Below are positions 1 through 64,000 of a DNA stretch of 64,000 nt, one piece after another. The DNA comes from Candidatus Versatilivorator sp. (GTDB taxonomy: Bacteria; Acidobacteriota; Terriglobia; Versatilivoradales; Versatilivoraceae). The stretch covers positions 4,128,001 to 4,192,000 of the forward strand of contig OZ242296.1 of assembly GCA_965207735.1 (NCBI GenBank). Direction: 5' to 3'. Positions within the stretch are counted from its first letter, which is position 1, and the number at the start of each line of letters is the position of its first letter. The notes beneath the pieces were generated by a model. The model worked only from the letters and a program-made list of their open reading frames with translations. It was not told the DNA's origin and did no database searches. The position numbers and the translations under genes were made by a program.

Positions 1-85
1 GATCGGCGAGCATTGCCGGAACCTCCACAATCAAGTCATGGCCGCTTACATCGACTACAGTGTCGACGACGCCCCCGTGCACTAA
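1..85 (+). CDS. 3' end of a probable alpha-E superfamily (DUF403) protein, truncated by the window edge
   Basis: Frame 2 reads IGEHCRNLHNQVMAAYIDYSVDDAPVH*, resembling alpha-E C-termini. It ends 4 nt before the transglutaminase ATG, the usual alpha-E/transglutaminase gene order. Confidence 0.55.
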   Translation, partial: IGEHCRNLHNQVMAAYIDYSVDDAPVH

Positions 86-89
86 TTCC

Positions 90-1016
90 ATGGCTGAAGC
101 CGTCCACTACGACATTGAGCACCTCTCCCGCTACCGCTACAACCGCAGTCCAAAGCAGTGCGTGATGATGCTCTGTCTGAAACCTCGAGACGACCGGGGG
201 CAGCGAGTTCTGAACTTTGAAATCGAAACCGACCCGGCCGTTATACTGACCTCCGAGCAGGATTGTTACGGCAATACGCGACACGTCTTCAATCTCAACA
301 GAGAGCATCAGGTTCTGGAGATCACCGCGCGGTCCACGGTCTCCCCGGCCCCCTTCGGTCCCCTGCCCCACTCCCTTGGCGCAGGCGCCTGGAACGAGAT
401 CCAGTCGTGGAAGAACTCCTTCGCTCTCTGGGACTTTATCTACCCAAGCGTTCTGACTCGACCGTCATCCTTTCTTGACGAATTCGTCGACCGGCACGAC
501 ATCCGGCCCGGGAACGATCCTCTGGAGGGGCTGATGCGACTCTCGGACACGCTGCACGGCTGCTTCCGTTATACTCCCGGAAGCACCTCGGTGATGTCCT
601 CCATCGAGCACATCCTGAAATCCGGCAGCGGCGTCTGTCAGGACTACGCCCACACCATGATTGCCATCGCACGCTCCTGGAGCATTCCTGCCCGCTATGT
701 CTCGGGCTATCTGCACCTCGCCGGTCTGGATGGCGAGCAGGCGCCGGCAAACGCCACCCACGCCTGGGTCGAGTGCCTGCTTCCGGGACTCGGCTGGGTG
801 GGATTCGACCCTACCAATCGGTGCCTGGCAGACGAGCGTCATGTGCGCATTGCCGTAGGACGCGACTACAGAGATGTTTCGCCTACCCGCGGAGTCCTGC
901 GAGGGGGCGAGAACGCCGGTATAGAGGTTGCCGTCAAGGTGAACGCCCGTGCAAATCCCCAAACCACACCGGAAGAGGTCATCGTGGACAGGGGCGGTGT
1001 CCTGTCTCGGAAATAG
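90..1016 (+). CDS. Transglutaminase-like protein (bacterial transglutaminase N-terminal domain + core)
   Basis: N-terminal YDIEHLSRYRY; catalytic motifs GVCQD, HAWVE and GFDPTN; GRDYRDVSP. ATG at 90 chosen over the ORF-track start at 60. Confidence 0.92.
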   Translation: MAEAVHYDIEHLSRYRYNRSPKQCVMMLCLKPRDDRGQRVLNFEIETDPAVILTSEQDCYGNTRHVFNLNREHQVLEITARSTVSPAPFGPLPHSLGAGAWNEIQSWKNSFALWDFIYPSVLTRPSSFLDEFVDRHDIRPGNDPLEGLMRLSDTLHGCFRYTPGSTSVMSSIEHILKSGSGVCQDYAHTMIAIARSWSIPARYVSGYLHLAGLDGEQAPANATHAWVECLLPGLGWVGFDPTNRCLADERHVRIAVGRDYRDVSPTRGVLRGGENAGIEVAVKVNARANPQTTPEEVIVDRGGVLSRK

Positions 1017-1182
1017 GGTTGCCAAATTTCGGAGAGCAGGGTGCCGGAAACATGGATTTTCCGTTCGAGTACTCTGGTAAGCCCATTTTTGCTACACTAG
1101 AGCGTTCTTTGTGAGCAGCTAACTATAATGCGGGTGTCACGGCCAACCGGAGGTTGAACCTGACATCAAGGAGACGAGGCCG

Positions 1183-1518
1183 ATGGAGATTAGTACGGAG
1201 CGGGAAGGTACGCTCCTGGTTGCAAGGGCGGGAGGTCGCCTCGACAGTATCAATGCACGAGAGTTCGACGATGCCTTGAAATCCGCGATCAGCGAAAGCG
1301 ACCAGGTTTTGATTATGGATCTGGAGCAAGTCTCGTACGTCAGCAGCGCGGGCCTTAGGGTGATTCTGCTGACCGCCAAGACCCTCCAGCAAAGGAGCGC
1401 GAAGCTGCTGATCTGCTCGCTCGCGGAGCCAATTCGGGAGGTCTTCGAAATCAGTGGCTTCGACAAGATCATCCCGATACATGCAGATCTGGCCGCGGCA
1501 AAAGCCTCTATGGGCTAA
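1183..1518 (+). CDS. STAS-domain anti-sigma factor antagonist (RsbV/SpoIIAA-like)
   Basis: GRLDS and DLEQVSYVSSAGLRV phosphoacceptor motif; EVFEISGF; RBS AAGGAG upstream. Confidence 0.92.
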   Translation: MEISTEREGTLLVARAGGRLDSINAREFDDALKSAISESDQVLIMDLEQVSYVSSAGLRVILLTAKTLQQRSAKLLICSLAEPIREVFEISGFDKIIPIHADLAAAKASMG

Positions 1519-1685
1519 TGGCGATCGCCTTTCCGGCGGTCTGGCGGGGACGACTTCCCTTTTGACCGGGGTGATTTCGACCGGACCATGGTGCGCGAGG
1601 CAGTGCTTCCTCCCAAAATTGGTAGTCCGGCATTTGCAAGCAAGTTAGGCGTTTCGGGTAGAGCCATGGGATCCCCGGTAGGGGG

Positions 1686-2864
1686 ATGGACCAACAGATG
1701 AGTTGGAAATACAAGATACTGGTCGTGGACGATGAGCCTGATCTCGAACGGCTCATGCTGCAGCGAATGCGTCGCGATATTCGCGCCGGCCTCTACAAGT
1801 TCGTCTTTGCCCACAATGGCGTGGAAGCCCTCGACCTGCTGAAGGAACAGCCGGACATCGACCTGGTGCTCTCCGACATCAATATGCCCAAGATGGACGG
1901 ACTGACACTGATCGAGCAGATCCCCAAGGTCCAACCCGATATCCGCTCGGTGATCATCTCGGCCTATGGCGACATGAAAAACATCCGCACGGCGATGAAC
2001 CGGGGCGCCTTCGACTTTGTCACCAAGCCGATTGACTTCGACGACCTGAAACTCACCATCTCGCGCACCCTTCAGCACCTTGTCGAATGGCGCGAAGCTC
2101 TTGAATCGCGCGACAAGCTGGTGGCTTTGCAAAACGAGCTCGGCGTCGCCAGCAAGATACAGCAGTCCATCCTGCCCACCCGTTTCCCCGAAAGGCCCGG
2201 CTGCCGCATCTTCGCCAACATGAAGCCTGCCCGCAACGTGGGAGGGGACTTCTTCGACGTCATCCACCTCGCGGACGGCCGAATCGGCATCGCCATCGCC
2301 GACGTATCGGACAAGGGGGTTCCCGCCGCGCTCTTTATGATGTCCTGCCGCACGTTGATCAAGGGTGCGGCCATCGGCAAAACCGATCCCGGAGAAGTGC
2401 TGCACGAGGTGAACCAGTTGCTGCAGGAGGACAACGACGCCTCCATGTTCGTGACTGTTTTCTATGGCGTCTACGACCCCGACAGCCGGCGATTCCACTA
2501 TGCCAACGGAGGGCACAATTCTCCTCTGGTTGTGCATGCGGACGGAACCTCCGCCGAGTTGCCCCTGACCGGAGGCATCGCTCTGGGGTTGTTGCCTGAT
2601 CTCAACTACGATAACAAGACCGTGACCCTCGTTCCCGGGGACTTGATCGTTCTGTACACCGACGGTGTCACCGAGGCCTTCGACGAACAGGGGAACCAGT
2701 TCGGCGCCCAGCGCCTGCAAGAGGTCTTTGCAGGGGCTGAGCCGACAGATGTCAAAGTAGCCAACCGTTCCGTTTTCGAAGCCGTAGAGAAATTCGCCGG
2801 CGACACCCCGCAGTCCGACGACATCACTTGCGTGACACTCCTGCACGGTAGCGACGGCGGCTAA
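1686..2864 (+). CDS. Response regulator receiver fused to SpoIIE/PP2C phosphatase (RsbU/RsbY-like)
   Basis: REC motifs VVDDE, SDINMP, TKP; PP2C motifs VGGDF, IADVSDKG, ANGGH, YTDGVTEA, SDDIT. Confidence 0.93.
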   Translation: MDQQMSWKYKILVVDDEPDLERLMLQRMRRDIRAGLYKFVFAHNGVEALDLLKEQPDIDLVLSDINMPKMDGLTLIEQIPKVQPDIRSVIISAYGDMKNIRTAMNRGAFDFVTKPIDFDDLKLTISRTLQHLVEWREALESRDKLVALQNELGVASKIQQSILPTRFPERPGCRIFANMKPARNVGGDFFDVIHLADGRIGIAIADVSDKGVPAALFMMSCRTLIKGAAIGKTDPGEVLHEVNQLLQEDNDASMFVTVFYGVYDPDSRRFHYANGGHNSPLVVHADGTSAELPLTGGIALGLLPDLNYDNKTVTLVPGDLIVLYTDGVTEAFDEQGNQFGAQRLQEVFAGAEPTDVKVANRSVFEAVEKFAGDTPQSDDITCVTLLHGSDGG

Positions 2865-2869
2865 TTCCG

Positions 2870-3277
2870 ATGCTTTCTTTGTGTCTCGAATCCCGACTCG
2901 AGGAGTTGCAACGACTCGAAGCGGCCGTTGAGGATCTTGGGGAGCAGGAGCAGTGGCCCCCAAACCTCCTCTACCAGGTCAAACTGGTTCTGGAGGAGGT
3001 GATCGTCAACATCATCAACTACGGCTACGAGGGAGGGGGGCACAAGATCGACGTCCACCTGATCTCCGAACCGGACATCCTCACCATTAAAATTGCCGAC
3101 GACGGCCGCGCCTTCGATCCACTGAGCCAGGCCCCGACACCCGATGTGGACGCCAACCTCGAAGACCGTCCCATCGGCGGGTTGGGCGTTTACCTGGTGC
3201 AAACCCTGATGGATGAAGCCCGTTACCGTCGGGAACAGGACAGAAATCATCTGACATTGGTCAAGCGGAGGGACTGA
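2870..3277 (+). CDS. Anti-sigma factor Ser/Thr kinase (RsbW-like HATPase)
   Basis: LEEVIVNIINYG, DDGRAFDP and RPIGGLG motifs. Confidence 0.92.
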   Translation: MLSLCLESRLEELQRLEAAVEDLGEQEQWPPNLLYQVKLVLEEVIVNIINYGYEGGGHKIDVHLISEPDILTIKIADDGRAFDPLSQAPTPDVDANLEDRPIGGLGVYLVQTLMDEARYRREQDRNHLTLVKRRD

Positions 3278-4464
3278 TGAGTCCGGCGCGCCGGATAGCG
3301 GCAGCGCTGCTGCTCGCCTTCGGCTCTCTATTCTGTTGGCAAACCGCGGGCTTGGCGCAAGAGGTTGGCGTCTATGAGAATCGTATCCTCTTTGGACAAT
3401 CGGCTGCCTTCACCGGACCCGCTCGAGAGCTGGGGCGGAACATGCGTCTGGGAATCAAAGCGGCCTTTCACGAGGCCAATGCGCGAGGCGGCGTTCACGA
3501 GCGGCAGCTGGAACTGCAAAGCCTCGACGATGCCTATGAGCCCGAAGCAGCCATTGACAACACCCACCAACTGATCCACACCCACAAGGTCTTCGCCCTC
3601 ATCGGAGCCGTGGGCACGCCGACCTCGCGCGCATCCACCCCCGTGGCCGCCAGCGCCGGAGTTCCATACATCGCGCCCTTCACCGGCGCCGCCTTCCTGA
3701 GGGAAAAAGAGTGGAAAAACGTCATCAACCTGCGGGCCTCCTACCGTCAGGAGATCGATACCATGGTCTCCCACTTGACCGACAAACTTGGCATCGACCG
3801 CATCGGCGTGATGTATCAGGACGATTCGTTCGGCCGTGACACCTACCGCAGTTTGAGACGCTCCCTGGGAAGACGTCAGCTCAAGCCGGTATCGGTGGGG
3901 GTATATCAGCGCAACACCACCGCCGTGAAGACGCCTCTTCTCGACCTGCGCGCCGAAAATCCCGGCGCGGTGATTCTCATCGGGGCCTACAAGCCGGTCG
4001 CCTCCCTGATCGCATGGGCACGCCACACCCGAATGAACGCGGTCTTCATGGCGCTCTCCTTCGTGGGGAGCAACGCCTTGTCCGAAGCGCTCGGTCCCGC
4101 CGGCGTCGGGGTATTCGTGACCCAGGTGGTTCCTCCGCCAACCGATACCACCTACCCCATCACCGCCAACTACAACCGCGCCCTGTGGGCCTTCGACTCG
4201 GACGCCACTCCCGGATTTGTCTCGTTCGAAGGCTACCTGGCCGGCCGCCTGGCCATCGCGGCCCTGGAACGTTGCGGCCGGGAGGTGGACCGAGCCGGCT
4301 TTCTCGACAGCCTGCGTCTCTCCGAACCCATCGATCTGGACGGGTTCGAGCTCCGCTTCGGTGACAGCGACAACCAGGGCTCCGATTCCGTATTCCTGAC
4401 CAGGATCGGCCGCGACGGTTACTATCACCCCATCGAGACGCTACGCATCGGGGTTCGACCGTGA
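3277..4464 (+). CDS. Periplasmic substrate-binding protein (type 1, branched-chain amino acid/LivJ-like family)
   Basis: Signal peptide; FGQSAAFTGP, DDAYEP, VGTPT and RASY motifs; overlaps both neighbours (translational coupling). Confidence 0.88.
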   Translation: MSPARRIAAALLLAFGSLFCWQTAGLAQEVGVYENRILFGQSAAFTGPARELGRNMRLGIKAAFHEANARGGVHERQLELQSLDDAYEPEAAIDNTHQLIHTHKVFALIGAVGTPTSRASTPVAASAGVPYIAPFTGAAFLREKEWKNVINLRASYRQEIDTMVSHLTDKLGIDRIGVMYQDDSFGRDTYRSLRRSLGRRQLKPVSVGVYQRNTTAVKTPLLDLRAENPGAVILIGAYKPVASLIAWARHTRMNAVFMALSFVGSNALSEALGPAGVGVFVTQVVPPPTDTTYPITANYNRALWAFDSDATPGFVSFEGYLAGRLAIAALERCGREVDRAGFLDSLRLSEPIDLDGFELRFGDSDNQGSDSVFLTRIGRDGYYHPIETLRIGVRP

Positions 4465-6923
4465 TCGACCGGCTGCGACGCCTGCTGAAGAACCGATTCC
4501 GCTCCGGGGAATCAAAGCGCCCTGCCGGCAAGACCGATACCCGAACAGGTCAGTCAATCGCGGCTGTCGGCGCCGGCCTGCTGCAGCAACTGATCGAGAG
4601 CCGATTCCTGACCGCGATTTTGAGCCCTTTGTCCCGCCTGATCGGGACCGAGAGGCTTCAACGCAATCGCGGGCTGGCGGTGGAGCTGCTGCAGCGGCTG
4701 CGTGAAGGTCGAATCGGGCTGGGAATGCAGCTCTATATAGGGATCGGCGGCGCTGTGGTCATCACCCTGTCGGCGAGCCTGGTGGCCTGGTTCTCCTTCA
4801 ATCAGGTGGGAGATTCCCAGAATCGAGTCAACGAGGACAGTATCCCGGAAATGACGGCCGCCTTCGGTGTGGCGCGCCAGGCCGGCACCCTGGTGGCGGC
4901 GGCCCCGCGCCTGGTGACCGCCGCAACTCCGGTCGATTTCACCAGTGTCGCTGCCGCGGTTGCCAAGGAGCAAACGGACTTCGAGACACGCCTTCAAGCC
5001 CTGACCCCCCGGGAGGGTGAAGAAGAAACGGTCTCACGCATTCTGGCCCATGGGAGTGAAATTATCTCCAACATCGGGGCCATTCGGGATTCGGTATCCC
5101 AGTCTTTCTTGCTGAGCCGGCAAAGCGAAGAGCTGCTCACGAAGCTGGAAACCCTGCAGGATGAACTGACCCGCATCCTGGTGCCCGCCATCGATGACCA
5201 TCTCTTCTATGCGCTGACCGGCTACCGAAACCTCGGCCAACGGCCGACCTCCCCGGGACGGCACTTCTCGAAGTCCGAGTTCAACCGCTACCGCTACATG
5301 ATTGAATTGCAGGCACATGCGACCACTGCGACCCAGCTTCTTGCCGGTGTCACCAATCTGACGGAAATCCCCGTGATCGAACCCGTTCGGGAGCGTTTCG
5401 AGTCCGCCCGCGACGGTATCGGGCGCAGCCTTGTGGCTCTCGGAAGCGCTCCGTTGCGGGACAGGATCACCCCGGTTTTCGACCAACTGCTGGACTTGGG
5501 GCTGGGGGAACAGAATGGATTCGATCTCCGAGCCGAGGAGCTGGGTCTCGCCAACAGGCAGCGGGATCTGCTGGAGCGCAATCGTAAACTCTCCGTCGAC
5601 CTGGTGGCTGAAGTCGAAGGGATGGTAGGTTCGGCCAGTGCGCGAGCCCAGGATGCGGCTCTCTCTTCCACGCAAGCCATCCTCACCGGACGCAGACTGC
5701 TTCTGGTCCTGAACCTGGTCAGTATCAGCGGGGCCGTGCTGATCGGTTGGCTGTTTGTCGGGCGGATTCTGTTGCGCCGCCTCAAGAACCTGTCCGATCG
5801 CATGCGCGGCATGGCCGGAGGCGATCTGGAGGCCCAGGTGGAGATCAGCGGGCGCGATGAGGTCGCCGAGATGGCGGCAGCTCTGGAGGTATTTCGACGT
5901 CACGCCCTGGAGGTTCAGCGTTTGAACCTGGTCGAGAAGCTGGCCGAAGAACTGAAGGGAAAGAACTCTCAGCTCGAAAAAGCCATGGACGATCTGCGCA
6001 AGGCTCAGGATCAGATCGTCATGCGCGACAAACTGGCGGAACTCGGCCAACTTACCGCGGGCGTCGCCCACGAGATCAAGAATCCGCTCAATTTCGTCAA
6101 GAACTTCTCGGAAGTCTCAGAGGAATTGATGGAGGAACTGGGGGAGGTCCTCACCGACAACCAGGAGAAGCTGAGCAAGGACGACCGGGAGTTGATCGAG
6201 GAGATTTCCGGAGATCTGACCGGCAATCTCAAGAGCATCCGCCACCACGGCGACCGCGCCAACCGGGTGATACACGACATGCTGTCGATGGGACGAGGTT
6301 CGGGTGAGCGGCAACCGACCGACATCAACGGCCTGCTCGATCAAAGCACTCGACTGGCCTACCACAGCGCCCGGGCCACCGACAAGTCGTTCAACCTGGA
6401 CATCAAGCAGGATCTGGACCCCCGGATTGAAACCATCGACGTCGTCTCTCAGGACGTGGGACGGGTCTTCCTCAACCTGGTCAGCAACGCCTGCTATGCC
6501 ACCGATGAGAAACGGCGTTCCCTGGGGACGGACGGTGGAGAACAGGCCGATGGGGATGGCGAATACAGTCCGACCCTGTGGCTCAGCACCAAGCGCCTGG
6601 AGGACCGGATCGAAATTCGCGTGCGGGACAACGGGAGCGGCATTCCCGCCGATGTCGTCGAGAAGATCTTCAACCCGTTCTTCACCACCAAGCCCACCAA
6701 CGAGGGAACCGGGCTCGGGTTGGCACTGTCCAACGACATCGTGCGAGAGCATGGAGGGGCCATCAAGGTGGAGACCGAACCCGGCAGCTTCACCGAGATG
6801 TTGGTCGAATTGCCCCTGGAATCCCCCGCGGCAATGGCCGAACAAGAAGACGCGGACGATGAGGACGATGAGCCGGTGCTTTCCGCCGGTGAATCGGACA
6901 AGCTCGATTCCAGGGGCTCGTGA
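4461..6923 (+). CDS. Sensor histidine kinase with large TorS-like periplasmic helical sensor, HAMP, HisKA and HATPase domains
   Basis: Two TM segments flanking about 300 aa of helical sequence; HAMP (GDLEAQVEISGRDEVAEMA); H-box AHEIKNPL; N-box NLVSNA; DNGSG, FFTTK, GTGLGL; no receiver domain. Confidence 0.9.
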   Translation: MIDRLRRLLKNRFRSGESKRPAGKTDTRTGQSIAAVGAGLLQQLIESRFLTAILSPLSRLIGTERLQRNRGLAVELLQRLREGRIGLGMQLYIGIGGAVVITLSASLVAWFSFNQVGDSQNRVNEDSIPEMTAAFGVARQAGTLVAAAPRLVTAATPVDFTSVAAAVAKEQTDFETRLQALTPREGEEETVSRILAHGSEIISNIGAIRDSVSQSFLLSRQSEELLTKLETLQDELTRILVPAIDDHLFYALTGYRNLGQRPTSPGRHFSKSEFNRYRYMIELQAHATTATQLLAGVTNLTEIPVIEPVRERFESARDGIGRSLVALGSAPLRDRITPVFDQLLDLGLGEQNGFDLRAEELGLANRQRDLLERNRKLSVDLVAEVEGMVGSASARAQDAALSSTQAILTGRRLLLVLNLVSISGAVLIGWLFVGRILLRRLKNLSDRMRGMAGGDLEAQVEISGRDEVAEMAAALEVFRRHALEVQRLNLVEKLAEELKGKNSQLEKAMDDLRKAQDQIVMRDKLAELGQLTAGVAHEIKNPLNFVKNFSEVSEELMEELGEVLTDNQEKLSKDDRELIEEISGDLTGNLKSIRHHGDRANRVIHDMLSMGRGSGERQPTDINGLLDQSTRLAYHSARATDKSFNLDIKQDLDPRIETIDVVSQDVGRVFLNLVSNACYATDEKRRSLGTDGGEQADGDGEYSPTLWLSTKRLEDRIEIRVRDNGSGIPADVVEKIFNPFFTTKPTNEGTGLGLALSNDIVREHGGAIKVETEPGSFTEMLVELPLESPAAMAEQEDADDEDDEPVLSAGESDKLDSRGS

Positions 6924-7037
6924 GCCGGCGTTAGCCGTCGCATGCCCAGGACGGCATCGATCCGAGACGAGGCCTTCAGTTAATCGCCAGACCGTCGTTC
7001 GTTTGACCTCCAAGGTGGGGACTCCCCGAGCTCCCAT

Positions 7038-8474
7038 GTGAGAGAAACAGGAATTACCGAGCCGATGGCTCTCTGCCAAGCGTCACATCAGGTCTCGATC
7101 GACCCTCCAAGGCGGCCCCCCCGGGGGAATGGCTCCGCCCCACTAAAGCGGGCGGTCCTTGCCGGACTGATCTGGATCCTGTCGGCCCCCGTCGCTTTCG
7201 GTCAAGGCGGCGCCCCCAAGCGGGACGAAACTCCCGGCACGCTGCAGAGCGGTCTGGGGGACGAACTGCCGGGCTGGCTCTCCTTGTCCGGCGAGTTCCG
7301 CTTCCGCTTCGAAAACCCACAGGGGCTGGGCTATAGCGAGGACAGCGACGACGGCTACGGACTGACGCGGACCCGTCTGGATCTGGGGGTCCGGCCGGTC
7401 GCCTGGCTGAACTTCGGGATTCAGGCACAGGACTCCAGGGCCCCGGGGATCCGGCCGGCCCTTTCCGACTCCGGAGCCGTCCGGGATCCGTTCGACTTGC
7501 GCCAGGCCTACGCCGAGATCGGCGCCAGTCGGTCCCCGGCGTCACTGAAGGTGGGCAGGCAGGCGCTGATCTACGGCGACTCGCGCCTGATCGGAGCTCC
7601 GAACTGGTCCAACACCTCCCGCGTCTTCGACGCCGTAAGGCTGCAGATGCGGGGATCGGGCGCCAAGCTCGACCTTTTCTCGGCCTCGGTGGTGCGCAAC
7701 GACCCCAACCGCCGCTTGAACCGATCGGTCGAGGGAGAATACCTGCACGGCCTCTACGGCTCCCTGGAGAACGTCATCCCGGGATCCACTCTCGAACCCT
7801 ACCTGCTCTGGCAGACGAAGTCCTCGGTAGTCAACGAGCTGAACGCACCCGGAGATCTGGACCGTTATACCCTGGGCTTCAGGGCTTGGGGCAAGGGACT
7901 TGGGCCCTGGGACTACAACGCCGCCCTGGTCCGCCAGTGGGGGCAGGTGGCGGGGTCGGATATCCAGGCCTGGGCCTATTACGGAGAACTGGGCTATTCG
8001 ATCGAGGCCAGACTGAACCCACGCCTCTATATCCACTACAACTTCGGATCGGGCGACAAGGACCCCGAAGACGGCCGATTCGGGGGCTTCGTGAACCTCT
8101 ATCCCACCACCGCCTTTTTGTACGGCCGCGCCAACCGGGTCGGCTGGCGCAACCACAAGGGTCTGCGCCTGGGGAGCGAGTTCAAGCCGCACTCCAAGCT
8201 GACGCTACTATTGGAATTCCACTCCTTCTGGCTGGCCTCCAAGACCGATGCCCTCTACAGCGCGGGCGGGCAAGTGTCGGTGGCCCCGCCCCCCGGAGGC
8301 GCCCGGGACGCAAAGGTCGGCAACGAAGTCGACGCCGTCTTCACCGTGCCGGTAACAGACAACTTCAGCCTGGGAGCCGGCCTCGCACACATGCTTCCCG
8401 GCCCCTTTGTCAAGGCCAATACCCCCGGCCACCCATTCACTTACGCCTACCTGTTCACCAGCTACAAGTTCTGA
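7038..8474 (+). CDS. Alginate export family outer-membrane beta-barrel protein
   Basis: SGEFRFRFE, LRQAY, KVGRQ, YGDSRLIG and FDAVR motifs; signal-like N-terminus; C-terminal YKF. Start codon uncertain. Confidence 0.82.
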   Translation: MRETGITEPMALCQASHQVSIDPPRRPPRGNGSAPLKRAVLAGLIWILSAPVAFGQGGAPKRDETPGTLQSGLGDELPGWLSLSGEFRFRFENPQGLGYSEDSDDGYGLTRTRLDLGVRPVAWLNFGIQAQDSRAPGIRPALSDSGAVRDPFDLRQAYAEIGASRSPASLKVGRQALIYGDSRLIGAPNWSNTSRVFDAVRLQMRGSGAKLDLFSASVVRNDPNRRLNRSVEGEYLHGLYGSLENVIPGSTLEPYLLWQTKSSVVNELNAPGDLDRYTLGFRAWGKGLGPWDYNAALVRQWGQVAGSDIQAWAYYGELGYSIEARLNPRLYIHYNFGSGDKDPEDGRFGGFVNLYPTTAFLYGRANRVGWRNHKGLRLGSEFKPHSKLTLLLEFHSFWLASKTDALYSAGGQVSVAPPPGGARDAKVGNEVDAVFTVPVTDNFSLGAGLAHMLPGPFVKANTPGHPFTYAYLFTSYKF

Positions 8475-8487
8475 GCGGGAGGGGGAA

Positions 8488-8961
8488 CTACCAGCCGCCC
8501 CGGTCCGGCTCCCGGAAGGCATCCTTGATGACGAACACCTCCGGATCCTGCCAGCTCCCTTGTATGCCGACGATGTCGAAACGCCAAGCCGCTGCCTGGC
8601 GACGAAGGCCCCGGCGATAGTCGGCGGCTGCACGGCAGATCTGGCGCTGCTTGAAACGGTCCACCGCTTCCTCGGGTCCGCCGTATAGACGATTCCTGCG
8701 ATATTTCACCTCGATGAATGCCAGGATGTCTCCGTCCCAACCGATGAGATCGATCTCCCCGGAGCGGCTGCGGTAGCGGTGGGCCACAATTCGATAGCCT
8801 TGCCGCTTGAGGAAGGCATAGGCGAGCAACTCTCCTTTCATGCCCGTTTCCGAGGTGTTGGGCCGGCCTGGTTTCCGGGCCCGGCCGAAGCGGCCTCCGG
8901 ACAGCCATCGCCATCCCTTTTCAAGCCAGGTGGAACGCATTCCTCCCCCTTCCGGGCCCAA
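8488..8961 (-). CDS. yraN: YraN family (UPF0102) predicted endonuclease
   Basis: GE..A..FL...GY, GEIDLI, FIEVKYR and RFDIV motifs. Confidence 0.92.
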   Translation of the reverse strand: MGPEGGGMRSTWLEKGWRWLSGGRFGRARKPGRPNTSETGMKGELLAYAFLKRQGYRIVAHRYRSRSGEIDLIGWDGDILAFIEVKYRRNRLYGGPEEAVDRFKQRQICRAAADYRRGLRRQAAAWRFDIVGIQGSWQDPEVFVIKDAFREPDRGGW

Positions 8962-9092
8962 CGGCCCAACCGGATCGTTTGAGAACCGTCAACAGGTTGT
9001 GGAGGGAGAGATGCCGGTGGGGAAGCACTCCGGCAATGTGGCGAGAGAGCCCTGCTATCTTATCCTAGAAACCGCTCACGCTCACGGATGGC

Positions 9093-9170
9093 TGCTGTCG
9101 CCGGCTACGCGGCTCAACTCTTAAGCCAACCCGATCCATGGGCTGACGCCCACGGCTAAGTGCTACCGCC
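9093..9170. repeat. REP-like palindromic unit
   Basis: Contains TGTCGCCGGCTACGCGGCT and the hairpin CCATGGGCTGACGCCCACGG in the yraN-cysS intergenic region. Confidence 0.45.
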
Positions 9171-9281
9171 ACCTTGGCGGCTGTGGGGCTGGGCTCGCGG
9201 ACAAACGGGAGTTTTCCAGAAGGCGACCGTCGGCTTTCAGAGAATTCGCCCGCCGGATGCCCTCCATCGCACCATCGGGAC

Positions 9282-9444
9282 GCCCCCCCCGGGAGCGCGG
9301 GCGTCTCGCCCGCACAGGACTTGGCACCATTGTAACGATCCCCACAATGGCCGGTTTGGTGCACTGTGCGAGGAAGTGGCCCTGCATCGCAGGCTGTTTG
9401 CACGAATAAGGTTGCGGGCGGGACGCCCGCGCTCCCGGGGGGGC
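9282..9444. repeat. REP-like inverted repeat pair (about 33-bp arms)
   Basis: GCCCCCCCCGGGAGCGCGGGCGTCTCGCCCGCA (9282-9314) and its near-perfect reverse complement at 9413-9444. Confidence 0.8.
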
Positions 9445-9528
9445 ATTCTCCCATGACGCCGTGACACCTACGTCACAATATTGCAGAAGCACCCGGGCGC
9501 CGCTCGTCATTGACCGAGCTCCATCCCT

Positions 9529-9679
9529 ATTCGTCCCCATTCGTGTTCATTGGTGGTTCGTCTTCATTTCCAAAACCAAAACGGCTGGCTGTTTATCCTG
9601 TCTATCCTGTGCATCCATGTTCAATCAGTAGAAAACCGGTTTTGCACGACATGGCCCCTATTCCCGACAGGACATGAAG
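9529..9679. repeat. Dispersed repeat fragments: ATTCGT triplet array plus a copy of the 34036-34125 element end
   Basis: ATTCGTCCCC-ATTCGTGTTC-ATTGGTGGTTC at 9529-9559. GTTTATCCTGTCTATCCTGTGCATCCATGTTCAATCAG...TTCCCGACAGGACATG at 9591-9679 aligns with 34036-34125. Confidence 0.8.
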
Positions 9680-9755
9680 ATTCGTTGTTTTACTCTCGTA
9701 CGATCCGGCCCGTCGTCTGGGGCGGGGGCATTGCCATCCTGCGGCGGGATCGGTC

Positions 9756-11147
9756 CTATCGCTTCTTCCAGCGGACGCCTTCCTTGGTGTCTTCGACCAG
9801 GTAACCCAGGTCGAAAATCCGGTCGCGGAGCTCGTCCGCCAGGGCGAAGTCTCGTGCCTTCCGTGCCTGGCCGCGCTGCTCGATCAGGCCTTGAATTTGG
9901 GGGTCCAGACTGGACTGCTCGGACTCCCACAGCGGCAGGACCCGGTTGAGCGTGTCCATGGTCGCCAGAATCGCGGAGCCGTCTCCGTCATGGACCCGGC
10001 CCGCCGCCAGGGCGGTGTTGACCTCCCGCACCCAGTCGAAGATGGCCGCCATGGCCTGAGCCGTGTTGAGGTCCTGATCCATGGCCTCCTCGAACTTCCC
10101 CACAACCGCCTTGCAGCCTGACTGGAGTTCGGGACTGGCGCCCCTCGGCAATGGGTCGGTCTCGATCCGATGCCTGAAGTCCTGCAGCCGCTGGAGCGAA
10201 GCCCCGGCCTGTCTTACCGCGTCGGCGGTGAAGTTGAGCTGACGTTTATAGGGAACGCTCTGCAGCGCATAGCGGACGGCCCCGGGCTGGATTCCCTTCC
10301 CCAGCAGATCCCGTAGCGTAAAGAAGTTGCCCTTGGACTTGGACATCTTCTCGCCATCCACGATGAGATGCTCCCCGTGGACCCAGTAGCGCACGAAAGG
10401 CTTGTCGGTGGCGGCCTCGCTTTGAGCAATCTCGTTCTCATGGTGGGGAAAGATGAGATCCACCGCGCCGCAATGCAGGTCGAAGGTTTCACCCAGGTAT
10501 TTCATGCTCATGGCGGAACATTCGATGTGCCATCCCGGCCGACCGGGACCCAGGGGGGTCTCCCAGCGAGGTTCCCCGTTCTTGGGAGCCTTCCACAAGA
10601 CGAAGTCCCGCGCATCCTGCTTGTCGTACTCGTCCACATCCACCCGGGCGCCCACCTGGATTCCCTCCCGGTCCAGCTTGGCCAGCTTCCCGTAGTCCCC
10701 GAAGGCTTCAATCCGGAAATAGATCGAGCCGTCTTTCTCGTAGGTGTAGCCTCCGGACTGCAGTTGCCGGATCAGGGAAACCATGTCATCGATGTGATCG
10801 GTCGCATGAACGGCCCGGTCGGGTTTCTCGATGCCCAGCCGGTCGCAGTCCTCGAAAAAGGCCCGGGTAAAACGGTCCGTAAACGTTCTGAGCTGAGCGA
10901 CGGTCCGCGCCTCGGAATTCCGGATGGTCTTGTCGTCGACGTCGGTGATGTTCATGACGTGAAAGACCTGAAACCCCTTGTGCCGCAGATAGCGCTTCAG
11001 AACGTCCTGGAAGACGAAGGTCCTCAAGTTTCCGATGTGGACAAAGTCGTACACCGTCGGGCCGCAGGTGTACATTTTCGCCTGGTGGGGCTCCAGCGGT
11101 CGAAAGGGTTCGACCCTCCCGGAGAGGGTGTTGGAAAGCCGCAGCAT
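9756..11147 (-). CDS. cysS: Cysteinyl-tRNA synthetase
   Basis: YTCGPTVY, HIGN, GRPGWHIECSAMS, FPHHENE and KMSKS motifs. Start is 11147 (MLRLSNT) or 11162. Confidence 0.98.
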   Translation of the reverse strand: MLRLSNTLSGRVEPFRPLEPHQAKMYTCGPTVYDFVHIGNLRTFVFQDVLKRYLRHKGFQVFHVMNITDVDDKTIRNSEARTVAQLRTFTDRFTRAFFEDCDRLGIEKPDRAVHATDHIDDMVSLIRQLQSGGYTYEKDGSIYFRIEAFGDYGKLAKLDREGIQVGARVDVDEYDKQDARDFVLWKAPKNGEPRWETPLGPGRPGWHIECSAMSMKYLGETFDLHCGAVDLIFPHHENEIAQSEAATDKPFVRYWVHGEHLIVDGEKMSKSKGNFFTLRDLLGKGIQPGAVRYALQSVPYKRQLNFTADAVRQAGASLQRLQDFRHRIETDPLPRGASPELQSGCKAVVGKFEEAMDQDLNTAQAMAAIFDWVREVNTALAAGRVHDGDGSAILATMDTLNRVLPLWESEQSSLDPQIQGLIEQRGQARKARDFALADELRDRIFDLGYLVEDTKEGVRWKKR

Positions 11148-11234
11148 GGGTGAAATCTCCATCGAGCCGCCGCAGCCCGGCGGCGGCGCAGGCCTGTCCG
11201 GCCAGGACCCCGTCCCGGGTCCATTTCCGCGGCT

Positions 11235-11264
11235 AGAATAGACCGCTGTTCACCGATAAGTCAA
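11235..11264 (-). promoter_or_regulatory. Putative sigma70-type promoter of cysS
   Basis: Minus strand TTGACT-18 nt-TATTCT. Confidence 0.5.
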
Positions 11265-11290
11265 TACAGGCGAGTCTTTTCCAGGGTGCT

Positions 11291-11319
11291 TTGCACTGGT
11301 TGCGGATCCGTGTTACACT
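11291..11319 (+). promoter_or_regulatory. Putative sigma70-type promoter of smc
   Basis: TTGCAC-17 nt-TACACT with extended -10 TG. Confidence 0.55.
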
Positions 11320-11408
11320 CGCCGGGTCAGCATGAGATCCTACCTCTTCTCGACCCTGTCACATCCAATGGCTGCAGTTGCCGGTAAGCCATTGAGGGTG
11401 CCTTCCTA

Positions 11409-14400
11409 TTGCTGAAACTGAAGCAAATCCAGATTCAAGGATTCAAATCCTTCGCCGACAAAACCGAACTGACCTTTGACGGATCCGGCATAGCAGCCAT
11501 TGTGGGACCCAACGGTTGCGGCAAGAGCAACATCTCGGATGCCATCGCCTGGGTATTGGGGGAGCAGAGCGCCCGGACCCTTCGAGGCGGAAGGATGCAG
11601 GACGTCATTTTCAACGGCACCCGCTCCCGGTTGCCCCTGGGTCTGGCCGAGGTCAGCGTGGTTCTGTACGATCCGGAGAAGGCCGAAACCGCGCTTCCCA
11701 CCGCCTCCTCTTCTCCCGAGGCGGCTCCGGCCGGCAATGACCCGGCAGCCGGCCGCGACGGCTCACTTCCCGAGGATGAGGCAAGAATCGAAGGTTCCGG
11801 CCGGCCCACTCCCTTGGAGGCCGGCACGGACTCAGCCTCCGGAAAAAAGAAGGGAAGGCGAACCAAGACGCCGGCCAAACCGGGTGAGCTGGTGGTATCC
11901 CGGCGCCTCTTTCGTTCGGGAGAGAGCGAGTACCTGCTCGACGGACGGAGGGTCCGATTGCGGGACGTTCAGGAGGTGTTTCTGGGAACCGGACTGGGGC
12001 CGGATTCCTATGCGCTGATCGAGCAGGACCGGGTCGGCCTGATTCTCAGCTCCAAACCCTCGGATCGACGGGCCATCATCGAGGAGGCCGCAGGCGTCAC
12101 CAAATTCAAGGTCAAGCGCAAGCTGGCGGCCTCGAAGCTGGAGCAGGCCAGGCAGAACCTGCTCCGTGTCAACGATATCACCGAGGAGGTTTCCCGCCAG
12201 CTGGATGCTCTCAAGCGTCAGGCTGCCAAGGCCCGCCGTTACCGGGAGCTCAGCCTGGAAGCCCGGAATCTCTCCAGGAGCCTGTTCTCCGCCCGGGCCA
12301 GCCGTCTGAAGGCCCAGCTGAGCCAGGTGTCGGAAAAATTCGAGCAATTCCAGGACCAGGTCGATCGGAAACAGCGCTTCATCGAGGAGCGGGAAGCCCA
12401 TTTTCGCCTGGACAACAACACCCTCTTCGAGGCCGAGACCGCATTGAAAGGGCAACGCGAACAGTTGTCCCAGTTGCAGATGGAAAACCAAAGGGACCAA
12501 CAAACGATTCAGCATCGGAAAGACCGGTTCGATCAACTGGGAATCCGGTCTCGCGAAAATGCCTTGGAGCTCCAGCTACTCGCGGAGCAGGAGGAGCAAT
12601 ACCAGGTGCAAGCCCGCGAAAGGCGGCAGGCCCTCCAGGAGGTGACCCGGCAGTTCGACAGGCTGCAGGAGCAGTACGACGCCCGCAATCGGGAACAGGA
12701 ACTACGGCAGAACAAGCTGGGCGACCTGGAAGTCTCGGGAGACCGTCTGCGGTCGGAACAACTGGAATTGCTGAGTCGAGCGACCACCCTTCGCAGCACC
12801 GTCATCCAGTTGGAGGAGCACGAAAAGCAGCTGGGCTTGCAATCCGTTCGCCTGGAAAACGAACGCAAACAGGCATCCCGCGATCGCCGGAACCTGGCGG
12901 ACACCTGCGAGAGTGCCGGCAGCCGGCACACCCGGGAGGAAGCGCGGCTGCGTGAGTTGACCGGCAGGGTCAAGGCACTCTCGGCCGAAGTCAACCGGGA
13001 ACGGGAGCAGCAGGTTCGCGCCCGGCAGCAGGTGGCCGAGAAGCGGGAAGAGCTCAGTGCGCAGGATCAACGGCTCCAGTCAATGAAGGAACTGGCTGCG
13101 CATCATGCCTACAGCGCCGAATCGGTGCGGACACTGTTGTCGGTGGCCGACCGGTCCCGGGGGGCCGAGTTTCGGACCCATGGGATCCTGGCCGATCTGG
13201 TGGAGGTGGATGCCGAGCACGAGCGCACCGTGGAACAGTTTGTGCGTCAGGAGCTCGAATTTCTCCTGGTCGATTCTCCGTCCAATGCGCGGGAAGGCAT
13301 CGATCTGCTGCGCAAGAGCGGCTCCGGCCGATCCACCTTTCTGGTCCCCGGTAACAGCGCCTCCGACTCGGCCGCCGACACTCTTGACGTCCTGATCCAG
13401 GATCTGGTGGCTCGAGACCCGCGGCTCGTTCCGATGAGCCGCGTCATCCGTGTGCCGCCCCGCCATCGCCAGGGGCTTCGCTCCGCCCTCCCCCATCTGT
13501 TTCACAGCCTCATTGCCCCCAGCTATCAGGCAGCCCTGCAGATCGCTCAAGCCCATCCGAAGGTGACGGTGCTGACGCCGCAGGGTGAGGTGTTTCGCGG
13601 GCAGCTCATTTCCGGCGGCAGCGGAGACCAGCGCGGACACCTTTCCCTGAAGCGAGAGATCCGCGAGCTGGACCGCCGGCTCCAATCGGCTCGCCGGGAC
13701 CTACTGTTGCTGGAGGAACGGTTCCAGTCCCTGGACCGGTCGGTGCGAGCCAGTGAGCAGGAGCTGACCCGGGTAAACCGGCAGGTGCAGGAACTGGAAA
13801 AGGAGCTGGTAGGCTCCAACCACCGGCTCGAGACCCTCGCCAATGAGCTCGAACGCCTCAGCCAAAGGGAGCGGGAAGTCTCCACGGAAATCCGGAATTT
13901 GGCTCAAGAGCGGTCGGAAATCGACCAGCGCCGCCTCCAATCCCGATCGGAAATCACGCGGGCCGAAGCGCGCAAGACGGAGGTGGACCAGACCATCGAC
14001 TCGATTCAGGCCGCCTGGCGGCGCTTGAGGGACGAATGGCTGCACCATTCGCAGCAGCTCAGCCAGGTGGGCTCGGAGCTGGCCGCATGCGGCGAGCGCA
14101 AGCTCGCTACCGAGGCCGACCGGGAACGGGTTCAAGCCAACCTGCAAGATTGCCTCCAACGCGGGACCAGGCTGAACGCCCAGCGGGAGGAGTGGGCCGC
14201 CCAAAGCCTCGAGATCCGGAACTCGGTTCGACAACTGGAGGAGACCGTCTTCAATCGAGCAGTTAAACGCGCGTCTCTGGAAGCGGATATCCGGATCAGG
14301 GAAGGTCGGATGGAGACCTCCCGAAAGGGCCAGGCGCAACTGGAAAAAGAGCTGCAGGGGTGGCGCCTGGAACTGGACGAGCTACGGAACCGTAAGACCC

Positions 14401-15173
14401 AAACCGAGGTCGAGCGGGCCCGACTCGCCTCCGACCACTCCCATCTGGAGGAATCCTGCCGCCAGGAGCTGGGGGAACCCCTGGAATCGCTTCAGGTGGA
14501 GGAGGTCGGGGAATTCAACCAGGAGGACTATCGGCAATCGGAGGAGCGATACCTCCGCCTCAGGAAGCGCCTGGATTCCATGGGACCGGTCAACATGATG
14601 GCCCTGGAGGAATTCCAGGAATGCGAGCAGCGGTTCGATTTTCTCAACCGGCAACGCCAGGACCTGCTCGATTCCATAGAGGACACCAGCGCTGCCATCC
14701 GCGAGATCGACGAGGTTTCCTGCGAGCAGTTTCAGCAAGCCTTCGATGCGGTGAACCTGAACTTCAGGGAAAGTTTTCAGGAGCTGTTCGGCGGGGGACG
14801 GGGCGAAATGAAATTGCTGGACCCTCAGGACCCTCTGGAGACGGGGATCGAAATCGTGGCCCAGCCTCCGGGGAAACGATTGCAGAATGTGCTGCTGCTC
14901 TCGGGAGGCGAAAAGGCCTTGACCGCCATCGCCCTCCTGCTGGCCATTTTCAGCTACCAACCCAGCCCCTTTTGCGTCCTGGACGAAGTAGACGCTCCGC
15001 TGGACGACGTCAACCTGGGGCGTTACTCCCAGAAGATCAAGACCATGAGCGGTGAGACCCAATTCGTGCTCATCACCCACAGCAAGCGGACCATGGAGGC
15101 GGCTGACGCCCTCTACGGAGTGACCATGGAAGAGGCCGGCGTGTCCAAACTGGTCTCGGTCCGGATGAACTGA
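11409..15173 (+). CDS. smc: Chromosome segregation protein SMC
   Basis: GFKSF, Walker A GPNGCGKSN, long coiled coils, hinge, LSGGE signature, Walker B LDEVDAPLD. Confidence 0.97.
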   Translation: MLKLKQIQIQGFKSFADKTELTFDGSGIAAIVGPNGCGKSNISDAIAWVLGEQSARTLRGGRMQDVIFNGTRSRLPLGLAEVSVVLYDPEKAETALPTASSSPEAAPAGNDPAAGRDGSLPEDEARIEGSGRPTPLEAGTDSASGKKKGRRTKTPAKPGELVVSRRLFRSGESEYLLDGRRVRLRDVQEVFLGTGLGPDSYALIEQDRVGLILSSKPSDRRAIIEEAAGVTKFKVKRKLAASKLEQARQNLLRVNDITEEVSRQLDALKRQAAKARRYRELSLEARNLSRSLFSARASRLKAQLSQVSEKFEQFQDQVDRKQRFIEEREAHFRLDNNTLFEAETALKGQREQLSQLQMENQRDQQTIQHRKDRFDQLGIRSRENALELQLLAEQEEQYQVQARERRQALQEVTRQFDRLQEQYDARNREQELRQNKLGDLEVSGDRLRSEQLELLSRATTLRSTVIQLEEHEKQLGLQSVRLENERKQASRDRRNLADTCESAGSRHTREEARLRELTGRVKALSAEVNREREQQVRARQQVAEKREELSAQDQRLQSMKELAAHHAYSAESVRTLLSVADRSRGAEFRTHGILADLVEVDAEHERTVEQFVRQELEFLLVDSPSNAREGIDLLRKSGSGRSTFLVPGNSASDSAADTLDVLIQDLVARDPRLVPMSRVIRVPPRHRQGLRSALPHLFHSLIAPSYQAALQIAQAHPKVTVLTPQGEVFRGQLISGGSGDQRGHLSLKREIRELDRRLQSARRDLLLLEERFQSLDRSVRASEQELTRVNRQVQELEKELVGSNHRLETLANELERLSQREREVSTEIRNLAQERSEIDQRRLQSRSEITRAEARKTEVDQTIDSIQAAWRRLRDEWLHHSQQLSQVGSELAACGERKLATEADRERVQANLQDCLQRGTRLNAQREEWAAQSLEIRNSVRQLEETVFNRAVKRASLEADIRIREGRMETSRKGQAQLEKELQGWRLELDELRNRKTQTEVERARLASDHSHLEESCRQELGEPLESLQVEEVGEFNQEDYRQSEERYLRLRKRLDSMGPVNMMALEEFQECEQRFDFLNRQRQDLLDSIEDTSAAIREIDEVSCEQFQQAFDAVNLNFRESFQELFGGGRGEMKLLDPQDPLETGIEIVAQPPGKRLQNVLLLSGGEKALTAIALLLAIFSYQPSPFCVLDEVDAPLDDVNLGRYSQKIKTMSGETQFVLITHSKRTMEAADALYGVTMEEAGVSKLVSVRMN

Positions 15174-15237
15174 TTCCCCTGCCGCCGGCCGTCTATTCAC
15201 GGGTCCCACCCAGGTTTATAGACGCTACCGACAGGGT

Positions 15238-15301
15238 TTTCACATGAGTTTCACATGGGTTCACACATGGGTCTTGACAAGCAACCTCGTTGTACTAGAA
15301 T
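15238..15301 (+). promoter_or_regulatory. Putative purC promoter preceded by three 11-12-bp direct repeats
   Basis: TTGACA(15274)-16 nt-TAGAAT(15296), immediately preceded by TTTCACATGAG TTTCACATGGG TTCACACATGGG. Confidence 0.55.
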
Positions 15302-15412
15302 GGCCACCTCCTGCTGGAAAAATCCGGGCAAGCCGAAAGCCACGGGCTGGTTCGAGGGTCTTCTCCCCATTCCCGCCTGACACTCCCAAACGAAAGGAGA
15401 GCGTGCAATCCC

Positions 15413-16312
15413 ATGGCCGAAGAGAGCCTGCAAACCAAGGTGAATTTACCCGACCATCATCTGGTCGGCAGAGGCAAGGTCCGTGACATCTACGAAATTG
15501 GCGACCACCTGCTGATCATCGCCACCGACAGAATTTCCGCCTTCGACTACGTGCTGGCCAGCGGCATTCCCAACAAGGGACGCATCCTGACCCAGATGTC
15601 GCTCTTCTGGTTCGAGCGCATCGGCGAAATCGTTCCCCACCACCTGGTGACCGCCAGGGTCGAGGAGTTCCCGGCCGATCTTCAGCCCTATGCCCAGGTG
15701 CTGGCCGGACGATCCATGCTGGTGAAGAAATCCGAGGTCTTTCCGGTGGAATGCGTGGTCAGGGGCTACCTGGCCGGATCGGGCTGGAAGGAGTACCGGC
15801 AGTCCCAGTCGGTCTGCGGCATCGGGTTGCCTGCCCGACTGCCCGAATCGGCCCGTCTGGAGGAACCTCTATTTACTCCCGCCACCAAGGCCACCACTGG
15901 TCACGACGAAAATATCTCCTTTGAACGGATGGTGGACCTGATCGGGCAGGACACGGCCGAGCGCCTTCGTGAAATCAGTTTGGACATCTACTGCAAGGCT
16001 CGCGACTATGCGGCTTCCAAGGGCTTCATCATTGCCGACACCAAGTTCGAGTTCGGCACCTACCAGGGCGACATCATTCTGATCGACGAGGTCCTGACTC
16101 CGGACTCTTCCCGGTTCTGGCTGGCTTCCGACTACCAGCCCGGAAAACCCCAGCAGCCCTTCGACAAGCAGTTCGTACGGAACTACCTGGAAGAGATTCA
16201 GTGGGACAAGAAGCCCCCCGCACCCAATCTGCCCGACTGGGTCGTGGAGGCAACCAGCCGAAAGTACATGGATGCTTTCGAGCGCCTCACCGGCAGAAAA
16301 CTGGATGGCTGA
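15413..16312 (+). CDS. purC: Phosphoribosylaminoimidazole-succinocarboxamide (SAICAR) synthase
   Basis: GKVRDIY, TDRISAFD, ECVVRGY, ADTKFEFG, DEVLTPDSSRFW and FDKQ motifs. Confidence 0.98.
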   Translation: MAEESLQTKVNLPDHHLVGRGKVRDIYEIGDHLLIIATDRISAFDYVLASGIPNKGRILTQMSLFWFERIGEIVPHHLVTARVEEFPADLQPYAQVLAGRSMLVKKSEVFPVECVVRGYLAGSGWKEYRQSQSVCGIGLPARLPESARLEEPLFTPATKATTGHDENISFERMVDLIGQDTAERLREISLDIYCKARDYAASKGFIIADTKFEFGTYQGDIILIDEVLTPDSSRFWLASDYQPGKPQQPFDKQFVRNYLEEIQWDKKPPAPNLPDWVVEATSRKYMDAFERLTGRKLDG

Positions 16313-16480
16313 ATGCCGGGAGTTTGCCCTGCAGAGGGCCTGCCCTTGAAGTGTGTTCCCATTAATTAACCGCACAATCGATTGAACAAGGGGCCTCTTC
16401 CCTGTTCATGACAGATTTCAGTCTCTATTCACACGCTGAAGGAAAAAATCCGGCGCCATTGTCACGCCCCCCGGTGAGAA

Positions 16481-17365
16481 ATGCGGGCTAGCTTCTACGA
16501 TCTGCACATTCACTCGAATTACTCCAGCGACGCCGACCATCCCCCCCGGCTTCTCTTTGAAATGGCTTGCGAGGCCGGCCTTGCCGGTCTTGCCATCTCC
16601 GACCACGATACGGTGGCGGCCATGGCCGAAGGGACGCAGTTGGCTCGGGAATTTCCCCTCGAGTTCTACCCGAACGTAGAGATCAGCACCCATTACGGGA
16701 CCCGCAAGTTCCACGTGCTGGCTCCCCTGGTCGATTACCAGTCTGCCGAGTTGCAGTCAAAGCTTCAGGGCTTGGCAGAAGGAAGACGCCAACTGGCGAA
16801 AGCCAGGGTTGACCGGCTTCGGGATCTGGGCTTCGAGATTACCTTTGAGGAGGTCATCCGAGGGTCCGGCAACCCGATACCGACCGGCCCGGCCATCGCT
16901 CAAACCCTTCTGGCAAAACCCGAATCCCAGGAGTCCCCCAGGTTGCACCGCTATCTCCATGGGAATGACTCCGCTCGAGGGGTCATTGCCTTTTATCGAG
17001 ACTTCTTTGCCCGGGGGAAACCCGCCTTTGCCGAGATGAAGAGGCTGGGAACCCTGGAAGCCCTGCAGTTGATCCGCCGGTCCGGGGGTGTTCCCGTGCT
17101 GGCCCACCCGGGGGCTCCCGGCTACGAGGCTGACGAGAATGTTCTGCAGACGTTTGTCGCCCACGGGCTGGCGGGGCTGGAGGTCTATTCCTCCTACCAC
17201 GAGCCCCAGTCCACTCGACGTTTCTCGGACTGGGCGGCGCGCTGGGATCTGGTGAGGACCGCGGGCTCGGATTTTCACGGAAGAGTCAAACCCCACGTCA
17301 GTATTGGCTCCGTCAAAGCCCGCGGCAGAGAGATGATTGAAGAGTTGATGGAAAGGAAGGGCTGA
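16481..17365 (+). CDS. PHP-domain metal-dependent phosphoesterase (TrpH/YciV-like)
   Basis: DLHIHS, ISDHDT, LAHP and GSDFHG metal-binding motifs. Confidence 0.92.
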   Translation: MRASFYDLHIHSNYSSDADHPPRLLFEMACEAGLAGLAISDHDTVAAMAEGTQLAREFPLEFYPNVEISTHYGTRKFHVLAPLVDYQSAELQSKLQGLAEGRRQLAKARVDRLRDLGFEITFEEVIRGSGNPIPTGPAIAQTLLAKPESQESPRLHRYLHGNDSARGVIAFYRDFFARGKPAFAEMKRLGTLEALQLIRRSGGVPVLAHPGAPGYEADENVLQTFVAHGLAGLEVYSSYHEPQSTRRFSDWAARWDLVRTAGSDFHGRVKPHVSIGSVKARGREMIEELMERKG

Positions 17366-17369
17366 TTGG

Positions 17370-17936
17370 ATGGAGCCTCTCCACGACCTGAACTCCCTCG
17401 ACTGGGTCATCCTGGCGGTGGTGTTTGTCTCCGTGGCGGGTAGTCTCCTGAAGGGCTTCGCCCGAGAGTCCATCTCTCTGGGGTCGGTCGTGGTTGGAAT
17501 CGTGCTGGCTTCCTGGTTTTACCCCACGACCACGAGCTTTTTTCTTCAGTTCGTCAGCGGCCAGGACCTAGCCGCCATCCTGGGCTTTGTGACGATATTT
17601 TGCGGTTGTCTGATTGCAGGCGCCCTCGTCTCCTCCTTTGTCCACAAATTCGTGCGACTGGCTCACCTGCAGTGGTTCGATCGCCTGCTGGGAGCTGCCT
17701 TCGGCCTGATTCGGGGGTGGATGATCGCTGCCGTTATGGTTCTGCTCCTGACGGCCTTCCCGGTGAGGCTGGCCAGCATCCAGGAGGCCAGATTGGCGCC
17801 CTTCCTGCTGGTCAGCGCCCGTGTCCTGATCCTGGTCACCCCCCAGTCTCTGAAGGATCGATTCATGGAAGGCTACGGCCAAGTGGAGAGATTCTGGCGG
17901 GAACAGTCCGAGCCGCCGAGCGAAGAGGAGGCATAG
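17370..17936 (+). CDS. cvpA: CvpA family membrane protein
   Basis: LDWVIL, KGFARE and DRLLGAAFGLIRG motifs; four TM helices. Confidence 0.9.
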   Translation: MEPLHDLNSLDWVILAVVFVSVAGSLLKGFARESISLGSVVVGIVLASWFYPTTTSFFLQFVSGQDLAAILGFVTIFCGCLIAGALVSSFVHKFVRLAHLQWFDRLLGAAFGLIRGWMIAAVMVLLLTAFPVRLASIQEARLAPFLLVSARVLILVTPQSLKDRFMEGYGQVERFWREQSEPPSEEEA

Positions 17937-18075
17937 GCCGCATTTCGCTGTCTGTGCAGGGTCCTTTTCAACCGGGAGTGAGGCGCCGAACCACTTTCAG
18001 CCCGTGGGTCGGGAGTATAGCCGGGTCTCAAGGCGTTTCGGAGGCGCGGCGCGGCAAACTGATGGGGATTCGATC

Positions 18076-18321
18076 GTGAAAGACCAACTGCACCGACTGA
18101 TCACCGAGTTGCTGGATCGCGGGCTACTCTTGGAAGAAGCCACCAAGGAATTTGAAAAACAGTTTATCATGAAGTGTTTAGAGCGATCCGGGGGCAATCG
18201 GACCCAGGCCGCCAACACGTTGGGAATCCACCGCAACACCCTGCAGAAAAAGCTTTCCGCCTCCAACCACTCCCAGCCCCGAAAAAAAGCCGGGCCACCC
18301 AAAAAACGCTTGACTCGGTAG
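18076..18321 (+). CDS. Small Fis-type helix-turn-helix protein
   Basis: FEKQFIMKCLERSGGNRTQAANTLGIHRNTL (HTH_8). GTG at 18076 chosen as start. Confidence 0.85.
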   Translation: MKDQLHRLITELLDRGLLLEEATKEFEKQFIMKCLERSGGNRTQAANTLGIHRNTLQKKLSASNHSQPRKKAGPPKKRLTR

Positions 18322-18338
18322 GGACCCGTTCCTATTAT
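18310..18338 (+). promoter_or_regulatory. groESL sigma70-type promoter
   Basis: TTGACT-17 nt-TATTAT directly abutting the CIRCE. Confidence 0.8.
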
Positions 18339-18364
18339 TAGCACTCTCGGATCTGGAGTGCTAA
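18338..18364 (+). promoter_or_regulatory. CIRCE operator (HrcA binding site)
   Basis: Perfect TTAGCACTC-N9-GAGTGCTAA upstream of groES. Confidence 0.97.
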
Positions 18365-18419
18365 CAACCCCGATCCGAACTGAGACTGGTCACACTTGGA
18401 ATAGAAAGGAGATCCCAGT

Positions 18420-18716
18420 ATGAAGGTCAGACCGCTCCACGACCGGATACTGATCAAGCGCATCGAGGAGACTGAAAACGTCAGGGGTGGGATTATCATT
18501 CCCGACACCGCCAAGGAGAAACCCCAGGAGGGGATCGTGGCGGCGGTTGGAAACGGAAAGATCCTGGACGATGGCACGCGCTTGAGCTTGGAGGTCAAAG
18601 AAGGCGATCGCATCCTATTCGGCAAATATTCGGGCACCGACATCAAGATTGAAGGTGAGGAATACCTCATCCTGAGGGAAGACGAGGTCCTCGGTATCCT
18701 TGCGGACGCCGGCTAG
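18420..18716 (+). CDS. groES: Co-chaperonin GroES
   Basis: [19 protein letters not shown] and KYSGT motifs; RBS AAAGGAG. Confidence 0.99.
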
Positions 18717-18785
18717 CAGGCCGTGGCGTCCCCCCGGGCCAATCCGGCCTCGATAGATCAACCCACGAAAAACATGGAGGAATGA

Positions 18786-20408
<1,623 letters not shown>

Positions 20409-20432
20409 CGGCCGGTTCGGAACAATAACCGC

Positions 20433-20468
20433 AAAGCCACCGGAGCCCGCTCCGGTGGCTTTTTTTTT
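20433..20468 (+). terminator. Rho-independent terminator of groESL
   Basis: Stem AGCCACCGGAGC/GCTCCGGTGGCT followed by a T run. Confidence 0.92.
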
Positions 20469-20498
20469 GCGCGACGGAAATACGGAAGTGAACCACGA

Positions 20499-20777
20499 AT
20501 GGACACTAGTGAATACTAGTTTCTCTTGAAAAAAGAAGTGTTTCGAGTCGTCGGTTGCGCGGTGGAAGTTCTCAGCAGGCTAGGGAATTGCTTTGTGGAA
20601 AAGCTATAGGAAATTCACTGGTTTAGGAAAGCGTTGTAGGCACCAAGACGAATGAAGGGATTACCAATTTGGAACGGGGCCAGATTTGTTGACTACCTGA
20701 AGATGACGCAACTCAGAATCGGAATGATCCTTAGTTTCAAGCGTCCACAACTTGAATGGGAGAGGCTGGTTCCATGA
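20499..20777 (+). pseudogene. Degenerate GxxExxY (PD-(D/E)XK-like) protein gene
   Basis: MDTSEY*FLLKKEVFRVVGCAVEVLSRLGNCFVEKL*E...GITNLERGQ...DYLKMTQLRIGMILSFKRPQLEWERLVP*. Both ends match GxxExxY proteins, with stops, frameshifts and a central deletion. AT-richer than its flanks. Confidence 0.85.
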
Positions 20778-20825
20778 CCCTATTCGTGTTTTTTCGTGAT
20801 TCTATTCCCTTAACCGCGGACCGGA

Positions 20826-22217
20826 TTAGAGGTTCAGGAAGATCGAAAATTCAGCCCCTCCCCGGTCGATATTCTTCCATTCCAGCCGGCCGCCGTGGGC
20901 TTCCACGATCCGCTGGGCTATGGGCAAGCCCAAACCCGTCCCGCCGCGCTTGCTCGAATAAAAGAGGTCAAACAGCCGGCCGGATTCCTCCTCCGAGACT
21001 CCGGTACCGCTATCGCGAACCCACACCGCCAAACGGCCCGACTCCCGCCTGGCCCCCATTGAGATCCGGCGCGGTCCGTCCCCACTGGCCAGGACCGATT
21101 CCCTGGCATTGACCAGCAGGTTCATCAAGGCCTGCTGCAACAAGTCGCGGTCTCCCCGAACCTCCAGCATCCCCGGTCCATCCTGCCTCACCAGCTCGAT
21201 TCCTGCGCTGTCACATTCCTTGGCCACAAGCTGGACCACCTGATCCAGCACCCGGGGCAGTGCAACCACCTGGCGATCCAGCTTCAAGGGTTTGGCATAG
21301 ACCAGGAAATTGCGCGCCAACCGCTCCAACCGCCGAATCTCGGACTTGGCCCCGGCCAGTAGTTGGGCCATCTCCTCGGAATGCGCCCGAGACTCGGAAA
21401 CTTCCTCTTCGATCATCTGCAGATTCAGGTTGATGGCGCTCAAAGGGTTCCGGATCTCATGGGCCAACCCGCTGGCCAGCATCCCCAGCACTGCCAGCCG
21501 GTCGGCCGTGTGGGCTTCGGCCTCGATCAGCTGGGCTCGCTTGAGCAGCCAGCGCACATAGAACATGGCCACCAGCAGAAGCGCCAGCACCACCGAGGAG
21601 GCCATTAGAACCTGCTGGTTGATCCGGCTCTGATCTACAGCCACCCGGCTGGCAATCAGGGTGTTGTCGAAACCGAAATGGATAAGCAGCCTCAATTGAC
21701 CCTTGGATACCACCGGTTCGACCCAGTCGGTGATGCGCTCCCCCGGATTGCTGACCGAAGCGATTTCCTGCCTTGCCCTGGAGGACAGAATGAGGTCCGT
21801 AAAGTGGCTCTGCTCCAGTTCCCTTCCCATCTGCAAGCGGCGCCAAAGCAGCTCTCCCCGGGGATGCTGGGCAAAAACGTAGACGACCTGGTCGTCGCCG
21901 GCCAATAACTCCTCCAGATACCCTTCCATGTGCTGCCGGCGGCGAAGTTCATCGGCAGGATCGGTGCCCGGCAGCTCCAGATCGAGGAGACGGATCTGAT
22001 TCTCGATCCGATCCTGCAAATCGTCGCGCAATGCCTCCATTACAAGCTCCACCCGCTCGCTTGCCCAGCGGTTGGCCAAATCGATCAGCGAAAAGGCGAT
22101 GGCCCCGATCACCACCAGAAAGAGAGCGGAGCTGATAAAGAGGTGGCGCCTGAAGATCGGCTTGCCCTTGACGCGGGTTCGAAAAGACGTCCGATCTGTG
22201 CTGGAGGGGTCGGCCAC
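20826..22217 (-). CDS. Membrane sensor histidine kinase (NtrB/HupT-like core), no adjacent response regulator
   Basis: Two TM segments; LAHEIRNPL, NLLVNA, DSGTG and GGTGLGL motifs. Confidence 0.92.
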   Translation of the reverse strand: MADPSSTDRTSFRTRVKGKPIFRRHLFISSALFLVVIGAIAFSLIDLANRWASERVELVMEALRDDLQDRIENQIRLLDLELPGTDPADELRRRQHMEGYLEELLAGDDQVVYVFAQHPRGELLWRRLQMGRELEQSHFTDLILSSRARQEIASVSNPGERITDWVEPVVSKGQLRLLIHFGFDNTLIASRVAVDQSRINQQVLMASSVVLALLLVAMFYVRWLLKRAQLIEAEAHTADRLAVLGMLASGLAHEIRNPLSAINLNLQMIEEEVSESRAHSEEMAQLLAGAKSEIRRLERLARNFLVYAKPLKLDRQVVALPRVLDQVVQLVAKECDSAGIELVRQDGPGMLEVRGDRDLLQQALMNLLVNARESVLASGDGPRRISMGARRESGRLAVWVRDSGTGVSEEESGRLFDLFYSSKRGGTGLGLPIAQRIVEAHGGRLEWKNIDRGGAEFSIFLNL

Positions 22218-22271
22218 GGCAGGTCACGGAGCGGGCGGCTCCTTCAGAGGAAAAACAGCCGATTGTCTCTG

Positions 22272-22419
22272 GAGCCTTTTGCAAGATTCGCAACGGGGTA
22301 GGTCATTTTGCCGGCAAACGTGATGTTCTGCCTTTTTCAATATCGGGTGCGACTTGGTGAAAAATGCTGTCTAAGCACAAAAGCCACAAAACGAATTTAT
22401 CGTATGCCTTCTCGAGTAA
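22272..22419 (-). mobile_element. MITE-like fragment with a GxxExxY remnant, homologous to about 60705-60854
   Basis: Starts GAGCCTTTTGCAAGATTCGCAAC, matching the reverse complement of 60831-60854. Contains AAGCACAAAAGCCACAAAACGA, and the minus strand reads LLEKAYD-KFVL. Confidence 0.6.
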
Positions 22420-22433
22420 GGGGCGGAGGAACC

Positions 22434-23204
22434 TCAGTCGGAATCCTCGCCCCTCAGGCGCCTTTTGCCGAAGATCCAGGCTACCAGGATGCCTACCAGG
22501 TACAGCAAGAGCATGGGCGCGGCGAATACCATCAAGGTTGGGATGTCCGGCGTTGGCGTGATGACGGCTGCTGTAATGAAAATTATGAGGACGGCATAGC
22601 GGAGATTCCTCAACAGGAATCGGGCATTGGTGACGCCCATGATGGAGAGGAAGAAGATGACGATCGGAATTTCGAAAATGATGGCGCATCCCAGAATGAC
22701 GACCAGAGCGAAGTCGAAGTAGAAGGTAGCAGTCACGATCTCCTGAAAGTTCTGGCCGAAATTGGTGAGAAAGTTCAAGGTCATGGGAAGGCCGACCGTG
22801 TAGGCAAAGATCCCCCCCAGTGCAAAGAGAAGGCTGGAGGAAAGCAGGAAGGGTATGGCGTATCGCTTTTCCCGGGAATAGAGGCCGGGGGCAATGAACA
22901 ACCAGACCTGCCACAGAACTACCGGAGAGGCCAGAAAGATCCCGGCGTAGAAAGAAGCCTTCATGTAGATCATGAAGGGCTCGGTGGGGCTCAGATAGGT
23001 GAGCTTGCTGTCCCCCAGGTGCTGGGTAATCGGAACCGACAGGAACTCGAAGATTCTCTCGTGAAAGATCCAGCAGGCAACGAAACTGATGCCTACCGCA
23101 GCGATGGCGACGATGATACGCCGGCGCAACTCGTCCAGATGATCCAGAAAGGACATCTTGCCGGACGTCGCAAGCTCGTTGTCGTCCCTTGGGTCAGTGT
23201 CCAT
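22434..23204 (-). CDS. tatC: Twin-arginine translocase subunit TatC
   Basis: MSFLDHLDELRRR, FIAPGLY..EK, FEIP and ITPTPD motifs. Confidence 0.97.
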   Translation of the reverse strand: MDTDPRDDNELATSGKMSFLDHLDELRRRIIVAIAAVGISFVACWIFHERIFEFLSVPITQHLGDSKLTYLSPTEPFMIYMKASFYAGIFLASPVVLWQVWLFIAPGLYSREKRYAIPFLLSSSLLFALGGIFAYTVGLPMTLNFLTNFGQNFQEIVTATFYFDFALVVILGCAIIFEIPIVIFFLSIMGVTNARFLLRNLRYAVLIIFITAAVITPTPDIPTLMVFAAPMLLLYLVGILVAWIFGKRRLRGEDSD

Positions 23205-23649
23205 CCGGCTTGGTTTCAGGCTTGGGCTCCGAGCTCGAGCCGGATGAGGAGGCTATCGCAGCCTCCGGCTCCCGGCCGGCGTCGCCTTCAGAAGGATGGG
23301 AGGGTGCTTCAGGCTTCTCTTCGGCGGAGACAGCTTCCGCCGCAACATCACCGCCTTCCGCTTCGGAAGAGGTCGGTGCCGCCGCTTCCTCCCCGGTATC
23401 GACGGCCGGTGCAGGGTCGGCAGTTGCAGCTTCCGCCGGCTTTTCCAGCTTGGGCGGGGGAGGGGGAGGTTCATATTCCGCCGCGCGAACCTCTTCCTCC
23501 AGGGTATTTCTGAGTTCGTTGGAGGCGCGTCGGAACTCGGAGAGTCCCCGGCCGAGAGATTTCCCCAACTCAGGCAGCTTGCGTGGCCCGAATACCAGCA
23601 ACGCCACCACAAAAATGATGATCAACTCGGGTACGCCGATGGGTCCCAT
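23194..23649 (-). CDS. tatA: Twin-arginine translocase TatA/TatB family subunit with long acidic tail
   Basis: IGVPELIIIFVVALLVFGPRKLPELGKSLG motif, directly upstream of tatC. Its length would also fit TatB. Confidence 0.88.
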   Translation of the reverse strand: MGPIGVPELIIIFVVALLVFGPRKLPELGKSLGRGLSEFRRASNELRNTLEEEVRAAEYEPPPPPPKLEKPAEAATADPAPAVDTGEEAAAPTSSEAEGGDVAAEAVSAEEKPEAPSHPSEGDAGREPEAAIASSSGSSSEPKPETKPDGH

Positions 23650-23670
23650 CCGTTCCTCCAAACGTACCGA

Positions 23671-23699
23671 ATCATAATTGGAGCAGGATTACAAGTCAA
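23671..23699 (-). promoter_or_regulatory. Putative promoter of tatA-tatC
   Basis: Minus strand TTGACT-17 nt-TATGAT. Confidence 0.6.
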
Positions 23700-23773
23700 G
23701 GCAGGGCTTCCCGTTTGAGGCTTTACTTCGATTGGAGGCCGGTGCTATATTTGGGCCAAGTTAAGGGGTGGGT

Positions 23774-25351
23774 ATGCAAAGACTTCGTTCCTGGACCACG
23801 GTCGTTACCGTGATCGTTATCGCCTCCCTGGTTGGAGGTTTCTGGGGGAGGCCGGTACAAGCGACCGCCCAGTCCAGCGTCCGTGAACACCTGGTCAACG
23901 TCTACGCCCAGGTGCTCGATCTGGCCGAGAAGTACTACGCCGACGAAATCGACGTTGAAAAGAGCGTCCACGCCTCCCTGCGAAGCATGCTGAAGACGCT
24001 GGACCCGCATTCCAACTTCTTTGACGCCAAGCAGTTCGCCCAGTTCCGGGAAGACCAGCGAGGAAATTTCTATGGGCTGGGCATCATCATCTCCATGAGA
24101 AATGCCAAGCCCACCGTCATTACGCCCATTCCCGGGACCCCCGCATACCGGCTGGGCATACGCTCCGGGGACGTCATTGCCAAGATTGAAGGGAGTCTGA
24201 CCGAGGGACTGGACATTCAGGAAGTCGTGGAAAAGCTGCGGGGCCCCAAGGGAACGGTGGTCAACATCTCCATAGACCGAGCCGGAATCCCGAAATTGCT
24301 GGATATGGCCGTCATCCGCGATGAAATCCCCCATCACAGTGTCCCCTTCGCCTTCTTCTTCCGCCCCGGCATCGGTTACATCAAGCTCAGTACTTTCAAC
24401 GAGACCACCAACAGGGAGGTTCAAGAAAGCCTGGAAGAACTGGGAACGGATCTGAAGGGTCTGATCTTCGACCTGAGATCCAATCCCGGAGGGTACCTGC
24501 AGGCTGCCATTCAGGTGGCGGACAAGTTCCTGGAGAAGGGCCAGAAAGTCTTGATTACCGATGGACGCACGGCGAGCGCCAAGCAGTCCTACGAAGCTCC
24601 CAGAGGATCGGGGGGAGTTCGGTTCCCCCTGGTGGTGCTCATCAATACCGGCAGCGCCAGCGCTTCCGAAATCGTGGCCGGGGCCATCCAGGACCACGAT
24701 CGCGGTTTGTTGGTAGGCGAGGTCAGTTTCGGCAAGGGCTTGGTTCAAACGGTCTATCCCCTCGACAACGGCGCAGGAGTCTCCCTCACCACCGCCAAGT
24801 GGCACACTCCCAGTGGCCGGCTCATCCAGAGAGATTACGCCAACCAGTCCTATATCGACTATTACTACGCCAGAAACAAGGATCCCGAGAAAAGACAGGT
24901 CTACTACACCGACAGCGGCCGCGAGGTTTACGGGGGGGGCGGCATTACTCCGGATTTCCAGGTCAAAGCCAATAAGATCAATGAATTCCAGCTGCTGCTC
25001 ACCAGCAAGGGAATGATTTTCAGCTTCATCCGCACCTATAATGCCAACCATCCCACGGTAGACCGGAATTTCCATACGACACCTGAAATTCTGAAAGAGT
25101 TCCAGACTTATCTGACCAGCCAGAAGCTCGTCTTCAAGGAAAGCGACTTTACGGACAACCTGGATTTCATCAAGTTCCAGATGCGCTACGAATACTTTCT
25201 CTCTCGGGTAGGTCAAGCCGAAGCTCACAAGGTTTTCCTGGAGAACGACCCCCAATTCGCCAAGGCCCTCGAGGTGCTTCCTCAGGCCAAGACTCTTATC
25301 AGCCGTGACCCGGGCGATCCTGACTTGCTGGTCAAGAAGCAGGGAGATTGA
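23774..25351 (+). CDS. ctpA: Carboxyl-terminal processing protease (S41A, PDZ)
   Basis: LDPHS, PDZ GLGI, DLRSNPGG, SASASEI and FGKG motifs; N-terminal TM/signal. Confidence 0.95.
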   Translation: MQRLRSWTTVVTVIVIASLVGGFWGRPVQATAQSSVREHLVNVYAQVLDLAEKYYADEIDVEKSVHASLRSMLKTLDPHSNFFDAKQFAQFREDQRGNFYGLGIIISMRNAKPTVITPIPGTPAYRLGIRSGDVIAKIEGSLTEGLDIQEVVEKLRGPKGTVVNISIDRAGIPKLLDMAVIRDEIPHHSVPFAFFFRPGIGYIKLSTFNETTNREVQESLEELGTDLKGLIFDLRSNPGGYLQAAIQVADKFLEKGQKVLITDGRTASAKQSYEAPRGSGGVRFPLVVLINTGSASASEIVAGAIQDHDRGLLVGEVSFGKGLVQTVYPLDNGAGVSLTTAKWHTPSGRLIQRDYANQSYIDYYYARNKDPEKRQVYYTDSGREVYGGGGITPDFQVKANKINEFQLLLTSKGMIFSFIRTYNANHPTVDRNFHTTPEILKEFQTYLTSQKLVFKESDFTDNLDFIKFQMRYEYFLSRVGQAEAHKVFLENDPQFAKALEVLPQAKTLISRDPGDPDLLVKKQGD

Positions 25352-25436
25352 TCTATCCGGTTCCCTGTCGCGCTCCTCATACCCGAGCAGCACTCGACCC
25401 ACAGAATCTCGTCACTAGCCGCATCCACAAGATCCC

Positions 25437-26885
25437 ATGACCTCCATGACCTATGAAGCCGTCATTGGCCTCGAGGTTCACGCCCAACTGCTGACCCGAA
25501 CCAAGATCTTCTGCTCCTGCCCGACCCAATTCGGAGCCCCTCCCAATACCAATACCTGTCCGGTCTGTCTGGGTCTGCCCGGAGCACTTCCGGTGCTCAA
25601 TCGCGAGGCCGTCGTCATGGCCGCCAAAGCGGCAATGGCCCTCAACTGCCGCATCAATTCCCTTTCGATTTTTGCACGCAAGAATTATTTCTATCCCGAT
25701 CTTCCCAAGGGCTATCAGATCTCCCAATTCGACAAACCCCTGGCAGAGTTCGGTCACCTCGATCTCGATGAGAACGGCCATCGCCATCGGGTGGCGATCA
25801 AGCGGGTCCATCTGGAGGAAGATGCCGGCAAATCCATCCACGACGGATTTGCCGATTCCGATCGATACAGCTATATCGACTTGAATCGGAGCGGCACTCC
25901 ACTGATCGAAATCGTCAGCGAACCTGAGATCTATTCGCCGGCCCAGGCCCACGACTACCTCACCCGCATAAAGGTAATTCTCGAATACCTGCAAGTCTGC
26001 GACGGCAACATGGAAGAGGGTAGTCTCCGCTGCGACGCCAACGTGTCGATTCGCCCGGCCGGTTCAGGCACCCTCGGGACCAAGACCGAGCTCAAAAACC
26101 TGAACAGCTTTCGCTTCCTTCAGAAGGCGCTGGAATTTGAGATCGGCCGCCAGACCCGCCTCTTGCAGCAGGGAGGAACCGTCACCCAGGAAACCCGCCT
26201 CTGGAGCACAACCGAGCAGCGCACCTTCCCCATGCGCAGCAAGGAGGAGGCTCACGACTACCGCTATTTCCCCGAACCCGACCTGCCTCCGCTGGTGGTG
26301 GACACCGATTGGCAGGGTCGAATTCGCGCCGACATGCCGGAGTTGCCCGAAGAGAAAAAGCAGCGGTTCGTGGACCAGTACGCGATTCCGGACTACGACG
26401 CCGGCGTGCTCACCACCACGCGCGCCCTGGCCGATTTCTTCGAAAAAACCGCCGCCCGATCCAGCAATCCCAAGGCTGCTTCCAACTGGATCATGGGAGA
26501 TCTGTTGCGGGACCTCAAGGAGTTCAATCTCGACATCGAGTCATCTCCGGTCAGCCCGCTCCAATTGGCTGAATTGATCGGTTGCATCGACAGCAAAGAG
26601 ATCTCGGGCAAAATGGCCAAGGTTATCTTCGAGGTCATGTTTCGGGAGAAGAAGACCGCCGGGAAAGTGATCCGTGAAAAGGGCCTGAAGCAGATCACCG
26701 ATCCCGAAGCGATCACAGCCGTGATTGAAGAAGTCCTTGCGGCCAATCCCAAGATCCATGAACAGTACAAGGGCGGGAAGAAGGCCACATTCGGCTTCTT
26801 TGTGGGCCAGGTCATGAAGGCCACCAGAGGGCAGGCCAATCCGCGGTTGGTCAATGAACTGTTGAGAGCCAGGTTGGACGGTTAA
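25437..26885 (+). CDS. gatB: Asp/Glu-tRNA amidotransferase subunit B
   Basis: [37 protein letters not shown] and YRYFPEPD motifs. Confidence 0.98.
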
Positions 26886-26890
26886 GGATC

Positions 26891-27970
26891 ATGCCGAAGC
26901 GATCTCCTCTTTTTGAAACTCAGCGGGACACGGGAGCGGAATTCATGGAATTTCGGGGCCGCGAGATCCCGAGCCGCTTCAGCTCGCTGGAAGAGGAGTA
27001 CACCGCCTTGGAACGTGAGGCCGGTCTGCTCGACCTGTCGGTTCAGAGCCTGGCCGAGCTGAGGGGCAGGGATCGATCGCGCTTTCTCCACGGAATGGTC
27101 ACCAACGACATCCGGAATCTTTCACCCGGACAGGGCTGCTATGCCCTCATGCTCACTCCCCAGGGACGGATCCTCACCGACATGCGGGTCCTCAGCCTGG
27201 AAGAGGCCCTGATGCTGATGGTCGAAGCCGACCTCATGGAGAAGGACCTGGCTCTTTTGAGGAAGTACATTATTGCGGATCAGGTCGATGTCATCGACCG
27301 GTCGGCCGACCTGACTATTCTCTCGCTGCAAGGACCCAAGGCTTCCGAGGTCCTCGCCAGGCTGTGTCCGGAACAGTCCCTGCCCGAGGCTCCTTTCGAG
27401 CACCGTCTCATGCAAGTCGGGAACCTGCCGGCCCGCTGTGCCCGCATGCGGCGAACCGCCTCGGGAGGCTACGATCTCATTGTGCCCCAAGCCCAATCAG
27501 TCGATCTCTGGGACCTCCTGCTTCAGTCGGGAGAGCCGGTCGGCCTTCAGCCGGTGGGGCTTGAAGCTTGGAACATCCACCGGATCGAGGCGGGAATCGC
27601 CTGGTATGGGATCGATATGGACGAAGGCCGCATACCCCTGGAGGTCGGCATGGAAGAGGCCATCAGCTATAGCAAGGGGTGCTATATCGGCCAGGAAGTC
27701 GTTGCCCGGGCCACCTTCCGCGGGAAGGTCAATCGCAGGCTCATGGGCCTCCTCCTGTCATCCGGTAAGCCCGCCCACGGAGGAGACAAATTATTCCGTA
27801 ACGGGCAGGAGGTGGGCTGGGTAACGGGTAGCGCCTACTCTCCCAGGCTGGGGCGAGCCATCGCCCTGGCTTATGTCCGCAAGGAGGCCTGGGATCCCGG
27901 CACCGCCGTCGGAGTGGAAAACGGCGGCGTGCGGACCGACGCCGAGGTGACTCAGTATCCCTTTGACTGA
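26891..27970 (+). CDS. ygfZ: Folate-binding YgfZ/GcvT-family aminomethyltransferase-like protein
   Basis: YgfZ signature KGCYIGQE; GcvT-like N- and C-terminal domains. Confidence 0.85.
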   Translation: MPKRSPLFETQRDTGAEFMEFRGREIPSRFSSLEEEYTALEREAGLLDLSVQSLAELRGRDRSRFLHGMVTNDIRNLSPGQGCYALMLTPQGRILTDMRVLSLEEALMLMVEADLMEKDLALLRKYIIADQVDVIDRSADLTILSLQGPKASEVLARLCPEQSLPEAPFEHRLMQVGNLPARCARMRRTASGGYDLIVPQAQSVDLWDLLLQSGEPVGLQPVGLEAWNIHRIEAGIAWYGIDMDEGRIPLEVGMEEAISYSKGCYIGQEVVARATFRGKVNRRLMGLLLSSGKPAHGGDKLFRNGQEVGWVTGSAYSPRLGRAIALAYVRKEAWDPGTAVGVENGGVRTDAEVTQYPFD

Positions 27971-28064
27971 CGGCCAGATGAAAGTGACCTCGCTCGGTGG
28001 TTTGCGGGATTGATTTCTTCACAGGCTTTCACGATCTCTCGGACGACCTGACGAATTCCAGCCC

Positions 28065-28478
28065 ATGCCATCCTTTCGCTTCACCACCGCCCTGGAGATC
28101 CGCTTTCGAGATCTGGACGCGCTAGGCCACGTCAACAACGCCGTCTACCTCACCTATTTCGAGATCGTTCGAACCCGGTACTGGAAGAGCCTGTTCGGAC
28201 TTCCTCCCGCCGATGACTGGGGTTTCGTGATGGTGAGGACGGAGTGCAACTACCGCTCCCCGGCGCTTCTGGGTGAGACCATCGACATCGCGGCACGGGT
28301 CTCGGCCCTGAGGAATTCCAGCTTCACCTTCGAATACCGCCTGACCGAAAGCCAAAGCGGGCGTCTGATTGCCGACGGCCTGTCGGTGCAAGCCTGTTAC
28401 GACAGGAAGAGCGGCCGGACGGTCCGCATTCCCGAGTCGATGCGGCAACGAATCAAGGACTTCGAGGGCCTGGACTGA
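28065..28478 (+). CDS. Acyl-CoA thioesterase (4HBT/YbgC hotdog family)
   Basis: RFRDLDALGHVNNAVY motif. Confidence 0.93.
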   Translation: MPSFRFTTALEIRFRDLDALGHVNNAVYLTYFEIVRTRYWKSLFGLPPADDWGFVMVRTECNYRSPALLGETIDIAARVSALRNSSFTFEYRLTESQSGRLIADGLSVQACYDRKSGRTVRIPESMRQRIKDFEGLD

Positions 28479-28493
28479 GCATTCCCCGGGACG

Positions 28494-29543
28494 TCAGGTA
28501 GATCCGCCCCCGGCCTTCAGAATTTTCAGGTTCTCCAGAAAGGAAGGCCGGGCAACTCCGGCGTCGGTGATGATGGCCGCCACGTAGCGGTGAGGGGTCA
28601 CGTCAAAGGCGGGGTTTCCGGCGGTGGCTCCCTGGGGCGCAATGGCCCTTTCGCCCAGGTGGGTCACTTCTCGCGGGGAGCGCTGCTCGATGGGGATCTC
28701 GTCGCCCGTGGGAACGTCCAGGTCGACCGTCGAGAGGGGCGCCGCCACGTAGAAGGGGATCTCATGCTCCCGGGCCAGCACGGCAACTGAATAGGTGCCG
28801 ATCTTGTTGGCCACGTCCCCGTTGGCTGCGATCCTGTCAGCTCCCACGACGACGCAGTCCACCTGGCCCTGTTTCATGTAATACCCCGCCATGTTGTCGG
28901 TGATCAAGGTGACCGGGATATTGTCCTTTTGCAGTTCCCAAACGGTTAAGCGGGCTCCCTGCAGGAAAGGCCGCGTTTCGTCCGCCAGCACCTCCACTCT
29001 CTTGCCCTGCTCCACCGCGGCCCGAATGACTCCCAGAGCCGTGCCGTAGCCGGCGGTCGCCAGGGCGCCGGCATTGCAATGGGTCAGAACCCGGGATCCG
29101 TCCTGGATAAGACCGGCCCCGTGACTCCCCATGCGCCGGTTGAGTCGAATATCCTCGTCGTGGATGTGCAGGGCCTCCGTCTTGAGGGCGGCAGCCACGG
29201 CCAGCGGTCCCCGGGATTTTTTCCGCCGGTAGACCCCCTTCATCCGTTCGATGGCCCAGAACAAATTCACTGCCGTGGGCCGGGTCGCCGCCAGAGTCCC
29301 GCATATGGCTTGAAACTCCTGGTCAAACCGCTCCGGCTCATGGGACTTGACGGACTCGGCCCCCAGCGCCACTCCCATGGCAGCGGCGACTCCAATCGCC
29401 GGCGCGCCTCGAATGACCATGTCCCTGATTGCTTGCGCCACTTCCTCGTAGGTTCTGAACACCGGGTACTCTTCGACCGCCGGCAACTTCCGCTGGTCGA
29501 TCATGACCACGCCTTCGTCGCTCCATGCGATGGTCTCGAACAT
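28494..29543 (-). CDS. mtnA: S-methyl-5-thioribose-1-phosphate isomerase
   Basis: [29 protein letters not shown] and NKIGT motifs. Start moved to ATG 29543 after RBS GGGAGG. Confidence 0.96.
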
Positions 29544-29588
29544 GACCGTTGACCTCCCGGCTGGTGCCCCCGACATAGGAATACGTGT

Positions 29589-29768
29589 CTGAAACAAACG
29601 AAAAAAGACAAAAGAAAAAGAGGAAAAAGATTTATCCACGAAGAGGCACGAAGGACCACGAAGGGCCACTAAGGCGCTGAGGTTAACCGCGACGGGGTAC
29701 CAAGGTCGCGAAAGGATAATCGATTTCCGATTGTTTCACTCTCGTATGATCCGCCCGGCAGGGCGGGG
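29589..29768. repeat. Dispersed intergenic repeat (about 150-180 bp), copy 1; copy 2 at 49378-49521
   Basis: Shared CTGAAACAAA..A-rich..TTATCCACGAAG..CACTAAGGCG..CGCGACGGG.TACCAAGGTCGCGAA..CGATTTC.GATTGTTTCACTCTCGTATGATCCGCCCG. Confidence 0.9.
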
Positions 29769-29916
29769 ACGGAACTTGTCTCAAACGCCGGGGACTATAC
29801 CACAGACACGGGGCAACCGGGGATCAGAGGCACTAGCCCGCAGTTGTCCATGCCGCCGGTCTATCAAGACAAGCACAGCAGCTGGGCATCCCCGCTCTAC
29901 CGGCAAATTGCGAGCT

Positions 29917-29945
29917 TTGATTTTTCCGGGAGGTTGGGCTATATT
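29917..29945 (+). promoter_or_regulatory. Putative promoter of the MNIO cluster
   Basis: TTGATT-17 nt-TATATT about 95 nt upstream of the precursor ATG. Confidence 0.45.
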
Positions 29946-30040
29946 CTGGCTCTCTCGAAAGTACCAGTTGACCGGCGGGCATGGTTCGCCGGATCGCTAT
30001 GGAGATGATGTTCAAACCCATCCTCAAGGAGGATTCCTCT

Positions 30041-30415
30041 ATGGATCGAAGAAAATTCACTCAGGTCATGGGAGCCGCCGTGGCCGGCATGGTGGCGGGT
30101 TCCAAAGCGGTCAGTCAAACGGATTCGCTGTTGTTGGCCGATGAAGACAAGAAGTCCAAGCACGTCTGCAAGGGCCGTAACCAGTGCAAGGGCCAGGGCG
30201 GTTGCGCCAGCGGCGACAACGGCTGCGCCGGCAAGAATTCCTGCAAGGGCAAGGGCGGCTGCGCCACCGTGGCCAAGCACGCCTGCAAGGGTCAGAACGA
30301 GTGCAAGGGCCAGGGCGGCTGCGGCAGCGGCGACAACGGCTGCGCCGGCAAGAATTCCTGCAAGGGCAAGGGCGGCTGCGCCGTTCCCGTTCACGGGACC
30401 GAAAAGAAGAAATAG
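30041..30415 (+). CDS. Cys-rich repeat RiPP precursor (bufferin BufA2-like) with twin-arginine-like leader
   Basis: RBS AAGGAGG; leader MDRRKFTQVMGAAVAGMVAGS; four CxGxNxCKGxGGC units (12 Cys); directly upstream of DUF692. Confidence 0.85.
   Translation: MDRRKFTQVMGAAVAGMVAGSKAVSQTDSLLLADEDKKSKHVCKGRNQCKGQGGCASGDNGCAGKNSCKGKGGCATVAKHACKGQNECKGQGGCGSGDNGCAGKNSCKGKGGCAVPVHGTEKKK
30158..30382 (+). repeat. 117-bp (39-aa) tandem duplication within the precursor
   Basis: AAGCAC at 30158 and 30275 begin near-identical units. Confidence 0.95.
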
Positions 30416-30534
30416 CCTGACTCTCCAGGACCGGCCGGTCTCCCGACGTTTCCGACCGCGGGGTGCAGCCCACGACTCCGCGGCCGGGAAGCGGGATGGC
30501 GGCCGAGTCCGTGCGTCGGACCAGGAGGTCCCTT

Positions 30535-31395
30535 ATGGGCAGGAACCGATGGAATTTGCCCGACCTGGGGTTCGGAATCGGTCTCCGCACCGTCCACTAC
30601 AGCTACATTCTCGCCAACCACCCTCCCATCGACTGGTTCGAAATCCTGTCGGAGAACTACATGGATACGGGAGGACGGCCGCTTTACGTGCTGGACCAGG
30701 TGGCGGAACGCTACCCGGTCGTGCTCCACGGCGTTTCCATGTCGGTGGGAAGCACCGACCCCTTGAACCTGGATTATCTGAAGAAACTGAAGGCCTTGGC
30801 CGACCGTACCAGGGCCCACTGGGTCTCCGACCACCTCTGCTGGACCGGCGTGAGCGGCATCAACGTCCATGACCTGCTGCCGATGCCCTACACCGACGAA
30901 TCCCTGCGCTACACCATCGAACGGGTGAAGGCGGTTTCCGAGATCCTGGAGCGCCCCCTGGTGCTGGAGAATCCCTCGACCTACCTGGAGTTCGGGACCT
31001 CGACCTGGAGCGAAGTCGACTTTCTGTCCACCCTGGCCCAGGAGGCCGACTGCGGGATACTTCTGGACGTGAACAACGTCTACGTCAGCTGCTTCAACCA
31101 CGGCCTGGACCCGGACGCCTTCATCGACCGCGTCCCGGCCGACCGTGTGGTTCAGTATCACCTGGCCGGACACACCCACAAGGGAACCCACATTCTGGAC
31201 ACCCACAGCGATTACGTCATCGACGAAGTCTGGTCCCTCTATCGACGCTCCTGCCGGAGAACCGGCGGGGTGGCAACCCTGCTGGAGTGGGACGAGAACA
31301 TTCCCAGCTTCGAGGTGGTTCACGCCGAAGCCTTGAAAGCCCGCCGGCACCGCGGCCTTCCCGAGCCGGACCACAAGAGAGCCTATGGCACCTGA
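30535..31395 (+). CDS. DUF692 family multinuclear non-heme iron oxidative enzyme (MNIO; BufB/MbnB/HvfB-like)
   Basis: HGVSMS, SDHLCW, HDLLP, LENP, LLDVNNVYV, HLAGH, DTH and LLEWD motifs; RBS AGGAGG before ATG 30535. Confidence 0.95.
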   Translation: MGRNRWNLPDLGFGIGLRTVHYSYILANHPPIDWFEILSENYMDTGGRPLYVLDQVAERYPVVLHGVSMSVGSTDPLNLDYLKKLKALADRTRAHWVSDHLCWTGVSGINVHDLLPMPYTDESLRYTIERVKAVSEILERPLVLENPSTYLEFGTSTWSEVDFLSTLAQEADCGILLDVNNVYVSCFNHGLDPDAFIDRVPADRVVQYHLAGHTHKGTHILDTHSDYVIDEVWSLYRRSCRRTGGVATLLEWDENIPSFEVVHAEALKARRHRGLPEPDHKRAYGT

Positions 31396-32224
31396 TCTGG
31401 GCGACACCCAGCAATGGATGCAGGCGGTCATTCTGCATCCGGGCTCCGATCGCGAGGCGGTGGCTTCCCCGAAAGCCCGCAAACTAGTGCCGACAAGCCG
31501 GTTTCCACGCCTGATAAGACCATCCCGTACGCTGGATTCCTTCGACCGAATCGGAATCTACCGCGGCATGTACCTGGCCCGCTTGCAGGAAGCCCTGGAG
31601 GCCGACTTTCCCGGGCTGCTGCATTTTCTGGGTCGGAAGCGCTTCTCCGAGCTGGTCGGGGGCTATGTCGACCGCTATCCCTCCCGGAGCTATACCTTGA
31701 ACCGCCTGGGAGATTATCTGCCCGAATACATCCGGAGCATCCCCGGAATAGTGCGGCAGGACTTCCTCTACGAAATGGCTCGCTTCGAGCTGTTGATGAG
31801 CCGACTGTTCGACGCTGAGGAATCACCGGTCCTCACCCCCGATGCCATCGCCGCGGTACCCCCGGAAAGCTGGGAGACAGCCCGTCTCAAACCCATCGCG
31901 GCTCTTTCGGTGGAGGCGCTTCGCTACCCGGTGGGAGCCTATCTGGAGGCGGTGCGCCAGGGCACGACCTGCCCCAGCACGCGGCGCAAAGACCACTGGG
32001 CAGTGGTTTACCGGCGTCAATACGCGCTCCGTTGGCTGGATCTATCCCGTCCCGCCTACAGGCTTCTGCAGGCTCTGGTCGGCGGCGTTCCGCTCGGAGA
32101 CGCATTGAGCAGCGTCTTGAAAGGGAGGCGCCAGCCGGTTGGAGAGGTGCAGCTCTTCTCCTGGTTCCGCGGCTGGGTGACCGAAGGACTGTTTCAGGCG
32201 GTTGAGCTCGAAGATCCGGCGTAG
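31385..32224 (+). CDS. DUF2063 family MNIO partner protein (BufC/HvfC-like, precursor recognition)
   Basis: RIGIYRGMYLARL.EAL..DFP, F..L...Y...YPS.S..L..LG and ARFE motifs; overlaps the DUF692 stop. Confidence 0.9.
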   Translation: MAPDLGDTQQWMQAVILHPGSDREAVASPKARKLVPTSRFPRLIRPSRTLDSFDRIGIYRGMYLARLQEALEADFPGLLHFLGRKRFSELVGGYVDRYPSRSYTLNRLGDYLPEYIRSIPGIVRQDFLYEMARFELLMSRLFDAEESPVLTPDAIAAVPPESWETARLKPIAALSVEALRYPVGAYLEAVRQGTTCPSTRRKDHWAVVYRRQYALRWLDLSRPAYRLLQALVGGVPLGDALSSVLKGRRQPVGEVQLFSWFRGWVTEGLFQAVELEDPA

Positions 32225-32305
32225 CCCACCTCAGACCGAGGTGCCGGCCCGTGCCAAGCCCCGGCGAAGGCCGACCGGCGAATTGCATTGCCACCCGCTC
32301 ACACC

Positions 32306-32515
32306 ATGGCCAGCGCACTCACCAAGAGCCAGATCGACAAGCTGAAGAAGTTGTCGCAGGAATTCGCGGCGATTGCCAAGGAAGGAAAGACGACGCCTGC
32401 CGCCTCCTCAACCCTGGCCGAGCACACCGAACACCACTCCGAAGCGGCCAAGGTCCTTCCCGCCGGACGGCCAAGCAAGGGTGGTCGGTCCAAGGTCAAA
32501 ACAAAGAATTGCTGA
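32306..32515 (+). CDS. Small Lys-rich hypothetical protein or gene fragment
   Basis: MASALTKSQIDKLKKLSQEF... with GC3-rich, gene-like codons but no clear RBS. Confidence 0.35.
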   Translation: MASALTKSQIDKLKKLSQEFAAIAKEGKTTPAASSTLAEHTEHHSEAAKVLPAGRPSKGGRSKVKTKNC

Positions 32516-32589
32516 TTTCTGATTGTCGATTGGCGAGTGGTGGTGGGATTCCCCTATTGGGGGTGTCTGAAGCCTTACTCGCCCCGCAA

Positions 32590-32837
32590 TCTCCGACTCC
32601 CCCTCAAGGGGGGAGTAATAGGAGCGTCGTATGCTGGCCTCGAGTATCACTCCCCCCTTGAGGGGGAGTCGGAGAGACAAGGGCGGAGCCCGCAGTCGAT
32701 CCGGAGGGGGGCCAACGCGGCGTCCCTTTGGAGAAGCCCGCTGTCGATCCGGAGGGGGGCAAGCGCGGCGCCCCTTGAGTGGCTACCAAGAGGGCGCAGC
32801 CCGCTGTCGAGCCGGAGGGGGGCAGACGCGGCGTCCC
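32590..32837. repeat. REP-like hairpin followed by three 40-bp direct repeats
   Basis: TCTCCGACTCCCCCTCAAGGGGGGAGT and ACTCCCCCCTTGAGGGGGAGTCGGAGA are perfect inverted arms. AGCCCGC.GTCGA.CCGGAGGGGGGC...CGCGGCG.CCC units start at 32687, 32735 and 32798. Confidence 0.88.
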
Positions 32838-32854
32838 GTAAGAGAAATCGCGGA

Positions 32855-33802
32855 CTACAACCCCCGAGAAACCCCACCCTCGAGAGCCCGGCTGACCACG
32901 TCGGCCAGCATCCGGATGAAGCGGGGGTGATCGTTGACCGTCGGAGCCCGGAAAAAGTCCATCTTCCACTTGGCGGCCACCTGCCGAGCCTCGACGTCCA
33001 GGTCGTAGAGAACCTCCACGTGATCGCACACGAATCCGATGGGGGCCAGCAACACACCGGGACACTGTTTTCTGCCCAGGCTCTCGATCACGTCACAGAC
33101 ATCCGGCTCCAGCCAGGGATCCCTCGGCCCGCCGCTGCGGCTCTGGTAGACCAGATCCCATTCCGATATCTCCAAGGCCGAAGCCACCGCCCGGCAGGAC
33201 TCCCGAAGTTGGTCCACATAGGGGCTGTCGAAGCGGCTGGGGACACTGTGAGCCGTAAAGAGCAGCCGCGTCCGGGGCCGGTTTCGGCTCGGAATCCGCT
33301 CCCATTGGCGCCGAATCCGATCGGCGACCGCCCCGACAAAGTCGGGATGGTCGAACCAGGCCTCGCAATAGTCCACCACCGGGGCCGGCCGTCCCAGCTT
33401 TTCCTGCACCGCGATCCTGGCCTCCCGAACCGAGCCCTGATAGCGTCCCCAACTGGCCTCGCCCTGGTGGGGCGCCAGGATGACCCCCACCGCCCGCTGC
33501 ACCCCGTCACCGGCCATCTGTTCCAGAACATCGGCCAGAAGCGGATGCCAGTTGCGCATTCCCACGTAGACCGGGATGCGGGGGCTCTCCCGTTCCAGCA
33601 GGCTCCTGAGCCCATCCGCCTGGCGGAAGGTAAGTTCGTTGAAGGGAGATTGCCCTCCGATCGATTCGTAATGGTGGACCACCTCCTCGATCCGTTCCCG
33701 GGGTACGGGACGCCCGCGCAGGACGTTGTCCAGAAAGGGACGGATCTCATCGCTTCGGGTCGGTCCCCCGAAACCGATCAGCAGAACGGCTTGATCTTTC
33801 AT
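32855..33802 (-). CDS. hemH: Ferrochelatase (proto-/coproporphyrin)
   Basis: LLIGFGGP, IGGQSP, GMRNWHP, FTAHSVP, YQSRSG, WLEP and GFVCDHVEVLYDLD motifs. Confidence 0.96.
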   Translation of the reverse strand: MKDQAVLLIGFGGPTRSDEIRPFLDNVLRGRPVPRERIEEVVHHYESIGGQSPFNELTFRQADGLRSLLERESPRIPVYVGMRNWHPLLADVLEQMAGDGVQRAVGVILAPHQGEASWGRYQGSVREARIAVQEKLGRPAPVVDYCEAWFDHPDFVGAVADRIRRQWERIPSRNRPRTRLLFTAHSVPSRFDSPYVDQLRESCRAVASALEISEWDLVYQSRSGGPRDPWLEPDVCDVIESLGRKQCPGVLLAPIGFVCDHVEVLYDLDVEARQVAAKWKMDFFRAPTVNDHPRFIRMLADVVSRALEGGVSRGL

Positions 33803-33848
33803 GTTGTTATGACAGTCTTCGGGCGCCGGACTACCCGCTCTTTCTTTT

Positions 33849-34065
33849 ACATGGATGGACAGGATACACAGGATTATTTGTAGAGTAGTTTCAGCGTCTT
33901 GAGTTCAACCATCGCCTGTGTTCCAACACAGATTCTCCCAAACCCGTTATCAGGCTCATCGATGCCTTCAAACACGCACCCAATCATCGGGCGAGTCCGC
34001 TTAGGGTGGCTAAGGGTGGCGGCGCGTCTCGTGCCGTTTATCCTGTTTATCCTGTGCATCCATGT
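33849..34065 (-). pseudogene. Internally deleted GxxExxY remnant bounded by 26-bp inverted repeats
   Basis: Arms ACATGGATGGACAGGATACACAGGAT (33849-33874) and ATCCTGTTTATCCTGTGCATCCATGT (34040-34065). Interior reads LSHPKRTRPMIGCVFEGIDEPDNGF/ESVLE/MVELKTLK. Confidence 0.72.
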
Positions 34066-34339
34066 TCAATCAGATAGAAAAACGGTTTAACCGGACAGGA
34101 TCCTAGTTCCCGACAGGTCATGGAGTCAATTGCTTCGCTCACGCCGGTCACCGTCAACCTCAATCTCAAGCGGCGATGGCGTCGGACTGTCGTTTTGGCT
34201 CGCGAGCGGATAAGCTTCATGGGACATTCACGGGTATTCGGCGACCCTGCCGGGCTCCGGACTTGTATCAAAGGTTCAGGGCTTTTGGAAACTGGAAAGG
34301 CCGAGGAATTTCGAGAACCGACGCGGGAGGATTTTCATT

Positions 34340-34741
34340 ATGGAACCGACTCAAGACAGGGTGCAGCGAGGGTTCGAGCAGTTTGTGGAAATGGCCGGAG
34401 CAGACAGAGCCCGCCAGCTGCGGGACGTGTGGGGGGAAATTTCGCCCGACTTCCAGCAGTTCGTATTGGGAGTGCTGGCCGGAGAGGTCTGGACGCGGTC
34501 CCAGCTCGACCGGCGCACACGAAGCCTGGTCACCATTGCAGGCCTGACTGCCCTGGGGAGAAGCCGGGCGCTGGAGCTCAACGTGGAGATGGCCCTGGGC
34601 AACGGCGCCACCCGAGAGGAGATTCGGGAGACCATGCTGCAAATGGCCTTCTATGCGGGCTTCCCCTCCGCTTGGGAAGGACTGCAATCCGCCGAGGAGA
34701 TCTTCCGCAGAACCGATCGGCCCGACCGGGAAATCGTGTGA
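34340..34741 (+). CDS. Carboxymuconolactone decarboxylase (CMD/AhpD-like) family protein
   Basis: GEVWTRSQLDRRTRSLVTIA, ALGNGAT.EEI.E and YAGFP motifs; RBS GGAGG. Confidence 0.92.
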   Translation: MEPTQDRVQRGFEQFVEMAGADRARQLRDVWGEISPDFQQFVLGVLAGEVWTRSQLDRRTRSLVTIAGLTALGRSRALELNVEMALGNGATREEIRETMLQMAFYAGFPSAWEGLQSAEEIFRRTDRPDREIV

Positions 34742-34863
34742 TCCGCCGCTGTGAAGGCGTGGACTACGTCACCCGGGAACTGTCCATCCGGCTGGTGGCG
34801 GACGAAGAGATGCACCGAACGCTCTTCGAGGGATTCCTGAAGGAATACCGCAACACCCGCTGA
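34732..34863 (+). pseudogene. 3' fragment of a ferritin-like (DpsL/bacterioferritin-type) gene
   Basis: NRVIRRCEGVDYVTRELSIRLVADEEMHRTLFEGFLKEY*, the last helix with D..T and DEExH motifs. No 5' part is present. Confidence 0.65.
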
Positions 34864-34868
34864 GCCCA

Positions 34869-35885
34869 CTAGCGCCTGGCGCTACCCGCGCCGGCGCTCA
34901 GCTCTGCAACCAGGCGTTCCATGCGGAGACGGCTGTCGGGACTGGACCGTTTGATCCCGTCGTCGATGGATGCCAATCGGTCGATGGCCGTGAGCAGGGC
35001 TTGGCGGCGAAAACGTTTGGCAGGGCCCAGCAGCCGTTTCAGGAAGTAGGGATTGGCCCCGACCTGACGGGCCATTTCCCCCAGGCTCATGGTTGGCGGG
35101 ATCTCCTGGATTTGAAGCAGGCTGCGCAGCCGCCGCCCCAGCAGCGTGACCATTGACAGCATTTCGGCCGGCTGAGTCGACAATTCGCAGCACAGCCGCA
35201 GGGCTTGGCGGCGATCCTGGGCCAAAACCGCATCCAGAAAGTCGAAAACGGTGTGGTCCCGGCAATATCCAGCCGACTCCTGAACCATTTCCAGCGTGAC
35301 GGTCTTCCCCTCCCCGGCAAGCAGGGCCAGCTTCTCTACTTCCAGATGCACCCGGCCCAAATCGGTCCCCTGGAGTTCTACCAGGCACTCCACCGCCTCT
35401 TCCTGGATGCCGTGGCCCCGCTTGCCCAGAGCCTTGGCGATCCAGCTTCGGGTCTGGGCCTCATTCAGGAGGGCAAGGTCGACCATCCGACTGCCCGCCT
35501 GCAGCGTCTTGAAAATTTTTTTTCTGCGGTCGTCGCGGCTCAGTTCTCCCGCCAGGAACACCAGGACGGTAGCCGGGCTGGGACGGCCCAGGTAGTCGGC
35601 CAGTTCCCTGACTTGCCGGTCTCGCAGCTTCATGACTCCCCGGATATGCATGACCTGCCTGGGCGCAAACAGCGAGGGGGTCGCGGCCGAGGCCAGCAGC
35701 TCATCCAGCCGGGTCTGGTCCAGATCGACACTCGAAGTTGGCGGTTCGCCCCCCCAAGCCTTGGTCAAGGCGTCCATGAGCGCCTTTCTGGCCGCATCTC
35801 TCAGGTAGGCGTCGGGACCGAAAATGAAATAAGCCGGACTGAACTCTCCTTTGCGGAGGTGTGCCTGGAACTGGGAAAAGGACAT
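34869..35885 (-). CDS. holA: DNA polymerase III delta subunit
   Basis: PAYFIFGPD, TPSLFAPR, EVEKLAL and VFDFLDA motifs; leuS-lptE-holA synteny. Confidence 0.92.
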   Translation of the reverse strand: MSFSQFQAHLRKGEFSPAYFIFGPDAYLRDAARKALMDALTKAWGGEPPTSSVDLDQTRLDELLASAATPSLFAPRQVMHIRGVMKLRDRQVRELADYLGRPSPATVLVFLAGELSRDDRRKKIFKTLQAGSRMVDLALLNEAQTRSWIAKALGKRGHGIQEEAVECLVELQGTDLGRVHLEVEKLALLAGEGKTVTLEMVQESAGYCRDHTVFDFLDAVLAQDRRQALRLCCELSTQPAEMLSMVTLLGRRLRSLLQIQEIPPTMSLGEMARQVGANPYFLKRLLGPAKRFRRQALLTAIDRLASIDDGIKRSSPDSRLRMERLVAELSAGAGSARR

Positions 35886-35890
35886 GGGGG

Positions 35891-36403
35891 TCAGAAGGAT
35901 TCCAGGATGGTGCTCACCAGATCCCGCGAAAAAGCCTCGGCCAGCCGATCCAGAGCGGGCCCTTCCTCGGGGAAAAAGTCCTGGGAGGACCGACTGATCT
36001 CGAACTCTTCCCGGAAGAAATAGTTTCGATTCTCGAAAAGAAGCTTCTTGGACTTGGAGTCCGTCAGCTCGACATGCAGGCGCACCGTCACCAGAAAGGT
36101 GGACCCCGCCCTGCCCGAGAAGATCACCGGCGTCGAGGTGAAACCGGTGACAACGCCGGTCAGAACGGCTGTGGCCGAAGCAGGGTTAGAGGAAATACGG
36201 TACCGGGTGCGTGAAGTCAACTCATCCACCACTGCCGAGGTCAGGCGCTGCTCCAACCGGTACTTGGTCGTCCGATTGGTGAAAATGGGAACGGCGATGG
36301 AGTCGACGGACTCGGGGATGGCCGTGGCTTTCCCGGCCAGGCGGTACCCGCAGCCGGCAGCCAGCAGGCCGCTCAGCAGCCATACGGCCAGCCCCGGAAA
36401 CAT
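35891..36403 (-). CDS. lptE: LptE-family LPS assembly lipoprotein
   Basis: Lipobox LAAGCGY; IAVPIFTNRT; lies between leuS and holA. Confidence 0.82.
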   Translation of the reverse strand: MFPGLAVWLLSGLLAAGCGYRLAGKATAIPESVDSIAVPIFTNRTTKYRLEQRLTSAVVDELTSRTRYRISSNPASATAVLTGVVTGFTSTPVIFSGRAGSTFLVTVRLHVELTDSKSKKLLFENRNYFFREEFEISRSSQDFFPEEGPALDRLAEAFSRDLVSTILESF

Positions 36404-36446
36404 CTTGGCGGGCGCGCGCCCGGATGTCTGCCGAGCCCGTTGCCCC

Positions 36447-39056
36447 TCAGACCACGATATTGACCAGTTTTCCCGGAACATAAATCAGCCGTTTTGGGGT
36501 TTTGCCGTTCAAGTGGCGCTGCACCGACTCCTGGCTCAAAGCCGCCTCCCGAGCCTGTGCTTCGGTAAGGTCGACCGGAAGGTTCAGTCGCCCCCGGACC
36601 TTGCCGTTGACCTGAAGCACCAGCGTGATTTCCTCCTCGGCCGCCAGCAGGCGGTCGGCCTGGGGCCAGGGCTGCTGGTGGATCGAGTAGGGACGCCCTT
36701 TCAAGGCCCAGAGCTCCTCCGCCATAAAGGGAGCAATCGGCGCCACCATCAGGAGCAGCGCATCGGTGGCCTCTACCCAGGCCTCCCGGCCAACCGGCCG
36801 CTTGACGGCGTCCTGAAGCGCATTGGTGAACTCCATGAGCGACGAAATCACGGTGTTGAAACGAAATCCCTCGATGTCGCTCGATACCTTGAGCAAGGTC
36901 TTGTGCATCCAGCGGCGCAGATCCCGGTCCGGCTTCCGGGTCCGCGAGGAGGAAGGCTCCTGGGGGGGCGGTCGCAAAATCACCTCCCAGGCTCGGCGCA
37001 GCCAACGAAAGGTACCTGAGAGACCGTTGGTGTTCCAGGGCGTGGACATTTCGAAATCGCTGATGAACATCTCGTAGGCGCGCAAGGCGTCGGCGCCCCA
37101 GGCTTCCACCATTTCGTCCGGTGTGATGACGTTCCCCCGGCTCTTGGACATCTTTTCTCCGTCCTGACCCAAAATCATCCCCTGATTCCGCAGGGACTTG
37201 AAGGGCTCGGCAAAGGGCAGGTGGCCCAGGTCGTAGAGCGCCTTGGTCCAGAAGCGGGCGTATAGCAGGTGCATGACCGCGTGCTCTGCTCCTCCCACGT
37301 ACACGTCCACCGGCAGCCAGTAGTCCACTTCCTTGCGATCGAAGGCGGCCCGAGCATCGCGGGGACTCACGAAGCGCAGAAAGTACCAGGAGGAGCAGGC
37401 GAATGTTCCCATGGTGTCGGTCTCACGGCGTCCCCGGATGCCTCCGGGCAGGGATACCTGGACGAACTCGGAAATGGCTGCCAGGGGCGACTCTCCGCTG
37501 CCGGTGGGCTCGTAGTGGCGAACCTCCGGCAGCCGCACCGGAAGATCGGCCGAAGCCACGGGCACCTCGCCGTCGGAGGTGTGAACGACGGGAATCGGGG
37601 TGCCCCAGTAGCGCTGGCGGCTGATCCCCCAATCGCGCAGCTTGTAATGGACGCTGGACCTGCCCCTACCGGACTTCTCCAACCAGTCGGTGACCCTGTC
37701 GACGGCCTGGCTGGTGGGGGTGCCGTCGAAGGAGCCGGACCGGCTCATGACCCCCTCACCAGTCCAGGCCTCCTCCATGGTGTCGGAACGCAGCGGTTCA
37801 TCCCGCCCTGCGGGTTGGATCACCACCCGGATCTCCAGGCCGTGCTGTCGGGCGAACTCGAAGTCTCTCTGGTCGTGGGCCGGGACCGCCATGATGGCGC
37901 CGGTTCCATACCCCATCAGCACATAATCCGCCACCCAGATCGGGATCGCTTCACCGTTGACCGGATTGGTGGCACGGGATCCCAGGAACACGCCCGTCTT
38001 GGCCCGTCCCTGGGCCGTACGATCCAGATCGCTCTTGCCCTGGACCTGCTGCAGATAGGTATCGACCTCTCGAGCCGAGGAGGGGGTGGTGAGGGCGGGC
38101 ACCAGAGGATGCTCCGGCGCCAGCACCATAAAAGTAGCTCCCCAAAGCGTATCGGGGCGGGTGGTGAACACCTTCAATGGCCCGGCGGCGGTGGAAAAAC
38201 CGACTTCGGCCCCCCGACTGCGTCCGATCCAGTTGCGCTGCATCAGCTTGATGCTCTCCGGCCAGTCCAGGCCCTCCAGGTCGGCCAACAGCCGGTCGGC
38301 GTAGGCCGTGATTCGAAAGAACCACTGCATCAGCCGTTTCTTCTCGACCAACGCCCCGCTTCGCCAGCCGCGCCCGTCCACCACCTCTTCGTTGGCCAGC
38401 ACTGTCTTTTCCACCGGGTCCCAGTTCACCGTGGATGCCCCGCGATAGGCCAGCCGATAGTGGCTCAGATAGTCCTTTCTCTCCGTGACCGGCAATTGCC
38501 TCCAGGCCTCGGCGGTCATGGCCGGCGCTCCGGAAATGCCACCGCTGCCGCGGGTCGCCAGTTCCTCCTCCAGGCCGGAGATGGGACAGGCCTTCTGCAG
38601 CCGCGGGTCGTACCAGGAATGGTAGAGCTGCAGAAAAACCCACTGAGTCCAACGATAGTATTCGGGCTGGGAGGAGTTGATCTCCCGGCTCCAGTCGAAG
38701 GAGATGCCCAGCAGCCGCATCTGCCGCTTGTAGTTGGCGGCAAAGCGGGCGATGAGCTTTGCCGGGTTGGTCTTCTGACGGATAGCCGCGTTTTCCGCGG
38801 GAAGACCGAAGGCATCCCAACCCATGGGATGGAGCACGTTCTCGCCCCGCATGCGGTAGTAGCGGCTCAACACGTCGGTGGGAACGTAGTTCCGGCAGTG
38901 GCCCACGCTGAGTCCGTCCCCCGAAGGATAGGGAAAGAAATCCAGCACGTACCTCTTGGGACGACCGTCGGCCGGAGCGGTCCGATAGAGCCCGTCCCGT
39001 TCCCAGCGGTCGGCCCACTTGGCTTCTATTCGGTCGGGAGTATATTTAGCCCGCAT
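36447..39056 (-). CDS. leuS: Leucyl-tRNA synthetase
   Basis: FPYPSG, MGWDAFGLPAENAA, editing motifs FTTRPDT and GTGAIMAVPAHDQRD, SRQRYWG, KMSKS. Confidence 0.98.
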   Translation of the reverse strand: MRAKYTPDRIEAKWADRWERDGLYRTAPADGRPKRYVLDFFPYPSGDGLSVGHCRNYVPTDVLSRYYRMRGENVLHPMGWDAFGLPAENAAIRQKTNPAKLIARFAANYKRQMRLLGISFDWSREINSSQPEYYRWTQWVFLQLYHSWYDPRLQKACPISGLEEELATRGSGGISGAPAMTAEAWRQLPVTERKDYLSHYRLAYRGASTVNWDPVEKTVLANEEVVDGRGWRSGALVEKKRLMQWFFRITAYADRLLADLEGLDWPESIKLMQRNWIGRSRGAEVGFSTAAGPLKVFTTRPDTLWGATFMVLAPEHPLVPALTTPSSAREVDTYLQQVQGKSDLDRTAQGRAKTGVFLGSRATNPVNGEAIPIWVADYVLMGYGTGAIMAVPAHDQRDFEFARQHGLEIRVVIQPAGRDEPLRSDTMEEAWTGEGVMSRSGSFDGTPTSQAVDRVTDWLEKSGRGRSSVHYKLRDWGISRQRYWGTPIPVVHTSDGEVPVASADLPVRLPEVRHYEPTGSGESPLAAISEFVQVSLPGGIRGRRETDTMGTFACSSWYFLRFVSPRDARAAFDRKEVDYWLPVDVYVGGAEHAVMHLLYARFWTKALYDLGHLPFAEPFKSLRNQGMILGQDGEKMSKSRGNVITPDEMVEAWGADALRAYEMFISDFEMSTPWNTNGLSGTFRWLRRAWEVILRPPPQEPSSSRTRKPDRDLRRWMHKTLLKVSSDIEGFRFNTVISSLMEFTNALQDAVKRPVGREAWVEATDALLLMVAPIAPFMAEELWALKGRPYSIHQQPWPQADRLLAAEEEITLVLQVNGKVRGRLNLPVDLTEAQAREAALSQESVQRHLNGKTPKRLIYVPGKLVNIVV

Positions 39057-39442
39057 TTCTCACCGGGTCGCCGGGCGCATTGGGAAAGACATTGATTTTC
39101 AGGGCCATGTGGGTGTTGTTTCGAGGACATGCTGACCAGACTGCTCTGAGCGTGCCCTGGATTTTCCTTTTCCCGTGCCCTTGTCACGCCCCGCGGTGAG
39201 AAATGCGGACTCGTGGTGATGATCGCAGGTCACTGAGGGGGGATACGCCTGAAATCCTTCGTCTGGCTTGAGTTTCAGCCGATTCACCAAACCTTCGGCG
39301 ATGTTAGCAAAGGGCCGGAAGAGGGGTCAAGCTCGGGTCCGGCTCCGGGCCGCGCAAAATGGGGTTGCCCACGAGGGTCGAACGTTCCATAATGAGCCAC
39401 CGTTTCCGGTCCGTTAAAACCCTCCAAAAACAGGTGCAGACC

Positions 39443-42400
39443 ATGTCGCTCGGAAGGCCCCTTCTCCCTGGTGCAGTTCTGTCGGGAATCCTGGTTGCCG
39501 GTTGGTTGGCAGCCGCCTCGGCGCCGATCCCGGCAATTGCGGAGGACAAGCCCGGAGAAACCGAAAAAATCCAAGGGCAAGCCTCTTCCGGATTCACCCT
39601 CAAGGTGCCGGTGGAAGTGGTGGTGGTCAACGCCATCGTCACCGACCGGGACGGAAATCCCATCACCGATCTGACCGTCGACGATTTCGAGGTTCTCGAA
39701 AACCGCAAGAAGCAGACCATTCAGTCGTTCTCCCAGGAAATCTACAACCAGAGCCCGCAGAGTTCCGTCACCTGGGGCAGCGCGGTCGGCGCGGAGCAAC
39801 CGGCGCCTGAGGCGGCCCCCGAAAAGCCCCGCCTGCTGAGTCTGGTCATCGACGACCTCACCTATCCCCCCATGGGCACCCTCAACCGCACCATCCACGC
39901 CATTCGCGGATTCGTGGAAAGGGGATTGAAAGAGGGAAACTACATCTCCATCATGACGGCCTCCCGCGGACATTTCGTCCCCTTCACTCAGGACAGCCAA
40001 CTGCTGCTGGCCGAGATCGACAGAATCCACAAGAAGCTGGATTTCACGCCGTCCATGAACCGACCGGGATGCGTCACCATGACCGATGCTCAAGCCGAGG
40101 AAATCCATGTCGTTTCGTCCTCGCCGGGCAGCCGGGCCTTCGACGTGGCCATGGCCGAAGCCGAAGACTGCGGGATAGGCGCCAGCACATCCAGCGCACT
40201 GGCCGGGGGGGCGCCTCGGGTCGGCGTCGGCGCGACCGGGGTCGATGCAACCCAGCAGGCCATTGAAACCTATGTACGCACCCTGGCGTCCCAGCACCTG
40301 TCCCTGAAAAAGGGCCGCACCCGGCGCTTGCTGGATGTTCTGCGGGGGCACATCCGCTCTCTCGGACCGGTGGAGGCAAAGAAATCCATGGTGCTGCTCT
40401 CGGCAGGCTTCCTGCACCGGGCGCTTCGCTATGACCTGGAGCGCCTGGTCGACATGGCGCTGAAGACCGGCATCATCTTCAATACCATCCGGTCCACCGG
40501 GCTGGAAACCAGCCCCATGTACGACGCCAGCGAAAATTTCACCAACAACAGCAGTATCCGGCTTGAAAAGGCCTTGCTGGTCACGGAGGACCGCAGGCAA
40601 AAAGGGATGTCGCTAGATTATCTGGCCAGGGCTACGGGAGGCATCTACTTCAAAGACAACAACGACCTGGGGGCGGGTCTGAGACAAGTGGTGGACCAGC
40701 AGTTTTCCTACTATGTCCTGAGCTACGCCACCCCGCCCAAGAAACCCGATGGGCGCTACTACAGGCTACGAGTGAAAGTCTCACGGCCCGGAGTCCGGGT
40801 CACTCACCGCAAGGGCTTCTATGCCCCCAAGGAGCGCTTGTCCCCCGAAGAACAGAAGAAGAAGGAAATGCTGGAAGCCATGCGGGCGCCCACCGATCTC
40901 AGGGAAATCCCACTGCAAATGTCCTACCACGGCTCCCGCCTGGACCCGGACACCTATCGGTTGGAGATCGTGACCCGGCTGGGATTCAAGGACCTCCCCT
41001 TCCTGGTCGAAGAGGGGAAGCGGATCAATCGGATCAACCTGGCCGTGGTTGCCTTCGACGCCAAGGACGAGTATGTCGGAGGGGACGAAAAAGCCTGGAA
41101 CTTCAAGCTCGGCGACAGCAGCTACCAGGCTCTTCTGCAATCGGGCCTGACCTCCAAGGTTGTGCTTGAGGTTCCGGCGGGGCGGTATCAGGTCAAGGTT
41201 GCGGCACGGGAGAACCTCAACGCCGGACTGGGCTCGCTCCGTCGAACCGTCGAGGTGCCCCTGCCGGCAGACCGGGAAATCATGGGAACCCTGGAAAAGA
41301 CCGCGCTCAGCGGACTGCAATCATCCGAGCGGCACCAGGATCTCGATGTGAATTTCAAGGCGAACTTCTTTTACCAGGAATCCGAGCAGGCGCTGGTCCT
41401 GATCACGGCCAAGGTCGCCCACGGGTCTGCTGGAGACACCCTAAAGGGTTGGTTGCCGGGGAAAGACCTTCGCCTGATGGGAGTCGCCTTTTCTGACGAC
41501 GGGAGAGCGGAATCGCTTTTCAGCCAGACTCTCCCGCTGGCAAACGGGAAGGCGGAGTCGGCCGTGCAGGGATTTCTCAAGCTGAAGCCGGGAGAGTATC
41601 GCATCAAGCTGGTGGCTGCTGACCGCCGGGGCAAATTGGGGACGGCCGAGCAGTCCTTGTGGATTCCAGACCTTCCCCAGGATGCGCTCATGACCAGCGG
41701 CCTGATCTTGAGTCAGGACCTGGAGCCCTTTTCCCCATCCGTGGCCGGAATGCAAGTCCCGGAGGCCCGCTGGCTGTTTCACCGCGGGTTCCGGGTGAAG
41801 CCGGCGATCAGCAACGAAATTGCACCTCCCCAACCTCTGGCCCTATTCTACAAACTCTACAACGCCTCCAAGCTTGAGGACGGTAATCTCACGGCTCACG
41901 TCCAGGCCGTCAAGGACACTGGCGAAGCCGTCGACTTTCCGCCCATCGCGCTGGACCGGAATCACCTGGAGGAGCGGGCACCCGGTCAGGTTGCCGTCGG
42001 TTTCAAGCTTTCCACCCAATCCTTGAGCCCGGGCAATTACCGATTCGAGATTACCACCGAGGAATCAGGCAGCGGTCGCGCTACCATCACCGAGACCGAT
42101 TTCGTGGTGACGCGGGGCTCGCAAACGGCCGCATCCGGGGAGGTGCCGGCGCCGGCCATTGCCGAACAACCCCGTGCCGAAAGGGCCTCCGGTCCGGAAC
42201 CGGTGGTTCGCCTCGACCTGAAAAAGATCAGGGCCAGCCTGGAGATCCCACGGTCCTCGGGCCACACGACTCCCGCACTGGCCTACCGATTCCGCCCCGA
42301 CCTGATGGCCTGCGCCAACGACCGGGGAGAGCTCGGCTACAACCCCGATCACCCTGGCGAATGCGGGGATCTGCGGGGGAACCCATTGCAGTCGCATGCC

Positions 42401-43762
42401 TTGAGGGGAATGAATCTCTTTGGAGCCAACCTGAGCGGCATGGATCTGAGCAAGGCCGACCTTCGGGACGCGGTGCTGCTGAGAGCCGACTTGACCCAAG
42501 CCAGGCTCTGGGAGGCCGATTTGAGAGGTGCCGATCTTCGGGGCGCGAAGCTGACCGGTGCCGAACTGATCAAGGCCAAGCTGGCCGGCGCAAAACTGCA
42601 AGGGGCCGATCTGGCCAACGCCAGCCTGACCCAAGCCAGCCTGAAAGGCGCCGACTTGCTGGGCGCCAATTTGCAAGGCGCCATTCTGAAGGATGCCCGC
42701 TTGAACAAGGCCAATCTGCAGGTGGCCGATTTGTCGGAAGCAATCCTGTTCGGCAGCGATCTGAGGCTGGCCGACCTTCGCGGCGCAAGACTGACCCGGG
42801 CAGCACTGGTCGATGGAAGGGAGGCCAATCTCTTTATTCCCCTTGCCGGCAACATCCGAATCGGCAAGACGCAGTTTGCAGAAGCCCGCTTTGACCAGAG
42901 CACTCAATTGCCGTTCGACTCCCAACAGGCCGCGACCAGGAAAATGCAGCCCGACGATACCCCCTCAACCTACCGTCGCCCCGAGTTCATGATGGACAGC
43001 GGGTCCGAGGAGTTTACCGTCAGTGGATCCGCGGCCCCCACTCTTGCCTCCGGTCAGCCCGGTGGGGTGCCGACCGACGCCGAATGGCCGGATTTTCTGG
43101 ATGCCGTCCGTCGCAGGATAGACGCAACTTTCCGGAACCTGCCCGACTTCGTTTGTCGCCGCCGGACAGAACGATTCGAGCGGTTGTTCCAAGGTTGGCA
43201 GGAAAAAGACCAGTTCCAGGAGGATCTCCTGTTCGCGAATGGAGAAGAGACCTACCAGCCCGTGGGGGGGCAAGAGGCATCGGGCAGCCAGGACGGCGCT
43301 TATTCCATCGGTCAATTCGCGGCCGCTATCCAGAACGTGTTTGCTCCTCAGAGCAGGACCTCCTTCCGTCTGGAGGGCGCCGAGGAGATCGCGGGGCGTC
43401 AGACCGTGCGGGTGGCCTTTCGGATTCCTCAGGAGACTTCCGCTCTTCAAGTGACCTACCAGGGCAATCCCCTGCGAGTGGGTTACCGGGGACTGTGCTG
43501 GATTGACGTCAGCTCCTACCAGGTGGTCCAACTGCTCAAAGAGACAGTGGATCTCCCCTCGGATTTCCCCGTCAAGACTTCGGAGGTGAACATCGCCTAT
43601 GACCAGGTCCGCATCGGGGAAAGCCAACACTGGCTTCCCGTCCGGGCTCAGTTCAACATGTCGATCGGCATTCTGCAGAGTGCCCGGGTCCACACTCGAA
43701 ACATCACCCGGTTCACCGACTATCGACAATTCGAAACCGATGTGAAGCTGGTGCTGGATTAG
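39443..43762 (+). CDS. Large secreted acidobacterial VWA-related protein fused to pentapeptide repeats and a C-terminal domain
   Basis: Signal-like N-terminus; [20 protein letters not shown]; [22 protein letters not shown]; A(D/N)Lxx repeats at about 42405-42805. Start uncertain (39392 or 39443). Confidence 0.85.
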
Positions 43763-43982
43763 CCGAACCGCCTGCCGAGACCCGACCCGAAACCCGGCCG
43801 TCCCTCACTTCTCACCCCTCAACAACCCGCCAGTCGGCCCGTCCGTACTGCCCCGTGGGGCCGACTTGGGGCGGTTGCCGAGAAACTCCGGCGCTGTGCT
43901 ATACTTCTCGCTCCTCGGGGGAGGTCCCCCGAAAACCGCACCCTTCCTGACACCCGGCGACGGTCCAAGTCAAGGAGCTGAA

Positions 43983-44903
43983 TTGCCCATTCCCAAGTCG
44001 CAAAAGATCTGGTTCAACGGACATTTCGTTCCCTGGGACGACGCCAAGATCCACGTCTTGTCCCACGTGGTGAACTACGGATCTGCCGTGTTCGAAGGCA
44101 TTCGCTGTTACAACACGGCTAAGGGTTCGGCGGTGTTCTGCCTGGAAAGACACGTGGAGCGACTCCTGAATTCGGCCAAGCTCTATCGTATGCAGATCCC
44201 CTATTCAGCCGGGGACCTCTGCCAAGCCATCCTGGAAACCATTCGGGAAAACAGACTGAAGGAATGCTACATCCGTCCCATCATTCTCAGAGGCTACGGC
44301 GAGATTGGCGTCAACCCGCTGGGCTGCCCCCTGGAGGTCGTCATCGCCGTTTGGGAATGGGGTCAGTATCTTGGCAAGGAATCCTTGGAGCAAGGCGTGG
44401 ATGTCTGTGTCTCATCCTGGAACCGCATCGCCCCCAATACCCTCCCCACCCTGGCCAAGGCGGGAGCCAACTATATGAACTCCCAGCTTATCAAGATGGA
44501 GGCCATGCAGGCCGGTTACTCGGAGGGCATCGCCCTGGATACCGCCGGCTACGTCAGCGAAGGGAGCGGAGAGAACATTTTTGTCATCAAGGAGGGCGTC
44601 CTCCTGACTCCCGGGCTGGCCTCCTCCGTCCTCCCCGGAATTACCCGTCGGGCGGTGATCGAGATCTGTCGCGACCTCGACATTGAAGTTCGGGAGCAAG
44701 GCATCGCTCGGGAGCTCCTCTATCTGGCTGACGAGTTGTTCTTTACCGGCACCGCCGCAGAAGTCACGCCGATCCGTAGCGTGGACAAGATCAGCGTTGG
44801 CAGCGGCCGCCGGGGGCCGGTCACCGCCAGAATCCAGCAACGATTCTTCCAGATCGTTGAAGGCAAAAGCGAGGACCACCCCGAATGGCTGGCCTTCGTA
44901 TGA
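43983..44903 (+). CDS. ilvE: Branched-chain amino acid aminotransferase
   Basis: [30 protein letters not shown] and GTAAEV motifs; TTG start after RBS AAGGAG. Confidence 0.97.
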
Positions 44904-44934
44904 TCCCGACATCCCAAATCCTGCACAACGCTCC

Positions 44935-45435
44935 GTGAGCGAGGAGCCCCGTCCACACGATTCAGAGGCCCTCTTCCAATGGGCACTCCGGGCCCTGGGC
45001 CGGAAGATCCACTCCACCCGAGAACTGGAAGTCAAGCTGCTGGCCCGGACCGATGATGCGTCCGCGGTGGCCGGCGTCCTTGCCAGGTTGAAGGCGAGTG
45101 GCTACCTGGATGACCGGCAGTGCCTCGAGACCCTCGTTGCCGTCCGTCTGCGCCGCGGCGCCTGCAGCCGATCCAGGCTGCAGAAGGAGATGGCTGCTCG
45201 GGGACTGCCCAGGCGACTGGTCGACCAGGTGCTGGACGAGGTGTTCCCGCCGGAAAAAGAGCTGGCCCATTTACGGCACAGCCTGGAACGCAAGCTGGAT
45301 GCCTTGTCCGAGCCACTGGATGAAAAAAGGCTGGCCAGGCTCTATAATTACCTGCTCGGCCGAGGCTTTCCTTTGGAGGCCGTGCGGCGTGAATTCAGGA
45401 AGCGATTCCATCGACTCTCTGAATTGGCGGACTGA
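44935..45435 (+). CDS. recX: Regulatory protein RecX
   Basis: ALRAL.RK.HS..EL..KL, GYLDD and YLLGRGF motifs; recX-alaS synteny. Start uncertain. Confidence 0.85.
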   Translation: MSEEPRPHDSEALFQWALRALGRKIHSTRELEVKLLARTDDASAVAGVLARLKASGYLDDRQCLETLVAVRLRRGACSRSRLQKEMAARGLPRRLVDQVLDEVFPPEKELAHLRHSLERKLDALSEPLDEKRLARLYNYLLGRGFPLEAVRREFRKRFHRLSELAD

Positions 45436-45480
45436 AGCACCCCTCCGCCAGAACAATTCGGCATAGAGGACACCGCAGTC

Positions 45481-48132
45481 GTGACCGGAACCGAAACCCG
45501 CAGGAAGTTCCTGGAATATTTTCAACAGAGAGGGCACCGCATCGTCAGAAGCTCTTCGCTGGTCCCCGCCGGCGATCCCACGCTGCTGTTCACCAATGCC
45601 GGCATGAACCAGTTCAAGGACGTATTCCTGGGACGGGAGAAGCGGGACTACCTTCGGGCTACCACCTCCCAGAAATGCGTTCGGGCAGGCGGAAAGCACA
45701 ACGACTTCGAGAACGTGGGCAAGACCGCCAGACACCACACCTTCTTCGAAATGCTGGGGAACTTTTCCTTCGGCGACTACTTCAAATCGGAAGCCATCCC
45801 GCTGGCTTGGGAACTGGTGACCGAAGTCTACGGGCTCAAGCCGGAGCAACTCTGGATCACGGTCTACAGGGACGATGACGACGCGCACCGGATCTGGAAC
45901 CGAGAGATCGGGGTTCCGGGCGACCGCATCTTTCGACTGGGAGAGAAGGACAATTTCTGGGCCATGGGGGACACCGGTCCCTGCGGCCCCTGTTCCGAGA
46001 TTCATTTCGACCAGGGGCCGGCCGGCAGCGAGGCCGGACATACGCAATGCAGTTTTCCCTGTGAGTGCGGCCGCTTTGTCGAAATCTGGAACCTGGTGTT
46101 CATGGAGTTCGACCGGCAGAGCTCGGGTCAACTGGTTCGCCTACCCAAGCCCTCGGTGGACACCGGCATGGGCCTGGAGCGAATGACAGCGGTGCTCCAG
46201 GGGAAGTACAGCAACTACGACACGGACCTGCTGAAGCCGTTGACGCAATTCGCAGCCGAAATAGCCGGACGGGACTACGGCAACGACAGGGCCGCCGACG
46301 TTTCCATGCGGGTGATCGCGGACCATGCCAGGGCGACGGCTTTCCTCGTAAGCGACGGGGTGGTACCCGACAATGACGGGCGTGGCTATGTCCTGCGAAA
46401 AATCATGCGTCGCGGCATACGGCACGGACGGCTCATCGGAATCCAAGACGAGTTTCTGCACCGGATGGCCGACAGGGTGGCGGATCTCATGCAGGACGCC
46501 TATCCGGAGCTGGCTTCCACCCGGGATTACGTGTCCAGGGTGGTGCGCACCGAAGAGCAGCGCTTCTCGTCCACGCTGCGGATCGCATTGGACCAGCTCG
46601 GCGACGTGCTGTCTCGACTGGAATCCTCCGGCGGGCGTCCCCGACGGCTACCGGGGACGGTCATGTTCAAGTTCTATGACACCTACGGCCTGCCCTTGGA
46701 CCTGATGCAGGAGATCGCGGACGAAAATGGACTGATCCTGGACGAAGAAGGCTTCAACCGGCGGCTGACGGCCCAGCGCGAGAGGGGGCGGGCCAGTTGG
46801 AAGGAAACGGCCACCGCTGCCGGCTCGGCGCCCCCGCCCACCGCCGAGAAGACCCGCTTTCTCGGCTATACCCGGCTTGGCACCGACCAGTCGACCGTGA
46901 TGGGAATCCTGATCGAGGGCAAGCAGACCGACTCGCTGCCGGCCGGAAAGGTGGGAGAGATCTTCCTGGACCAGACGCCCTTCTATGCGGAAACGGGAGG
47001 CCAGGTCGGAGACACCGGAGTCTTGCAGGGCGTCGAGGCCGAGGCCGTCGTGCAGGATACCTATCCGGCTCCTCTCGGCTACTCCGCTCACCGGGTCAGC
47101 TGCTCCCGGGGAGCCCTGCGAGTGGGGGAAAGGGTCGAGGCCAGGGTGGACGCGATCCGCCGCCATTCCATCAGGAAAAACCACACTGCCACTCACTTGC
47201 TCCATGCCGCCCTCCACCAACTGGTCGGGTTTCACGTCAAACAGTCCGGCTCTCTGGTGGCTCCCGATCGCTTGCGCTTCGACTTCACCCACTATACGGC
47301 CCTTTCGCCGGAGGACCTCATCGAGATTGAGGACCTGGTGAACCGCAAGGTCATGGACAACCTGTCCGTCACCACGCTGGTTCAGGAATTGAACCAGGCG
47401 GTGTCGGAAGGAGCCATGGCTCTTTTCGGAGAGAAGTACGGTGACCGGGTGAGGGTGGTGTCGGTGGATGGCTTCAGCAAGGAGCTTTGCGGCGGCACCC
47501 ACGTATCCCGCACCGGCGACATCGGATTGTTCAAGATAGTCAGCGAAAGCGGGGTCGCCGCAGGGGTCCGCCGTATTGAAGCCATTACAGGCACCGGGGC
47601 GCTCCGCCGCTTTCGCGAGGACGAGGCACTGCTCAGCCAGTTGGAGGGGCTCTTCAAGGGGACTCGGCCCGAGCTGGTGGGATCGGTCCGCAGGTACCAG
47701 GCCTCCATCAGGTCTTTGGAGAAGGAACTACAGGCAATGCGCTACCGCCTGGCCCAGGACCGGGTCGGGCAACTGCTGCATACCGCCAAGCGTGTAAATG
47801 ACATCAAAGTCTTGACTTCTGTGGTGGATCAGCTAGACAATGCCTCGCTGCGCAATCTGGCTGACGAGCTGAAGTCGCGGATCGGCCGGGGCGTAGTGGT
47901 GCTGGCCACTTCGGGTTCCGGCAAAGTCTCCCTGGTCGCGGCCATTACCTCCGATCTGACTTCCCGTCTCCACGCGGGCAGGATGGTCAAGGAAATCGCC
48001 TCGGTGGTCGGCGGCGGCGGCGGCGGCAGACCGGGCTTGGCTGAAGCCGGGGGAAAGGACCCGAGCAAGTTACCCCTGGCGCTGGAGGCGGTTGCCGGCT
48101 ACGTCGAGAGGCATATCCAAGGGGCGGGTTGA
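45481..48132 (+). CDS. alaS: Alanyl-tRNA synthetase
   Basis: LLFTNAGM, FFEMLGNFS, GPCGPCSE, DTGMGLER, HTATH, ELCGGTH and GGGGGGRP motifs. Confidence 0.99.
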   Translation: MTGTETRRKFLEYFQQRGHRIVRSSSLVPAGDPTLLFTNAGMNQFKDVFLGREKRDYLRATTSQKCVRAGGKHNDFENVGKTARHHTFFEMLGNFSFGDYFKSEAIPLAWELVTEVYGLKPEQLWITVYRDDDDAHRIWNREIGVPGDRIFRLGEKDNFWAMGDTGPCGPCSEIHFDQGPAGSEAGHTQCSFPCECGRFVEIWNLVFMEFDRQSSGQLVRLPKPSVDTGMGLERMTAVLQGKYSNYDTDLLKPLTQFAAEIAGRDYGNDRAADVSMRVIADHARATAFLVSDGVVPDNDGRGYVLRKIMRRGIRHGRLIGIQDEFLHRMADRVADLMQDAYPELASTRDYVSRVVRTEEQRFSSTLRIALDQLGDVLSRLESSGGRPRRLPGTVMFKFYDTYGLPLDLMQEIADENGLILDEEGFNRRLTAQRERGRASWKETATAAGSAPPPTAEKTRFLGYTRLGTDQSTVMGILIEGKQTDSLPAGKVGEIFLDQTPFYAETGGQVGDTGVLQGVEAEAVVQDTYPAPLGYSAHRVSCSRGALRVGERVEARVDAIRRHSIRKNHTATHLLHAALHQLVGFHVKQSGSLVAPDRLRFDFTHYTALSPEDLIEIEDLVNRKVMDNLSVTTLVQELNQAVSEGAMALFGEKYGDRVRVVSVDGFSKELCGGTHVSRTGDIGLFKIVSESGVAAGVRRIEAITGTGALRRFREDEALLSQLEGLFKGTRPELVGSVRRYQASIRSLEKELQAMRYRLAQDRVGQLLHTAKRVNDIKVLTSVVDQLDNASLRNLADELKSRIGRGVVVLATSGSGKVSLVAAITSDLTSRLHAGRMVKEIASVVGGGGGGRPGLAEAGGKDPSKLPLALEAVAGYVERHIQGAG

Positions 48133-48147
48133 CCCGCCCATTTTTTT
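48122..48147 (+). terminator. Rho-independent terminator overlapping the alaS stop
   Basis: GGGCGGG-TTGA-CCCGCCC followed by A and T7. Confidence 0.7.
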
Positions 48148-48297
48148 GTCGCGCCAATGAATCCGCCTGGTCGGGGCTGGCCGAGAAGACACCTCCAGTC
48201 ACTGGTCCTCGGAGAAATCGTTAGACTATTTCCGGTTCCGAGACATCTAATTGTCCTGAGAGAGAAAACGTTGCCCCATCATTCAGTTCCTGTTTCC

Positions 48298-49362
48298 ATG
48301 GTTACCCCCACGAAAATCAACACTCCCGGTTGGAACCTGAACCGATACGTGGTTTCGGCCGGTTGCCTGTTCACCCTGGTGGTGTGCCCGACCTCGATCG
48401 GCGGGGAGATCGACAGCTTCACCGGACCCGACGGACGCCGCATATTTTCCAATACTCGAAACATCTCCATAGCCCCGACCAGCTCTCCCACATTGCCGGA
48501 GCCGGGCGCGTCAACGAGGACTCGCCGAAGGGAGCAGCCTCCTGCCGGGATCGGAAGACTCATCGATCGCATCGCCCGAATGCACGGAATGGATCCGGAA
48601 CTGGTCAAGGCGGTGGCCAGGGTGGAGTCCAACTACAATCCAACGGCAATTTCCCCCAAAGGAGCCCTGGGAGTCATGCAGTTGCTGCCGGAGACCACCA
48701 AGCGGTTTGGGGGGGTAGCCGACACATACGATCCCGCCCAAAACGCGGAGATCTTCAGCGTCACCGGACCCGACGGACGCCGGATCTTTTCCAATTCCGG
48801 CGACATCGCCATTTCTCCGGCCAAGCTCTCTCCGGCGCCGGAGCCGGGCGTGCGACTGAGGATTCGCAGAAAGGGTCGGCCCCCTGCCGGGATCGGAAGA
48901 CTCATCGATCGCATCGCCCGAAAGCACGGGATGGATCCGGAACTGGTCAAGGCGGTGGCCAGAGTGGAGTCCAACTACAATCCAACGGCAATTTCCCCCA
49001 AAGGAGCCCTGGGAGTCATGCAGTTGCTGCCGGAGACCGCCAAGCGATTTGGGGTAGCCGACGCATACGATCCCGCCCAAAACATCGAGGGAGGAATACG
49101 CTACCTCAAGTTCTTGCGGGATCAATTTCCGGGCAACCTTTCCCTGGTGCTGGCGGCCTACAACGCAGGTGAAAACGCCGTCCGGAAGCATGGCGGCATT
49201 CCCCCCTACCAGGAGACTCGGGACTACGTCCACAAGATCAGGCAGCTTTATGGCCAAGACCTGCCGGACACAACCGCCGGCGGAATAAAACCGGATATCG
49301 TCAGCTACCGGGATTCAGCCGGCCGATTGGTCTATTCCAACCTGGAAACATCCTACCGATAG
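48298..49362 (+). CDS. Lytic transglycosylase (SLT) with an internal partial duplication
   Basis: VES and GVMQL motifs occur twice, AYNAG once. Start uncertain. Confidence 0.9.
   Translation: MVTPTKINTPGWNLNRYVVSAGCLFTLVVCPTSIGGEIDSFTGPDGRRIFSNTRNISIAPTSSPTLPEPGASTRTRRREQPPAGIGRLIDRIARMHGMDPELVKAVARVESNYNPTAISPKGALGVMQLLPETTKRFGGVADTYDPAQNAEIFSVTGPDGRRIFSNSGDIAISPAKLSPAPEPGVRLRIRRKGRPPAGIGRLIDRIARKHGMDPELVKAVARVESNYNPTAISPKGALGVMQLLPETAKRFGVADAYDPAQNIEGGIRYLKFLRDQFPGNLSLVLAAYNAGENAVRKHGGIPPYQETRDYVHKIRQLYGQDLPDTTAGGIKPDIVSYRDSAGRLVYSNLETSYR
48406..49083 (+). repeat. About 342-bp in-frame tandem duplication inside the SLT gene
   Basis: 48406-48744 vs 48748-49083; the last about 200 nt of each copy are nearly identical. 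Confidence 0.93.
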
Positions 49363-49377
49363 CGCCTGCCTGCCTGC

Positions 49378-49521
49378 CTGAAACAAAAGAAAAAAGAGTT
49401 ATCCACGAAGGGACACTAAGGCGTTGAGGTCAATCGCGACGGGATACCAAGGTCGCGAAGGGATGGTCGATTTCTGATTGTTTCACTCTCGTATGATCCG
49501 CCCGTCAAGGCGGCGGCGGGA
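49378..49521. repeat. Dispersed intergenic repeat, copy 2 of 29589-29768
   Basis: Direct alignment with copy 1 including the identical GATTGTTTCACTCTCGTATGATCCGCCCG. It has fewer CACGAAG units. Confidence 0.9.
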
Positions 49522-49562
49522 CTCTCCACTCTCCACTCTCCACTATTCACTCTCCACTTGCC
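49521..49562. repeat. Heptamer tandem repeat (ACTCTCC)n
   Basis: ACTCTCC x3, ACTATTC, ACTCTCC, ACTTGCC; overlaps the stop of the FG-GAP gene. Confidence 0.85.
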
Positions 49563-52369
49563 ACTGCCTCCACGGCCACACGGGTCAGGTAAGGCGTTGC
49601 ATATCCCCGTCCGGCTTTCAGCGTCGCCCGGTACTGCAGCCAGCGATCTTCCTTCCGGACAGTCAACTCCCCACCTGGTCCCAGCTCCCGCCAGCTTGCT
49701 TGCGCCAGCGCGGCCGAGGTGCTGGCCGTTCGAACTTCGAAGCGCACCTCCGAACCCAGCGGGGTTTCCGCCTGGAAGGACAAAACCAGCTTGGCCGGCC
49801 TCGCGGTCAGCTCGATCGGAACCGACCGGTAGGATTCTCCGGCCTTGCGGCTGGACAGGTTTCCAATGTCGACGTTCTGCATGAAGTGCGGTCCGTGGGC
49901 CGGCAGGTAGCTGCGATTGCGGGTGTGGTAGCCCCGGGGAGATCCCCAGTAGACGAAGCTCTCGTTGCTGTGATTGTCTTCCTTGTAGGTGGTCTTGTGA
50001 TTGAAGACCAGCAAGTCCGGGTGCCCGTCTTCGTCGAAATCCGCGGCCAGCAGCCCGGAAGAGCTTTCCGCCGGCAGATCCGTCCGTCTTTCGGAAGAAA
50101 ATTGGCCGGCGCCATCGTTCCAGAAGAGATAGACGGGCAGATTGCGCCGATCCCTGGAAGCGTACTGCGAAACGGCGATGTCCAGGTCGCCGTCGCGGTC
50201 GAGGTCGGCCACGGCCATGTCGAATGCACCGGCGGTGAGGAACTCGAACCGGTGGGTTTGGGCAAACCCCTCGGCGCTACCCGGGTAGATGCGGATCCAG
50301 GAGTCGTTGCGGTCGAAGGAGTTGTAGGACCGGGTAAGCATCATGTCCAGCCAACCGTCCCCGTCCAGGTCGGCAAACTCGCTGTTGGCCACATAAGCCG
50401 CCTCCACCCAGGCCGACCGATCCAGCGAAAAGCCCCGGCCGTCTCCCAACAACACCCGACTCCTGGAGCCCTGCACGTCGGCCACCAAGACGTCGAGCCG
50501 GCCATCCCGGTTGAAGTCTACCAGCCGGCAGTTCTGGCTGGACTTGGCCACTCCTTCAACCCGCTGGGGATCGGTGGAAACTCCCGCGGCCGAGCCCCAG
50601 GCAATAGCCAGCGAATCGAAGTCGCAAGCCAGGACATCCAGGAAGCCGTCGCGGTTGAGGTCGGCCACGGACCAGGAACCCACCTCCTGCGCGGGAACTT
50701 CCAGTCGGTCCTCCAGGGCGGGGCCGGCGGGACCGCCGCGGTAAATGTAGCTGGCCCCCGCTTGCCCGCTGTAGTGGCGGCCGGAATTGGCCACCAGCAG
50801 CTCGGCGTGATCGTCGTCATCCAGATCCGCCATCAGGGTAGCCATGCCCATCACGCAGGGATAGGCCGTCATGGCGGCAGGACCGTAACCCCGGTGGGGT
50901 CGGCCCCAGTAGACGTAGATCTCTTCTCCCTTTCCGCCCTGAATGCCGCTGCCCGAGTTCCCAAAGAGAAGGTCCGGGCGGCCGTCCCGGTCGATGTCAC
51001 CAGCGGCTACAGCGGTGGCTCCGAAGGTCTGTAGGTCGGTGCGGCTATCCGGCCCGTATCCCCAGGGTTCTCCCCAGTAGACATAGGAGGCAATATCCAG
51101 ATCCCCGTGGGTTCCCTGCAGCTGGTTGGCAAAGACGATCTCGGACCGGCCGTCGCCATTGAGATCGGCAACCGCCACGTCGGTAGCCTCCAGGGTCGGC
51201 AACCACAGGGCCACATCGGTAGACCAGCCTGACTTCCCCCACAAAACGGCGGAGCGGTCGCCGCTTGCCACGACCAGGTCGGTCCGCCCATCCCGATCCA
51301 GATCGGCCAGGACGGCCCGGGCGCCTCCCAGGGCGAGGGTCCTTTTCTCCACCAAACCTCCCGCATCCCAGGAAAACAAGCGCAGGTGCTTCTTGGACAG
51401 GGCCAGCACCACCCTGCCCAGACCCTCGACATCCCCGACACGCACCGACTGCAACTCGGAGACCGAAACCTTGACCACGGCCTCAAGATCCGGCCCTTCG
51501 GGCGAGCCCGGATAGAACCACAGCTCGCCCCGGCCCTGCTCCGATGTGGCGAAGATCAAATCCGGGTAGTCATCTCCGTTCACCTCCCCCAGGGCGCAGC
51601 CGATCGCGGACCGGGTCGGCACCACGCTCCGGTGGTGTGTCCCGTAGCGGTCTCCCGAACCCCAGTAAATGTAGGATCCCTCGTTGATCTTGGGGGGCTT
51701 TCTGCTGCCGGAATTGGCAAAAACGATGTCGGTGTAGCCGTCCCGATTCAGGTCGCCGACCGCCAGATCCCGGGCTCCGACCGTGGGAAGCCCCACCCGT
51801 CTCCGCGTCCGGTACCCGGTAGGATCTCCCCAGTAGATCAGGCTGTCGGTCGAGACGGTGTCTCCGGCTCCCGAGGAGGCAAAAAGAATGTCCGTCGAAC
51901 CGTCCCGGTCCAGATCGTGAAACTGCACGGCGGCGGGACGCTCGACCGGAAATCGGACCACCCAGTCTCGGCTCTTCTCTTCCTGGAGCCACAGGTCGTA
52001 GAGGGCAATGGAACGGTGGACGGGCGAAATGGCGGAACGAAATCCCCGCCTCGTCTGAAGGTAACCCAGCGCATCCACCCCACCCACCATCACGTTATGG
52101 GTATTGCTGAAGACGAACTCGTAGTAACCGTCGTTGTTCAGGTCCCAGCGGTGAATGAGCTGCACGCGCCCGCCTCGGGAGACATAGATGTTTTGACCGG
52201 CATTCTCGAATTCACCCTTGGAGAAAGCCTCGAATCCCTGGTGGACGACCTTGAAGCCTCCATTGCCGGCTGCACCTGTGTCGCCGGACTCATCCGGCCC
52301 CCCTGCCATCCCGCGCGGGGAGACCGCCAGCAAAACGACCAGGCTCAGCATCACCAATGGTTTCATCAT
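49547..52369 (-). CDS. Secreted FG-GAP/VCBS repeat beta-propeller protein
   Basis: Signal peptide MMKPLVMLSLVVLLAVS; about 13 D(L/F)(D/N)xDG Ca-binding motifs alternating with IYWG. Confidence 0.9.
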   Translation of the reverse strand: MMKPLVMLSLVVLLAVSPRGMAGGPDESGDTGAAGNGGFKVVHQGFEAFSKGEFENAGQNIYVSRGGRVQLIHRWDLNNDGYYEFVFSNTHNVMVGGVDALGYLQTRRGFRSAISPVHRSIALYDLWLQEEKSRDWVVRFPVERPAAVQFHDLDRDGSTDILFASSGAGDTVSTDSLIYWGDPTGYRTRRRVGLPTVGARDLAVGDLNRDGYTDIVFANSGSRKPPKINEGSYIYWGSGDRYGTHHRSVVPTRSAIGCALGEVNGDDYPDLIFATSEQGRGELWFYPGSPEGPDLEAVVKVSVSELQSVRVGDVEGLGRVVLALSKKHLRLFSWDAGGLVEKRTLALGGARAVLADLDRDGRTDLVVASGDRSAVLWGKSGWSTDVALWLPTLEATDVAVADLNGDGRSEIVFANQLQGTHGDLDIASYVYWGEPWGYGPDSRTDLQTFGATAVAAGDIDRDGRPDLLFGNSGSGIQGGKGEEIYVYWGRPHRGYGPAAMTAYPCVMGMATLMADLDDDDHAELLVANSGRHYSGQAGASYIYRGGPAGPALEDRLEVPAQEVGSWSVADLNRDGFLDVLACDFDSLAIAWGSAAGVSTDPQRVEGVAKSSQNCRLVDFNRDGRLDVLVADVQGSRSRVLLGDGRGFSLDRSAWVEAAYVANSEFADLDGDGWLDMMLTRSYNSFDRNDSWIRIYPGSAEGFAQTHRFEFLTAGAFDMAVADLDRDGDLDIAVSQYASRDRRNLPVYLFWNDGAGQFSSERRTDLPAESSSGLLAADFDEDGHPDLLVFNHKTTYKEDNHSNESFVYWGSPRGYHTRNRSYLPAHGPHFMQNVDIGNLSSRKAGESYRSVPIELTARPAKLVLSFQAETPLGSEVRFEVRTASTSAALAQASWRELGPGGELTVRKEDRWLQYRATLKAGRGYATPYLTRVAVEAVASGE

Positions 52370-52463
52370 GACCAATACCTCACGCTCAAATTCGATTCCG
52401 TAGTAGATTATGGGTGGAGTCGGCAATGCCCGTTGCGCCGCCGGCGTCCGATCGGGAGATTCC

Positions 52464-53405
52464 ATGAGCGAAAAACTCGACATCCATCCCGCCTCTTCCG
52501 AGGAACGGCTGCGGATCTATGAGAACATCTTTGAGTTCTGGCCCATGGCTCCTTCCCTGGAAGAGCATCTTCGACTCCGATTGGAGTCCGCCAAACACCA
52601 ACGGGCCCAGTGGTACGCCGGATGCCTGGGCGGCAAGGTGGTGGCTTCGCTAGGCTGCCATCCTTTGAAATATCACCTCGACGGCCGGGAGGTGGACGGC
52701 TTCTCCATCGCATCGGTTCACACCCGACCCGAATATCGGCGCCGGGGTTTTGCCGCTGCAGTCATGGATTGGGCGGAACGCGACCGGAAGAAGCAGGGAG
52801 CCCGACTCAGTTCTCTCTACTCCGACATCGATCCGGGCTACTACGCCAAGCAGGGTTACCTGGGCTGTCCTTCCTGGAACGCCCGGACGGCACCCGGTCC
52901 GGTGTCCCCCGGAACCGGGGAGCAATCCTGGGTCTTGCATCGATTTTCCGCTTCTCAGGCCTTACCGGAGCTTCAAGGCTTCTACCGCGCCTATCACGGA
53001 TCCTACCCCCTGGCCGTGGCGCGCTCGCTCGACTACTGGAAATACACCTTGCTCAAGCAACCTGGGGATGACTTCTACTGGTTGAAAGACCCGGATTTGC
53101 GAACCCAGGGCTACGTGCGGATGACAGAGATGGACGGAGACTGGCAAATCAGCGATTTCGCGGTCAGGCGGGAACGGTCCGACTCCCTCCACCTGCTGTT
53201 CAGGCTGGTCATCGACCTGGCGGGGAAAACAGGGAAGACCGAGGTTCGAGGATGGCTGCCCGACGAGCCAGCCATCCGGTCCCTGTTCGACCTTCAACCC
53301 CGAACCGAATCCGTCACCATGGTCAAACCCCTGGACGCCGGCTTGAAGATCGGGGAGAGGCACCTGGCGACCGCCGACCGATTCTGCAAGATCGACCACG
53401 TCTGA
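52464..53405 (+). CDS. GNAT family acetyltransferase (tandem-domain, Eis-like)
   Basis: Motif A VHTRPEYRRRGFA; LYSDI..YY.KQGY; RBS GGAG. Confidence 0.88.
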   Translation: MSEKLDIHPASSEERLRIYENIFEFWPMAPSLEEHLRLRLESAKHQRAQWYAGCLGGKVVASLGCHPLKYHLDGREVDGFSIASVHTRPEYRRRGFAAAVMDWAERDRKKQGARLSSLYSDIDPGYYAKQGYLGCPSWNARTAPGPVSPGTGEQSWVLHRFSASQALPELQGFYRAYHGSYPLAVARSLDYWKYTLLKQPGDDFYWLKDPDLRTQGYVRMTEMDGDWQISDFAVRRERSDSLHLLFRLVIDLAGKTGKTEVRGWLPDEPAIRSLFDLQPRTESVTMVKPLDAGLKIGERHLATADRFCKIDHV

Positions 53406-53678
53406 CCCGGACCCATTCACCCGCCCAGATAGGGCGGACGCGGGCCCATTCCAACGCGGACCTCCAGATCCCTCTTCCAGTCCTCCAGATCCGGACCCTT
53501 GATGCCCTGTGCCCGGCTGCGGAGGGAAGCCATCTGTTGAGGCGAATAGGGCTGAACTCCCGGGCAATCTCAAGCTGCGGGCATGGAGTGGATTATAATA
53601 CCGAAACGGCCTTGAGGTCACTGTTTCCGGCCGGTTTTGCCGGTGTCGTTCCCTATGCCAACCCATCCCCGGAAACCT

Positions 53679-54662
53679 ATGGCAAATCGTTCACCCAGCC
53701 TCTCCATCACCGACACCATCGGCAATACCCCTCTGGTCGAGCTCAAGCGCACGGGGAGCATCCTGGGGCTTCGGGGACGCCTATTGGCCAAGCTGGAGTA
53801 TTTCAACCCGGGATTCAGCAAGAAGGATCGGATTGCGCTGGAGATGATTCGAGAGGCTAGGCGGGACGGCTCGCTTCGTCCGGGACAAACGGTGGTGGAA
53901 CTCACCAGCGGAAACACAGGCACCGGCCTGGCCATTGTTTGCCGGGCTCGGGGACATCCCTTCGTCGCGGTCATGTCGCGTGGAAACACCCCCGAGAGAG
54001 CACGGATGATGCGGGCTCTGGGCGCGGAGGTAGTGCTGGTAGACCAGGCTCCGGGTTCTCCTCCCAACCAGGTCTCCGGCGAGGATCTGGCCTTGGTGGA
54101 AAAGAGAACCGGCCAACTGGTCCGGGAGCGCCAGGCTTTTCGAGCCAACCAGTTCGAGCTGAAATCCAACGCACTGGCCCACGAACGCTTCACGGGTCCC
54201 GAACTGTGGGAACAGTCCGGTGGCTACATCGACGTGTTCCTGGATTTCGTGGGCTCGGGCGGAAGCTTCAGCGGTGTGACCCGCTATCTGAAAGGGCAAA
54301 AACCCGAAATTCGCGCCTACATCGTGGAGCCCGCCGGAGCGGCCGTGCTGGCCGGGAAAGCGGTCAAGCGTTCCAACCACCAGCTACAGGGCGGTGGATA
54401 CAGCCTTGCCGATCTCCCGCTTGTGGATCGAAACCTGGTGAGCGGCTACCTTCAGGTCACCGATGACGAGGCAATTGCAGCCGCCAGGATGCTGGCTGCA
54501 GAGGAAGGGATATTCGGAGGTTTCTCGTCGGGGGCTAATCTGGCCGCGGCCATTCAACTGCTACAAAAGAAGGAGAAAGGGGCCACCGTCGCTTTCCTGG
54601 TCTGCGACAGTGGCTTGAAATACTTGAGCACTCCCCTTCACCCCGACCTGGAGACCGCTTAG
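53679..54662 (+). CDS. cysK: PLP-dependent cysteine synthase family protein
   Basis: IGNTPLV, KLEYFNPGFSKKDR, TSGNTG, GSGG and GFSSGAN motifs. It is a divergent member (S-K-K-D-R), so substrate is uncertain. Confidence 0.8.
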   Translation: MANRSPSLSITDTIGNTPLVELKRTGSILGLRGRLLAKLEYFNPGFSKKDRIALEMIREARRDGSLRPGQTVVELTSGNTGTGLAIVCRARGHPFVAVMSRGNTPERARMMRALGAEVVLVDQAPGSPPNQVSGEDLALVEKRTGQLVRERQAFRANQFELKSNALAHERFTGPELWEQSGGYIDVFLDFVGSGGSFSGVTRYLKGQKPEIRAYIVEPAGAAVLAGKAVKRSNHQLQGGGYSLADLPLVDRNLVSGYLQVTDDEAIAAARMLAAEEGIFGGFSSGANLAAAIQLLQKKEKGATVAFLVCDSGLKYLSTPLHPDLETA

Positions 54663-54669
54663 AGTCCAC

Positions 54670-54930
54670 TTACTTCTTGTACCAGTCGGCGTTGATCTCC
54701 AGGTACTCGCTCCACTGTTCGGGAAGGTCGTCTTCAGCGAAAATAGCCTCCACCGGACAGGCAGGGACGCAGGCGTTGCAGTCGATACACTCGTCCGGAT
54801 CGATGTATAGCTGCACGGCACCCTCAAATTCATCCTCGTCGGTCTTCGGGTGGATGCAATCCACGGGACAGACGTCCACGCAGGCTGTATCTTTGGTTCC
54901 GATACAGGGCTCGGCAATCACGTAAGCCAT
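54670..54930 (-). CDS. fdxA: 7Fe-type ferredoxin, copy 1
   Basis: CIGTKDTACVDVCPVDC and CIDCNACVPACP motifs; RBS AAGGAGG. Confidence 0.93.
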   Translation of the reverse strand: MAYVIAEPCIGTKDTACVDVCPVDCIHPKTDEDEFEGAVQLYIDPDECIDCNACVPACPVEAIFAEDDLPEQWSEYLEINADWYKK

Positions 54931-55023
54931 GATCGATTTCCTCCTTGTTTCAGCTCCGGGAGCATGAGGTTCACAATGTTGGAGGGGTAAGCCCACCCCC
55001 ATCCCGTCGTCAAGCGAAAGCGC

Positions 55024-55284
55024 TCACTTCTGGTACCAGTCAGCGTTGATTTCAAGGTACTCGTTCCACTGATCCGGAAGATCTTCTTCGGCGAAGATGG
55101 CTTCCACCGGACAGGCAGGAACACAGGCACCGCAGTCGATGCATTCTTCAGGATCGATGTAGAGCTGCTCGGCCTCTTCGAACCCACCTTCATCGGACTT
55201 GGGATGAATGCAATCCACCGGACACACATCCACACAGGCAGTGTCCTTGGTTCCAATGCAGGGCTCGGTGATGATGTAGGTCAT
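55024..55284 (-). CDS. fdxA: 7Fe-type ferredoxin, copy 2
   Basis: CIGTKDTACVDVCPVDC and CIDCGACVPACP motifs; RBS GAGGAG. Confidence 0.93.
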   Translation of the reverse strand: MTYIITEPCIGTKDTACVDVCPVDCIHPKSDEGGFEEAEQLYIDPEECIDCGACVPACPVEAIFAEEDLPDQWNEYLEINADWYQK

Positions 55285-55570
55285 GCCAAACTCCTCTTAA
55301 AAAATGATGCCTTCAGGAACATTTCAGGAAACCCGACGTTCGACCCTGGCCGACTGTCGCCTAAAGGTATCTGCCAGGAAAGGACTCTTGTCAACCAAAA
55401 CTTTAGCCGCCAGGCGGGAAGCGCGATTTCCTGCAGCCGGCAATACCGGCAAACAACAGAAAAATAGTAACATGGGCGGAAATCCCAATCAATCTCATCT
55501 TGGGCGTCCGACCGGATTTTACCCTTCCCGACGATACCGCGGCCCGGCACTCCCGAGCACTCCACTATTG

Positions 55571-55631
55571 CTCCCTTCTTGAGGGGGAGTCGCAGAAGCC
55601 GGGCTGCAGCCGAAGGCTAACGCGGTGGGGG
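55571..55631. repeat. Solo REP-like unit related to 32649-32670
   Basis: CTCCCTTCTTGAGGGGGAGTCG followed by a GC-rich tail. Confidence 0.65.
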
Positions 55632-55659
55632 CGGACGACGGCCGGGTTCGGGTCCCAGT

Positions 55660-56046
55660 TCACCCCTCGCTGGGATGGCGAGCCTCGATGGTGCTCTTCA
55701 TGCCGCCGCGCACGTTGAATTCGCCTCGAACCACCGCCCGCACAGGCTGACAGGCCTCAACCACGTCGCGCAGGATTCGATTCACGGCATTCTCGTAAAA
55801 GATGCCCAGGGATCGGTACCCGAGGATGTAACTCTTGAAGGACTTGAGTTCCAGGCAGACCCGGTCGGGCACGTAACTCAGGGTGACGGTGCCGAAGTCA
55901 GGCAGGTTGGTCTTGGGACAAATGGACGTATATTCCGGCACCTGGATCGTAATCTCGTAGTCTCGAAACTGGTTGGGCCACACCTCCAGCTTGGGAAGCA
56001 CCGCATCGATTCCGGACTTGGCATGATCCGGGGTGTATTCAGCCAT
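55660..56046 (-). CDS. queF: NADPH-dependent preQ0 reductase (QueF type I)
   Basis: PEYTSICPKTNLPDFG, QueF motif ELKSFKSY, and VRGG. Confidence 0.95.
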   Translation of the reverse strand: MAEYTPDHAKSGIDAVLPKLEVWPNQFRDYEITIQVPEYTSICPKTNLPDFGTVTLSYVPDRVCLELKSFKSYILGYRSLGIFYENAVNRILRDVVEACQPVRAVVRGEFNVRGGMKSTIEARHPSEG

Positions 56047-56629
56047 CGGAGTTCTCCTCCAGCAACCGGCCGGCCATGGCTGAAACCTCGGGGAGGGTGT
56101 TGGCTCCCACAAACTTTCCGGCCAGCCTGCCCTGGGGATCGATGACAAAGAAGGTGGGCAGGGTGGCCACGTCACCCAATGGGTCCAGGTCGACCAGCGT
56201 ACGCAGTAGAAAGGCGGGAGGGGGGTGGGGAACGGCCACCCTGTAATTGATCTCGGGATGCCTCTCCAGGAAAGGATCCAGATCTTCCCAGCCTCCACGG
56301 TCCACACTCAACCCCAACAGATCGAAAGGCGCTGCCCTAAACCTCTCTGCCAGCGCCACCAGACGCGGAATGCCCTCAACGCAGGGAGGACACCAACTGG
56401 CCCAGACGTCCACCACCACCACCCGCCCGGAAAAGTCACCGATATCCTCGACTCCGCGCCGGGTTTCAAAGTGAAATCCGCCGACATCCGGACGGGAGGC
56501 GGGGTCTGCATAACGCCCGGCCATCCGGCCGCTCCGGATCCGTGGCGCCACCTGAAAGTGGTAGTAGGCAAGGGCCGAGCCCAGCAGGATGATTCCAGCC
56601 ACTCCCAATGCCAGCGGCAACCGTTTCAT
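56039..56629 (-). CDS. TlpA/ResA-like membrane-anchored thiol-disulfide oxidoreductase
   Basis: N-terminal TM; WASWCPPC; cis-Pro LPTFFVID; ATGA overlap with the upstream gene. Confidence 0.9.
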   Translation of the reverse strand: MKRLPLALGVAGIILLGSALAYYHFQVAPRIRSGRMAGRYADPASRPDVGGFHFETRRGVEDIGDFSGRVVVVDVWASWCPPCVEGIPRLVALAERFRAAPFDLLGLSVDRGGWEDLDPFLERHPEINYRVAVPHPPPAFLLRTLVDLDPLGDVATLPTFFVIDPQGRLAGKFVGANTLPEVSAMAGRLLEENSDG

Positions 56630-58035
56630 GGGGCGAGACCCGTTTCCTGGGACAACTCCCGCCTGAGCAGGTCCAGCGCATGGGTCACCAGTCGATCCCT
56701 GCGCAGCCGGCGGCCCTTTCTCACGTTGATCCTGCGGGAGGCGAAGCCTGTCCTGACCGACCCGGCGGATATCCAGACGGACGCCGCCCCGCTCTCTTCC
56801 AGACCCACCGGACCCACCACCAGTCCCCAAGCCTCCGCTTCCTTTTCCGCCGCTCGTTTCGCCAGCATGCTGACGACCCGCTCCGGTGAAGCGGCCGTGG
56901 TCGCTTCGCCCCTGCCGCCCAACAATCGGCTCAAGGCCTGAGGACTCCCGGCCGCATAGGCTCCGGCGAAACGGGAAGAATCCCTCCGCCCCGCCAGCAG
57001 ACTGGAGGAAACGGCTCCTCCGCTGGCGATTTCCCCCAGCACCAGGGATATCTCTCGCTGCAGCAGCAGTTGCCAGATCCGATCCTCCAGCGAAGCACCG
57101 GCGTCGGAATACATGTACTCCCCGACGTGATCGAGAAGCTCACCTTGCAGAGCCCTCAGGCGCTCCAGTTCCTGAGGCGAGTTGCCGGGAAAGGAGAAGG
57201 TGATATCGACGCGGTTGGAGTTGAAGGAAGACCAGACCGCCAATTCCCCCGGCAACTTCAAATGGTCGCGAATCACCCGGTCGATGCTGGATTGGCCGAT
57301 ACCTGCAAAACGCATGGTCAGAGAATGGCCGACCTTGCGCAGCCCGAAACGCTCCGACAGATAGGGCACCAGCTCGTTCCTGACCATGGGTTGAAGCTCG
57401 CGCGGAGGCCCCGGCAACGCCGCTATCACTTGCTGGCCATCGTCGAAAACCAACCCCACGGCGGTTCCGTTGGGATTGGGCAGGTAGGTCCCCTTCTCGG
57501 GGGCCAGCGCCTGCCCGCGCAAGACGGGCCGCAGGATTCCCTTTTCCCCACCGTATCTCCGCTTGAGATCGTTCAAGGCTCCGGGATGCTCCTTGAGGGA
57601 GATGGCAGTGTAGTCGGAGAGCACTACGCGGGTGATGTCCTGACTGGTGGGACCCAGACCGCCGGTGGTCAGGACCAGGGGAGCCTTGCCGCGGGCGAAA
57701 TCCAGGGCCTGTTGCAGGTCGGTCTGAAGGTCTCCGATGCTCATCGAACCCAGGCAGCGATATCCCAAGGGACCCAAGGTGCGGGTGATGAACTGGGTAT
57801 GCCGATCGGCATAGACGCCCTGGAGCAGCTCGCTACCGGTCACGATGATGAAGTAGTCCAGACTCTCCCGGCTTACCCCTTCGGCCGAGGCCCCTGCGGC
57901 GACAGCCTCGGGGCGGCCTCCCACCGAAACCAGGACCAGTAGAGCGACAGACAGCCACTTCGGGCCGGCGATTGTCCCCGGACCGTATTTCTCGCCGGGT
58001 CGCTGGAGATATTGTGAAAGACTATTTATTTTCAT
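56626..58035 (-). CDS. cinA: CinA-like protein (MoCF/MocF domain + degenerate PncC domain)
   Basis: TGSELLQG, TGGLGPT..DIT, NPNGTAVG and LPGPPREL motifs. The C-terminal domain lacks ESCTGG. Confidence 0.82.
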   Translation of the reverse strand: MKINSLSQYLQRPGEKYGPGTIAGPKWLSVALLVLVSVGGRPEAVAAGASAEGVSRESLDYFIIVTGSELLQGVYADRHTQFITRTLGPLGYRCLGSMSIGDLQTDLQQALDFARGKAPLVLTTGGLGPTSQDITRVVLSDYTAISLKEHPGALNDLKRRYGGEKGILRPVLRGQALAPEKGTYLPNPNGTAVGLVFDDGQQVIAALPGPPRELQPMVRNELVPYLSERFGLRKVGHSLTMRFAGIGQSSIDRVIRDHLKLPGELAVWSSFNSNRVDITFSFPGNSPQELERLRALQGELLDHVGEYMYSDAGASLEDRIWQLLLQREISLVLGEIASGGAVSSSLLAGRRDSSRFAGAYAAGSPQALSRLLGGRGEATTAASPERVVSMLAKRAAEKEAEAWGLVVGPVGLEESGAASVWISAGSVRTGFASRRINVRKGRRLRRDRLVTHALDLLRRELSQETGLAP

Positions 58036-58062
58036 TGCCTTATTGGCCTTGTTTTGCCCGCT

Positions 58063-59190
58063 TCAACTTCCCGCCAGAGCCGCCAGCAAGCGGTCCACGT
58101 CCCGGCTGTCGTTGTAGAGGTGTCCGGAAATCCGCACCCGGCCCAGCTCGCCCCAGACCAGGATTCCCCGGCTCCTCAGATGATCATGTATCTTCCCGGC
58201 TTCTTCAGACAGAAAGCAGGTGTTTCCGGAACGAGCCGAGGGCTCCCCGGGCGTGATTACGGTGTGTCCCAGCCGCTCCAGGCCGGCCGCGATCCTTGCC
58301 GACAACTGCCGGGCATGTTCCTGAATGCGATCCATCCCCGTGCTCAGCAGCACATCCAGAGCATTGTTCAAGAACATCACCGACACCAGGCTGGGGTTGC
58401 CGGGCTCCATCTTCTCCGGCATGGGCCTGATCGGAACCTCCGGGAGAACTTCCATGCGTTCCTCCGGCCAGGCCACCAGGTTGCGCCAGCCGAAGCAGGT
58501 TGCGGCCGTGCGACTCTCGGCCCTGGGGCTCAGATAGCAGGGAGCCACCCCATGGGTGGCCAGCATCCACTTGTAGGAACTGCTCACGCACAGGTCGGTC
58601 ACGCCTGCCGGAACCTCCACCACGCCCGAGCCATGGGTGGCGTCCACGGCCAGCAGCACACCTCGCCGAGAGGCCCCCTCCGCCAGGCGCTGCAAGTCCA
58701 GGCACTGGCCGGTGTAGAAGCTCACCTGGCTAACGGCCAGCACCCGGGTGCGGGCGTCCATGGCCCCCAGCAGATCCTCCTCCCTGACCTTCCAGCGGCG
58801 ATGGGGAACCCGTCGGACCGCCACGCCCTCCGCCTCCAGCGATTTCCAGGCGTAGCCCACCGAAGGAAACTCGAGGCTGGTGGTCACGATGTTGTCCCCG
58901 GCACTCCAATCGAGACCTCGCGCCAGCCAGTTCATCCCCTCTGCCGACGAGGGCATGAAGGCCACCCGGTCGGCTGGGACGTTCCACAACCGGGCCACCT
59001 TCTTCCGGCAGGCCTCGGTCCGGGCGGCCACCTCCCCCCGCCCTTCGTACCCCCGACTCTTCAAGCGGGCGAAATCGGCGTAGACCGACTGGTGGCTCTT
59101 CATCCAGGGAGCCTCCCCACCCGTGCAGAGGTGGGTCACTCCTTCCAGTCCGACGAAGGCATCCGGAGAAATGAGCGGTTCGATCTTCAT
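58063..59190 (-). CDS. Class V PLP-dependent aminotransferase/C-S lyase family protein
   Basis: EFPS, VDATH, SSYKW (PLP Lys) and RISGHLYN motifs. Confidence 0.9.
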   Translation of the reverse strand: MKIEPLISPDAFVGLEGVTHLCTGGEAPWMKSHQSVYADFARLKSRGYEGRGEVAARTEACRKKVARLWNVPADRVAFMPSSAEGMNWLARGLDWSAGDNIVTTSLEFPSVGYAWKSLEAEGVAVRRVPHRRWKVREEDLLGAMDARTRVLAVSQVSFYTGQCLDLQRLAEGASRRGVLLAVDATHGSGVVEVPAGVTDLCVSSSYKWMLATHGVAPCYLSPRAESRTAATCFGWRNLVAWPEERMEVLPEVPIRPMPEKMEPGNPSLVSVMFLNNALDVLLSTGMDRIQEHARQLSARIAAGLERLGHTVITPGEPSARSGNTCFLSEEAGKIHDHLRSRGILVWGELGRVRISGHLYNDSRDVDRLLAALAGS

Positions 59191-59264
59191 TGGGGTCTCA
59201 GTGGATCAGGGTGGCAACGGCCGCCGGAATGGCCGCAAGCGCCGCACCCGTGGGCGCCTGCGAA

Positions 59265-60320
59265 TCAACTCCAACTGCTTTTGAGAAACTCGATCCAGTT
59301 TCCGTGCATGACCCTGGCGACGTCCGCATCGGCGTAGCCCCGCTTGCGGAGGATCTCGGGAATGCGCTGCAGGTCGGCGATGGTGTCCATGTCGCAGGGA
59401 GCCTGCTCTTTCCCATAGCCCCCATCCAGATCGGTCCCGATCCCCGCGTGGTTGCAGTTGCCCGCTACCTGGCAGATGTGGTCCATGTGGTCGGCCACCG
59501 TCTCCAGCGTGATGCCGCTGTTGTCGATCGCCTGATGGTCCCACAGGGGTGAGAGCATCCAGTCGTCCAGGGCCACCCCGATAACCCCGGACCTCTCCAC
59601 GATGGCCCGAATCTGGCTGTCCTCGAACTGACGGTCATGGTCGCAGAGAGCCCGGCAACAGTTGTGGGTGGCCAGCACCCGGCCCCCGAAGCCGTCCAGG
59701 GCCTCCCAGAAGGCCTGATCGGCCAGATGGGTCAGGTCCAGCAGCATGCCGGCTGCATCCAGAGCTTTCAGAAGGGGACGCCCGCGGGGCGTCAAGCCCC
59801 CGGGAGCCTGGGTCCCGTGGGAATAACTGCTGACGCCGTAGTGGCACAGGCTCACCACCCGGAGGCCTTCATCCCACCACTCCGGAACCTGCTCGGGAGA
59901 GACGATGCCGTCGGCTCCTTCCATGGTGAGCACAAACCCCAGGGGGGTGGAACTGGGGTCCCGTTCCCAATCCGTCAAATGAGCCTCCAAGCCCTGGCGA
60001 TCCCGGATCTGACGGAGTACTCCCTTGGACTCCATCAGGCGATAGTAGGCCAGCTCGCCGCGGCACCTGGCATAGGCGATGTCCTGGTTTCGCACCCCGG
60101 AGAAGCGTTTTCCCATGGATGCGACCCGGCAGGCAACGGTAACGAAAAAGAGCCCGATCTCTCCCCGGCGCTGCTCCTCGTAGTTGACCATGTTGAGGCC
60201 CCGGCCCTTTTGGGCCATGCCGGCTTCCGATTCCCGGATCCCGGCAATGCTCTGCAACAGGTCCCGGTTCCATTCAAGGGCATTGTGAGCAATATCGATG
60301 TGCGAATCGACAATCAGCAT
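59265..60320 (-). CDS. Membrane (renal) dipeptidase family M19
   Basis: DSHID, MEGAD, DLTH, ATHN and IGTDLDG motifs. Confidence 0.93.
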   Translation of the reverse strand: MLIVDSHIDIAHNALEWNRDLLQSIAGIRESEAGMAQKGRGLNMVNYEEQRRGEIGLFFVTVACRVASMGKRFSGVRNQDIAYARCRGELAYYRLMESKGVLRQIRDRQGLEAHLTDWERDPSSTPLGFVLTMEGADGIVSPEQVPEWWDEGLRVVSLCHYGVSSYSHGTQAPGGLTPRGRPLLKALDAAGMLLDLTHLADQAFWEALDGFGGRVLATHNCCRALCDHDRQFEDSQIRAIVERSGVIGVALDDWMLSPLWDHQAIDNSGITLETVADHMDHICQVAGNCNHAGIGTDLDGGYGKEQAPCDMDTIADLQRIPEILRKRGYADADVARVMHGNWIEFLKSSWS

Positions 60321-60518
60321 CTGGTAAAAACCCTCCCTTGCAGTATCTGACTCTCGGTCAGTTCCAAGCCCGAAGTCAAGACCCTTGGGCGGGTCAAGCG
60401 TAGCACCGGCGCCGCGCCAATTCCATCACTTTGTGGAACGTCGGCCTGGGAAGGAACATGGGTGCCTCCGCCATTTTTGAAACCATTGAGGGTCGTCCAC
60501 GGAGGCCCAAAAAAAGTA

Positions 60519-60558
60519 ATCCACCAAGCAGCACGAAGGACGACGAAGAGCCACAAAG
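60519..60558. repeat. CACGAAG-type tandem array related to 29634-29673
   Basis: ATCCACCAAGCAGCACGAAGGACGACGAAGAGCCACAAAG vs ATCCACGAAGAGGCACGAAGGACCACGAAGGGCCACTAAG. Confidence 0.65.
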
Positions 60559-60616
60559 GGCTTGGAGAAAGCTCCAGAGGGATCGGCCAAGGGTCGGGAA
60601 AAAGAAAACTAACATG

Positions 60617-61064
60617 GAGGCGTTTGCAAAATTCGGCAGCGGGACCTTTGCCGGGAATGGCCACAAAAGGCACAAAAACACAAAAAGAACCATCGGATGG
60701 GCACGTCTCGAAATCAAGAAACTCGTTTTGTGCCTTTTGTGCTTTTTGTGGTTTCTGTTGTCTCTTGTGCTTATCGTGGTGAATGCTGGAGCCTGCAGCA
60801 CATCATCCTTGCCGCCTCAATGTCATTCCCGATTGCGATATTTGCAAAAGGCTCATCATTAACATGGATGCACAGGATAACCAGGACGGGACGCTGCTGC
60901 ACGAGAAGCCGGCTCCGGCAATGATCGTGTGCGGATTTGCGGATGCTCAGATTACAAGCCTGCCGTTTCCTGAAAAAATCCTGTGCATCCTGTGCATCCA
61001 TGTGAATCAAAACCTGTTCCGAGCCTCCATAAAACGGTTGGCTGCGGAATTTTGCAAAAGGCTC
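60617..61064. mobile_element. Composite MITE-like element(s) with TTTGCAAAAGGCTC-type ends carrying two GxxExxY remnants
   Basis: GAGGCGTTTGCAAAATTCGGCAGC (60617-60640) matches the reverse complement of 61041-61064 at 21/24. An extra end lies at 60841-60854. Inner inverted arrays span 60661-60751 and 60862-61003. Confidence 0.7.
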
Positions 61065-61246
61065 ATATGAAAAAAATTTCGATTCCCGGCACTGGGCCGC
61101 TTCCACTCGCCCGCGTTCCCTCCCTGCCGGCGCTTCCGCCCCACCGGAGCCTCCGGCCCGATTGCTTCTGATTCGAGAAACATGCTACATTGGCTCGGTT
61201 GTCTGCTGTCGACCCCGGAGGCGACCACACCGCAAGGAAAACATCC

Positions 61247-62185
61247 GTGCCAATCAGTAAAATCATTCTGGCCAATCCCAGGGGCTTTTGCGCCGGGGTG
61301 GTCCGTGCCATCGAAGTGGTGGAGCGGGCGCTGGATCTTCTTCCCCCTCCGATCTACGTCTTCCACGAGATCGTCCACAACCGCCACGTGGTGGACCGTC
61401 TCAGCGGCCGTGGGGTTGTCTTCGTGAACCACCTGGACGAGGTCCCGGACGGTTCGGTCTGTATCTTCAGCGCCCACGGGGTGTCCCCGGCGGTCCGCCA
61501 GGTGGCCGAAGACAGGCAGCTTCAAGTGGTTGACGCCACCTGTCCCCTGGTCACCAAGGTCCACCTGGAGGCCATTCGGTTTACCCGGGAGGGATACTCC
61601 CTGGTGCTGATCGGCCATCCCGGCCACGACGAAGTCGACGGGACCATGGGCGAAGCTCCCATGCACCTGGTCAGTTCCGTCCAGGATGTCGACAGCCTTC
61701 AGGTCTCCAATCCCGACAAGGTGGTCTATCTGACCCAGACCACTCTCAGCCTGGACGACACGGCTCAGATCGTGGAGGCCCTGCGAACCCGCTACCCTCG
61801 GCTGAGCTCACCACCCAAGGACGATATCTGCTACGCCACCCAAAACCGCCAGAACGCCGTCAAGGACTTGGCGGAACAGGTCGACCTCATGCTGGTGGTG
61901 GGATCTTCCAACAGCTCCAACTCCCAGCGTCTGACCGAGGCGGCTCATGCAGCCGGCGTCCGCGCCTACCTGGTGAACGACGCAAGCGAGATTCGGTCCG
62001 AATGGCTGGAACAGGTCGAGGTGGTTGGGGTGACCGCCGGGGCGTCGGCTCCGGAACACATTGTATTGCAGGTGGTGGACTATCTGAGATCCTCCCAAGC
62101 GGTCCAGGTGGAGGGCCTGGAACTCGAGGACGAGCGCGTCCACTTCGCCATCCCCCAGGCGCTGGTTCAGATCGCGTCCCAATAG
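61247..62185 (+). CDS. ispH: 4-hydroxy-3-methylbut-2-enyl diphosphate reductase
   Basis: PRGFCAGV, EIVHN, SAHG, DATCPLV, HDEV, DICYATQNRQ, SSNS and TAGASAP motifs. Confidence 0.98.
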   Translation: MPISKIILANPRGFCAGVVRAIEVVERALDLLPPPIYVFHEIVHNRHVVDRLSGRGVVFVNHLDEVPDGSVCIFSAHGVSPAVRQVAEDRQLQVVDATCPLVTKVHLEAIRFTREGYSLVLIGHPGHDEVDGTMGEAPMHLVSSVQDVDSLQVSNPDKVVYLTQTTLSLDDTAQIVEALRTRYPRLSSPPKDDICYATQNRQNAVKDLAEQVDLMLVVGSSNSSNSQRLTEAAHAAGVRAYLVNDASEIRSEWLEQVEVVGVTAGASAPEHIVLQVVDYLRSSQAVQVEGLELEDERVHFAIPQALVQIASQ

Positions 62186-62313
62186 GCGGTTCACCCCCAC
62201 GCCTGCGCTCGATTCGACGGCAGCGCCTCGATTCAGCCAACCCCGGCAGAAAGGCAAGAGTCCTCTCGGGCGGACCGGTGGTGGCTGGCGCTCCCCAGGG
62301 AGGAAAATCCTCA

Positions 62314-62931
62314 ATGGATCGCCTCCAACCCCTTCACATCCTGGCCGCGTCGGGCAGTTCCCGTCCCGGTAACTATACCCGCAGGGTGCTGGCCCTGGCC
62401 GTCGAAGAACTTCAGAACCGACACCAGGTCCAGGTGGACCTGATCGATCTCGCCACCACCGATTTTCCCTTTCCGGGACAGGGCCCTTCCCAGACCACCC
62501 AAAGGGCACAGGAACTTGTCAAGGGGGCTGCCGGGATCCTGTTGGCCACCCCCGAGTACCACGGCAGCTACAGCAGCGCCATCAAGCGGTTCATCGAAAA
62601 CCTGGGATTCCCCTCCACCCTGGCAGGCAAGCCGGTGGCCCTGCTGGGAGCCGCCGCCGGACAGATCGGCGCGGTCAAGGCACTGGAGCACCTGGGCAGC
62701 GTCTGCTCCCACGTGGGGGCCTTTGTTCTGCCGGGGTCGGTCTCGGTCGCCCGGGTGCAGTCGGTCTTCGGCGAAAATGGCCAATGCCTGGATGCGGCCA
62801 TCGAAAAGCGGATTCGCGGATTGGCAACCCACCTGATGGACTACATCTACGACCGCATCGCTCCACGCGCAACTCTGGAGCAATCGGTGCGCGGCAACCA
62901 GACCGATCGGACGCGCCAGTTGTCCAACTGA
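62314..62931 (+). CDS. NADPH-dependent FMN reductase family protein
   Basis: GSSRPG, ATPEYHGS and AGKPV motifs; RBS GGAGG before ATG 62314. Confidence 0.92.
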   Translation: MDRLQPLHILAASGSSRPGNYTRRVLALAVEELQNRHQVQVDLIDLATTDFPFPGQGPSQTTQRAQELVKGAAGILLATPEYHGSYSSAIKRFIENLGFPSTLAGKPVALLGAAAGQIGAVKALEHLGSVCSHVGAFVLPGSVSVARVQSVFGENGQCLDAAIEKRIRGLATHLMDYIYDRIAPRATLEQSVRGNQTDRTRQLSN

Positions 62932-62960
62932 ACGGAGACGTTCGGTGCCGGGAAGCAGGA

Positions 62961-64000
62961 TTACCCGCCGGAATCGATGGGAAGTTGCGGCCGCTTGGGA
63001 TGGGGCCAGTCCAGATGGAAGCGGGCGCCTCGAGGTTGGTCGGTGCGCTCGTAGGTGTGGGCGCCGAAATAGTCTCGCTGGCCCTGCAGGAGATTGGCGG
63101 GAAGGAACTCCGAGCGGTAGCCGTCGTAGTAGGCCAGGGCCGACATGAAGGCCGGAGCTGCCAGGCCCGCCTGGGCCGCCAGGCTGACCACCCGGCGCCA
63201 ATGAGCCTGCCCCTCCCGAATCTGCCCCTCAAAATAGGGATCCAGCATCAGGTTGACCAGCTCGGGATCGCGAGTGTAGGCCTCGGTGATCTTTTGCAGG
63301 AACCGCGCGCGAATGATGCACCCGCCCCTCCAGATCCTGGCGATGGAGGCGAAGTCCAACTTCCAGCGGTATTCCACCTGGGCCTGGCGCATCAGCTGAA
63401 ACCCCTGGGCGTAGGCGCAGATCTTGGAACAGTAGAGGGCGTCACGGACGGCGGCAATCAATTCCCGGCGATCGCCCCGGTAGCTGAAGGCGGGACCGGA
63501 CAGTTGCCTGGATGCCTCGACGCGCTCGCTCTTGAGAGCGCTCAGGCAGCGGGCAAAGACGGCTTCGGCAATGGAGTTGGCCGGGATTCCCATGTCCAGG
63601 GCGTTCCCGCTGGTCCACTTTCCCGTGCCCTTTTGCTGAGCCGCATCCAGAATGCGATCCACCAGAAAGCCGTCGGGGTCGGCCGGATCGGGCTGGCGCA
63701 GGATTTCCGCCGTAATCTGGATCAGATAGGAGTCCAGATCCCCCTGGTTCCACTGGGCAAAGATCGCCGCCAGCTCATCCGACTTCAAGTCCAACAGCTT
63801 CTTCAGGAGGAAATAGGCTTCGGAGATGAGCTGCATGTCCACGTACTCGATGCCGTTGTGGATCATCTTGACATAGTGCCCCGCTCCGTTTTCCCCGATG
63901 TAGCTGGTGCAGGGCACCCCGCCCCGGACGGGCTTTCCGGGCTCTGCCGTCTCCATGGGCCTGCCGCTGCTCTCGTCCACCTTGGCCGCGATACTGTTCC
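62961..64000 (-). CDS. gnd: NADP-dependent 6-phosphogluconate dehydrogenase, 5' end outside the window
   Basis: [31 protein letters not shown] and [10 protein letters not shown] motifs. Confidence 0.97.

Follow-up and report, generated by a model that had tools for sequence, protein, structure and literature searches.

Decayed GxxExxY gene cassettes bounded by inverted arrays, probably multiplied within miniature IS110 and DDE-type insertion sequences in a Candidatus Versatilivorator genome

Several intergenic loci in a 64,000-nt stretch of a Candidatus Versatilivorator sp. genome (GCA_965207735.1, contig OZ242296.1, positions 4,128,001 to 4,192,000; hereafter the window) are, judged by their sequence, decayed copies of a single GxxExxY gene lying between two inverted arrays of short repeat units. 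These loci are probably best understood in two layers: nuclease-fold cassettes that likely spread by themselves, and dead copies of these cassettes, many of which in this genome sit within miniature forms of an IS110 and a DDE-type insertion sequence (IS) that likely multiplied them. The GxxExxY unit, which is found in many phyla, likely spreads by a route that has yet to be described.

The original prediction had named five loci as pieces of GxxExxY genes, accompanied by arrays of three flavours (A, CACGAAT; B, ACAGGAT; and C, CACAAAA), and the loci and arrays are all present where it placed them. The three flavours stand as well, but the set was incomplete, as the arrays at 29634, 49401 and 60519 belong to a fourth flavour, D. 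At the protein level, only 1 of 5 open remnant peptides (from four loci) matched the TIGR04256 profile (20640-20774, E-value 8e-5, 23 bits), which places the window remnants below the curated cut-off of 35 bits, and none of the 5 matched a Pfam profile. Intact homologues of the remnants, by comparison, score 146 bits with TIGR04256 and 144 bits with PF13366 (cut-off 22). Because the profile search of the remnants was weak, we relied on DNA alignments to intact genes of matching flavour from sister species to show their descent, and here the assignment of the five loci to GxxExxY was borne out, with identities of 79-93%. In these alignments, for which the best of 100 shuffles scored 27-35, 266/322 nucleotides were identical between 20487-20809 and flavour A (score 363), 169/214 between 33841-34065 and flavour B (score 135), 120/148 between 60863-61010 and flavour B (score 103), 53/60 between 60693-60752 and flavour C (score 92), and 63/68 between 22331-22398 and flavour C (score 107). 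Every aligned remnant scores much higher against its own flavour than against any other. The alignments also confirm that interiors were deleted while the arms were retained.

At 20.5 kb, a flavour-A pseudogene cassette (20470..20834, plus strand) lies directly behind the groEL terminator, a terminator-like hairpin at 20433..20462 (plus strand). It consists of a left arm (20490-20520), a start codon at 20499, a stop codon at 20775-20777 and a right arm (~20782-20803), and has suffered 2 internal stops and a 105-nt deletion. This cassette is a single copy outside the frames of both ISs, and differing repeat mosaics occupy the site behind the groEL hairpin in 5 other species. An assembly artefact was ruled out for 19869-22339, as a single contig from run X1 spans this interval without differences, although X1 is possibly the source of the assembly and its agreement is thus not independent. 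At 22.4 kb, a truncated flavour-C module (22272..22398, minus strand) retains only one end of a 1487-bp DDE insertion sequence, a terminal repeat at 22272-22289. The single array ascribed to this locus is indeed its right arm (22374-22398), but its coding part comprises the last few codons only; a non-coding flank is also retained. The flavour-B remnant (33846..34125, minus strand) lies between a left arm (34040-34065) and a right arm (33849-33874), and retains three coding patches and a 60-bp leader that in other copies comes after the IS110 left end. Finally, a 448-bp composite (60617..61064, plus strand) is bounded by the terminal inverted repeats of the intact DDE parent (60617-60634, with an inner repeat ending at 60854 and the outer one at 61064) and contains a flavour-C remnant (~60656-60752) and a flavour-B remnant (60862-61003). 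No 4-bp duplication surrounds this composite; near-identical C+B composites occur at 4 other loci, 2 of them with 4-bp duplications.

The remaining arrays had been regarded as solo; their positions are right, but they belong to larger repeated modules. Two of them are cargo of miniature IS110 elements, of 191 bp (29584..29774, minus strand, with a flavour-D right arm at 29633-29678) and 149 bp (49373..49521, minus strand, with a short flavour-D arm at 49401-49420), both ends of which are shared with intact IS110 copies of the same genome. Another is a flavour-D right arm with part of its inner flank (60507..60583, minus strand; 59/76 positions match those of an intact D cassette), beside which no IS end motif was found. 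The last two form part of a repeat mosaic (9185..9729, minus strand), in which an IS110 left end (9685-9729) is followed by a flavour-B left arm (9595-9620), a flavour-A left arm (9529-9559) and a REP-like palindrome pair (9297-9430). The mosaic is also found in the closest relative (G002), and at other loci its chain of modules reaches an IS110 right end.

In other genomes, the intact cassette has the anatomy that the remnants suggest. As predicted, inverted arms accompany intact homologues (67 of 87 genes), and both arms were of the same flavour in all 45 genes in which both were called, out of 128 intact genes spanning, by their called arms, 14 named phyla. In 49 of the 128, the strict flavour patterns picked up no arm, and these genes were excluded from the protein tree. 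On the resulting 79-row tree, array flavour follows protein phylogeny, as had been anticipated, with 12 flavour changes compared to 44.4 after shuffling and one clade in which 23/24 rows, across 7 phyla, are flavour B; the tree has 115 columns and a bias towards flavour B, while C, D and F are each found in two or more clades. The proposal that the left array supplies the start codon holds for flavour A (in-frame ATG in 8/8 intact genes) and for much of flavour B (12/17), but fails for D (0/6) and E (0/4), and the ATG of 'MATKGTK', read as a gene start, is in frame in only 1/6 intact C genes of the genus.

The intact protein is predicted, with a pLDDT of 95, to adopt a PD-(D/E)XK fold with conserved acidic and lysine active-site residues: E24, D63 and K75 are invariant, and E73, Q87 and Y91 nearly so. 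The top structural match of this model is the Cas4-type SSO0001 (Z 8.3), followed closely by Hjc, AddA/AdnA and lambda exonuclease, although a Z of about 8 is middling and selects no particular function. Foldseek found no match for the predicted protein at E-values up to 0.001, the middling Z-scores being those of VIA, and a sequence search of the PDB found none at E-values up to 10. The gene is under purifying selection, with dN/dS values of 0.12-0.19 among members of the genus and 0.06 across phyla. From the anatomy, the predicted fold, the selection and the link between flavour and clade, we infer that the protein is a nuclease; a report of the activity of any GxxExxY protein was not found in print.

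The distribution of the intact units combines signs of movement and of inheritance. A genome may hold up to 25 matches, and presence in the genus is patchy. At two loci, intact, gene-less and empty alleles occur at the same site; one locus holds the cassette in both orientations (4 versus 2 genomes), and there is a locus at which it occupies a gap of 5-6 bp flanked by co-oriented genes. Tandem intact units also occur (2 arrays of 3), with the arm as their left edge, and gene-less minis cluster around intact genes. Several species of the genus have intact genes at common loci, for which vertical inheritance fits as well as mobility. No relative was found in viral contigs searched with two single proteins, which does not in itself show absence from phages.

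Across the genome under study, we found 564 array matches of at least two units, compared to 1 in a chunk-shuffled genome (33 of flavour A, 180 of B, 89 of C and 262 of D), and no intact GxxExxY gene. Intact parents are available for the two ISs. There are 10 near-full IS110 copies (217 bits with NF033542, cut-off 140), and 43 copies of the 1487-bp DDE element at 99.9-100% identity, which scores below every NCBIfam family cut-off and was typed as IS1182/IS5-like. Of 164 units shorter than 1 kb with both IS110 ends, 139 carry arrays, as do 15 of 21 short pairs of DDE terminal repeats; a 4-bp duplication flanks 7 of these 21, including 5 with arrays. Arm ends lie within 250 bp of an IS end in 37/65 (A), 139/237 (B), 79/97 (C) and 261/361 (D) cases, compared to 4.5% of random positions, and share at least 30 nt of outer flank with distant copies in 34/65 (A), 173/237 (B), 89/97 (C) and 269/361 (D). 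Such closeness to IS ends can also stem from both kinds of repeats piling up in the same intergenic hot spots. Among paired B copies, 11/88 have unique flanks on both sides. Families with identical deletions recur at many loci, and copies are found between convergent, divergent and co-oriented genes, in both orientations. The remnants, which had been thought to be non-autonomous partners of the nuclease, thus look like passengers in a genome that lacks an intact GxxExxY gene while both ISs are intact and multi-copy. The 256-nt non-coding left end of IS110 offered candidate bridge-RNA guides only as 9-mer matches with 2 mismatches to donor or target, and its predicted fold is no better than that of shuffles. 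Head-to-tail joints of IS110 units occur in contigs, and are equally expected from chromosomal tandem copies.

Comparison of 269 collinear gaps between relatives, 67 of them with arrays, yielded 20 clean filled/empty events; edges are blurred, as identity to the closest relative reaches only ~93% in aligned blocks. Filled and empty sites between relatives exist, as the original prediction expected, but no constant-length target duplication was found at arm edges in the sites compared, and the idea that the arrays are the ends of moved units in this genome is not supported, as in none of the 20 events did arm ends form both edges. In 9/20, an edge came within 15 nt of an IS110 end or DDE terminal repeat, while 11/20 lacked an IS end motif at their edges. 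The 29584-29774 site is precisely empty in G002, and a second clean empty allele of an IS110 unit was found at G000:C1:4457094. G002 is rearranged around 49373, and at the 22272..22398 site further modules follow in it that end at an IS110 end. The flavour-A cassette is missing in 4 relatives (a 57-58 bp site) and in bridging contigs of 3 runs, and the flavour-B remnant at 33.8 kb, whose right edge is the arm end, is missing or replaced in relatives. Of the unique-flank B copies, four were examined and proved to be one larger insertion, one replacement and two ambiguous cases, none of them an arm-to-arm insertion with target duplication. A duplication of 12-15 bp accompanies one insertion of an intact A unit and lies well beyond its arms. 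From the shared ends, the intact parents and the one precise empty site in the window, we infer that the IS enzymes act on such units in trans. As many copies lie here within IS110 and DDE miniatures that likely multiplied them, copy number and polymorphism are no evidence for mobilisation by GxxExxY.

In the first layer, the protein of 125-150 aa likely binds its own units, spaced 9-10 nt apart, and likely nicks or cuts close to the outer edge of the arm. The host's recombination or repair machinery would then copy the unit into intergenic gaps, which would produce tandem copies, inversions, and insertions that lack a target duplication of fixed length. In the second, IS110 inserts at sites resembling its own right end, so that adjoining DNA becomes trapped with an IS110 left end on one side and a right-end look-alike on the other, and would move as a miniature element. 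The 1487-bp DDE element inserts into arms and flanks, which are A/T-rich, and two of its terminal repeats would together move the DNA between them. This second layer does not cover every copy, given the 11 clean events without an IS edge, the 11 unique-flanked B copies and the frameless copy at 20.5 kb. More tentatively, the cassettes may well constitute a new class of minimal mobile element (~450-500 bp), whose relics, and even intact genes, are recycled by a self-end-targeting IS110. A stand-alone Cas4/RecB-like nuclease would then recognise its subfamily-specific array and spread via host repair without a transposase.

The purifying selection and the loci common to several species would also suit a cassette that was never mobile by itself, i.e., a nuclease useful to the host in repair or defence, with arms serving as operators or mRNA stems, spread by horizontal transfer and capture. 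The clearest moves in this genome are IS-bounded, and 6/30 intact genes of the genus adjoin IS110 or DDE-element ends. Outside the genus, however, only 1/98 intact genes lies near such ends, and the other 97 have arms without them. The high copy numbers, the patchy presence, the tandem intact units and the minis around intact genes also argue against this reading, and operators would hardly account for arms that mirror each other across the gene; we therefore consider it unlikely.

We regard it as quite improbable that GxxExxY is itself a transposase, with the arrays as terminal inverted repeats and the remnants as its own miniatures, which it would have mobilised in trans until the gene disappeared. 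Retained arms around deleted interiors, the families with identical deletions, the unique-flanked B copies and the right edge of the 33.8-kb unit are what it would predict; the lack of clean events bounded by both arms, the outer flanks shared with distant copies at most arm ends, the lack of a constant target duplication at arms and the missing intact gene speak against it. Very little probability attaches to the arms working as RNA, pairing in the transcript to loop the gene out, much as protein-coding intervening sequences in 23S rRNA do, which would make insertion into operons harmless, with movement via RNA. Two of three folded remnants do form long arm-to-arm stems (z -5.35 and -5.06), and the cassette in the 5-6 bp gap would fit, but folding is expected of any inverted repeat, and the third remnant, whose arms have decayed, does not exceed shuffled sequences in stability (z 0.44). 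Moreover, copies disregard the orientation of neighbouring genes, and Rfam has no match within the window.

The analysis bears on a very common protein family, for which the link between flavour and clade names a cognate DNA substrate per subfamily and thereby makes function directly testable; four protein-array pairs from one genus can serve as specificity controls. If the protein mobilises the cassette, it would constitute a repeat-spreading system with an enzyme superfamily other than RAYT and DDE transposases. Because known insertion sequences carry the repeats here, repeat copy number and presence or absence should not be credited to the nuclease before element edges are mapped.

Among known systems, 23S rRNA intervening sequences also encode proteins, but lie inside the rRNA gene, whereas the window copies all lie between protein genes and none inside an rRNA gene. 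Unlike for classical ISs with their own transposase, in none of the clean events do both edges lie at the inverted repeats of a GxxExxY unit. Classical MITEs of DDE insertion sequences share terminal repeats with a multi-copy parent and contain a deleted transposase; the units here likewise have the 18-bp terminal repeats of a multi-copy parent and 4-bp duplications at a third of the short pairs, but their interior is captured foreign repeat DNA. For GxxExxY/PDDEXK_3 (TIGR04256, PF13366), the parts of PMC3424549 consulted give the function as 'Unknown' and note multiple transfers, but no flanking repeats, mobility or mechanism, and no description of the cassette was found in the literature searched. 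From the portions available of PMC3733652 and PMC6006769, REPtrons (RAYT with REP/REPIN) and TIRtrons (TIRYT) are similar in having a single small gene between its own inverted repeats, at common loci, with gene-less repeat copies beside the gene and dispersed in intergenic DNA. They differ in their enzyme, a HUH Y1 transposase rather than a PD-(D/E)XK (PDDEXK_3) protein; in addition, each GxxExxY arm consists of 2-3 non-palindromic units and pairs only with the opposite arm, and gene-less GxxExxY copies retain pieces of coding sequence. The nearest parallel to the second layer, as far as the sections of PMC12288879 at hand describe it, is MITEPpu9 of the IS110-family ISPpu9, comprising short elements with the ends of the intact IS110, alone or in tandem with the parent, that carry unrelated cargo, termed hitchhiking. 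The cargo here consists of GxxExxY arms and remnants and REP-like pieces, there are 164 units versus 8 for MITEPpu9, and the parent IS110 chooses insertion sites that look like its own right end. This self-end-targeting IS110 with its small cargo units provides a natural test set for the tolerance of the recombinase to cargo and to end degeneracy.

The window's genome is complete (5.26 Mb, 62% GC) and carries 564 arrays of at least two units, against 1 in a shuffled genome. Array flavours are labelled A, B and C (CACGAAT, ACAGGAT and CACAAAA) in the order of the original prediction, and the arrays at window 29634, 49401 and 60519 form a fourth flavour, D. Genes that flank the window loci are named after their Pfam matches. 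The named remnants had been predicted to derive from GxxExxY genes, and their DNA bears this out: they share 79-93% identity with intact genes of their own flavour in sister species, and align poorly to those of other flavours. A GxxExxY profile search of the remnants gave no such confirmation, matching 1 of 5 remnant peptides, below the cut-off. No intact GxxExxY gene was found in the window genome, where the best profile matches cover halves only; of the 347-nt coding core, no locus covers more than the 239 nt found at window 20532-20772, and 55 loci retain some core DNA (31 of flavour B, 21 of C, two of D and one of A).

GxxExxY matches above the cut-off occur in 26 of the 31 genomes searched, the window genome among them. 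Inverted arrays (arms) were indeed found around intact homologues: once 10 of 97 candidates had been dropped, 87 intact genes with sufficient flanking DNA were left, and in 67 of them the inverted similarity between upstream and downstream flanks exceeded the 99th percentile of shuffles. Direct-orientation similarity also passed the threshold in 33 of these genes, which we explain by tandem neighbours and by units in common. Arms resemble their own partner (median score 40) more than those of other pairs (19), and when flavours were called for 128 intact genes, both arms were assigned in 45, always to the same flavour, one arm in 34 and none in 49, with calls in 14 named phyla beyond the genus set. 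The left array was expected to provide the start codon, which holds for A (8/8 intact genes) and mostly for B (12/17), and fails for C, D and a further flavour, E. Flavour also tracks protein phylogeny, as predicted, with 12 changes on a 79-row tree against a shuffled mean of 44.4 (phylum needs 23), and one clade spanning seven phyla is of flavour B in 23 of 24 rows; because the alignment is short, the sample biased to B and labels common among kin, we read this as arms travelling with the gene rather than as co-evolution. The proteins keep E24, D63, E73 and K75 plus a QxxxY motif, a mark of RecB/Cas4-type nucleases, and evolve at a dN/dS of 0.06-0.19. Their fold is predicted with high confidence, and the best structural match of the model is Cas4 SSO0001, but at a Z of only 8.3.

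The anticipated filled and empty alleles exist between relatives: at gspE-gspF and kinase-xerD (these and the other locus labels, cyclase-TPR and pilM-pilN, come from reading the sequence), some genomes have an intact gene and others gene-less copies or none. Among 13 genomes, gspE-gspF holds an intact B gene with adjoining gene-less pieces in six; gene-less copies only in three, including the window genome; no copy in three (the gap being 5-6 bp in two of them); and an unrelated tandem repeat in one. Among 12 genomes, kinase-xerD holds an intact A gene in three, a left arm or fragment in four and nothing in five, while the D cassette at cyclase-TPR lies in one orientation in four genomes and in the opposite one in two. 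In two other genera, intact units form tandems of three, and each unit runs from the left arm to 25-35 bp beyond the right arm. Four relatives lack the A remnant that stands behind groEL in the window, as do bridging contigs from three runs; at that site, other mosaics occur in five relatives. Compared with G000:C1:2317199 in the window genome, the closest relative (G002) has an intact flavour-A gene (L210), together with a D arm and a leader of 170 bp, inserted in a GC-rich hairpin, half of which is duplicated (12-15 bp). Intact A genes share this leader at three further loci. At pilM-pilN, two genomes, both sister species, have an intact C cassette, and the window genome instead has a DUF559 nuclease gene (L317, G000:C1:2216865-2218330) framed by its own REP-like repeats. 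This frame repeat recurs at window 32597-32668, and gene and repeats form a second nuclease-plus-repeat system at the same hot spots.

The proposal that the arrays are the ends of the units that moved finds no support in the window genome. Homology among copies there extends well beyond the arrays: at least 30 nt of outer flank recur in a distant copy for 173 of 237 arm ends of flavour B, 89 of 97 of C, 269 of 361 of D and 34 of 65 of A. G002 was aligned to the window genome over 1.2 Mb, of which 0.79 Mb fell in unique blocks; this gave 269 collinear gaps, 67 with arrays, and 20 clean filled/empty events; none of the 20 had both edges at arm ends, and two had one edge near an arm. An edge fell within 15 nt of an insertion sequence (IS) end motif in nine events (both edges in three), and no edge did so in the other 11. 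The motifs correspond to the termini of two intact elements, an IS110 and a 1487-bp DDE insertion sequence. Depending on flavour, an IS end of this kind is found no more than 250 bp away from 57-81% of arm ends, against 4.5% of random positions, and common intergenic hot spots contribute to this closeness. Intact genes near these ends number 1 of 98 outside the genus versus 6 of 30 within it, so hitchhiking is local and secondary, not the origin of the cassette.

The IS110 encodes 463 aa (PF01548 and PF02371; NF033542 above cut-off), with ten near-full copies in the window genome, behind each of which stands a look-alike of the copy's own right end, and is also present in 5 of 13 sister genomes. 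The element (for example L313, G000:C1:4078686-4080380) has an 8-bp sub-terminal inverted repeat and a 256-nt non-coding left end, and forms tandem chains with its miniatures. Units below 1 kb with both IS110 ends number 164, of which 139 contain arrays, mostly D. Two lie in the window, at 29584-29774, where G002 is empty at the exact point, and at 49373-49521. Just downstream of the former, the 30141-30872 region encodes a small protein that looks secreted and has three repeats rich in cysteine; the frame scanned had no Pfam match. The latter adjoins a tandem heptamer run (window 49521-49560), and similar runs beside other G002 insertions could represent the arms of a further gene-plus-repeat family. 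A reverse-transcriptase-like frame, group II intron-like by reading, also sits between IS110 ends (L318, G000:C1:409274-411427, and about four more copies).

The DDE element (DUF772 and DDE_Tnp_1; IS1182-like, below all NCBIfam cut-offs) has 43 copies of 99.9-100% identity with 18-bp terminal repeats and, by uncounted inspection, 4-bp duplications at most copies. It is in a recent burst (for example L314, G000:C1:4036357-4037843), with several copies inside GxxExxY arms or the A-rich flank of an IS110 miniature. Its terminal repeats form 21 short pairs, 15 with C or B+C arrays and seven with a 4-bp duplication; the window has one pair at 60617-61064, without duplication, and a lone end at 22272. 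IS1380-like ends (so named by reading the first part of the protein) lie at window 16471-16487 and 39050-39066, the element being at G000:C1:4100431-4102145; the end motif has 146 matches in the genome, and a piece of it is incorporated in the flavour-C module. Two further REP-like families at window 9092-9457 (hairpin module 9092-9182, palindrome pair 9297-9430; 70-115 copies each) are chained to an A arm.

Taken as a mechanism, the framed remnants were very probably moved in trans by the IS110 and DDE transposases. For the cassette itself, we lean slightly towards a route in which the GxxExxY protein would recognise its own arms and cut near their outer edge, after which host repair would copy the unit. 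The 20.5-kb copy is unique and in no IS frame, and among the 88 paired B copies, 11 are flanked by unique DNA on both sides. Four of these 11 were examined in relatives: one is an insertion that exceeds the arms by about 220 bp, one a duplication-free replacement whose right edge coincides with the arm end, and two are ambiguous. Such copies are compatible with insertion through repair at an earlier time, or with recombination between repeats, and are proof of neither. A role of the arms in RNA would draw on their strong pairing in two of three remnants, but such folding is expected of any inverted repeat, and Rfam returned no match.

GxxExxY receives an incidental mention in a passage of one source (10.1101/2021.01.26.428298), and PDDEXK_3 is listed as a family of unknown function with multiple transfers (PMC3424549). 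No account of a GxxExxY gene-plus-arms cassette was found in the literature searched, which excluded subscription journals and supplements, and the unit is real and apparently undescribed. The copies in the window are relics carried by known insertion sequences, an already known kind of event, since one study reports a hitchhiking miniature of an IS110 element (PMC12288879). The cassette is analogous to REPtrons, which, like TIRtrons, are described as having Y1 transposases (PMC3733652, PMC6006769), but its enzyme differs from the REPtron Y1 transposase.

Follow-up and report, generated by a model that had tools for sequence, protein, structure and literature searches.

Among the described relatives of the locus reported here, we found chemical characterisation for a single Buf2, namely Bufferin 2 of Caulobacter vibrioides (BufA2B2C2, CCNA_02999-03001). 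Its product shows a mass shift of -18 Da, corresponding to four modified cysteines (-4 Da each) and one disulfide per six cysteines, absorbs near 305 nm, is induced by copper and protects against copper, and its founding operon has no DoxX gene, as described in the text of PMC11626156. As the family name BUF_6/12Cys implies, duplicated members with 12 cysteines exist and make up about 10% of Buf2 (PMC12452194); Buf2 clusters are reported to be without sigma and NrsF genes. The texts of PMC11626156 and PMC12452194 assign bufferins Sec or Sec-lipoprotein signals only, and in the published picture bufferins pass through Sec in an unfolded state and acquire their fold around copper as they emerge. 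More broadly, MNIO-PME1 clusters install 5-thiooxazoles, and in MNIOs of the Cys-Lys group the catalytic Asp is followed by an acidic residue (10.1101/2025.11.18.689057); the chemistry of oxazolin has likewise been reassigned to 5-thiooxazole.

Organization of the bufABC locus

The window, that is, the whole stretch of 64,000 nucleotides of Candidatus Versatilivorator sp. DNA that was analysed, contains three adjacent genes of the same strand in the order bufA-bufB-bufC (Table 1), flanked by an IF-2B-family gene, probably mtnA, on one side and a ferrochelatase gene on the other. As the first-pass annotation had stated, no DoxX or sigma gene adjoins them; the single DoxX match of the genome lies about 2 Mb away. 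NrsF had no match in the genome, DUF2282 had none in the genome or in the bufA precursor, and no Buf1 was found; no Mbn transport genes occur near bufABC. The A-B-C order was shared by nearly all related loci of sufficient length, bufB was present in 13/13 genus genomes, and DoxX was absent among the 47 ORFs picked immediately 3' of bufC in related loci, further loci having given no same-strand ORF under the selection rule used. The tatAC genes 6.4 kb upstream were considered as a functional link and taken as a coincidence, with housekeeping genes in between.

Table 1. Coordinates of bufABC and associated features in the window
Feature	Position	Strand	Description
sigma70-type promoter-like site	29917..29945	+	TTGATT-N17-TATATT; likely bufABC promoter
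Ribosome-binding site	30026..30032	+	AAGGAGG; supports ATG at 30041
bufA	30041..30415	+	124-aa precursor assigned to Buf2 (BUF_6/12Cys), regular-repeat subtype
Leader/signal peptide	30041..30139	+	residues 1 to ~25-33; predicted Tat-type
Cys module 1	30167..30262	+	residues 43-74; two CxGxNxCKGxGGC units, 6 Cys
Cys module 2	30284..30379	+	residues 82-113; two units, 6 Cys
bufB	30535..31395	+	MNIO (DUF692/PF05114) bufferin maturase, 286 aa
bufC	31385..32224	+	DUF2063 (PME type 1) partner, 279 aa; overlaps bufB by 11 nt

The promoter-like site was found once, against 0.6 +/- 0.7 in shuffles, and is not above chance when taken alone; the exact motif was present 5' of bufA in 12/14 same-genus loci, the present locus included. 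A comparable AG-rich site also lies ahead of the same bufA ATG in genus loci. In three metatranscriptome runs, bufA and bufB are covered by contigs that come from related strains and are mostly 90-95% alike; such contigs show neither the level of expression nor a single transcript.

The precursor bufA

The 12 cysteines of bufA map to residues 43, 49, 55, 62, 68, 74, 82, 88, 94, 101, 107, and 113 and form four CxGxNxCKGxGGC units in two 6-Cys modules, and TRF gave a period of 117 nt (39 aa; 1.9 copies, 93% matches, 30156-30382), which confirmed the four units on a 39-aa duplication described by the first-pass annotation. The two modules differ at 6/99 nt. Some genus assemblies have a 6-Cys form, which may reflect either a true deletion or a collapse of the 117-nt repeat during assembly. 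The data did not support the idea that the modules were recently duplicated or homogenised by gene conversion; module differences within a genome (4-11/99 nt) were close to those across genomes (7.7-7.9), and module-specific residues were retained throughout the genus.

The precursor scored 63.4 bits against the BufA2 model NF050166 (cut-off, 60; profile positions 6-62 of 79), a value that is the sum over three stretches with a best single stretch of 35.6 bits. The Cys gaps in each module are 6,6,7,6,6, as against 6,6,7,6,13/14 in full-length matches to the BufA2 model, so that the different repeat spacing noted earlier stands. In canonical BufA2 the sixth Cys sits on an aromatic strand and helix, both of which are missing from bufA. 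Since the cut-off was passed only by summed repeats, and the C-terminal strand/helix with its distal Cys is absent, the disulfide pattern and the modification count of bufA may differ from those of canonical members. AlphaFold gave no strands for the bufA precursor (pLDDT, 48.9; pTM, 0.19; core pLDDT, 40-48), a low confidence that is not in itself proof of disorder, whereas two strands and a helix were predicted for a canonical control, at a pLDDT of only 61.6. An ESM Atlas search with bufA returned unnamed clusters only, and one with the small ORF returned nothing.

The predicted maturation enzymes and family assignment

The assignment of bufB as a DUF692 enzyme was confirmed (PF05114, 359 bits), and its score against the BufB model NF050167 (356.5) exceeded the cut-off of 310, while it stayed under the cut-offs of the HvfB (NF003818; 253, cut-off 360), MbnB (TIGR04159; 55, cut-off 325), ApyH, and ChrH models. 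Twelve residues (E36, E40, H65, H100, E145, D178, N181, H209, D222, H224, E251, and D253) were conserved in 89/89 BufB sequences and H213 in 88/89, in a set from related loci that counts the bufB of the window itself and almost identical sequences from the same genus. By analogy with MbnB/TglH these residues are probably the iron ligands, a role suggested by how invariant they are and by the alignment with 3BWW and 8HCI; the earlier description of the ligands as intact held. D253 is followed by acidic E254, with no Phe after the catalytic Asp, which matches the pattern of the Cys-Lys group. The overlapping DUF2063 partner was likewise verified, with 67.7 bits for bufC against PF09836 (cut-off, 27.2) and a weak match to the HvfC model over residues 54-233 (40.4, cut-off 142). 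A search of the PDB with bufC gave E values no better than 0.09. The length of bufC is compatible with a two-domain PME1, and family and length together suggest that a C-terminal RRE domain may be present.

Taken together, these data make it almost certain that bufABC belongs to the Buf2 (BUF_6/12Cys) family of bufferins. A four-unit, 12-Cys homologue with an RR leader, MCI0516215.1 (P0026 in our set), is 67% identical to bufA, and the authors' supplement lists it under Buf2 together with its MNIO, MCI0516216.1; our grouping follows this listed homologue. At the level of bioinformatic classification, the cluster therefore falls within a published bufferin subfamily that already has this architecture, an outcome that the first-pass annotation had named as refuting its proposal, although we found no chemically characterised member with exactly this repeat arrangement. 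The proposed relation to BufA2 bufferins stood, with both NF050166 and NF050167 passed and multivalent metal binding likely. The novelty once claimed for the gene content and the 12-Cys form is mostly in print; the layout is ordinary, and the absence of DoxX and sigma genes was rejected as a novelty, both having been published for Buf2. Listed Buf2 members share the bufABC order, the BufB-type MNIO, the DUF2063 partner, the duplicated 6-Cys module, and the lack of sigma/NrsF genes, and MCI0516215.1 shares the same four-unit repeat and RRxF leader as well. What we did not find in print are the regular-repeat subtype, which lacks the strand/helix and distal sixth Cys, and, as the chief trait, the conserved RRx(F/L) leader. 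The texts of PMC11626156 and PMC12452194 do not separate such a subtype, although their supplements may show it, and we found no 12-Cys or regular-repeat Buf2 with chemical characterisation in the literature. An NF050166 search was silent in all 14 control genomes, Caulobacter included, which indicates that the phylum samples used below undercount the family.

Compared with C. vibrioides Bufferin 2, the present locus has the same three genes, no DoxX, Cys-Lys motifs, and an MNIO of the same NCBIfam family. It differs in having two 6-Cys modules instead of one, an RRxF leader instead of a predicted Sec signal, and a sigma70-like promoter instead of SigF control, and in lacking the distal Cys and strand of the predicted BufA1-like sheet/helix fold with its end-to-end disulfide; C. 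vibrioides BufA2 is presumed, from full-length NF050166 matches, to have the 6,6,7,6,13/14 spacing. The captophorins oxazolin (HvfA) and fontiphorin (FonA) are similar in their multi-site Cys-repeat precursors, MNIO and PME1 enzymes, and copper-binding 5-thiooxazoles, and fon, too, is a minimal three-gene cluster, but they carry EGKCG (Lys-Cys) motifs, none of which occurs in bufA, and bufB lacks both an HvfB-level score and the Phe after the catalytic Asp. Buf1 and methanobactin share MNIO-modified cysteines and copper binding with this family. Buf1 differs in its four-Cys DUF2282 precursor with SigF/NrsF and DoxX nearby, and methanobactin in its use of MbnB/MbnC with a short MbnA.

The twin-arginine leader and the export route

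The leader of bufA (MDRRKF...) consists of a D-R-R-K-F-T-Q motif, a Gly/Ala-rich h-region, and Lys22 in the c-region, with candidate cleavage after residue 25 or 33; it thus has the paired arginines of a Tat signal, followed by F at +2 and, at +4, by Q, one of the two residues (K/Q) typical of that position. It had gone unremarked in the first-pass annotation. An RRx(F/L) leader was present in 110/121 closest precursors; of the 111 RR leaders, 109 carried F at position +2, and 83 carried K at position +4. In the phylum samples, RRxF occurred in 7/20 multi-module, 0/10 single-module, and 0/40 canonical precursors; because the other 13 multi-module precursors have no RR, 12 cysteines do not require Tat.

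Tat signals are distinguished by a weak h-region, helix breakers 12-17 residues past RR, and a basic c-region (PMC7317946). Gly16, Gly20, and Ser21 of bufA fall within that interval, and a basic residue followed the h-region in 22/41 RR leaders versus 5/25 non-RR leaders, lipoprotein leaders being set aside. The h-region hydrophobicity (KD) was 1.98 in RR leaders (n = 43) and 2.21 in their non-RR relatives (n = 40); bufA, at 1.87, and the RR leaders in general were still more hydrophobic than the host Tat signals (1.51). With a quick tree, the contrast between RR and hydrophobicity came down to two supported independent pairs and was not significant after phylogeny, and the corresponding test for the basic c-region likewise had two supported pairs, neither test having power. 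Further, a large hydrophobe at +3 was found in 0/111 RR leaders, so that the semi-conserved consensus Tat Leu after F was never present, versus L/M/V in 35/35 host Tat signals, which had been chosen by TIGR01409. The host encodes tatA/tatC at 22434-23661 of the window and has 56 TIGR01409 matches, bufA not being among them with 150/174 candidates scored, and the Pfam TAT_signal model PF10518 matched 1/84 members weakly (E 0.078). TatC was found in 29/33 RR hosts versus 17/17 non-RR hosts, a result that is uninformative (50 of 77 loci; the four misses are MAGs of unstated completeness).

On the conserved RRxF features of the leader, we lean toward export of the bufA peptide by Tat, more probably than by Sec. 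The strongest alternative, which we consider less probable though a serious one, is that the same bufferin takes the Sec route of every described member, in which case RRxF would be an unusual n-region, a signal that either route can use, or a helix on which the RRE domain of BufC docks. The lack of a predicted core fold counts against Tat, the cargo of which is mostly folded proteins (PMC7317946). Against Sec stand the conservation of the RR, F, and K positions across records of Acidobacteriota, Planctomycetota, and Gammaproteobacteria, and the great rarity of paired arginines in E. coli Sec signals (PMC7317946). Docking to the RRE is disfavoured, since close relatives with equally similar BufB/BufC have no RRxF, which implies that the enzymes do not need it, and modification of BufA1 and HvfA proceeds even without the signal peptide. 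The word "Tat" does not occur in the main text of PMC12452194, nor in the other MNIO papers examined; the supplements of PMC11626156 and PMC12452194 may mention Tat predictions.

The predicted product and its function

By homology to C. vibrioides Buf2, the bufA cysteines are very probably converted to 5-thiooxazoles by bufB and bufC; the oxazolone-thioamide product suggested earlier has become less likely, because oxazolin has been reassigned. As to how many are modified, analogy mildly favours 8 of the 12 cysteines, together with two disulfides. An alternative that we regard as unlikely is a fontiphorin/oxazolin-like product in which all 12 are thiooxazoles and which, having no structural disulfide, folds only around metal. 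The four identical 3-Cys units with 6-residue spacing and no distal Cys or strand, the lack of a predicted scaffold in contrast to the canonical control, and the modification of every repeat Cys in FonA and HvfA are consistent with it. On the other hand, half of the bufA cysteines precede Ala/Gly and not Lys, and MNIOs are context-selective; the only characterised Buf2, as described in the text of its report, leaves two of six cysteines unmodified, and DsbA-family matches are present in the host. The calculated monoisotopic masses for cleavage after residue 33 are 8925.05 for the unmodified peptide, 8888.77 for 8 thiooxazoles with 2 disulfides, and 8876.68 for 12 thiooxazoles, and for cleavage after residue 25 they are 9766.51, 9730.23, and 9718.13, so that the two products would differ from the unmodified peptide by -36.3 and -48.4 Da, respectively.

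The metal bound by the modified peptide is, by analogy, probably copper. Copper induction of bufABC is unproven, because the genome has no NrsF match and the promoter is sigma70-like, and this promoter, conserved in the genus, together with the lack of NrsF and Buf1, the occurrence of bufB throughout the genus, and the housekeeping neighbours, would also fit a constitutive metal store, a peptide that binds some other soft metal, or an oxidant sink instead of an inducible copper-stress buffer. The bufferin authors themselves speculate on storage by large bufferins. We nevertheless consider this rather improbable, as the characterised thiooxazole RiPPs examined bind copper, and an unlinked regulator can still make a sigma70 promoter metal-regulated. 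A metallothionein-like precursor active without modification, with the MNIO acting on another substrate, is highly improbable: stand-alone precursors have been reported and some related precursor loci (e.g., L036, L044, and L054) have no adjacent MNIO in the available DNA, but here the only MNIO match of the genome, with its catalytic residues intact, lies directly 3' of bufA in a conserved gene order.

We therefore favour, with good but not full confidence, a Buf2 bufABC operon that would produce an exported periplasmic copper chelator. BufB and bufC would oxidise about eight of the precursor cysteines in the cytoplasm, the modified peptide would then leave the cell interior, and its predicted role in the periplasm is the chelation of several copper ions. 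As Tat is strictly post-translational, the leader would probably serve to keep a long multi-site substrate cytoplasmic until it is modified. A bolder and quite improbable version is that an unnamed, widespread Buf2 branch has given up the disulfide-pinned sheet/helix scaffold in favour of pure CxGxNxCKGxGGC repeats and repeatedly gained or lost the RR leader, and that its fully thiooxazole-modified peptide, folded on Cu(I) while still in the cytoplasm, leaves metal-loaded via Tat, acting as a one-way copper shuttle where the usual picture has a sponge in the periplasm. A more modest form of this idea, in which Tat exports the apo peptide, is one that we find plausible on balance.

As found, bufABC adds one more genome to a family that already counts thousands of members. 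What interest remains lies in its use as a test case for the action of a Cys-Lys MNIO on a scaffold-free repeat, in terms of the cysteines modified and the coppers held. If the RRxF leader is Tat-dependent, the published Sec picture would fail for a large branch in Acidobacteriota, Planctomycetota, and Gammaproteobacteria, and the export paths of MNIO RiPPs would comprise Sec, the lipoprotein route, and Tat.

Organization and Family Placement of the bufABC Cluster

The bufA, bufB, and bufC genes, encoding a precursor, an MNIO (DUF692), and a DUF2063 partner, form a real Buf2 (BUF_6/12Cys) bufferin cluster, which the first-pass annotation described correctly, with gene positions in agreement with ours. 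The precursor contains twelve Cys residues with gaps of 6,6,7,6,6,8,6,6,7,6,6, and TRF detected a repeat with a period of 117 nt (1.9 copies, 93% matches), both in agreement with the reported tandem duplication. The bufB gene is the sole PF05114 match of the whole genome and fell under the cut-offs for the HvfB, ApyH, MbnB, and ChrH models. Thirteen His/Glu/Asp/Asn positions were invariant in 88–89 of the 89 BufB sequences from the loci of this analysis, which supports the claim of intact metal-ligand positions; alignment to 3BWW and 8HCI likewise supports a ligand role for these residues. The cluster is flanked on both sides by housekeeping genes, the single DoxX match in the genome lies ~2 Mb away, and the 100%-complete host genome gave no match to NrsF or DUF2282, confirming that neither a DoxX nor a sigma gene adjoins the cluster. 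All same-genus genomes (13/13) carried bufB, and the nearest named records were a Terriglobia MAG and an Acidobacteria MAG (BufB identity of 94–97%).

Features of the bufABC region (window positions)
Feature	Position	Strand	Description
bufA	30041-30415	+	124 aa; strong RBS at 30026-30032
bufB	30535-31395	+	356.5 against bufferin maturase model NF050167 (cut-off 310)
bufC	31385-32224	+	DUF2063
69-aa ORF	32306-32515	+	81 nt after bufC
tatA/B-tatC pair	22434-23661	-	6.4 kb upstream of bufA
Interspersed genome repeats	29690-29775 and 32590-32846		REP/MITE-like; flank bufABC
Inverted repeat	32590-32675		31 bp, 97%

The flanking repeats had ~216, 62, and 122 genome matches of at least 40 nt. The 69-aa ORF, possibly a genus-specific fourth gene, was found by tblastn in 14/14 same-genus loci (62–86% identity to the window copy) and was absent from all more distant loci examined. 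A His/Glu motif resembling EHTEHHSEAAK is conserved among its copies. It matched nothing in Pfam, NCBIfam, or Atlas, and its substitutions by codon position (67/71/98) gave no more than a weak sign of selection.

The 12-Cys duplication and the lack of sigma and DoxX genes had been put forward as novel, but all are already on record for Buf2. According to PMC12452194, 90% of Buf2 precursors carry 6 Cys and the remainder carry 12 in duplicated domains, and sigma/NrsF genes are present in Buf1 clusters and absent from Buf2 clusters; PMC11626156 describes the founding buf2 operon as being without a DoxX gene. Our precursor search yielded 6957 relatives among 7997 scored candidates, and exactly four CxGxNxCKGxGGC units with 12 Cys occurred in 62 of the 121 precursors examined (the best 120 of the 6957 plus the query). 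Among these relatives, MCI0516215.1 (P0026) has an RRxF leader and four units as in the window precursor, with 67% identity over 122 residues. As the most direct evidence on family placement, this accession and its MNIO both stand in the Buf2 columns of the PMC12452194 supplement. By sequence, four-unit precursors are therefore frequent and already have a place in the published classification.

Two Cysteine Patterns among Buf2 Precursors

The Buf2 precursors in our samples fell into two Cys patterns. Canonical precursors, that is, full-length matches to the BufA2 model NF050166 (14 from Acidobacteriota and 26 from Pseudomonadota, two being 12-Cys duplicates), have gaps of 6,6,7,6,13/14 and an aromatic strand plus a helix bearing the sixth Cys. 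The window precursor instead repeats the three-Cys unit, covers just positions 6–62 of the 79-position model, and exceeds its cut-off by summed repeats. AlphaFold gave two strands and a helix for a canonical control (core blocks 63–82) and no strands for the window precursor (core 40–48), a low confidence that is not proof of disorder. The different repeat spacing noted earlier thus holds, as the mark of a widespread subtype (30/44 precursors in the Acidobacteriota sample) and not of this locus. We infer that C. vibrioides BufA2 is of the canonical type; the window precursor would differ from this characterised member in scaffold and leader.

Versions with 6 Cys and an unchanged leader were found in L012 and in 2/13 genus genomes, each a fragmented assembly (L090, L094, and L012 vs L085-L098), and all nine genomes of 1–3 contigs, including that of the window, had 12 Cys. 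Short-read unitigs end at the 117-nt repeat, one with doubled depth, so part of the 6-Cys records may stem from collapse of the repeat during assembly. Two precursor genes occurred at eight related loci (L021, L029, L042, L022, L033, L057, L062, and L073); in the first three, a 12-Cys precursor of the regular-repeat subtype lies near a 7-Cys precursor of canonical type.

Leader Type and Export Route

The window precursor begins with MDRRKFTQ, and RRx[FL] was present in 110/121 precursors of the same set, which is biased as the best 120 of 6957 relatives plus the query. The RR leaders had F at +2 in 109/111 and K at +4 in 83/111. Across 83 genome loci, counted after 15 from the same genus had been taken out (two rows mis-scored, L084 being RR and L045 having a wrong start; p-values ignoring kinship), the h-region was weaker in RR than in non-RR leaders (KD 1.98 vs 2.21), and a basic residue followed it in 22/41 RR vs 5/25 non-RR non-lipoprotein leaders; these traits are listed as Tat hallmarks in PMC7317946. 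In the phylum samples (L154 unparsed, L151 leader incomplete, L178-L181 excluded as below cut-off), RRxF was found in 7/20 multi-module, 0/10 single-module, and 0/40 canonical precursors. In a quick tree built from 73 BufB rows, RR, Sec-like, and lipoprotein leaders were intermixed; the RR group requires 8 changes, of which starred branches force at least 3, and pooling the RR-lipoproteins lowers the requirement to 6. The host genome encodes tatA/tatC; ctpA-like, gatB, GcvT-like, thioesterase, and IF-2B-family genes lie between the tatA/B-tatC pair and bufA.

Export by Sec, among the strongest rivals, is a real if lesser prospect. No RR occurred in 13/20 multi-module precursors, and the RR h-region (1.98) was still stronger than that of host Tat signals (1.51). 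The +3 residue was T/N/S/A/G/P in 111/111 RR leaders and Leu in none, vs L/M/V in 35/35 host Tat signals, a set biased by TIGR01409 selection. The bufA product was absent from the 56 TIGR01409 matches in the host, and Pfam TAT_signal matched just 1/84 members, weakly. TatC presence was non-discriminating (29/33 RR vs 17/17 non-RR hosts), and covariation of RR with leader traits gave just 2 supported independent pairs. Tat cargo is described as mostly folded proteins (PMC7317946), and the core without a predicted fold in AlphaFold is at odds with this. Weighing these data, we lean slightly towards the window precursor leaving by the Tat route; the boldest reading, in which the repeat peptide crosses by Tat already carrying copper, is improbable.

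Four related loci (L028, L033, L062, and L131) combine RRxF with a lipobox-like Cys, as predicted Tat lipoproteins, and non-RR Planctomycetota relatives have mostly lipoprotein-type leaders. A Thermoanaerobaculia-like clade (L025, L029, L034, L040-L042, L046, L047, L050, and L051) carries KKGDL/KKRDL where the RRxF motif would align, followed by a stronger h-region; its leaders suggest a switch between the Tat and Sec routes, in either direction.

The main texts of PMC12452194 and 10.1101/2025.11.18.689057 contain neither "Tat" nor "twin-arginine", and "Tat" is likewise missing from PMC8692599 and the other MNIO/thiooxazole papers searched. The two entries naming both bufferins and Tat concern an outer-membrane copper channel; the search found no bufferin-Tat link, although unread supplements and subscription papers may bear on it.

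Proposed Maturation and Function

The mechanism proposed here is drawn from two sources. For C. vibrioides Buf2, PMC11626156 reports Cu induction, a protective effect, and a shift of −18 Da, made up of −4.03 Da at each of four Cys and one disulfide; 5-thiooxazoles are moreover the general product of MNIO-PME1 pairs (10.1101/2025.11.18.689057). By analogy, BufBC would act in the cytoplasm and oxidise approximately four Cys in each module, with D253 of BufB as the predicted base; E254 matches the acidic position of Cys-Lys-group MNIOs and is acidic in 58/89 relatives. Modification of all twelve Cys, also among the strongest rivals, is rather unlikely. Post-translational export would leave the eight-site substrate time for completion; the leader would then carry the peptide out, and signal peptidase is predicted to remove it at residue 25 or 33. 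The ligands for several Cu ions would be thiol and ring N atoms; Buf1 holds a single Cu with two rings. Least probable of the strongest rivals, and itself unlikely, is a constitutive or non-copper role, suggested by a sigma70-like site kept in 12/14 genus loci and by the missing NrsF match in the host genome.

For C. vibrioides Buf2, PMC11626156 names the unmodified pair "CysI (Cys24) and CysVI (Cys50)". The canonical gaps sum to 38, so residue 24 is CysIII if CysVI is residue 50, suggesting either a numbering slip or a free pair of III/VI. Whether the pair is III/VI or I/VI bears on which Cys residues would be predicted free in the window precursor.
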